The translations under genes and the position numbers were made by a program. From Nonlabens ponticola (GTDB taxonomy: Bacteria; Bacteroidota; Bacteroidia; Flavobacteriales; Flavobacteriaceae), in NCBI RefSeq assembly GCF_003966335.1, contig NZ_CP034549.1:2370001-2402000 (forward strand): a stretch of DNA of 32,000 nt, read 5' to 3'. Of the stretch, positions 1-32,000 are shown in pieces (the first letter of the stretch is position 1; the number at the start of each line of letters is the position of its first letter). Below the pieces are notes generated by a model. The model was not told where the DNA came from and ran no database searches. It saw nothing but the letters and a program-made list of their open reading frames with translations.

Positions 1-1009
1 GTGCAATGTACTTAGCTGGAGACTCTCTAAGATCATCAATATTGGGTTTGAATGCAAGCCCCATTAAAGCAATTTTAGGTAATCTACCATGGTCTAGTCT
101 AAATTGTAATTTAGCATTCTTTACCTGCTCTGCACACCAGAATGATTTGTAATTATTGATTTCTCTAGCCTTACCAATAATCTGTGATTCCATCGGGAAA
201 TCAGCAACTATAAAATACGGGTCGACGGCAATACAATGACCACCTACACCACAACCCGGTTGTAAGATATTGACTCGTGGATGCTTATTGGCAAGTTTGA
301 TTAGTTCCCAGACGTTGATATCAGCTTTGGCGCAGATCAACGATAGTTCATTAGCAAACGCTATTTGAACGTCTCTAGAGCTATTCTCAACAAGTTTACA
401 CATCTCTGCAGTGCGAGCGTTAGTAGCATGCAGTTCACCATTGACATGTTGTTTGTAAAATTGCAATGCCGCTTGTGTACTTTTCTCATTGACACCACCT
501 ATCACTCGATCGTTATTGACCAGCTCATGCATGACGTTACCAGGCAGCACACGCTCTGGACAATATGCTATATTTACTTTGCCCTCAAGCTCTGGTCGCT
601 CATTGTAAATGAGTTCCATCATCTTCTCCGTTGTACCAATAGGTGATGTTGATTCTATAATATAAAGATCACCATCCTTAAGTAGAGGAATTATGCCACG
701 TGTTGCTGCCTCGACAAAGGAAATGTCCGGTTCATTTTTATCCTTAAAGGGTGTAGGGACAACAATTAAGTAGGTATTTGCTTTTACTGCCTGAGTAGCT
801 GCTTTCAAGTAACCGTCACTCACGGCCGCCGCAACTGCAGTACCTAGGTCTGGCTCAACAATATGAATCTCTCCTCTATTGATTATTTCAACAACCTCTG
901 GATTGATATCGACCCCATGCACATAGACCTGGTTAGAGGCTATTAAGGCTGCTGTAGGCAGACCGATGTAACCCAAACCTATCATCACTACTTCTGGTTC
1001 TTTACTCAC
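1..1009 (-). CDS. wecC: UDP-N-acetyl-D-mannosamine dehydrogenase; the 3' end runs off the window
   Basis: My own minus-strand translation reads VSKEPEVVMIGLGYIGLPTAALIA...GVGGHCIAVDPYF...GLAFKPNIDDLRESPAKYIA. That gives a Rossmann N-terminus, the catalytic Cys motif and the C-terminal UDP-sugar dehydrogenase motif. GTG start at 1007-1009. It is missing from the ORF track because the frame stays open to the window edge. wecB lies nearby. Confidence 0.85.
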   Translation of the reverse strand, partial: MSKEPEVVMIGLGYIGLPTAALIASNQVYVHGVDINPEVVEIINRGEIHIVEPDLGTAVAAAVSDGYLKAATQAVKANTYLIVVPTPFKDKNEPDISFVEAATRGIIPLLKDGDLYIIESTSPIGTTEKMMELIYNERPELEGKVNIAYCPERVLPGNVMHELVNNDRVIGGVNEKSTQAALQFYKQHVNGELHATNARTAEMCKLVENSSRDVQIAFANELSLICAKADINVWELIKLANKHPRVNILQPGCGVGGHCIAVDPYFIVADFPMESQIIGKAREINNYKSFWCAEQVKNAKLQFRLDHGRLPKIALMGLAFKPNIDDLRESPAKYIA

Positions 1010-1030
1010 TCTTTATTTTTTTAATGAAAT

Positions 1031-1038
1031 CAAAATTA
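1031..1038 (-). promoter_or_regulatory. Candidate Bacteroidetes-type -7 box (TAATTTTG on the minus strand) upstream of wecC
   Basis: Exact match to the TAnnTTTG consensus, 22 nt upstream of the GTG start. I found no convincing -33 TTG. Confidence 0.3.
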
Positions 1039-1110
1039 AGAATTGTAGAATAGTTAATAGTGTTATTTGAAATAATACTTACTTTTCCCGGTTTTTAATT
1101 CATAAGCAAT

Positions 1111-1797
1111 ATGCTCAAAACCATCAAGGTTTACTATAAGGAACTTCTATCCCAAACTCTATTTCTATTATTGTTGTTTGTCGGGATTGATGCCCTGTAT
1201 GCGGTCTTACACGTCGCGCATATGGCAGGATATGTATTTCTAGATGAATTCCTAGTTAATACTGAAAGAGGATATGCAGAGGTTTATCAGTACACAAAAG
1301 AATTTTTTTGTGCTTATCTGTTGCTATACGGTGCTATTCAATATAAGTCTATTCAACGTCTAGCTTGGGGCTTATTATTTTTATACTTTTTCTTTGATGA
1401 CTCTGTGCAAATTCATGAAAATACAGACAAATGGTTTGGAGAATTTATAAACATCCCAGCGGTAGGTTCACTGCCTAAAGAAGGTGTATGGCAATTATTG
1501 ACTGGATTTTTCCTATTGGGCGTTGCTAGTCTAATGATATGGCTATCTACCAAGTATAAGGAATCTAGGAGTTTTAAACCACAATCGATGGCCTTGATCC
1601 TATGCGTTCTAGGCTTGGGTGGTTTTGCGGTCGTGTTTGATGCTATTCATGCACTGTTCAAAGGTGATGGGCAACTTGATTCTCTACTAGCGCTTATTGA
1701 AGACGCAGGTGAGATGGCGTGCGTGTCATTGAGTTTATGGGTGATATTCACTGACATCATCGAGCAACGATTTGGAATAATTAAAAAAGCTCCCTGA
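1111..1797 (+). CDS. Hypothetical multi-pass membrane protein, about 6 hydrophobic segments, function unknown
   Basis: Complete 228-aa ORF with alternating hydrophobic stretches (LFLLLLFVGIDALYAVL, FFCAYLLLYGAI, LAWGLLFLYFFF, LLTGFFLLGVASLMIWL, MALILCVLGLGGFAVVF, CVSLSLWVIF). I recognise no catalytic motif. It is on the opposite strand to all surrounding sugar genes. Confidence 0.6.
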   Translation: MLKTIKVYYKELLSQTLFLLLLFVGIDALYAVLHVAHMAGYVFLDEFLVNTERGYAEVYQYTKEFFCAYLLLYGAIQYKSIQRLAWGLLFLYFFFDDSVQIHENTDKWFGEFINIPAVGSLPKEGVWQLLTGFFLLGVASLMIWLSTKYKESRSFKPQSMALILCVLGLGGFAVVFDAIHALFKGDGQLDSLLALIEDAGEMACVSLSLWVIFTDIIEQRFGIIKKAP

Positions 1798-1813
1798 TAT
1801 AGGAAGCTTTTTT
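1783..1813. terminator. Possible bidirectional rho-independent terminator between two convergent genes
   Basis: AAAAGCTCCC / GGAAGCTTTT form a 10-bp stem with one C.A mismatch and a 7-nt loop. An A-run lies on the left and a T-run on the right. The hairpin overlaps the stop of the 1111-1797 ORF and ends 3 nt before the wecB stop. Confidence 0.4.
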
Positions 1814-1815
1814 AA

Positions 1816-2934
1816 TTAGACATTCATAATGAACTTTGCAACTCGTTCACATGCTTTTCCGTCTCCATAGGGATTATGAAGTTCACTCATTCTATTAAAT
1901 CTATCTTGATTATTTAATAAGTCTAAGGTTTCCGAGACTATTAACTCTTTATCTGTTCCTACCAGCACCACGGTTCCTGCATCGACAGCCTCTGGTCTCT
2001 CAGTGGTATCTCTCATTACCAGAACTGGTTTACCTAAACTTGGTGCTTCTTCTTGTACACCACCACTATCTGTGATGATTAGCTTTGATCGATTCATAAG
2101 CCATATAAAATCTTGATATGCTAGAGGATCGATAAGCAAAATGTTTTTTACATCACTTAAAATACGGTTTACAGGCTCTTGTACTTTTGGATTGAGATGA
2201 ACGGGATAAATGATTTTATGATCAGGCTTGCTTACTGCTATTTCCTTAAGCGCCTCACAAATACGTTCAAAACCAGCTCCATGATTTTCCCTGCGATGTC
2301 CTGTCACTAGGATTACCTCTTCATCACCTATGAGTTTGTCAAGATTTACGACAATATCACTAGGGTTTTCCTCAATTTTTTTCACACTTTCTAAAAGTGC
2401 GTCAATAACAGTATTTCCTGTGACTAGAATGGTATCATCCTTAATTCCTTCCTTAAGCAGATTGTCACGTGAGGTTGTCGTAGGAGCAAAATGATAGTCA
2501 GCTATTCTACCTGTTACTTGACGATTTATTTCTTCTGGAAATGGCGACCACTTGTCATTGGTTCTCAAACCTGCTTCTATATGACAAACCTTTGATTGAT
2601 TATAAAAAGAAGCAATACTAGTAGACATAGTTGTACTGGTATCACCATGAACACAGACAAAATCTGGATTAAAATCTTCTAGAACATCTTTGAGACCTAA
2701 AATAATCGCGGCTGTAAGACCATATAAATTTTGACCGGGTTTCATAAGGTCGAGGTCATAGTGTGGTTCAACTTCAAAAAAGTCCAATACTTGATCCAGC
2801 ATTTCCCTATGCTGTGCAGTTACACAGACCCTTGTTTCAAATACATCAGGGTATTCTTCAAATTTTTTCACCAGCGGTGACATTTTTATTGCCTCAGGTC
2901 TCGTTCCAAAAACGACTAATATTTTTTTCAACAT
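1816..2934 (-). CDS. wecB: UDP-N-acetylglucosamine 2-epimerase (non-hydrolysing)
   Basis: 372 aa. The N-terminus ILVVFGTRPEAIKMSPL is the classic WecB/MnaA signature. Also has HGDTSTT and TDSGGVQEEAPSLGKPVLVMR. Confidence 0.95.
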   Translation of the reverse strand: MLKKILVVFGTRPEAIKMSPLVKKFEEYPDVFETRVCVTAQHREMLDQVLDFFEVEPHYDLDLMKPGQNLYGLTAAIILGLKDVLEDFNPDFVCVHGDTSTTMSTSIASFYNQSKVCHIEAGLRTNDKWSPFPEEINRQVTGRIADYHFAPTTTSRDNLLKEGIKDDTILVTGNTVIDALLESVKKIEENPSDIVVNLDKLIGDEEVILVTGHRRENHGAGFERICEALKEIAVSKPDHKIIYPVHLNPKVQEPVNRILSDVKNILLIDPLAYQDFIWLMNRSKLIITDSGGVQEEAPSLGKPVLVMRDTTERPEAVDAGTVVLVGTDKELIVSETLDLLNNQDRFNRMSELHNPYGDGKACERVAKFIMNV

Positions 2935-3099
2935 AAAGGGATTATCAAATTAGCATGATGTATTTTAGGGATTATGACAATTAATTTGTCAATGATCGTG
3001 CAAAACTAAGCTATTGTAGGTTAATACTCTACCTACATAATTGTGTTGACTGCTATCGCATGATTAAGTGACTATTCAGATCTTATAACTACGCTAAAA

Positions 3100-4374
3100 T
3101 TATAAAGTGGCGTCAACTCTTGATTTTATAGACCCCTTAATATCGTATATTATGCACTCGTCTTTTTGGAAATTGGACAGCTTAAGTTCTTCAAATGAAT
3201 CATGAGCGACGGCACCAACAATGGCATCATATTTATTTGTCGGTTTTGATTGACGCGAAATCAAGTTATATTCTGCCTTGACTATCTCTGGAACTGCCCA
3301 TGGATCATAGATATCTACATTTGCGCCATATTGCTGTAATTCCTCTATCAGGTCAACAACTTTAGTATTGCGCACATCGGGACAATTCTCTTTAAAAGTG
3401 ATGCCCAGCACCAGAATGCTAGATCCCTTTACATTGATATTACTTTGCAGCATGAGCTTAATAATTTCACTAGCCACATACTTACCCATTCCATCATTCA
3501 TTCTTCTACCAGCAAGTATGATCTCTGGACTATAACCTAATTCTTGGGCTTTTTGAGCTAAGTAATAAGGATCCACTCCTATGCAGTGACCGCCCACAAG
3601 ACCCGGCTTAAAGGGAAGAAAATTCCATTTTGTACCGGCGGCCTCAAGGACATCATGAGTATTGATATTCATTTTATTAAAAATCTTCGCCAGCTCGTTG
3701 ACAAAAGCGATATTGATATCTCTTTGCGAGTTTTCAATGACTTTGGCCGCCTCCGCAACTTTTATCGTTGGAGCAAGATGCGTCCCTGCGGTAATGACGC
3801 TTTTGTATAGTTCATCTACCTTTGAGCCAATTTCTGGTGTACTTCCAGAAGTTACTTTGAGAATCTTTTCTACCGTATGTGTTTTATCGCCTGGATTGAT
3901 ACGCTCTGGAGAGTATCCTACATGAAAATCAGTATTAAAAGATAGACCACTATGCTTTTCTAGGATAGGAACGCACACCTCTTCGGTAGCTCCAGGAAAT
4001 ACGGTAGATTCATAAATAACTAAGTCTCCTTTTTTCAAGATAGAGCCGATAGTTCTACTAGCTTCTATCAAAGGTGTGAGAACGGGCCTGTTATTCTTAT
4101 CTACGGGAGTAGGAACGGTTACAATGAAAACATCAGAGTCTAATATATCTTGAACATTGTAGGTGCAGTAAAGCCCGTGACCAGAATCTGGAGTGACCTT
4201 GAGCACCGATTGTAAGTCAGTATCTTCAATCTCAAGTGTGCTATCATGACCGGCAAAAAGTTCTTTTACTCTTGATTGATTGATATCAAACCCTACAACA
4301 TCGTATTTAGTCGCAAAAAGTCTGGCTAACGGCAGCCCTACATATCCCAAACCAATAATTGCAATTTTATTCAT
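3100..4374 (-). CDS. UDP-N-acetyl-D-glucosamine/galactosamine 6-dehydrogenase (TviB/WbpO/CapL family)
   Basis: 424 aa. IAIIGLGYVGLPLA Rossmann motif, GGHCIGVDPYY catalytic Cys motif, and GITFKENCPDVRNTK C-terminal motif. Confidence 0.85.
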   Translation of the reverse strand: MNKIAIIGLGYVGLPLARLFATKYDVVGFDINQSRVKELFAGHDSTLEIEDTDLQSVLKVTPDSGHGLYCTYNVQDILDSDVFIVTVPTPVDKNNRPVLTPLIEASRTIGSILKKGDLVIYESTVFPGATEEVCVPILEKHSGLSFNTDFHVGYSPERINPGDKTHTVEKILKVTSGSTPEIGSKVDELYKSVITAGTHLAPTIKVAEAAKVIENSQRDINIAFVNELAKIFNKMNINTHDVLEAAGTKWNFLPFKPGLVGGHCIGVDPYYLAQKAQELGYSPEIILAGRRMNDGMGKYVASEIIKLMLQSNINVKGSSILVLGITFKENCPDVRNTKVVDLIEELQQYGANVDIYDPWAVPEIVKAEYNLISRQSKPTNKYDAIVGAVAHDSFEELKLSNFQKDECIIYDIKGSIKSRVDATL

Positions 4375-4463
4375 TTTTAAATGCTTTTGTAATAGCTGTT
4401 CCTTCTTATTTTGTGCAGTAAGTTTTCTTCGACTGCTATGAATGGTGTCAAAAAAGCGAAATT

Positions 4464-5429
4464 CTACAAATTATCTTTGTACCATTTAACCGCCTCATCA
4501 ATTCCTGACCTCAAATCAAATTGTGGATCGTAACCTAAATGCAAACGAGCCTTATCAATAGATGCTAGCGAGTGAGGAACATCACCTGATCTAGGTGCAC
4601 CATAAATTACTGGAACATCATTTACATCAACATCATATCTGGATAATGAGCTTTTTAATAAGGACACTAATTGGTTGAGATCTGTCCTTTCACCATAGGC
4701 GATATTGTAAATTTCATTGACAGCTAGCGTATTTTGAGTAAGCATGGCCTTTTCATTTGCCTCAATCACATTATCAATATAGGTGAAATCTCGTGAGTAA
4801 CTGCCATCGCCATTAATAACTGGTGATTGCTTATTCATCAATTGTTTTGTAAAAAGAGGTATAACCGCTGCATAGGCACCATTAGGATCTTGTCGACGGC
4901 CAAAAACATTAAAATACCTCAATCCTATCGTATTGAGACCGTAAGTCTTATTAAAAATATCAGCATATAGCTCATTCACGTATTTTGTGATTGCATATGG
5001 CGACAAAGGTTTTCCTATTTCATCCTCAACTTTTGGCAATGCTTTTGAATCTCCATAGGTTGATGAGCTAGCAGCATATACCATTTTCTTAACACCTGCT
5101 TCTCTACAAGCTACTAACATATTTAAAAAACCATTTACATTTACCGCGTTTGAGGTTATCGGGTCTTTTATAGATCTAGGCACACTTCCCAGGGCGGCTT
5201 GATGCAATACAAAAGAACAGTCTTTTACAGCATTGTGACACACATTTATATCTCGTATATCTCCTTCAACAAACTCAAAATTTTCGTAATCATTCAAGTG
5301 TTCTAAATTATGAAGGTGACCTGTTGATAGATTATCCAGTGCCTTGACATGGTAATCCTTTTTTACAAAATATTCTGATAGGTTACTACCTATAAAGCCG
5401 GCCGCTCCTGTAATAAGAATGGTAATCAT
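4464..5429 (-). CDS. NAD-dependent UDP-GlcNAc / UDP-GlcNAcA C4-epimerase (WbpP/TviC family)
   Basis: 321 aa. ILITGAAGFIGSNL, LDNLSTGH, HQAALGSVPRSIKDPITSNAVNVNGFLNML, SPYAITKYVNELYA (YxxxK) and LRYFNVFGRRQDPNGAYAAVIP closely match my recollection of WbpP. Confidence 0.85.
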   Translation of the reverse strand: MITILITGAAGFIGSNLSEYFVKKDYHVKALDNLSTGHLHNLEHLNDYENFEFVEGDIRDINVCHNAVKDCSFVLHQAALGSVPRSIKDPITSNAVNVNGFLNMLVACREAGVKKMVYAASSSTYGDSKALPKVEDEIGKPLSPYAITKYVNELYADIFNKTYGLNTIGLRYFNVFGRRQDPNGAYAAVIPLFTKQLMNKQSPVINGDGSYSRDFTYIDNVIEANEKAMLTQNTLAVNEIYNIAYGERTDLNQLVSLLKSSLSRYDVDVNDVPVIYGAPRSGDVPHSLASIDKARLHLGYDPQFDLRSGIDEAVKWYKDNL

Positions 5430-5508
5430 AAAAAGACTGAGGTATTTTGCAGGAACATTAGAATATCTGAATTTTGAAAAAATACTGAAGGAACATCACA
5501 ACTACATG

Positions 5509-6030
5509 CTATAACTTAATGTCTTTATCTGAAACCAGCACCTTAGATGCGTCCAATTGCCAATCTATATTCAATCTAGGGTCATCATACCTTAAACCAC
5601 CTTCACTACCCTTGTTGTAGAAGTTATCGCATTTATAAGCAAATAAAGCCTCTTCTGATAATACGCTATAACCATGTGCAAATCCACGAGGAACGTATAA
5701 CTGTTTTTTATTCTCGCCACTCAATTCTACTGCGACGTATTGCATATATGTCTTTGATTCTTTCCTCAAGTCTACCGCTACATCAAGAATGGTTCCCTTA
5801 ATACAACGCACTAGTTTTGCTTGTGCATGCTTACCTTGTTGCAAATGCAATCCTCTTATAACCCCATAATTACTGTACGATTCATTATCCTGTACAAATG
5901 GTGTATCTATTCCTGTAAGCTCTTTAAATTTCGCGGCATTAAATGTTTCCATGAAATAACCACGCCCATCTTTAAAGACAGCAGGCTCAATAACAAAACA
6001 ACCATCAATGGCAGTAGGAATTATTTTCAT
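5509..6030 (-). CDS. rfbC: dTDP-4-dehydrorhamnose 3,5-epimerase
   Basis: 173 aa. RGYFMETF, RGLHLQ and VPRGFAHGY cupin motifs. Its start overlaps the rfbA stop by 1 nt (TAATG). Confidence 0.9.
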   Translation of the reverse strand: MKIIPTAIDGCFVIEPAVFKDGRGYFMETFNAAKFKELTGIDTPFVQDNESYSNYGVIRGLHLQQGKHAQAKLVRCIKGTILDVAVDLRKESKTYMQYVAVELSGENKKQLYVPRGFAHGYSVLSEEALFAYKCDNFYNKGSEGGLRYDDPRLNIDWQLDASKVLVSDKDIKL

Positions 6031-6884
6031 TAAAGATCTTTTAGATTAATACCATAACCGCTTTTAAGCAATGGTTGTACCAGTTTTTGCAACTGCTCCT
6101 TATCAATGAATCCCATTTCAAAGGCTGTCGCCTCTATGGATCCTATTTTCATTCCTTGCCTATTCTCAATAACTTCTACAAATTGGGATGCCTGCATAAG
6201 TGACTCAAAAGTACCCGTGTCTAACCACGCTGTTCCTTTATCTAGAATGCTTACCTGCAGCTTATTTAGTTCGAGATATTTTTTATTAACATCGGTAATT
6301 TCGAGCTCGCCGCGTGGACTAGGCGCCAATTCTTTTGCAATATCAAGCACCTGATTATCATAGAAGTATATACCTGGAACGGCATAAGATGATTTGGGGC
6401 TCTCTGGCTTCTCCTCAATACTGACCGCACGTCCATCATTATCAAAGTCTACCACGCCATAGCGTTGCGGGTCATGAACGTGATATGCATATATGATACC
6501 ACCATCAGGCTGCGTATTGGATTGCAATAGCTGTGCTAATCCTGTACCGTAAAAAATATTGTCACCTAAAATAAGGGCTACATTATCATCACCAACAAAT
6601 TCTCGTCCAATAATAAAAGCTTCAGCAAGTCCATTAGGTGCATCCTGGATCGCATATTGGAAATCGCAGCCGTAATTCTCACCGTTACCCAACAAGGATT
6701 TAAAGGCTTCTTGATCCTGTGGCGTCGTGATGATAAGTATTTCTCTTATCCCAGCCGACATAAGCGTACTGAGTGGATAATAAATCATTGGCTTGTCGTA
6801 AACTGGCAACAGCTGCTTGGACACCACTTTGGTTAACGGGTGCAGTCTAGTTCCTGATCCACCTGCGAGGATGATTCCTTTCAT
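6030..6884 (-). CDS. rfbA: Glucose-1-phosphate thymidylyltransferase
   Basis: 284 aa. [18 protein letters not shown] and [11 protein letters not shown] are signature motifs. Confidence 0.95.
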
Positions 6885-6903
6885 AGTGTTTGTTGTTTGT
6901 TAC

Positions 6904-6917
6904 GCTTTCGCGAAAGC
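6904..6917. repeat. Iterated palindrome GCTTTCGCGAAAGC, copy 1 (intergenic, rfbB-rfbA spacer)
   Basis: Exact 14-mer. The flanks give TTACGCTTTCGCGAAAGCATAAT (6900-6922), identical over 23 nt to copy 8. Confidence 0.95.
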
Positions 6918-6935
6918 ATAATACCATAAATACAT

Positions 6936-7952
6936 TTAACCATTAGTTTTTTCCAGCCACTGTGGATTTTCCAGATACCAATCTATGGTCTGTTGCAATC
7001 CAACTTGAAAATCACGGCTAGGTTTCCAACCCAATTCTCGCTGAAGTTTACTGCTATCAATCGCATAGCGCAAATCGTGTCCAGGTCGATCCTTTACATA
7101 TGTGATCAACTTACGTGAGCTGCCAATAGGCCTATCCAGTTTTTGATCCATTTGATCACAAAGCAATTGTACAAGATCGATATTCTTCCATTCATTATGC
7201 CCGCCTACATTATAGGTCTCGCCATTCTTGCCTTCATGAAAAATTAAATCAATAGCAGTAGCGTGATCCTCTACATATAACCAGTCGCGTGTATAATTAC
7301 CATCACCGTAAACTGGTAATGGTTTATTATTTAGGATGCGATTTATAAATAGCGGAATCAGCTTTTCTGGGTAGTGATTAGGCCCATAATTGTTGGAGCA
7401 ATTTGAAATAACGTGAGATATATTATAAGTCTCTCCATATGCTCTTACAAAATGATCGCTACTGGCTTTAGAGGCGCTGTAAGGCGAGTTGGGGTCATAC
7501 GGTGTGTTCTCTGTAAACAATCCAGTCGCGCCCAGCGATCCATAGACCTCATCAGTGCTTACATGGTAGAAGGTATGCGCTTCTCTTGGTGACCATTTTT
7601 TACGTGCTGCTTCTAATAAATTGACTGTACCCATAACATTGGTGCGCACGAACTGCAATGGATCTTCAATTGAGCGATCTACGTGACTTTCCGCCGCTAG
7701 ATGAATAACGTCTGTAATTCCATGCTTGTCAAAAAGCTGTCGCAATAAATCCAGATCTGTAATATCACCGTGTATAAATGTATAGTTAGGCTTATTTGAA
7801 ATATCCTCGACATTCTCGAGATTACCTGCATAGGTAAGCGCATCAAGATTGAAAATATGATAATCAGGATACTTGATGACAAATAGGCGCACTACATGCG
7901 AGCCTATGAATCCAGCACCACCAGTAATGAGAATATGCTTTTTATTGTCCAT
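6936..7952 (-). CDS. rfbB: dTDP-glucose 4,6-dehydratase
   Basis: 338 aa. ILITGGAGFIGSH, STDEVYG and YSASKASSDHFV (YxxxK). Confidence 0.95.
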   Translation of the reverse strand: MDNKKHILITGGAGFIGSHVVRLFVIKYPDYHIFNLDALTYAGNLENVEDISNKPNYTFIHGDITDLDLLRQLFDKHGITDVIHLAAESHVDRSIEDPLQFVRTNVMGTVNLLEAARKKWSPREAHTFYHVSTDEVYGSLGATGLFTENTPYDPNSPYSASKASSDHFVRAYGETYNISHVISNCSNNYGPNHYPEKLIPLFINRILNNKPLPVYGDGNYTRDWLYVEDHATAIDLIFHEGKNGETYNVGGHNEWKNIDLVQLLCDQMDQKLDRPIGSSRKLITYVKDRPGHDLRYAIDSSKLQRELGWKPSRDFQVGLQQTIDWYLENPQWLEKTNG

Positions 7953-7964
7953 AACAATGCTTGA

Positions 7965-9365
7965 TCAACCTTTTCCTATAGCAAAAGCATTCATTCCTAT
8001 CTCCTCAAGCTGCTGAATATCTAAGATACCACGACCGTCAAAAACAAATGATGGCTTGAGCATTTGCTCATGGATTTGCTTCCAATCATATTCCCTGAAC
8101 TCATCCCATTCAGTCATTACAGCGACCGCATGAGCATCCTTGAAAATGTCTTCGGTAGTTTGCGCTACATTTACAAGTCTCTGATTTTCTTCTTCTGACC
8201 TTGTGTTTAGATAATCAAGGTCTGCATAGATTTGTTGTGAGGTAACCTTAGGGTCGTATACAACGACTTGAGCCTGCTCGCTCAATAGATAATCTGCCAC
8301 ATAAATAGCCGCAGACTCTCTAGTATCGTTGGTATCTTTTTTGAATGCCCATCCTAATAAAACAATTTTCTTACCATTAACTGTATTATATAAGGACTGG
8401 ATAATCTTTTCTGCAAATCTTCTTTTCTGGTAATCATTCATTTTAATTACCTGATGCCAATATTCTGCCACCTCATCTAGTCCATAGGTTTTACTTAAAT
8501 AAACGAGGTTCAAAATATCTTTTTGAAAGCAGGATCCTCCAAAGCCTACACTAGACTTCAAAAACTTAGGTCCTATTCGGGAATCTTGTCCTATGGCTCG
8601 GGCTACCTCATCAACATCAGCCTCAGTCGCCTCACAAAGCGCGCTCAAACTATTAATACTTGATACACGCTGCGCTAGAAATGCGTTTGCTGTAAGCTTA
8701 GAAAGCTCTGACGACCACACATTTGTAGTAAGAATACGATCACTAGGTACCCAATGTGCATATACATCATGTAATGCTTGAATCGCTGCAGCACCTTCTG
8801 GAGTGCGTTCACCACCTATTAAGACGCGATCTGGGTTTAGTAGATCTTGTACAGCTGTTCCTTCTGCTAAAAACTCTGGATTTGAAAGTACTTGAAAGTT
8901 GACGTCGCTACCTGTGCTTGATAGAATATCCTGTAATGCTTCAGCTGTCCTTACGGGCAAGGTAGACTTTTCAACAATTATTTTATCGTTAGTAGCTACC
9001 CTTGCAATCTGACGTGCGCAAAGTTCTATGTACTTTAGGTCTGCGGCCATTCCTTTACCTACACCATAGGTCTTAGTAGGTGTATTGACAGAAATAAAAA
9101 TCATGTCTGATTCATCAATGGCTTCATCCACATTAGTGCTAAAAAATAGGTTGCGACCTCTTGCTTCTTTAACTATATCTGAAAGGCCAGGCTCATATAT
9201 AGGTAAGTTATCCAGATCATCATCATTCCATGCCGCGATACGATCTGCATTTAGATCAACAACATGCACTTTGATTCCAGGACATTTCGCCGCTATGACT
9301 GACATGGTAGGGCCACCCACATAACCAGCACCAATACAACATATATTTTTAATGGAGTTCTTCAA
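7965..9365 (-). CDS. ugd: UDP-glucose 6-dehydrogenase (long, eukaryote-like form)
   Basis: 466 aa. [13 protein letters not shown] and [10 protein letters not shown] (catalytic Cys). The start codon is TTG (9363-9365) and there is no in-frame ATG upstream. Confidence 0.9.
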
Positions 9366-9396
9366 TTTGATAGCAATTACTTAATTATTTATTATG

Positions 9397-9404
9397 CAAA
9401 TCTA
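9397..9404 (-). promoter_or_regulatory. Candidate -7 box (TAGATTTG on the minus strand) upstream of ugd
   Basis: Exact TAnnTTTG, 32 nt upstream of the TTG start. No clear -33 element. Confidence 0.3.
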
Positions 9405-9554
9405 GTGTAAATGACTGACACTTGTATTCGTGAACGCCCGTGGTAGATGCCTGTAAAACATATAGTATTTAGGATTTGCACCCATTTCAAACTTAAATTA
9501 TCGTTAAACAATTGAAATAAAAGGCTGTAAAATTTTTTGTAGTCACGATAATTA

Positions 9555-9562
9555 TATATTTG
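9555..9562 (+). promoter_or_regulatory. Candidate -7 box (TATATTTG) upstream of the OmpA-family gene
   Basis: Exact TAnnTTTG, 26 nt upstream of the ATG at 9588. A TTG at 9537-9539 leaves only a 15-nt spacer, which is shorter than usual. Confidence 0.35.
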
Positions 9563-9587
9563 CCCTCTGAAAGCTTAAAACTTTATC

Positions 9588-10889
9588 ATGAAAAAAATTT
9601 TATTATCAGCGTTCTTGCTAGCAAGTGTGACTGCATTTGCACAAGACACTATGAACGATGACAACGATCAAAGAGATCGTGAAGAGATTCCTTACAATCA
9701 GTGGTCTTTAGACTTCGGAATTGGAGCACATCACCCACACAACCTTACCGCTCCAGGATTTTTTGTAAACAACCCATCTTTCTTCTCAGGAGATTTAGGT
9801 GTTCGTTATATGATTAACGACAAATTCGGTATCAATTTAGATTTAGGTTTAAATTACTTTGAAAATGCTGATAAAGAAGAAGATCAAAGTGGTGAATTTC
9901 AAACTAACGCTTACCGTGCTGGTCTTGAAGGTGTAGTAAATGTTGGTACAATCCTAGGCTTTAGAGAGTGGACTGATACTTTTAATGTATTGGGTCATGG
10001 TGGTATCGGTATGACAGCAATAAGATTTGATGAGGATATTAACGATGAAACTGACTGGACTGGTCATTTTATTGTAGGTATAACTCCACAAATTAAACTA
10101 TCTGATAATTTTGCCTTGAACCTAGACGCAAGCATAGTTGGATATCTGTCAACTGACGCATCTCTCGATGGTACTCGTGAACAAGCCCGTACTGATTTTG
10201 ATGGTTTTGTATCTAACTATACAATCGGTTTAAATTGGTACCTAGGAAATAAAGAAGTTCATGCAGACTGGTATAATGGATCAGAAAGCGCGCGCATCAG
10301 CGAACTTGAAGAAAGAGTAGCTACTCTAGAAACTAACAATGCGGATGATGATCAAGATGGTGTACCTAATTACCTAGACCGTGACAACACTACTGAAAGT
10401 GGTGTACGGGTAGACAATAAAGGTCGTGCTCTTGACGTAAACAAGAACGGTATTCCTGATGATATGGAAAGCGCTCTTGACAGCCGTTATGCTAAAAAAG
10501 GTGCTATTGCTTCTGGCGCTAATGGAGTAGATGGTGATGGCTTGATCAAGCAATTGATCAACGATGGTTATGTGAATGTTTACTTTGAGTTTAACAGCAC
10601 AAAGCCAACCCAATACTCTCTATCTTCTATCAATTTCCTAGCAACGTACTTGAGAGACAATCCTGAAGTTTCTGCTACGCTAACAGGTTATGCTGATGAG
10701 ATTGGTTCTGAGGATTACAACAAAAACTTATCTGAGCGTAGAGCTAAGATGGTTAACGATATCCTAGTAGCAACTGGTGTTGATGCAAGTCGTTTATCTT
10801 ACAATGGTGAAGGCGAAGATGATAGCGTAGAGAAATCAAGCTCACAAGCTAGACAACTGGTACGCAGAGTGAAGTTCCAAGTGAATTAA
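9588..10889 (+). CDS. OmpA-family outer-membrane protein with thrombospondin type-3 (Ca-binding) repeats
   Basis: 433 aa. Signal peptide MKKILLSAFLLASVTAFAQ, a beta-rich N-terminal half, DDDQDGVPNYLDRDN and DVNKNGIPDD TSP3-like repeats, and a C-terminal OmpA domain (VYFEFNSTKP...LTGYADEIGSEDYNKNLSERRAKMV). Confidence 0.9.
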   Translation: MKKILLSAFLLASVTAFAQDTMNDDNDQRDREEIPYNQWSLDFGIGAHHPHNLTAPGFFVNNPSFFSGDLGVRYMINDKFGINLDLGLNYFENADKEEDQSGEFQTNAYRAGLEGVVNVGTILGFREWTDTFNVLGHGGIGMTAIRFDEDINDETDWTGHFIVGITPQIKLSDNFALNLDASIVGYLSTDASLDGTREQARTDFDGFVSNYTIGLNWYLGNKEVHADWYNGSESARISELEERVATLETNNADDDQDGVPNYLDRDNTTESGVRVDNKGRALDVNKNGIPDDMESALDSRYAKKGAIASGANGVDGDGLIKQLINDGYVNVYFEFNSTKPTQYSLSSINFLATYLRDNPEVSATLTGYADEIGSEDYNKNLSERRAKMVNDILVATGVDASRLSYNGEGEDDSVEKSSSQARQLVRRVKFQVN

Positions 10890-10912
10890 TTCACATCAAC
10901 AAATAATTTTAA

Positions 10913-10938
10913 AGGGTCGCGATAGCGACCCTTTTTTT
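10913..10938 (+). terminator. Rho-independent terminator of the OmpA-family gene
   Basis: AGGGTCGC-GATA-GCGACCCT gives a perfect 8-bp GC-rich stem and a 4-nt loop, followed by TTTTTTT. It lies 24 nt after the stop codon. Confidence 0.85.
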
Positions 10939-11065
10939 ATGCTCCAGATTTAAATCCTTACACTCAATTGAAAATTATTTACGGCTTAAAATGCAAGTTC
11001 TATTTGAGTTTGTAGAACTCTAAAAGTCTAATGACGAGTAGGAAATATTAGTATTGAATGTACAC

Positions 11066-11079
11066 GCTTCCGCGAAAGC
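11066..11079. repeat. Iterated palindrome, degenerate copy 2 (GCTTCCGCGAAAGC, one mismatch), intergenic
   Basis: 13 of 14 positions match (T>C at position 5). It also carries the AC 5' flank seen in other copies. Confidence 0.7.
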
Positions 11080-11318
11080 TATATAAACAAAAACATACTA
11101 ACAACATCCATTGATTACTGTAATCTACCTTGAGCTGCTATACTGCCAGAACCTAAATAGTAGTCTCATTGCAAACAAGAAAGAGATATATTATTTAAGA
11201 TTGAATATTTATAGCAATAGCTGTTGTTTATGATACCTAACGCTTGATAAGAACGTACAGCTGCTAGAAAATGTCAAAATATGATAATATTCCTTAAAAG
11301 AAAGATCACTACCAATAA

Positions 11319-11350
11319 ACACTTCACTTGTTGAATTATTCTTGAAGTGT
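11319..11350 (-). terminator. Weak candidate terminator downstream of dsbD
   Basis: ACACTTCA...TGAAGTGT gives an 8-bp stem, but the loop is 16 nt. On the minus strand it is followed by TTTATT. Confidence 0.25.
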
Positions 11351-11422
11351 CAACCTCTCTTGAATCATAGTCAACACGACGAAAAAAGATATTTATAAGA
11401 GCTCTTTGCTTATCAATCTATG

Positions 11423-13456
11423 CTATTCAATTGCTTTAAGCAACCAGTCACGATATTCAACAGCATCTGGCGTGTAGCCAATAGGATCTGTGAGATTACC
11501 ACCATTAGAATCTACAATTACATAAAACGGCTGTGCGTTCACCTGATATTTTTCTATCTGCAAATCGCTCCATCTATTTCCAACGGTTCTGATCTTCTTA
11601 CCTGTTGTTTGTGATTCGTATTGATCTTCTTTAGCCAGTTTTTTTTGCTCATCAACATAAAGTGAAATTAATACTACCTCGTTTTTGAGTATTTGAAGAA
11701 CTTCATCATTTGACCACACGCGCTCTTCCATCTTGCGGCAATTCACACACGCCCAGCCGGTGAAATCAATCAAGGCAGGTTTACTGACTTTTGATGCATA
11801 AGCCAGACCTGCTTCATAATCATCAAAGGCTATTAAGTTGTGAACTGTAAAATGGGCTCCTTCAGGTAATTCAATTTCTGCAGTATTTGATGACACGCCT
11901 AGTCCATACGGCGATTCACTATAAGTCATCGGTGGTGGGAAACCACTGATGAGTTTTAAAGGTGCACCCCATAATCCTGGAATTAGATATAAAGTAAAGC
12001 ACAGAGCCAGTATTCCTAATAACAGTCTACCTACTGATATGAAACTGTCTTTATCGTCGTGCGGCAACCTGATCTTACCCAAAAGATAAAATGCCATCAC
12101 TCCAAAAATCGCAATCCAGATGGCGATAAAGACTTCGCGCTCTAACAAACCAGCCTGCCATACTAAATCTGCATTAGAAAGAAATTTAAATGCAAAAGCC
12201 AATTCTAAAAACCCTAGAAACACTTTGACCGTGTTGAGCCAGCCTCCAGACTTAGGTAGCTTATTCAAGTAACTCGGGAAAATGGCAAAAAACGCAAATG
12301 GTATTCCCAACCCGATACCAAATCCAGCCAGACCAACACTCAAAGCTGTCGCGCCACCATCAGAAGTCAAAACGCTTCCTAAAACCGCACCAATCACAGG
12401 TCCAGTGCATGAAAATGACACCAGCACCAGCGTCAACGCCATAAAGAATACACCTATAACACCACCAATATTAGAAGCTCCATCAACTTTGTTGACCCAC
12501 GAATTAGGAACCGTAATTTCAAAAGCTCCAAAAAAGCTTATGGCAAAAACCACAAAAATCAAGAAGAAGAAAATATTTACATAAGGGTTAGTGCTAAACT
12601 CATTAAAAACATCGGGCGAGACTGATTCAAATAAATGGAATGGTAAACTACAGGCAACATAAATCAATAGGATAAATACACCGTACATCAATCCAGACAA
12701 CTTGCCTTTACTACTATTCTCAGACTGTTTAGTAAAGAATGAAACAGTCATCGGTATCATGGGATACACACATGGTGTGAGTAGAGCGCCAAACCCAGCT
12801 AGCAAACACAGAATAAAAATGGTCGCTAGACCGTCATCATCTTTAATATCAGTTTGAGAAACATTTGAGGTATCCTCGTCTTGCTCTTTCTTGCTAATAG
12901 TTTCCTCAAGGGTTGGAATCTGGGCAATGGTCGGTGAAAGATCGTTATCATAATACGTATCAATGATGAGACTTGCATCTTCACCAACTACGACATTTGG
13001 TTTCAACTTGAAAATCAGAACCTCTGGTGAGGCTGGCAGGCATCGCTCATCATCACATACCATAAATTCAACCTCGGCAATGATATAATCTAGCTGTTCA
13101 TTTATAAGTTCGATATTTTGAGTAAAAACAGCTTTGTTATCAAATTGATAAACATCTGCACCCCAAATGTCTGAGTACTCCGCATAGGTGCCACTCTCAT
13201 TCGTTGGCCCGACTAGGCTGTAGTTATCAGGCTGATCATAATATTTAAACTGTGTAGGTATGGGACTTGGGAACGCATCAACAGGAATTTGAGAGTACAT
13301 GTGCCATCCATCTTCCAGTATGGCTGTGCTCTTTAAAGAATATTCCTTATCGCTAATTTTCTCAACCGTAGTCGTCCATTCTGTAGGATCACTTAATTGA
13401 GCGCCAGCATAGCTAGATATCAATAAAAAAACTAATGCTGTTACCAGTCTAATCAT
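11423..13456 (-). CDS. dsbD: Thiol:disulfide interchange protein / protein-disulfide reductase, DsbD family
   Basis: 677 aa. Signal peptide, N-terminal periplasmic domain, TM core with LTPCVYPMIP and SFSCTGP cysteines, and a C-terminal thioredoxin fold with WACVNCRKME (CxxC). Confidence 0.9.
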   Translation of the reverse strand: MIRLVTALVFLLISSYAGAQLSDPTEWTTTVEKISDKEYSLKSTAILEDGWHMYSQIPVDAFPSPIPTQFKYYDQPDNYSLVGPTNESGTYAEYSDIWGADVYQFDNKAVFTQNIELINEQLDYIIAEVEFMVCDDERCLPASPEVLIFKLKPNVVVGEDASLIIDTYYDNDLSPTIAQIPTLEETISKKEQDEDTSNVSQTDIKDDDGLATIFILCLLAGFGALLTPCVYPMIPMTVSFFTKQSENSSKGKLSGLMYGVFILLIYVACSLPFHLFESVSPDVFNEFSTNPYVNIFFFLIFVVFAISFFGAFEITVPNSWVNKVDGASNIGGVIGVFFMALTLVLVSFSCTGPVIGAVLGSVLTSDGGATALSVGLAGFGIGLGIPFAFFAIFPSYLNKLPKSGGWLNTVKVFLGFLELAFAFKFLSNADLVWQAGLLEREVFIAIWIAIFGVMAFYLLGKIRLPHDDKDSFISVGRLLLGILALCFTLYLIPGLWGAPLKLISGFPPPMTYSESPYGLGVSSNTAEIELPEGAHFTVHNLIAFDDYEAGLAYASKVSKPALIDFTGWACVNCRKMEERVWSNDEVLQILKNEVVLISLYVDEQKKLAKEDQYESQTTGKKIRTVGNRWSDLQIEKYQVNAQPFYVIVDSNGGNLTDPIGYTPDAVEYRDWLLKAIE

Positions 13457-14783
13457 TCAATGAAATTTTGAGTATTCGTCGTGTCCTATCGGTAATGGAA
13501 CCGTGCATAGCAGACCTCAAACCTACTAGCCATAAAATTGTATCGCCTTGTTTGAGAACCATGCTTCTGCGTTTGTCCACCTGCGAGACTTTAATATCGA
13601 TAAGTAAGTCACTTATCAATTTTGAACCTTTCATACCATAGGGTTTCATGCGATCACCTTGCTCCCAAATTTTTAAAGTTAATGGAAATTCTAGCTGATC
13701 CAGATCAAGAAGTAATTGATTTTTATCCAGACCATTATCAAGTAAATCTGTTGCCAATTCTTTACCCAATTCCTCGATCTCCATTGTACCGTGTGATGTC
13801 GCGATAACTGTGTCGTTCTCATTAATGGTATAAACTGCATTCACCGCATTATCAACTGCTGATAGTATTAAATGTTCCCGATCCTTGAGTAGCTCGTGAG
13901 TTTCGCTAATCAATCGTTTACCACTTTGCGCGTCTAGTAATTCAAGTAAAGCCTCGCTATCATTAAATCCATACCTATTCAATAGGTGATAGAGCAATTC
14001 ACCAGCTTGTTCATGAAGCTTTATTGCCTCAATATCTAATAATAATTCAGCGTTTTTTTGGGTAGTTACGCTTTCGCGAAAGCGTAACACGGCACCTTCC
14101 ACAATACTCATCGCAGCATCTAGATAGAACAAGCTTTTTGCAAAGTTGCCTCTCAATTGCGGCAAAGCCTGATGTAATGCTGGCAACACCTCATTGCGCA
14201 GACTGTTGCGCATGTACTTGTTGGATCGATTGCTTGAATCTTCTCGACATTTAATAGCATTAGCCTTTGCGTACTCCTGAATTTGTTGTCTACTGAAAGT
14301 CAATAGCGGTCTGTAAACGAGATCAGTCACGGCAGGAATTCCTGTGAGGCCTTTCAAGCCAGTTCCGCGATTAAGGTTTATGAGAAACGTCTCTAATTGA
14401 TCATCCAGATGATGAGCGGTGACCACCTTATCATAATTATGCTGCTTGCAAATTTCTTGAAACCATTCATATCTCAAATCGCGAGCGGCCATTTGGGTCG
14501 ATATACCACGCTGGCTGGCTATTTTTAAAGTATCAAAGTCAGTTTTATGAAATTTGACACCTAGCTGATGAGCTAGATTCTCGACAAACCATGCATCATT
14601 ATCGCTCTCATCACCACGCAACTTAAAATTGCAATGTGCCACGGCAAAATCTACGTTGATTCTCTTGAGCAAATGAGCCAATACCACACTATCCAGTCCA
14701 CCACTTACAGCAAGCAAGATCTTTTGCTTTAAAAGCTTTGGAAAGTGTTGATCAATATGTAATGAAAAGTCTTCTACCATCAT
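13449..14783 (-). CDS. tilS: tRNA(Ile)-lysidine synthase
   Basis: 444 aa. PP-loop LLAVSGGLDSVVL and the HHLDDQLETFL motif. Its stop overlaps the dsbD start by 8 nt. Confidence 0.9.
   Translation of the reverse strand: MMVEDFSLHIDQHFPKLLKQKILLAVSGGLDSVVLAHLLKRINVDFAVAHCNFKLRGDESDNDAWFVENLAHQLGVKFHKTDFDTLKIASQRGISTQMAARDLRYEWFQEICKQHNYDKVVTAHHLDDQLETFLINLNRGTGLKGLTGIPAVTDLVYRPLLTFSRQQIQEYAKANAIKCREDSSNRSNKYMRNSLRNEVLPALHQALPQLRGNFAKSLFYLDAAMSIVEGAVLRFRESVTTQKNAELLLDIEAIKLHEQAGELLYHLLNRYGFNDSEALLELLDAQSGKRLISETHELLKDREHLILSAVDNAVNAVYTINENDTVIATSHGTMEIEELGKELATDLLDNGLDKNQLLLDLDQLEFPLTLKIWEQGDRMKPYGMKGSKLISDLLIDIKVSQVDKRRSMVLKQGDTILWLVGLRSAMHGSITDRTRRILKISLND
14065..14088. repeat. Iterated palindrome copy 3, longest form: perfect 24-bp palindrome GTTACGCTTTCGCGAAAGCGTAAC inside tilS
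   Basis: The 14-mer core is at 14070-14083 and symmetric GTTAC/GTAAC flanks extend it. It is read as ..VLRFRESVT.. in TilS. Confidence 0.95.
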
Positions 14784-14789
14784 TCAAAA

Positions 14790-16103
14790 CTAATCAATCT
14801 CAACACCTTGTGATTTAAGTACCTGGATCAATGCATTAGCCTTTAAAAAGCACTCGTTATATTCTTTTTCTGGAATGGCTTCTATGGTGATCGCGCTGCC
14901 CACGCTAATGGTTGCTATTTTTTCTTGAGCATTATAAAGTATGGTACGTATCACGACATTGAAATCAAAATCTGCATCGGGTGTAAAGTAGCCCACCGCG
15001 CCGCTGTAAACGCCACGTTTAAAACTTTCCTGCTCTTCAACAATTTTCATCGCGCTGATCTTAGGCGCACCAGTCATGCTTCCCATGGGAAATGTGGCCT
15101 TAATCGCATCGATAGCATTATGTTGTGGTTTCAGTCTCGCTTGAACAGTACTTATCATATGATGCACTTGTTCAAAGGTGTGAATGCCATATAGCTCACT
15201 TACCTCAACACTGCCTCTTGTGGCAACTCTTGATAAATCGTTACGCACTAGATCAACAATCATCACATTTTCAGACCGCTCTTTCTGGTTTTGAAGCAAT
15301 TGGTTCTTTAGTTTCTCGTCCTCGGCCGTATCGGCTGATCTTGCCGCGGTTCCTTTAATAGGTTGAGACACGAGTAGATTTCCTTCTTTTTTCAAGTAGC
15401 GTTCTGGGCTGGCGCTAATGATGTAATGCTCTTCAAATCTTGCGTAAGCCGCAAATGGTGGTTTACTACTTTTATTCAGTTCCTGATAAGCCTGAATGGA
15501 ATCGAGTACTACATCTTGAGCTACAAACTGAGTGCACAAATTAGCCTCATAGATATCACCTCGCTGGATGTGTTCTAGAAATTGGTAAGCCTTAGCGAGG
15601 TATTCTTCTTTTGTATCAATGGGAACCAACCTGCCTTGAGTCCTAGTACTCTTCTCTTCATTAAGATTACTAGACGATATATCGCTCAGCAGATTTGCAT
15701 GATCTGATCTCTCATCATTAAACGAGTGAAAAATGATGGATTGACCATTTAGTTCAATGACCAATTCTGGAATAAAGAATTGCAAATCTGGAAATTTGAG
15801 GACATCAATATTGTTACTATGCAATGGCTCCAGCTCGTTCTTGAGGTCATAACCTAAGTACCCAAACATCCAATCTTCATGTGAGGCTTGAAAGGATTCT
15901 GCTTTCGCGAAAGCGGAACCAACATCACACCTTAAAACATCTATCGCGCCGATGGCCACAAGACAATTATAGCTGGACTTGAAAGCATGGTTACTATCCA
16001 GCAACATGAAGTATTCCTGAGAGGAATAAAATGACAGCAATTGCTGCTTGAATTGAGCAGTCTCTGGCAATTCAAATGTATGTGAGTAACGCTGATTGTG
16101 CAC
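14790..16103 (-). CDS. pabB: Aminodeoxychorismate synthase component I (chorismate-binding enzyme; PabB/TrpE family)
   Basis: 437 aa. SQPIKGTAARS, MTGAPKISAM and RGVYSGAVGYF chorismate-utilising motifs. No adjacent trp genes. GTG start; see the finding on start-site uncertainty. Confidence 0.8.
   Translation of the reverse strand: MHNQRYSHTFELPETAQFKQQLLSFYSSQEYFMLLDSNHAFKSSYNCLVAIGAIDVLRCDVGSAFAKAESFQASHEDWMFGYLGYDLKNELEPLHSNNIDVLKFPDLQFFIPELVIELNGQSIIFHSFNDERSDHANLLSDISSSNLNEEKSTRTQGRLVPIDTKEEYLAKAYQFLEHIQRGDIYEANLCTQFVAQDVVLDSIQAYQELNKSSKPPFAAYARFEEHYIISASPERYLKKEGNLLVSQPIKGTAARSADTAEDEKLKNQLLQNQKERSENVMIVDLVRNDLSRVATRGSVEVSELYGIHTFEQVHHMISTVQARLKPQHNAIDAIKATFPMGSMTGAPKISAMKIVEEQESFKRGVYSGAVGYFTPDADFDFNVVIRTILYNAQEKIATISVGSAITIEAIPEKEYNECFLKANALIQVLKSQGVEID
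15901..15914. repeat. Iterated palindrome copy 4, inside pabB
   Basis: Exact 14-mer, read as SAFAKAE. Confidence 0.95.
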
Positions 16104-16210
16104 GCTGCAAAGGTACTCGCGATTGATGAGATTATAAGAGTCTCAAATGGAAAACCCGATGCAGCAAGTCAGCAATATCGGGCTATGAGTTCAGTTGATT
16201 TTTTATGCTT

Positions 16211-18460
16211 TTAGAAACGATATTGTAGGGATCCTCGAATAAAGAACGGTGTTCCTGGCGTGAAGTGAATTTCTTCTACAGATTCGGCTTCGGTGCTTAG
16301 TCGTGATTCTGTGGCAAATTGGGTCTCGTTCCATTCAATATCAAATAGATTTTGAACAGCGACGCCCAATCTCAAGTTATTGGTGAGGTCATAATTTACA
16401 TTGAGGTCTGAGACGAAATAACCTTCGGCAACGATGCTGTTGTCTTCATTTGCAGCACGGTCTGCGATATATCTGTATCTAAATCCTGCATTAAAGCCTT
16501 TATAATCGCGCAGACTCAAACCACCAGTCGCAGTCCATTCTGGAGCAAGCGGTATGAAATCCTCGCCGTCTGGCTCATTGATCGCTCTTGCGTGTGCATA
16601 GTTTAAATTGCTATCAAGAAATAGATGATCTGTCATTTGATAACGCACACCTAGATCGAATCCATAACGTTGTGTCTCGCCGCTAGGCTCAACAATACCA
16701 GCATCACCTACATAAACAAATTCTTGTTCTAGGAACAAATACCACAAAGCGGTATTCACGATGAGCCGATCTACTGGTTTCCACACGGCACCTAGATCTG
16801 AACCATAGGAAAGTGGCAGTATATCATCTGCAGTTTGTTGCAAGACCACTCTGGTATCGTTGCTATGAAATCCTATACCATTTTTAAAATAAAGCTGTAA
16901 ATCGTCGCTCACTTTGTAATTAAAATTAAGCTTGGGCAACAGGGCGCTCTCACTTTGATCTTGAGTGTCATACTGAGCGGTCAATGCGTCCTTATATGTG
17001 AATTTGAAACGCTCAAAACGTAATCCAGCATCAATTAAAAAATCATTGAGATACCAGGTAGCACCGATAAAGGCAGATGTATTAGTCTCATTGATATCAC
17101 CCAACTGTATATTCTCTAGCGTTGACCTGCGATTGAGTGTTCTAGAAAGCTCACTACCTTCTGTGCGATCGTTTCTTAACCGCACGCCTGCTGTGAGATC
17201 AAGCTGGTGATCCGATAAATTTGTAGTATACGTATATGCTGCATCAACGCCTGCTAGATCTCTTGACTCTTGTTGTCTTATCTGATCACCATTAATAGGA
17301 TCTTCTAGGAAAAATGTGAAGTTTGAAAAGAGCAAAAAGTTATAGCGCGAATAGTAAGCATGTGTACTGAGTTTCTCGTTATCGCTAAGTGACGTCTCAT
17401 AATTCAAATTGACATCAGTGCGTGATGTCTCACCACCTTCTGTATCATCGATAGCGCCAAATCGTCCTATCAGACCACGATCTACGGCTCGTTGTGGTAT
17501 CTGGCCGCTGGCGTCCCATTCACTATCAAATCGGGAAACACTTACCGACAATTCATCTCCATTGTCAGCAATGTGATTGAGTTTACCGAATAAATTAATG
17601 CGATCAAAATTTTGCGGACTATCAAATGGCCCATCAAAGGTCAAATACTCTGTCGCGAGATAGGCGCTGGTATTTTGATTGTCCAACACTTGGACTAAGC
17701 CTACAAATCTCTGGTAGTTAAAATCGCCAATCTCTGCACTGATGATATTTTCTCGCACAAAGTCCTTAGTACGAAAATCTACATGGCCAGCCGTCGCAAA
17801 ATTACCTACTGACTTGTCATAGCTACCTTTACCGTAAGAAATATTCTCGATGGTTTCTGGAATAACGAAGTGCAAATCTGCGTAACCTTGACCGTGAGCG
17901 TGCGAGACCATGTTTGCTGGCATTCCATCTACACTTATCGCTACATCAGTACCATGATCAATGTCAAAACCTCTCAAGAACAACTGTTCTGCCTTACCGC
18001 CACCAGCGTGTTGACCTATGAATAGTCCAGGAACGGCTCGCAGTACTTCTTGCGAAGATGTTACGGGATTGATCTCAAGATCGGCTTCTGTAATCGTATT
18101 CAATATATCGACCTCGTTGGTAATATTCACCGCGTCAAGATCTACTGATGATCTTGACAAGACAATTTGTAGCACTTCAGATTCATCGGTCACCGCTTTC
18201 GCGAAAGCGGAATAACCCAATCTCGTAAACATCAATTCATCACCTTCTTCTACATCATCAATTTTGAAAAAACCCTTGTTGTTAGTATGTGTGTGCGAAC
18301 CTGATGGCTCATGATACACGTAAACATCCTTAATAGGTCTCCCATTCTCGTCCATTACATAACCAGTAATAGTGTGGGCTAAAGCTAATTGAGTAAAGAA
18401 TAGAAAAGCGAAAAACAAAAAAGCAGATTTCTTTTTCAATAGGTAGGTTGGTGACTGCAT
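16211..18460 (-). CDS. TonB-dependent outer-membrane receptor with a carboxypeptidase-regulatory-like N-terminal domain
   Basis: 749 aa. Signal peptide, ITGYVMDENGRPIKDVYVY (CarboxypepD_reg-like), plug region (LRAVPGLFIGQHAGGGKAEQLFLRGFD), a long beta-barrel and the terminal ...GSLQYRF aromatic residue. Confidence 0.85.
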   Translation of the reverse strand: MQSPTYLLKKKSAFLFFAFLFFTQLALAHTITGYVMDENGRPIKDVYVYHEPSGSHTHTNNKGFFKIDDVEEGDELMFTRLGYSAFAKAVTDESEVLQIVLSRSSVDLDAVNITNEVDILNTITEADLEINPVTSSQEVLRAVPGLFIGQHAGGGKAEQLFLRGFDIDHGTDVAISVDGMPANMVSHAHGQGYADLHFVIPETIENISYGKGSYDKSVGNFATAGHVDFRTKDFVRENIISAEIGDFNYQRFVGLVQVLDNQNTSAYLATEYLTFDGPFDSPQNFDRINLFGKLNHIADNGDELSVSVSRFDSEWDASGQIPQRAVDRGLIGRFGAIDDTEGGETSRTDVNLNYETSLSDNEKLSTHAYYSRYNFLLFSNFTFFLEDPINGDQIRQQESRDLAGVDAAYTYTTNLSDHQLDLTAGVRLRNDRTEGSELSRTLNRRSTLENIQLGDINETNTSAFIGATWYLNDFLIDAGLRFERFKFTYKDALTAQYDTQDQSESALLPKLNFNYKVSDDLQLYFKNGIGFHSNDTRVVLQQTADDILPLSYGSDLGAVWKPVDRLIVNTALWYLFLEQEFVYVGDAGIVEPSGETQRYGFDLGVRYQMTDHLFLDSNLNYAHARAINEPDGEDFIPLAPEWTATGGLSLRDYKGFNAGFRYRYIADRAANEDNSIVAEGYFVSDLNVNYDLTNNLRLGVAVQNLFDIEWNETQFATESRLSTEAESVEEIHFTPGTPFFIRGSLQYRF
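18193..18210. repeat. Iterated palindrome copy 5, inside the TonB-dependent receptor gene (18-bp perfect palindrome CCGCTTTCGCGAAAGCGG)
   Basis: The 14-mer core is at 18195-18208, read as SAFAKAV. Confidence 0.95.
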
Positions 18461-18546
18461 TAGATAATAATTGTTAGGTCAAAGTACGTTCCTAAAAAGG
18501 TTGTGGTTTGAATTCTATGGTTAAGAAACGATTAAATGACGCACAT

Positions 18547-18575
18547 AAAAAAACAGCCAGTCTCTCGACTGGCTG
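18547..18575 (-). terminator. Rho-independent terminator of lpd
   Basis: On the minus strand, CAGCCAGTC-GAGA-GACTGGCTG gives a 9-bp stem followed by TTTTTTT. It lies 22 nt downstream of the lpd stop. Confidence 0.8.
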
Positions 18576-18596
18576 AGTAAAATATTTCAAAAAAGT

Positions 18597-19997
18597 CTAT
18601 ACGTGTAAGGCTCGATCTTCAGTTGCCGCGAGTGCAGCTTCCTTGACAGCCTCGGCATAGGTTGGGTGTGCGTGTGACATGCGTGCGATATCCTCTGCGC
18701 TGGCCCTATATTCCATGGCGGTAACAGCCTCGGTAATTAAGTCTGCGACGCGTGCTCCTATCATATGAACTCCTAGGACTTCATCGGTAGTTTTATCAGC
18801 AAGGATTTTAACCAATCCATCTGTATCTCCTGATGCTCTTGATCTACCTAGCGCTCGCATAGGGAAAGAACCTGCCTTGTACTCTACTCCAGCTTCTTTG
18901 AGTTCTTCCTCGGTTTTACCTACGCTGGCAACTTCTGGCCAGGTGTAAATGACATTAGGAATCAAGTTGTAGTTTATGTGTGGTTTTTGACCAGCAATGG
19001 TCTCTGCCACAAATACGCCTTCTTCTTCTGCCTTGTGTGCTAACATGATACCACGCACCACATCACCTATGGCATAGATATTCTTTACATTGGTTTGTAA
19101 ATGGTCATTTACCTCAACCTGACCTTTTTCATTGACTTTAATTCCTGCAGCGGTTGCGTTCAATTTGTCAGTATATGGTCTACGACCTACTGATACGAGT
19201 ACGTAATCACCTTTGAACTCTACTTCTTCGCCTTTCTTATTCTTGGCAGTAACGGTAACTTCATCGCCGTTGCGCTCCACCTTGTTGACAGCGTGCGACA
19301 AGTGGAACTTGACACCTTGCTTTTTCATGACTTTCATCAACTCCTTAGACAATGCCTTGTCCATCGCTGGTGTGATGCGATCCATGTATTCAATGACAGT
19401 AACCTCTGCACCTAATCTTCTATAAACCTGACCTAGCTCTAGTCCTATCACGCCACCACCTATCACGATCATGTGATTAGGAATTTCCTTGAGTGTCAAA
19501 GCCTCGGTAGAAGTAATGACTCTTTCTTTATCTAGTTCAATAAACGGCAGATTTGCTGGCTTTGAACCTGTAGCGATGATGGTATGTTTAGCTTCTATTG
19601 TTTGTGATTTCTCACCATCAATTTTGATGTGTGTCGCATCCTCAAAAGATCCCATACCTGTAAACACGTCGATCTCATTTTTCTTCATGAGGTAAGCTAC
19701 GCCATCACAAGTCTGGCTCACAACGCTCGCCTTACGGGCGATCATCTTTTCAAAATTGATCTTGATATCGCCTGGAATCTCGATACCATGCTCTTCAAAA
19801 TGCTTTACCGCATCCTCATAATGGTGTGATGAATCCAGCAATGCTTTTGACGGGATACAGCCTACATTGAGACAGGTACCACCTAGTGTATCGTATTTTT
19901 CAATAATGGCCGTTTTCATGCCTAATTGTGCACAGCGTATGGCGGCTACATAGCCACCTGGTCCAGAACCTATTACTGCAACATCATATGTGCTCAT
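18597..19997 (-). CDS. lpdA: Dihydrolipoyl dehydrogenase (E3 component)
   Basis: 466 aa. VIGSGPGGYVAA, the redox-active disulfide GGTCLNVGCIPSK and the C-terminal HAHPTYAE interface motif. Confidence 0.95.
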   Translation of the reverse strand: MSTYDVAVIGSGPGGYVAAIRCAQLGMKTAIIEKYDTLGGTCLNVGCIPSKALLDSSHHYEDAVKHFEEHGIEIPGDIKINFEKMIARKASVVSQTCDGVAYLMKKNEIDVFTGMGSFEDATHIKIDGEKSQTIEAKHTIIATGSKPANLPFIELDKERVITSTEALTLKEIPNHMIVIGGGVIGLELGQVYRRLGAEVTVIEYMDRITPAMDKALSKELMKVMKKQGVKFHLSHAVNKVERNGDEVTVTAKNKKGEEVEFKGDYVLVSVGRRPYTDKLNATAAGIKVNEKGQVEVNDHLQTNVKNIYAIGDVVRGIMLAHKAEEEGVFVAETIAGQKPHINYNLIPNVIYTWPEVASVGKTEEELKEAGVEYKAGSFPMRALGRSRASGDTDGLVKILADKTTDEVLGVHMIGARVADLITEAVTAMEYRASAEDIARMSHAHPTYAEAVKEAALAATEDRALHV

Positions 19998-20030
19998 AAA
20001 TCAATTTTATGTTCTTGTTAATTCAGCTAG

Positions 20031-20038
20031 CAAAGATA
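20031..20038 (-). promoter_or_regulatory. Candidate -7 box (TATCTTTG on the minus strand) upstream of lpd
   Basis: Exact TAnnTTTG, 34 nt upstream of the ATG at 19997. Confidence 0.3.
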
Positions 20039-20064
20039 CAAAATGGTCAAGCGACTGGATAGAA

Positions 20065-21372
20065 TCAGTCTGTAATTTCACTCACGGCTTGTGCTGTTGT
20101 CTCCTTCTTATAGGGACGTATGATCAATCGCGCCGCACGATCAAAGTTGAAGTAGTTGTAGATCCAGTTGAGGAATACGACAATACGATTGCGCACGCCT
20201 ACTAGAAAGTACAAGTGAACGCCTAACCAGGCAAACCAGGCCCAGAAACCGCCTAGTGTGAACCCTTTTATATCTGCGACTGCACGATTGCGTCCTACGG
20301 TTGCCATACTGCCCTTATCAAAATAAGAGAATGGTTTTGGTTCTTTGCCTTTAGAAATTCTTGCAAAATTTGAAGCAACATTTTGTGCTTGCTGTATCGC
20401 TGGTTGTGCGACTTGTGGATGGCCGTCTGGATAATCATCAGTCTTCATGAGAGCTATGTCGCCTACCGCATACACGTTGTCTGTACCTTTTACTTTATTA
20501 AATAAATCTACCAGCAATCTGCCGCCTTTTTCTGATAATTGATCATCACTGAAACCGTCTGGCGCATTGCCAGTAACACCTGCGCTCCATATAAATGTTG
20601 CCGTATCAATCTCTTTACCGCTTTTGGTACTAACCACATCATCTTCATAATCGATGACCATTTCGTCCAGCATGACAGTGACGCCCAATTCCTTGAGGTA
20701 TTTTTCTGCCTTTTTTGAGGCTTTCTCGCTCATGCTTGACAGCACTCGATCTGATCCATCGAGCAAAATGATTTCCATCCAGTCTGGATTGAGATCTGGA
20801 TAATCACTGCTTAATATCCCTTTTTTGAACTCTGCAAAGGCGCCCGAAAGTTCTACTCCAGTAGGACCAGCGCCGCTCATGACGATGCGCATCAATTTGC
20901 GCTGCTCTTTCTCATTATCTGTTATCGTAGCTTTCTCAAGATTTTGCAACATGAGACTACGTATGTCCAACGACTCTGGTACTGATTTCATGGAAAGCGC
21001 ATTGCGCTCGATCTTTTCATTGCCAAAAAAATTGGTTTTGGTACCTGTTGCCAGTATCAAATGATCGTAGTGAATCGCGCCTATGCTCGTACTTATGGTG
21101 TTTGACTTTTGATCCACGGCTTCAACTTCTGCCATTCGGAAGATGTAATGATCATTCTCGTCTGGCACACTGCGCAACGGGAAAGCGATGGAATCTGGCT
21201 CCAAACCACTGGTCGCCACCTGATACAACAGTGGTTGAAAAGTGTGATAATTGTGCCTATCTATAAGTACTACTTGATATTTGTGTTGTGTTAGCTTTCG
21301 CGAAAGCGTAACACCACCAAAACCACCACCTACTATTACAATCCTGGGATAATCACTGGCTGGTATGTGCAT
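20065..21372 (-). CDS. ndh: Type II NADH:quinone oxidoreductase (NDH-2)
   Basis: Two dinucleotide-binding motifs (IVIVGGGFGGV and VMSGAGPTGVELSG) plus FQPLLYQV. I prefer the start at M31 of the tracked ORF (ATG 21370-21372, MHIPASDYPRIVIVGGG). The 30 upstream residues look non-protein-like. Confidence 0.85.
   Translation of the reverse strand: MHIPASDYPRIVIVGGGFGGVTLSRKLTQHKYQVVLIDRHNYHTFQPLLYQVATSGLEPDSIAFPLRSVPDENDHYIFRMAEVEAVDQKSNTISTSIGAIHYDHLILATGTKTNFFGNEKIERNALSMKSVPESLDIRSLMLQNLEKATITDNEKEQRKLMRIVMSGAGPTGVELSGAFAEFKKGILSSDYPDLNPDWMEIILLDGSDRVLSSMSEKASKKAEKYLKELGVTVMLDEMVIDYEDDVVSTKSGKEIDTATFIWSAGVTGNAPDGFSDDQLSEKGGRLLVDLFNKVKGTDNVYAVGDIALMKTDDYPDGHPQVAQPAIQQAQNVASNFARISKGKEPKPFSYFDKGSMATVGRNRAVADIKGFTLGGFWAWFAWLGVHLYFLVGVRNRIVVFLNWIYNYFNFDRAARLIIRPYKKETTAQAVSEITD
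21294..21307. repeat. Iterated palindrome copy 6, inside ndh
   Basis: Exact 14-mer, read as TLSRKLT immediately after the first GxGxxG. The flanks GTGTTA / GTAACAC are nearly symmetric. Confidence 0.95.
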
Positions 21373-21492
21373 GCTGGCTTTTTTTATAAAATTACTGTAC
21401 GGTCGTTGATAGAGACTAGTGGTTAACAATCTTTTCTTAACCTTGTAACAATTGAAAGTCAAGTAATACTAACCAGTAACCAAACCAACCAA

Positions 21493-21987
21493 GTGAGTAC
21501 AACTCTTGAAAAAGAATTTGTTGAACAGCTAGAGACTAATCAAAATATCGTCCACAAGATTTGTAGGCTTTATACGGATAATCAGGATGCCCATAACGAC
21601 CTGTTTCAAGAGGTAACGATCCAGTTGTGGAGAGCCTACCCAAAATTTAGGGGTGATTCAAAGTTCTCTACATGGATGTATCGTGTTGCCCTGAATACGG
21701 CCATCACGCTGTATCGCAAGTCAAAGCGTCGTGTAAACACGCAGCGCTTTGACACAGTCGAATTCAAGATTGAAGACACGACTGAAGATGATGAAACCAT
21801 GGAGCAATTGACCTTGTTATACGGCGCCGTCAAACAATTAAATGATATAGAAAAAGCTCTGGTTTTTCTATATCTGGAAGATAAAAATTACCGTGATATT
21901 GCGGAAACCCTAGGAATAAGTGAGGTCAATGCACGAGTGAAGATGAACAGGATCAAGACCAAGCTAACTAAAATCATAAATCCATAA
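21493..21987 (+). CDS. ECF-type RNA polymerase sigma-70 family factor
   Basis: 164 aa. Region 2 (DLFQEVTIQLWRAYPKFRGDSKFSTWMYRVALNTAI) and region 4 HTH (YRDIAETLGISEVNARVKMNRIK). GTG start. Confidence 0.85.
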   Translation: MSTTLEKEFVEQLETNQNIVHKICRLYTDNQDAHNDLFQEVTIQLWRAYPKFRGDSKFSTWMYRVALNTAITLYRKSKRRVNTQRFDTVEFKIEDTTEDDETMEQLTLLYGAVKQLNDIEKALVFLYLEDKNYRDIAETLGISEVNARVKMNRIKTKLTKIINP

Positions 21988-21992
21988 AACCC

Positions 21993-22634
21993 ATGGATCA
22001 ATTAGATATACTTAAATCAAAATGGCAGGCGCAGTCCACTGACTATCCTACCTACTCAAGAGAGCAGTTGACGCCCTTGCTGGCAAGCAAATCCAGCAGT
22101 ATCGTCAAGTGGCTTTTTTATATTGCCATTGGGGAATTTATATTTTTCGTTTTATTGAACATCTTGCTTTCTGATAGCGAGTCTACCGAGATGAGCATTA
22201 GTATCATGGGCGAATTCTTGTTTTATGGCTCCTATGTACTACATTATGTAGCTATTGGAATATTTATTTATTTATTCTGGAAAAATTATAAGAATATCTC
22301 AGCGAGCCAACCCACGCGCAGTCTCATGAAGAACATTTTGAAGACTAGAAAAACCATGAAATGGTATATCTGGTACAATTTGATTTACATCATGCTGTTT
22401 GGTGTTATTGCTACTTTATTGATTGTAACAAATGACCTTGAGTTTGCAAAATTGATGAATCAACCGAATTTTGCTGAACACAAACAAACATTAGTTATAG
22501 GATATATAGTTTCTATGTTTGTGATACTGACCGTTATCTGTGCTGTTCTTTATGGTTTTTACAGCTTGATTTACGGTATTCTACTAAGACGCTTGAAGAG
22601 AAATTATCAGGAATTGAAGAAGATGGAGGTTTGA
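21993..22634 (+). CDS. Membrane protein, about 4 TM segments, co-transcribed with the ECF sigma factor; possible anti-sigma or partner, unverified
   Basis: 213 aa. It starts 5 nt after the sigma stop. A short cytoplasmic N-terminus is followed by hydrophobic segments. There is no HxxxCxxC zinc anti-sigma motif. Confidence 0.55.
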   Translation: MDQLDILKSKWQAQSTDYPTYSREQLTPLLASKSSSIVKWLFYIAIGEFIFFVLLNILLSDSESTEMSISIMGEFLFYGSYVLHYVAIGIFIYLFWKNYKNISASQPTRSLMKNILKTRKTMKWYIWYNLIYIMLFGVIATLLIVTNDLEFAKLMNQPNFAEHKQTLVIGYIVSMFVILTVICAVLYGFYSLIYGILLRRLKRNYQELKKMEV

Positions 22635-22681
22635 TGTTTGAATGATTGCTTTTTAAAATTAACGAGCTACACCCATCTAGA

Positions 22682-22706
22682 TCTTCCCTCAAGGGAAGAC
22701 TTTTTT
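22682..22706 (+). terminator. Rho-independent terminator of the sigma/partner operon
   Basis: TCTTCCC-TCAA-GGGAAGA gives a 7-bp stem, followed by C and TTTTTT. Confidence 0.7.
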
Positions 22707-22721
22707 ATAACGATTGAAAAG

Positions 22722-22759
22722 TTTTCCCTTGAGGGAAATGTCTCGGTTTGACCGAGACA
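22722..22759 (-). terminator. Tandem hairpins downstream of recG (probable terminator)
   Basis: On the minus strand, TGTCTCGG-TCAAA-CCGAGACA (8-bp stem) is followed directly by TTTCCC-TCAA-GGGAAA and then ACTTTTC. Confidence 0.5.
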
Positions 22760-22805
22760 AAGGGTGTTGCGCATGAGTAGACTACAATCTGCCTACTGAA
22801 AACCA

Positions 22806-24911
22806 TCAACTAATATACTTCCACAAACCTTTCTTGTTTTGCAAATGGTTCATGACGCGACGTACAGATTGATGCTTGTCTAGTCCTATCGATGGATCTT
22901 CATTCAGAAATTTGATCGCTGCGTTTCTTGCTTGTGCTAGTAACTCGTTATCCTTTACAATATCTGCGATGCGCAGCTCCATCACGCCGCTTTGTCGGGT
23001 TCCCATGATATCGCCTGGACCTCGTAGTTTGAGGTCCACCTCAGCAATTTCAAAACCATCTGTCGTTCTTACCATGGTTTCCAGTCTGGTTTTAGCCTCA
23101 GCACTCAACTTGTGACTAGTCATTAAAATACAGTAACTCTGGTCTGCGCCGCGTCCTACTCTGCCGCGCAGTTGGTGCAGTTGTGATAGCCCAAAACGCT
23201 CAGCGCTCTCGATAATCATTACACTGGCATTGGGCACATTAACACCAACTTCAATGACCGTTGTAGCGACCATGATCTGCGTTTCACCCTTAACAAATCG
23301 TTGCATCTCATAATCCTTGTCATCGGGCTTCATCTGGCCATGAACGATACTCACCTGATACTGCGGATTAGGAAACTCGCGCACGATACTTTCATAGCCA
23401 TCCATCAAATCCTTATAATCTAGCGTTTCAGATTCCTGAATTAACGGATATACGATATAGACTTGTCGGCCTTTAGCAATCTCATCCTTGATAAATTTGA
23501 ATACGCGCAGTCGGTCTTTATCATACCTGTGAACGGTTTGTATCTCCTTGCGACCTGGCGGTAATTCGTCAATGATAGATATATCGAGATCACCGTATAG
23601 ACTCATAGCCAAGGTACGCGGTATAGGTGTTGCCGTCATCACCAACACATGTGGTGGAAAATCGTTTTTCTTCCACAGCTTTGCGCGTTGAGCGACGCCA
23701 AATCGATGCTGCTCATCAACAATCGCCACACCTAAATTTTGAAACTTGACTTTATCTTCTATCAGCGCGTGAGTTCCTATTAAAATATTTAAACTGCCAT
23801 CTTCCAATTCTTCATGAATTACTCGTCTGTCTTTTGTCTTTACAGATCCAGTAAGCAACGAGACATTCAAACCCGTAGGTGCTAATAATTCTGAAACGCC
23901 AGCATAGTGTTGCTGGGCAAGAATCTCAGTAGGTGCCATGATGCAGGCTTGGAATCCATTATCAATAGCTAGCAAACAAGTTAAGACTGCAACAATGGTT
24001 TTACCAGAACCTACATCACCTTGCAGCAAGCGGTTCATGTGCGATCCATTTGCCATGTCTGCCCTTATTTCTTTTACCACGCGTTTTTGGGCGCCCGTAA
24101 GCTCAAAAGGCAAATTATAATTGTAGAAATTATGAAAATGGTCGCCTACGGTTTCAAATGCATAGCTTTTGATTTTGGTTTTTCTGATTCTGTTTTGCAA
24201 CAGCAATTCCATTTGAATAAAGAATAATTCTTCAAACTTCAGGCGCTTCATGGCTTGCTGCAACGCCTTATTACTTGATGGGAAATGTATCTGATGCATT
24301 GCCTCATTCTTGCTCATGAGCTGCTGGTCACGCATCAAATCGTCAGGTAGCGTCTCAAAAAACGCACTTTTGATTTCGGAATATAATTGACGCATCAATC
24401 GTACAAAGTATTGATTGGTCAACTTACGTTTGACCAATTGCTCAGTCGATGGATAGATAGGCGTCATGGCTGTGTGCTGCCTACCCTTAAATTCCTTGAG
24501 CAGTTCTATATCTGGATGTGCGATGCTGTACATGGATCCGTAGCGAGAAACCTTGCCGTACACTACATAAACCTCATTGGTCTTTAAACTGTCTTTAAAG
24601 AACTTCTGACCTTTAAACCACACGAGTTCCATGCGACCAGAGTCATCTGCAAGAGTAGCAACGAGTCGTGTGGCTTTTCCTGCGCCAGCCGTTCCTATGG
24701 AAATTAATCTACCTATTACCTGAACTTGTGCTGCTTCAGGAACGAGCTGTCCTATTTTGTGAAACTTGGTGCGATCCACATACCTATTGGGAAAAAAGTT
24801 GGCTAGATCGCCGTAGTTTGTGATGCCTAATTCCTTGCGCAACAAATCTGCACGAGCTGGTCCTACACCATTTAGGTAATCGATAGGCGTGGTAAGAAAG
24901 TTGATAGGCAT
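22806..24911 (-). CDS. recG: ATP-dependent DNA helicase RecG
   Basis: 701 aa. N-terminal wedge/OB region, Walker A GDVGSGKT, DEQHRFG motif II and the QLRGRVGRG motif VI. Confidence 0.95.
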   Translation of the reverse strand: MPINFLTTPIDYLNGVGPARADLLRKELGITNYGDLANFFPNRYVDRTKFHKIGQLVPEAAQVQVIGRLISIGTAGAGKATRLVATLADDSGRMELVWFKGQKFFKDSLKTNEVYVVYGKVSRYGSMYSIAHPDIELLKEFKGRQHTAMTPIYPSTEQLVKRKLTNQYFVRLMRQLYSEIKSAFFETLPDDLMRDQQLMSKNEAMHQIHFPSSNKALQQAMKRLKFEELFFIQMELLLQNRIRKTKIKSYAFETVGDHFHNFYNYNLPFELTGAQKRVVKEIRADMANGSHMNRLLQGDVGSGKTIVAVLTCLLAIDNGFQACIMAPTEILAQQHYAGVSELLAPTGLNVSLLTGSVKTKDRRVIHEELEDGSLNILIGTHALIEDKVKFQNLGVAIVDEQHRFGVAQRAKLWKKNDFPPHVLVMTATPIPRTLAMSLYGDLDISIIDELPPGRKEIQTVHRYDKDRLRVFKFIKDEIAKGRQVYIVYPLIQESETLDYKDLMDGYESIVREFPNPQYQVSIVHGQMKPDDKDYEMQRFVKGETQIMVATTVIEVGVNVPNASVMIIESAERFGLSQLHQLRGRVGRGADQSYCILMTSHKLSAEAKTRLETMVRTTDGFEIAEVDLKLRGPGDIMGTRQSGVMELRIADIVKDNELLAQARNAAIKFLNEDPSIGLDKHQSVRRVMNHLQNKKGLWKYIS

Positions 24912-24927
24912 GCTCGCAATCTATACT

Positions 24928-24958
24928 CAAAGGTAGCATTGTACCTGCAAACAATCAA
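24928..24958 (-). promoter_or_regulatory. Candidate recG promoter (TTG, 20-nt spacer, TACCTTTG)
   Basis: Exact TAnnTTTG on the minus strand at 24928-24935, 17 nt upstream of the ATG. A TTG lies at 24956-24958 with a 20-nt spacer. Confidence 0.4.
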
Positions 24959-25041
24959 CGCATGGTTAAACCTTGATCATACAAAACAGTCACATGCATG
25001 GATCCTCAAATAGAGGTATGACTTTTGTATTTTGCCAGTCC

Positions 25042-27138
25042 ATGAGATATTTTTTTATTGCCCTTTTATTTTCTTTTTCCACCATCCTAGACGCTCAAGG
25101 AATCGAGCAGCCCAAGGTAGATTTTATTACTGCTACCGCGCAGGTTGAAGTCGATACAAGCATCACGTATATTAAGGGATCGGTTTCGTTTGAAATTCAG
25201 ATTTTGGAAGATGTTGATACGCTCAAAATCGATGCAAGGAACTTAGATGATTTTCAAGTTACGTCTAGCACACATCCTGATCTTGCAAGCAGTAAGAATG
25301 ATGCAGAAATTGTTGTGGTATCATGCTTTCGCGAAAGCAAAACAGCCCAAATCACTATCAACTACACAGCGACACCAACGCAGGCTCTATACTTTATTGA
25401 CAAGGATGCTGACGGAAATTGGGACCAAGCGTGGACGCAAGGTCAAGGTAAATACACGAGTAACTGGATGCCAAGTATTGATGATGTGAACGAGAAAATG
25501 ATTTGGGATATTTCGGTCATCGCACCCAACGGTCTCACGGCAATCGCCAATGGAAAACTCCTATCCAAAACCAGCGATCAAGATGCCACGACATGGAATT
25601 ATGACATGACTAGACCCATGTCTAGTTATCTGCTCGCTTTGGCCATAGGCGATTATGCATCGCAATCCAAAAAATCAGAACGCGGCACACCACTTCAATT
25701 TTACTATTATCCAGAAGATAAATCTAAATTATGGTCCACCTACCAGCAGTCTGTTGAGATATTTAATTTTCTTGAAAAGGAAATAGGGATTGCTTACCCA
25801 TGGCAAAACTACAAGCAAGTACCTGTCAAGGATTTTTTATATGCTGGTATGGAAAATACTGGAACTACCTTTTTTGACGACCAGTTTGTCCAAGACGCTG
25901 CTGGCGCGATAGATCGCAGCTATGTAAATGTCAATGCGCACGAGCTGTCACATCAATGGTTTGGAAATCTTGTGACTGCTCAATCAGGTGAACATCACTG
26001 GCTGCAAGAAGGATTTGCAACGTACTATGCACTATTAGCAGAGAAAGAACTTTACGGCAACCAGCATTTTATGGTCAAGCTCTATGAAAACGCTGAGGCT
26101 CTTGCAGACCAAACAAGAACTGGAAAAAGCATTGCCCTACTCGATCCCAAGGCTAGCTCACTCACTTTTTATCAGCATGGCGCCTGGGCAGCACACGCCT
26201 TGAGAGAATTGGTTGGTGATGCTGCTTTCAAGAAAAGTATCAAGGAGTTTTTACAGGAGTACTCTTTCAAGAGTGCGAGCACAGATGATTTGCTCAATAT
26301 TATGACGGCAAACTCTGGCAAGGATCTTTCCTATTACAAGAAGACCTGGCTACTGTCTGAGCAATTCCCATCACAAGAAGCCTTGAGATTGTTGCGCGCA
26401 GATAAATTTATGGAAGAGTACTTGCAGTTACTGGCTAGACGTATTTCACCATTTGAAGATGCTTACAATAGTTATAAGGAAACCCTGAAATATCCTGTGA
26501 GCAAGGAAATGGTATTGGAAATGATCGCACAGCTTAATCTGCATGACGATTACCGCAAGTACAGTCTACAATCAACTGCTGCGTCTATCAATAATGCAGA
26601 AATTAGACAGTTGATCGCACTTACTACCAGAGAAGTCACGCCTGATAATCAAAACCTAGTCGCCGAATTGCTATTGGACAAATCCTACCTGACGCGAGAA
26701 AGCGCGATGTACCTGCTGTGGAATGCGGCGATCAACAAAGAGAAAATGCTGCGTACCGCATGGTCTGCATGGGATACCACAAATGAATCGCTAGAGATGG
26801 CATGGCTGGTATTAGCGATTAATACCGATGGCTTTATCGATCAAGAAAAATTGAGTTTTACCACTAGACTGCAGCAATTTACAGCTGCTAGTTTTGGCAT
26901 TGAAACTAGAATGGCGGCTTTTGATTATCTAAAGGCTCTGGACTTTTTTGCGGAAAGTAATTATATTGATCTGCTGAACTCGGCAGCGCATCATAACTGG
27001 CGTTACTATACTTATGCTCGCAATTTGATAAAAGAATTACAAAAAGATCCTAAACACGCAGCTGCGCTAAAAGCTGCGATGGATCAGGTGAACGATAAAG
27101 CGAAAACAAAACTGGAACAAGTCCTAGACCTAGAGTAA
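25042..27138 (+). CDS. M1-family zinc aminopeptidase, secreted
   Basis: YAGMENTG (GAMEN-like), HELSHQWFGN, then 18 residues on, LQEGFATY (HExxH-18-E gluzincin). I prefer the ATG at 25042 because it gives the signal peptide MRYFFIALLFSFSTILDAQG. The tracked ORF begins at an upstream TTG. Confidence 0.85.
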   Translation: MRYFFIALLFSFSTILDAQGIEQPKVDFITATAQVEVDTSITYIKGSVSFEIQILEDVDTLKIDARNLDDFQVTSSTHPDLASSKNDAEIVVVSCFRESKTAQITINYTATPTQALYFIDKDADGNWDQAWTQGQGKYTSNWMPSIDDVNEKMIWDISVIAPNGLTAIANGKLLSKTSDQDATTWNYDMTRPMSSYLLALAIGDYASQSKKSERGTPLQFYYYPEDKSKLWSTYQQSVEIFNFLEKEIGIAYPWQNYKQVPVKDFLYAGMENTGTTFFDDQFVQDAAGAIDRSYVNVNAHELSHQWFGNLVTAQSGEHHWLQEGFATYYALLAEKELYGNQHFMVKLYENAEALADQTRTGKSIALLDPKASSLTFYQHGAWAAHALRELVGDAAFKKSIKEFLQEYSFKSASTDDLLNIMTANSGKDLSYYKKTWLLSEQFPSQEALRLLRADKFMEEYLQLLARRISPFEDAYNSYKETLKYPVSKEMVLEMIAQLNLHDDYRKYSLQSTAASINNAEIRQLIALTTREVTPDNQNLVAELLLDKSYLTRESAMYLLWNAAINKEKMLRTAWSAWDTTNESLEMAWLVLAINTDGFIDQEKLSFTTRLQQFTAASFGIETRMAAFDYLKALDFFAESNYIDLLNSAAHHNWRYYTYARNLIKELQKDPKHAAALKAAMDQVNDKAKTKLEQVLDLE
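25324..25339. repeat. Iterated palindrome copy 7, inside the M1 peptidase gene (16-bp palindrome TGCTTTCGCGAAAGCA)
   Basis: The 14-mer core is at 25325-25338, read as SCFRESKT. Confidence 0.95.
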
Positions 27139-27648
27139 CTCCATTACTTCTTTACGAACCACGCTCAGCGCGGTTTCACTAGGCACACGACCGTCCATAA
27201 ATTCATTGATGATAAGATTGCGCAACTCATCTGCGGTTTGCGTTTTATCACTCAAGGCGATTTGTCTTATTTTTTGAATGGTTGAGTTCTTTGCAGCTCG
27301 CACCACGTTCCAGCAATCATCAGTCACATAAATCTGTTGCGCGATGTTATGATCGTATTCCTGTTCAATACTAGCAACGAGCATGTTTTCATATTGAGCT
27401 TTACTCACATTTTCTGGCGAGGTGCGCACCAACAGACTGTTTGGCTTGATGCGTTCTAGAAACAAAGTAAGCCGTTCATAGGCAGCAAGTCTAGTTGGTA
27501 AAGCCTGCGCTTTTGTTTCCTTGAGAATATGATATTTCCTACGGTTTTCTTCATTTCCTAAGAATGACGAAATCAAGAAATAAGCTACAACGCCTACAAT
27601 GATAGCAGGAACGATAGCAATGAGTAATTGGGCTGTAGTGATTGTCAA
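27130..27648 (-). CDS. Hypothetical protein with an N-terminal TM anchor, function unknown
   Basis: 172 aa. LLIAIVPAIIVGVVAYFLISSFL anchor followed by a predicted helical soluble domain. TTG start 9 nt after the upstream gene's stop, so it is probably co-translated. I recognise no motif. Confidence 0.55.
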   Translation of the reverse strand: MTITTAQLLIAIVPAIIVGVVAYFLISSFLGNEENRRKYHILKETKAQALPTRLAAYERLTLFLERIKPNSLLVRTSPENVSKAQYENMLVASIEQEYDHNIAQQIYVTDDCWNVVRAAKNSTIQKIRQIALSDKTQTADELRNLIINEFMDGRVPSETALSVVRKEVMELL

Positions 27649-27657
27649 AATTTGAAA

Positions 27658-29211
27658 TTATTTAGATCCACCTAGATGCACGCAATCCTTGAGATGCTGC
27701 ATGCTTTGAAAAGCGACAGGTGATTTTTGATATTTGTATGTGTATTCCAGCGTTTGGGTCATGTTGTTGTCACCTATACTCACATCTACATCACGCATAT
27801 CAAATTGGCATGGATGCTCATAACCGGCAGCATGTGTAATTTCCAACACTTCTTTATTGAATTTCTTAAAATAGCTAGCAAGTCGATCTGCTTTTTCTGG
27901 AACGACGATTCCTCGCTGCAACCACTTGTTTTGAGTAGCAACACCAGTAGGACAGGTATTATTATGACAAGCCTTTGCCTGAATACAGCCTATGGAAATC
28001 ATCGCCTCGCGAGCTACATTGATACAATCGGCACCCATAGAAAATGCCATCGCGGCTTTGGCAGGAAAACCTAATTTACCACTAGCTACAAAGACAATAT
28101 CATCAGTCATATCTCTAGCTTGAAATACTTGATATAAGCTGGAAAAACCGTAGACCCATGGTAGCGAGACGTGATCTGCAAAACTAGGTGGAGCCGCACC
28201 AGTGCCGCCTTCACCACCATCTATAGTTATAAAATCCGGGCCTTTACCTGTCACTTTCATGATATCTGCCAGTTCTTCCCATTGTTCTAGCTTGCCTATC
28301 GCCGCTTTAATTCCTACGGGCAATCCTGTTTCTTGCGCTATGCTTTCTACAAACTCAACCAGACCATCGATGCCTTCAAAAGCTGTGTGCGATGGTGGTG
28401 ATAGCACATCTTTACCCATAGGTACATTGCGTATCTCACTAATTTCTTTGGTTATTTTAGAACCTGGCAGTACGCCACCTTTTCCAGGTTTGGCACCTTG
28501 CGATAATTTTACCTCAATCGCACGCACTTGTGGATGATCTTTTACTAGCTGCTTGAGTTTTTCCATGGAAAAGTTTCCATCGTCATCTCGCACGCCAAAG
28601 TAACCCGTACCAAAATGAAAAACCACATCTGCACCGCGCTTATGGTATGGTGACAAACCACCTTCACCAGTGTTGTGGTAAGCATGTACTTTTTTGGCAC
28701 CATGATTCATCGCATCAATAGCCTTGGCGCTCAAACTACCGTAACTCATGGCACTAATATTAATGATGCTGGCAGGACGGTATGGTCTTTTTCTGTTTTT
28801 GGCCGCGCCCATGACCTTGGCACAAGGAACAAAATCTGGCTCTTTATCTACCTGACTTCCTTTCTCAACCTTAAAAGGCACCATGGCGTTATTGATAAAA
28901 ATGTATTGGTGCGAGTAAATATCCCGATCAGTTCCAAAGCCCTCGTAGTTATTCTCATCCTTGGCACTTGCATAAATCCAACCACGCTCAATTCTATTAA
29001 ATGGTAATTCCTCGCGATTATTTGCTACAATATATTGGCGTAATTCTGGGCCAATGCTCTCCAGCCAGTAACGCGCATGACCTACCACAGGAAAATTGCG
29101 CAGAATGATATGATTCTTCTGGAAAATATCTCGGATTGCTACTAGAACAATAAAAAACAACAGATACCAATACCACGCGATACTACCCAAAAACTCTAAT
29201 ACAGATTCCAT
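27658..29211 (-). CDS. FMN-binding glutamate synthase family protein (stand-alone GltS FMN-domain homologue), membrane anchored
   Basis: 517 aa. N-terminal TM (IAWYWYLLFFIVLVAI), central TIM-barrel motifs typical of the glutamate synthase FMN domain (ISAMSYGSLS, KLSQGAKPGKGG, DFITIDGGEGGTGAAP) and a C-terminal Cys cluster CHNNTCPTGVATQ. Confidence 0.8.
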   Translation of the reverse strand: MESVLEFLGSIAWYWYLLFFIVLVAIRDIFQKNHIILRNFPVVGHARYWLESIGPELRQYIVANNREELPFNRIERGWIYASAKDENNYEGFGTDRDIYSHQYIFINNAMVPFKVEKGSQVDKEPDFVPCAKVMGAAKNRKRPYRPASIINISAMSYGSLSAKAIDAMNHGAKKVHAYHNTGEGGLSPYHKRGADVVFHFGTGYFGVRDDDGNFSMEKLKQLVKDHPQVRAIEVKLSQGAKPGKGGVLPGSKITKEISEIRNVPMGKDVLSPPSHTAFEGIDGLVEFVESIAQETGLPVGIKAAIGKLEQWEELADIMKVTGKGPDFITIDGGEGGTGAAPPSFADHVSLPWVYGFSSLYQVFQARDMTDDIVFVASGKLGFPAKAAMAFSMGADCINVAREAMISIGCIQAKACHNNTCPTGVATQNKWLQRGIVVPEKADRLASYFKKFNKEVLEITHAAGYEHPCQFDMRDVDVSIGDNNMTQTLEYTYKYQKSPVAFQSMQHLKDCVHLGGSK

Positions 29212-29297
29212 TTAAATTTTAATAGAGCCTAAAAGTACGATATGCCTGTGGGTTTTTCATAATCGTCTATCGATGCAATAAGGCTTGTTTTGATTAC

Positions 29298-29311
29298 GCT
29301 TTCGCGAAAGC
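29298..29311. repeat. Iterated palindrome copy 8 (intergenic, divergent promoter region)
   Basis: Exact 14-mer. The 23-nt TTACGCTTTCGCGAAAGCATAAT (29294-29316) is identical to copy 1. Confidence 0.95.
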
Positions 29312-29430
29312 ATAATCACCCGAATCGAACTAACAAAAAACAAGAATCATCGTGGATAAAAATCTCACTGCACGCTGGTTGAAACGAAAGCCAAAACGTA
29401 TCTTGTACATCGCCATAAATTTCACCCGAT

Positions 29431-31764
29431 TTGCAAGACTATTTATCCCAACTTAATGAGGCTCAACGACTTCCCGTTTTACAAAAGGAAGGACCCATGA
29501 TTGTAATTGCTGGTGCAGGCTCTGGAAAAACCAGGGTTCTCACGTTGCGCATCGCCTACTTGATGCAACAAGGCGTAGATCCGTTCAATATCCTCGCACT
29601 TACCTTTACTAACAAGGCAGCACGTGAGATGAAAAAGCGTATTGCAGATATCGTGGGACAAAGCGAAGCCAAGAATTTGTGGATGGGAACCTTTCACTCG
29701 GTTTTTGCTCGTTTGTTACGCATGGAAGCAGACAAGCTGGGCTACCCATCGAACTTCACCATTTATGATTCTCAAGACTCGCAACGTTTGACCAGCGCGA
29801 TTATTAAGGAAATGGGACTGGACAAGGATGTGTATAAATACAAGCAAATATTTTCGCGTATTTCCAGCATGAAGAACAATCTGATCACGGTGCGCGCTTA
29901 TTTCGCCAATCCAGAATTGATCGAGGCAGACGAGATGGCTCGCAGACCACGTTTTGGCGAGATCTATAGAGAATATGTCGAGCGTTGTTTTAAGGCTGGC
30001 GCGATGGATTTTGATGATTTATTGCTTAAAACCAACGAGCTAATCAATAGATTTCCCGATGTGCTAGCAAAATACCAACATCGATTCCAGTACATACTGG
30101 TGGATGAGTATCAGGATACTAATCACTCGCAATATTTGATTGTTAAGGCGCTATCAGACAAGTTTCAGAATATTTGTGTGGTAGGTGACGATGCACAGTC
30201 TATATATGCTTTTCGAGGTGCGAACATCAATAACATTCTCAATTTTCAGCGAGATTATGATAATGTGCAGGCTTATCGTCTTGAGCAGAATTATCGATCC
30301 ACCAAAAATATTGTCGAAGCCGCAAATTCCATTATAGAGCACAACAAAACTAAACTTGACAAAGTAGTCTGGACGTCTAACACAGATGGTCCCAAAATCG
30401 TGGTGCATCGACTCATGAGCGATGCAGAAGAAGGTAGATATGTTGCCAGCAGTATCTGGGAAAACAAGATGAACCACCAGCTCACCAATGATAAGTTTGC
30501 TATCCTGTATCGCACAAATGCACAGTCGCGTGCGATGGAGGACGCGTTGCGCAAGCGTGATATTCCTTATCGTATTTATGGCGGATTAAGTTTTTACCAG
30601 CGTAAAGAAGTAAAGGATGTGCTGTCCTATTTGAGATTGATTGTCAATCCTAAGGATGAAGAAGCACTTAAAAGAGTCATTAATTATCCAGCGCGAGGTA
30701 TAGGCGCCACTACTATGGATAAACTGATCGTTGCTGCCAAACAATACGACCGCAGCATCTTTGAAGTGATTGAAAATATTGATAGAGTTGACATAAATAT
30801 CAACGGCTCTACCAAAACCAAGCTGCGCAACTTTGCCACCATGATCAAGAGTTTTCAAGCACTTGAGGAAACTCAAAATGTATTCGAACTCACAGAGTAT
30901 GTCATCAAGAAAAGTGCATTACTAACTGAGCTTAAAAAAGACGGTACCCAAGAAGGTATCTCTCGCATAGAAAACATCGAGGAACTGCTCAATGGTATGC
31001 GAGATTTTGTAGAAGGACAAAAAGAAGTCGATGAAGCGCGAGGCTCATTGGCAGAATTCCTGGAAGATGTCGCCCTCGCAACAGATCTTGATAATGATAA
31101 AGGTGATCAAGATCGTGTGTCACTTATGACCATTCACCTATCTAAAGGACTGGAATTCCCGTATCTATATATAGTAGGGCTGGAAGAAGACTTGTTCCCT
31201 AGTGCCATGAGTATGAATACTCGTGAGGAATTGGAGGAAGAACGCAGACTCTTTTATGTAGCTCTCACACGTGCAGAACATCAAGCGTATTTAACGTACA
31301 CATTAAGTAGATACCGTTGGGGAAAATTAGTGGATGCGGAACCCAGCCGTTTTATAAATGAGATTGACGAGAAGTATCTTGAGTACACCACGCCTATGGA
31401 TGATTACCGCTATAAAAGCGCGCTTACCGATCATCTATGGGACGAACCAGACAAATCAAAACTGCGTCAGAGTAAGCCCAAGAATGGGACGCCACCTACA
31501 GTCAACAAACCTAGCGAAGAACAAATACGCAAATTGCGTAAAATGAGACCAGTCTCTACGGCAGATTCTAACGCCAATAGAAAACCAGGTTTTGAAGGCA
31601 AACTGGAAGCTGGAATGATTGTGGAGCACGCACGTTTTGGCCGTGGTGAGGTTGTCAACCTTGAAGGCGTTGGCGGCGAAAGAAAAGCAGAGATTAATTT
31701 CAAGGTTGGTGGTTTGAAAAAATTATTACTACGTTTTGCAAAATTGGATGTTGTTGATTCTTAA
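29431..31764 (+). CDS. uvrD: ATP-dependent DNA helicase, UvrD/PcrA/Rep family
   Basis: 777 aa. LNEAQRLPV, Walker A AGAGSGKT, VDEYQDTN, YRSTKNI and a C-terminal GRGEV...F Tudor-like tail. TTG start at 29431, needed to keep the conserved N-terminal Q-motif region. Confidence 0.9.
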   Translation: MQDYLSQLNEAQRLPVLQKEGPMIVIAGAGSGKTRVLTLRIAYLMQQGVDPFNILALTFTNKAAREMKKRIADIVGQSEAKNLWMGTFHSVFARLLRMEADKLGYPSNFTIYDSQDSQRLTSAIIKEMGLDKDVYKYKQIFSRISSMKNNLITVRAYFANPELIEADEMARRPRFGEIYREYVERCFKAGAMDFDDLLLKTNELINRFPDVLAKYQHRFQYILVDEYQDTNHSQYLIVKALSDKFQNICVVGDDAQSIYAFRGANINNILNFQRDYDNVQAYRLEQNYRSTKNIVEAANSIIEHNKTKLDKVVWTSNTDGPKIVVHRLMSDAEEGRYVASSIWENKMNHQLTNDKFAILYRTNAQSRAMEDALRKRDIPYRIYGGLSFYQRKEVKDVLSYLRLIVNPKDEEALKRVINYPARGIGATTMDKLIVAAKQYDRSIFEVIENIDRVDININGSTKTKLRNFATMIKSFQALEETQNVFELTEYVIKKSALLTELKKDGTQEGISRIENIEELLNGMRDFVEGQKEVDEARGSLAEFLEDVALATDLDNDKGDQDRVSLMTIHLSKGLEFPYLYIVGLEEDLFPSAMSMNTREELEEERRLFYVALTRAEHQAYLTYTLSRYRWGKLVDAEPSRFINEIDEKYLEYTTPMDDYRYKSALTDHLWDEPDKSKLRQSKPKNGTPPTVNKPSEEQIRKLRKMRPVSTADSNANRKPGFEGKLEAGMIVEHARFGRGEVVNLEGVGGERKAEINFKVGGLKKLLLRFAKLDVVDS

Positions 31765-31917
31765 TTGAGTTATTCTTATTAAATCACACGTTCCCTAGAG
31801 AAATTCGCAGTGATTTAGAGGTCAAATCTTAAAATTTGATGTTTTGAATCATTAATATTCATAACGAATTGCGATGCTGGCAATCTTCACGACTTTAGCC
31901 AGCTTAATTTGTGATGT

Positions 31918-32000
31918 ATGAATAATGCCTTTATTAAAGGAACTGGATCTTATGCTCCAGAAAATGTAGTGAAAAATGATTTTTTTGAATCCGTAGGATC
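31918..32000 (+). CDS. fabH: Beta-ketoacyl-ACP synthase III; only the 5' end lies in the window
   Basis: My own translation reads MNNAFIKGTGSYAPENVVKNDFFESVG, which matches the typical FabH N-terminus (I-x-G-T-G-S-Y-x-P-E-x-V-V-x-N-D). Only 27 codons are visible. Confidence 0.6.
   Translation, partial: MNNAFIKGTGSYAPENVVKNDFFESVG

Follow-up and report, generated by a model that had tools for sequence, protein, structure and literature searches.

A lineage-specific palindromic word of Nonlabens and Dokdonia that resembles DNA-uptake or recombination "self" signals

What purpose might a 14-bp perfect palindrome serve that recurs, in genes and spacers alike, along the chromosome of Nonlabens ponticola? 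In the stretch of 32,000 nucleotides analysed here (the window), GCTTTCGCGAAAGC is present in seven exact copies and one copy with a single mismatch, at the eight positions given in a preliminary description of the same DNA, all of which are correct; no further match with up to two mismatches occurs in the window. The copies (cores, given without strand) and the genes beside them are as follows.

6904..6917: exact core in the 51-bp gap between rmlB and rmlA, with the rmlA start 20 bp downstream of it; keto-skew flank score 0.52
6030-6884, minus strand: rmlA (assigned); 6936-7952, minus strand: rmlB (assigned)
11066..11079: one-mismatch copy GCTTCCGCGAAAGC in a 533-bp spacer between convergent genes; in other species dsbD is followed by a DUF885 gene, of which no remnant is left here; score 0.32
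9588-10889, plus strand: OmpA-family gene; 11423-13456, minus strand: dsbD
14070..14083: exact core in tilS (13449-14783, minus strand), phase 1, RFRES, inside a 24-bp palindrome
15901..15914: exact core in pabB (14790-16103, minus strand), phase 0, AFAKA
18195..18208: exact core in the TonB-dependent receptor gene (16211-18460, minus strand), phase 0, AFAKA
21294..21307: exact core in the NDH-2-like oxidoreductase gene (20065-21462, minus strand), phase 2, LSRK, immediately following the nucleotide-binding loop GGGFGG; score 0.60, the window maximum
25325..25338: exact core in the M1 aminopeptidase gene (24973-27138, plus strand), phase 1, CFRES
29298..29311: exact core in the spacer that separates the divergent glutamate-synthase-like and pcrA/uvrD genes; score 0.36
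27658-29211, minus strand: glutamate-synthase-like gene; 29431-31764, plus strand: pcrA/uvrD

Composition, already dismissed as an explanation in the preliminary description, does not account for this abundance, as dinucleotide shuffles of the window contain 0.08 copies on average (largest 2) and none of 100 reaches eight. Successive copies lie 4162, 3004, 1831, 2294, 3099, 4031 and 3973 bp apart. Five are inside open reading frames that had been called unrelated housekeeping genes, and NCBIfam agrees on all five (TilS, PabB, TonB-dependent receptor, NDH-2-like oxidoreductase and M1 aminopeptidase); all three codon phases are used, with AFAKA and xFRES each encoded twice and LSRK once. Palindromes of up to 24 bp had also been reported, and GTTACGCTTTCGCGAAAGCGTAAC is indeed a perfect one at 14065-14088. 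Outside the core the sequence is unrelated from one window copy to another, so the copies are not duplicated blocks. The Markov-model count proposed in the preliminary description, run on 159,899 bp from seven Nonlabens species, lies far above expectation, with 35 copies of the 14-mer against 2 × 10⁻⁴ expected (third-order model) and 27 copies of a 16-bp extension against 7.5 × 10⁻⁶, and, together with the unrelated flanks, these 35 copies uphold the earlier view of an iterated word. No other word in this sample comes close to its over-representation, and all top 10-mers derive from it. When the genomes of 185,579 species were scanned, most of the matches listed came from Dokdonia, Nonlabens and uncultured Flavobacteriaceae, with at least 83 stretches so classed and often 2-3 copies per 8 kb, and other phyla contributed, among the matches listed, single copies only. 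The Nonlabens/Dokdonia group of the Flavobacteriaceae has in this palindrome a genomic "self" word specific to its lineage. Copies occur about once per 3-5 kb in Nonlabens and Dokdonia and are evenly spaced (median 3.1 kb; P < 2 × 10⁻⁴), figures that come partly from stretches picked for carrying a copy, the unbiased sample being about 160 kb. Gaps below 1.5 kb make up 4.4% of 68, against 37% under random placement, and none of 5000 simulations was as low. Copies are enriched in spacers and near gene 5' ends, 34% being intergenic against approximately 13% intergenic DNA, and the remaining 66% are intragenic.

Comparison among species indicates how such copies originate. The tilS site, CGC TTT CGC GAA AGC G, stands at the same codon in all seven Nonlabens species without a single synonymous change, while the neighbouring flanks are hypervariable; by arithmetic from the codon usage of the window, RFRES would be spelled this way by chance with p ~0.0045 per species. 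In other genera the column is variable and encodes unrelated peptides (EIQKK, SVQKK, LLFSK and similar). The copies in the TonB receptor and NDH-2-like genes are each shared at the same codon by Nonlabens sp. YIK11 and N. marinus, the former being absent from BBFL7 and N. xiamenensis, and the M1 aminopeptidase site of BBFL7 likewise carries the motif. The pabB copy at 15901, on the other hand, is specific to N. ponticola among the seven species; its orthologues read AFEQL, AFHQL, AFCKL and the like without any indel, and N. spongiae has gained a separate copy 6 codons downstream. The copies thus arise in place by substitution, in permissive gene parts and in spacers, and are afterwards kept invariant at the DNA level, ending evenly spaced. 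Since the tilS codons are invariant while all three frames and spacers are used, selection appears to act on the DNA itself. Spread by insertion, as a miniature mobile element (a MITE, a REP/RAYT element or an in-frame inserter like the Rickettsia palindromic element), would suit the high copy number and the palindromic word, and in two metagenome-assembled genomes the tilS dyad is indeed interrupted at its exact centre by 24 or 48 inserted bp. However, sites in the alignments of pabB, dsbD and the TonB receptor gene are free of indels, and codon alignments of equal length with and without the motif refute mobile insertion for practical purposes. The unrelated flanks, which show neither terminal repeats nor target duplications, and the mostly intragenic, in-frame placement in all three phases likewise leave this explanation a negligible chance. 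At the loci examined, no other interrupted copy with half-words 1-300 bp apart was found, by a pattern that is blind to a break of the tilS type.

The repeated unit extends well beyond the 14-mer. It consists of CGCTTTCGCGAAAGCG, a 16-bp perfect palindrome, together with approximately 28 bp on each side, and is thus dyad-symmetric over some 70 bp. One example is

14040..14113, no strand: full element, CGCTTTCGCGAAAGCG between a 5' flank poor in C and rich in G/T and a 3' flank poor in G and rich in A/C

and the same layout is repeated around all eight window copies. This larger unit with its strand-asymmetric flanks was missed in the preliminary description. Across 151-155 instances, C falls to 6-13% in the left flank and G to 7-11% in the right, against a background of about 18-19% that is regained by ~30 bp. 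Read 5' to 3' towards the core, the flank strand is C-depleted and G/T-rich with T at each third base, peaking at -13, -10, -7 and -4 in intergenic and coding copies alike; both classes show the asymmetry, which is most marked at codon positions 3 and 1. Over 167 copies the mean keto-skew score is 0.20, and 88% of them score above zero; random positions score -0.007 and chance copies in other phyla -0.03. The core itself is exact, with 133 perfect, 13 one-mismatch and 14 two-mismatch copies, and of 24 occurrences of the half-site GCTTTCG, 22 fall within the full palindrome. By direct reading, the 14-mer is composed of exactly two GCGAAAGC words, one on each strand, that share a GC overlap; on their own, GCGAAAGC words show no enrichment. 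The TTAC...GTAA flank consensus described earlier is real (C at -1 in 83%, T at -3/-4 in 60-69%), but the flanks do not extend the symmetry by pairing, as left-right complementarity within a copy equals that of a permutation control.

A hairpin of 6-10 bp could form from such a sequence, and this, with the enrichment in spacers and close to gene 5' ends, might suggest an RNA-level or transcription signal, be it a terminator, an attenuator or an mRNA hairpin. We regard this as very unlikely. The sequence after the hairpin is A/C-rich and has no T run, loop and stem bases are equally invariant, compensatory changes are absent, and copies lie at arbitrary positions inside unrelated genes; moreover, none of the terminator-like sites in 6000-25999 coincides with the seven copies there, and there is no Rfam match. 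The earlier statement that the word is neither a REP/BIME element nor a terminator is borne out by the lack of indels, the intragenic majority and the absence of terminator character in all seven scanned copies.

It is possible, if rather unlikely, that the element is the site of a chromosome-organising protein or a supercoil-responsive structure, with evenly spaced copies structuring or buffering the chromosome, either through a dimeric nucleoid protein or through two mini-hairpins extruding spontaneously under negative supercoiling. An exact 16-bp dyad without free half-sites, the even spacing and the conservation of sites within the genus are all compatible with this explanation. The known site-specific nucleoid proteins (ParB, Noc, SlmA and MatP), however, have tens of sites and not one per 3-5 kb. 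Strand-specific, triplet-phased GT-rich flanks lack an obvious role for a duplex-binding protein, copies occur in phage-like DNA (three in stretches with portal and capsid genes, spaced as in the host), and the 16-mer is weak as an ordinary DNA hairpin (-4.3 kcal/mol, z = -0.9). HIP1 sites are similarly conserved, and Xu et al. proposed a role of this kind, in the nucleoid, for HIP1 (PMC5861425); mini-hairpin words are known from replication origins and from the early promoter regions of phage N4 (PMC13037366).

Less probable still is a functionless by-product of sequence-specific repair, methylation or gene conversion that turns near-matches into the word, whether by an orphan methyltransferase (TCGCGA/CGCG) acting with a mismatch endonuclease or by ectopic short-patch conversion between copies. 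TCGCGA and CGCG are both read within the core, perfect copies outnumber one-mismatch copies by about 10:1, and a new copy, that in N. spongiae dsbD, replaced a locally very divergent patch of ~20 nt, where 8 of 14 core positions differ from a metagenome-assembled genome that is 82% identical overall. Orphan methyltransferases have been linked to HIP1 (PMC4390886). However, bias at a 4-6 bp site would leave 16 exact positions and 28-bp polar flanks unexplained, TCGCGA outside the motif occurs 11 times in 96 kb (33 in total) against some 14 estimated from base composition, and pure drive alone does not explain even spacing. Such a process would also act on phage DNA replicating within the cell, yet two near-identical lytic Nonlabens phages (~35.7 kb each) hold no copy even at up to two mismatches.

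Among known systems, HIP1 and the DUS/USS uptake sequences were already proposed as the closest analogues, and the comparison stands: conservation at orthologous sites, placement in permissive protein regions, even spacing and absence from lytic phages are shared. As a whole, the earlier interpretation is supported in part. HIP1 (GCGATCGC, cyanobacteria) and the present word are both perfect G+C-rich palindromes with a restriction-type hexamer core, enormously over-represented in spacers and in genes in all frames; both are conserved at orthologous positions, their function being unsettled (for HIP1, PMC5861425). An uptake or transformation role is now proposed for HIP1 (bioRxiv 10.64898/2026.06.24.733823). 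The Bacteroidota word is, however, 14-16 bp long instead of 8 bp and occurs once per 3-5 kb, whereas HIP1 exceeds one copy per gene in some cyanobacteria (PMC5861425); methylation is a key feature of HIP1, and neither strand-polar flanks of 28 bp nor a doubled mini-hairpin word was found in the portions of HIP1 literature consulted. DUS (Neisseriaceae) and USS (Pasteurellaceae) are likewise clade-specific with hundreds of copies, rare in recently acquired DNA, enriched in spacers, equipped with an extended motif beyond the core, regularly spaced at the scale of recombination tracts, and lie stringently conserved in permissive core-genome parts, new copies often showing high local divergence (PMC2397512). 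[quoted passage not shown] DUS/USS differ in being asymmetric and read in one orientation, whereas here the single word is itself a dyad; inverted DUS pairs are often terminators (PMC2397512), which none of the seven scanned copies resembles, and competence and uptake bias are demonstrated for those systems. Chi (RecBCD/AddAB) shares over-representation as a self marker in genes, at approximately one per 4-5 kb, and GT-rich surroundings on the strand from which the 3' tail is formed, but is 5-8 nt long, asymmetric, replication-strand biased and read on single-stranded DNA, in contrast to an exact 16-bp dyad whose single halves are not enriched. Palindromy does rule out a KOPS-like single-orientation role, as previously stated; Chi-like functions were excluded there as well, but the strand-asymmetric flanks make each half polar, which leaves room for a two-sided Chi-like or 3'-tail role.

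The elements d(GCGAAAGC) of the phage G4 origin, ssiA and N4 early promoters contain the identical 8-mer (PMC13037366), where each is one functional site at a phage or plasmid origin or promoter and is not iterated along genomes; here the 8-mer stands on both strands with a GC overlap, and such a dyad-fused pair was not found in the review text consulted. A mini-hairpin that excludes SSB and directs primase, as at the G4 origin or ssiA, would make the word a signal for single-strand initiation on both strands, spaced at the scale of a few Okazaki fragments. In favour, GCGAAAGC is the hairpin I word of the G4 complementary-strand origin, thought to be recognised by primase (PMC13037366), occurs on both strands, and recurs at a regular ~3 kb. 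The priming explanation is nevertheless improbable, given that lone GCGAAAGC is not enriched though one strand would do, and that lytic phages are without the word. Priming of the lagging strand on chromosomes, moreover, is not known to depend on signals of this sort.

The reading we tentatively prefer, by analogy with USS/DUS and HIP1, is that of a self-signal with dyad symmetry, linked to the uptake or recombination of DNA. Given an exact dyad without enrichment of isolated halves, duplex DNA would be recognised by a dimeric protein, and the flank polarity suggests a step in which both sides yield single strands with their 3' ends at the core. Whichever strand is taken, this 3' end would then consist of GCGAAAGC, the mini-hairpin word that withstands nucleases, and before it would lie a GT-rich tract with triplet phasing such as RecA prefers. 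This mini-hairpin has a Tm of 76.5 C and resists 3'-5' exonucleases (PMC13037366), and RecA prefers TGG-type triplet repeats (PMC3763553); the RecA and exonuclease link is an argument from sequence resemblance. Such a signal would most likely work during uptake and recombination of conspecific DNA, its abundance and even spacing being upheld by selection, by a drive biased through uptake or conversion, or by both. In a closely related alternative, it may serve as a two-sided Chi-like stop in the processing of chromosomal breaks. Several points weigh against the self-signal reading. Known uptake sequences are non-palindromic and of single orientation, Chi sites measure 5-8 nt and are read on single strands while lone GCGAAAGC is not enriched, flank composition could be a mutational footprint instead of a selected feature, even spacing and conserved sites also fit a chromosome-structuring protein, and the presence of the word in phage-like DNA argues against a strict chromosomal self marker. 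We also know of no competence, uptake bias or cognate protein in Nonlabens or Dokdonia. The word resembles the "self" signals of DNA uptake or recombination, in a form for which no prior description was found in the literature.

A pattern search of the window recovered all eight sites of the palindrome listed in the preliminary description, seven as exact copies and the one at 11066 with a single mismatch; at up to two mismatches, no match was found in the window beyond these eight. As that description had it, five copies lie inside unrelated open reading frames (ORFs), occupying all three codon phases, and the remaining three lie in spacers (forward-strand positions):

14070-14083: exact copy, in tilS
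15901: exact copy, in pabB
21294: exact copy, in the ORF of an NDH-2-like oxidoreductase
6904, 18195, 25325 and 29298: exact copies, among them those in the ORFs of a TonB-dependent receptor and an M1 aminopeptidase
11066: copy with one mismatch

These eight copies compare with a mean of 0.08 in dinucleotide-preserving shuffles of the window. Over-representation against a Markov model, a check named beforehand, was borne out across seven Nonlabens species: in 159,899 bp made up of the window and six Nonlabens loci (syntenic pabB neighbourhoods of the other species, picked without regard to the motif), there are 35 occurrences of the 14-mer where a third-order model predicts 2e-4, and the most frequent 10-mers are all pieces of it. 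The PabB and TilS proteins encoded in the window are 100% identical to proteins of N. ponticola. Duplication of larger blocks was ruled out with a repeat finder, as similarity drops outside the core. A search of the window against Rfam at the gathering threshold gave no match. At 11066, a remnant of the DUF885 gene, which carries the motif in sister species, was sought and none was found.

The wider distribution was taken from a scan in which each of 185,579 species was represented by one genome (596 Gb), for which the taxon figures describe a sample of 120 listed stretches, classed by the names of their sequence records. Eighty-three of these 120 come from Dokdonia, Nonlabens (including BBFL7) or uncultured Flavobacteriaceae, frequently with two or three copies in 8 kb; each of the 29 listed from other phyla contains a single copy, which is the chance level in 596 Gb. 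The word is clade-specific and hyper-abundant. Its presence on many scattered stretches suggests that it is spread genome-wide, and extrapolation from the density in the window would give roughly 600 copies per genome. Elsewhere in Flavobacteriaceae, exact copies were seen one or two per comparison stretch (L-numbers) in Aquimarina (L110:157 and 1090), Leeuwenhoekiella (L112:5130 and L030:1476) and Altibacter (L107:1605), and the flank near L110:157 resembles the Nonlabens signature, as it does for some other-genus copies. In the literature library searched, no paper contains the 14-mer sequence; searches there on Dokdonia and Nonlabens yielded nothing relevant on an iterated palindrome, competence, DNA uptake or methylome, one paper that mentions palindromes doing so only for CRISPR, and Flavobacteria are absent from the review of HIP by Elhai (2015).

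In a sample that consists in part of stretches selected for containing a copy, as is also true of the flank statistics, copies occur once per 3-5 kb, the median gap is 3.1 kb (n = 68 gaps) and the nearest pair lies 856 bp apart. Gaps below 1.5 kb make up 4.4% of the total against 37% under uniform placement, with none of 5000 simulations as low. It is possible, if unlikely, that a word so placed serves as a nucleoid or supercoil element. The parS and NBS sites of ParB and Noc are likewise palindromes of 14-16 bp, present in few to tens of copies and built as TTTC-N4-GAAA; a site of this type was rejected for the word, given one copy per 3-5 kb and a TTTC-N2-GAAA core. According to ORF calls that are crude, 66% of 155 copies are intragenic and 34% intergenic, the latter against about 13% intergenic DNA. 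Coding copies divide over the three phases as 55, 23 and 24, with the phase encoding AFAKA favoured, and some excess of copies occurs near ORF 5' ends. Two of the window ORFs, as called mechanically, are over-extended at their 5' ends, namely the NDH-2-like ORF (20065-21462; TTG start, 465 aa against 437-441 aa in orthologues) and pabB (14790-16103; GTG start, 437 aa against 405 aa in the source-genome annotation), and their likely true starts lie about 65 nt and about 93 nt, respectively, from the motif copies.

Conservation is most stringent in tilS, where CGC TTT CGC GAA AGC G stands at the same codon in all seven of seven Nonlabens species with zero synonymous changes, amid residues that are hypervariable; from window codon usage, we calculate a probability of ~0.0045 per species that RFRES would be so spelled. 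Exact RFRES is present in 49 of 120 TilS homologues, with a few others near or interrupted, and the named homologues that carry it or its variants are all Nonlabens. In other genera of Flavobacteriaceae the same column reads EIQKK, SVQKK, LLFSK, SISDA or other unrelated peptides; since the peptides elsewhere are unrelated and the Nonlabens codons invariant, it is the DNA word that determines the peptide and not the peptide the word. Three species share the TonB receptor and NDH-2 sites, and two share the site in the M1 peptidase gene. Neither of two Dokdonia-Nonlabens orthologue pairs had its site in common, so that sites seem, on comparisons as few as these, to be gained and lost over the distance between the genera. 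For every one-mismatch copy there are about ten perfect ones. In BBFL7, a spacer copy (L123:6066) occupies the equivalent spot between a sigma-factor gene and a lipoamide-dehydrogenase-like gene, the NDH-2-like gene that bears the motif in three other species being missing there, and this copy is consistent with pressure to keep one in that interval.

As to how copies arise, codon alignments at the pabB, dsbD and TonB receptor sites give motif-bearing and motif-free orthologues of equal length. A mobile element, which should have left a length difference at such sites, is therefore given practically no weight, and an inserter of MITE or RPE type was rejected for want of indels at all three. 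The pabB of N. ponticola reads GCT TTC GCG AAA GCA (AFAKA) where orthologues have AFEQL, AFHQL, AFCKL and the like, and that of N. spongiae has gained a copy of its own, which lies six codons further downstream and is read in a different frame, as RFRES. In dsbD, N. spongiae has LAFAKAE in place of the LAYAKEV-like peptides of other species, and its core differs at 8 of 14 positions from that of a metagenome-assembled genome 82% identical overall (identity between stretches L242 and L245 is 82-88%), inside a ~20-nt patch of very high local divergence. Such a patch recalls the DNA uptake sequences (DUS), many new copies of which seem to be acquired by recombination, not point mutation (PMC2397512). 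The word originates at its present sites and is maintained by a force that acts directionally on the DNA. Half-words with 1-300 bp between them were also sought, and with the pattern used, which is blind to a break of the tilS type, no interrupted copy was found. That break, at the tilS site orthologous to 14070-14083, was seen in two N. spongiae-like metagenome genomes (L245:10743-10790 and L246:998-1070), where an in-frame insert of 24 bp (GCGGTCGCCGAGCGGAGTCGAAGT) or 48 bp (both sub-units doubled) stands at the dyad centre between CGCTTTCGC and GAAAGCG; it abolishes the word and looks like filler or slippage at a dyad-centre break or hairpin.

Alignments of 151-167 copies extend the word to a 16-mer core, CGCTTTCGCGAAAGCG, with C at -1 in 83% of copies and G at +1 by symmetry, followed outward by T at -3 and -4. 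The flank consensus claimed in the preliminary description is thus real in these positions; its palindromic pairing of the flanks did not hold, since left-right complementarity equals the permutation control, and an extended flank hairpin was rejected on the same ground. The left flank is G/T-rich with 6-13% C and the right flank A/C-rich with 7-11% G, against a background of 18-19%. This asymmetry spans ~28 bp per side, with background regained by ~30 bp; it is equal in intergenic and coding copies and, within genes, strongest at codon positions 3 and 1. T peaks recur at -13, -10, -7 and -4 in intergenic and coding copies alike. Over 167 copies the keto-skew score has a mean of 0.20, and 88% of them (8/8 in the window) lie above zero; random positions score -0.007 and chance copies in other phyla -0.03. 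Twenty-two of 24 occurrences of GCTTTCG lie inside the dyad; because isolated halves are not enriched, the dyad is the unit, and back-to-back independent half-sites (opposed Chi-like 7- or 8-mers) were rejected, the halves not being found alone. The element combines dyad symmetry with polar flanks.

Within the core, top-strand positions 7-14 and bottom-strand positions 1-8 both read GCGAAAGC, overlapping in GC. The oligonucleotide d(GCGAAAGC) is Hirao's "extraordinarily stable mini-hairpin", which, with a Tm of 76.5 C, withstands 7 M urea and resists 3'-5' exonucleases, is found in the phage G4 origin, ssiA and the N4 early promoters, and has a stability that standard thermodynamic parameters miss (PMC13037366). 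In line with this, the ordinary hairpin energy computed for the 16-mer, -4.3 kcal/mol, is modest. The core layout gives each single strand a GT-rich, C-poor, triplet-phased tract, then GCTTTC, then a 3'-side GCGAAAGC cap. That the element works as a priming signal, a role that the company of a phage origin brings to mind, is in our estimate very improbable. An RNA or terminator signal, to which a hairpin-forming core might also point, is less probable still. An intrinsic terminator, which pairs a G+C-rich hairpin with a T run behind it, was rejected, as the 3' flank is A/C-rich (T 21-26%) and a list of terminator-like sites for 6000-25999 includes none of the seven copies in that region. A separate hairpin with a 10-bp stem, AAAGGGTCGCGATAGCGACCCTTT, lies at 10911-10934 just past the end of an OmpA-family gene, whose intrinsic terminator it appears to be; its T run is confined to the + strand. 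Although it has no relation to the iterated word, it too contains TCGCGA.

HIP1 and uptake sequences were the analogues proposed at the outset. HIP1 shares with the present word the character of a short perfect palindrome far above Markov expectation, present within and between ORFs and conserved at orthologous sites. However, the words and hosts differ (GCGATCGC in cyanobacteria, GCTTTCGCGAAAGC in Flavobacteriaceae), and the element described here has a much longer, exact core with strand-polar, triplet-phased flanks. A HIP1-type core is the target of an orphan DNA methyltransferase and the present core contains TCGCGA and CGCG, so that the word could be a by-product of repair or methylation, a reading we consider distinctly unlikely. 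REP/BIME elements, which are associated with RAYT and are extragenic, imperfect palindromes often found in clusters, were rejected because the copies are 66% intragenic, perfectly palindromic and single, the closest pair being 856 bp apart. Chi is a short asymmetric word, strand-biased and active singly, whereas the present word is palindromic and its halves are not enriched outside the dyad. Uptake sequences (DUS and USS) resemble it in being clade-specific and in having stringently conserved copies in permissive regions at regular spacing (PMC2397512); they number hundreds of copies and are defined by the preferential uptake or transformation of word-bearing DNA in a competent host.

Depletion from foreign DNA, a further trait of uptake sequences, has a mixed counterpart here, with no copies in lytic phages, one in the cluster at 1-10.9 kb of the window, and several in phage-like stretches. 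The lytic Nonlabens phages P12024S and P12024L, close relatives of ~35.7 kb each, contain no word copy when their whole genomes are searched to two mismatches, where about eight are predicted at host density. TCGCGA is likewise absent from their ~35.7 kb (~4 expected, an estimate from base composition), P12024S has only 9 CGCG, and each phage encodes its own DNA methyltransferase; the absence of the hexamer may hint at a host restriction system directed against the core TCGCGA. A viral scan gave mostly single matches compatible with chance. Two phage-like IMG/VR stretches, L212 (portal, capsid and HNH genes) and L176 (depolymerase and S49 protease genes), carry three copies each at host-like spacing and with a somewhat weaker flank signature; L212, L237 and L240, which are identical or almost so (99.7-100% identity), represent one phage sequence and were counted once. 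The cluster at 1-10900 is a polysaccharide/nucleotide-sugar region of lower G+C (0.37-0.41) with one exact copy in 10.9 kb, encoding a UDP-GlcNAc 2-epimerase, two members of the UDP-glucose/GDP-mannose dehydrogenase family, an epimerase/dehydratase, rmlC, rmlA and rmlB, and its gene content varies among Nonlabens species (L121-L123, L243).

Taken together, uptake sequences would appear to match the statistical behaviour of the word best, in its even spacing, permissive conserved sites, spacer enrichment, absence from lytic phages and scarcity in the variable cluster (PMC2397512). Because of this likeness, and because an uptake role is now proposed for HIP1 (bioRxiv 10.64898/2026.06.24.733823), we tentatively commit to a recombination-linked self signal that would most likely act at uptake or transformation, of which the nearest variant may be a two-sided Chi-like role. 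The exact 16-bp dyad without free halves suggests that a dimeric protein reads the duplex, and the polarity of the flanks that, at some stage, single strands with 3' ends meet the core on its two sides. RecA is known to prefer TGG-type triplet repeats (PMC3763553); this preference and the exonuclease resistance of the cap would fit a stage of 3'-ended strands, the links to RecA, exonucleases and uptake being ones of resemblance. A more specific proposal, which we regard as doubtful, is that of a structure-assisted, two-sided recombination mark, in which each strand would contribute one of two overlapping GCGAAAGC mini-hairpins as a protective cap for 3'-ended single strands arriving from either side, the GT-rich, triplet-phased 28 nt would serve as a loading pad for RecA or DprA, and a dimeric protein dedicated to the element would recognise the exact dyad in duplex DNA. 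Such a mark would be a new kind of bacterial genome signal, specific to a marine clade of Flavobacteriaceae, that unites in a single symmetric element what uptake sequences and Chi do separately.

Few sequence features reveal how bacteria discriminate self from foreign DNA and recombine; uptake sequences, Chi and HIP1 belong to these, and to our knowledge only a handful of hyper-abundant genomic words have been described. To HIP1, whose function has been under debate for about 30 years, the present element adds a second and independent palindrome of the highly iterated kind, from a different phylum and with a core that matches a biophysically characterised mini-hairpin. Its hosts are cultivable marine bacteria, and Dokdonia already serves as a model of photoheterotrophy among flavobacteria. 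In practice the word is of use as a marker when Nonlabens and Dokdonia DNA is binned or recently acquired regions are sought, and it shapes protein evolution in these organisms by imposing AFAKA, RFRES or LSRK, the peptides of its three codon phases, on unrelated proteins.
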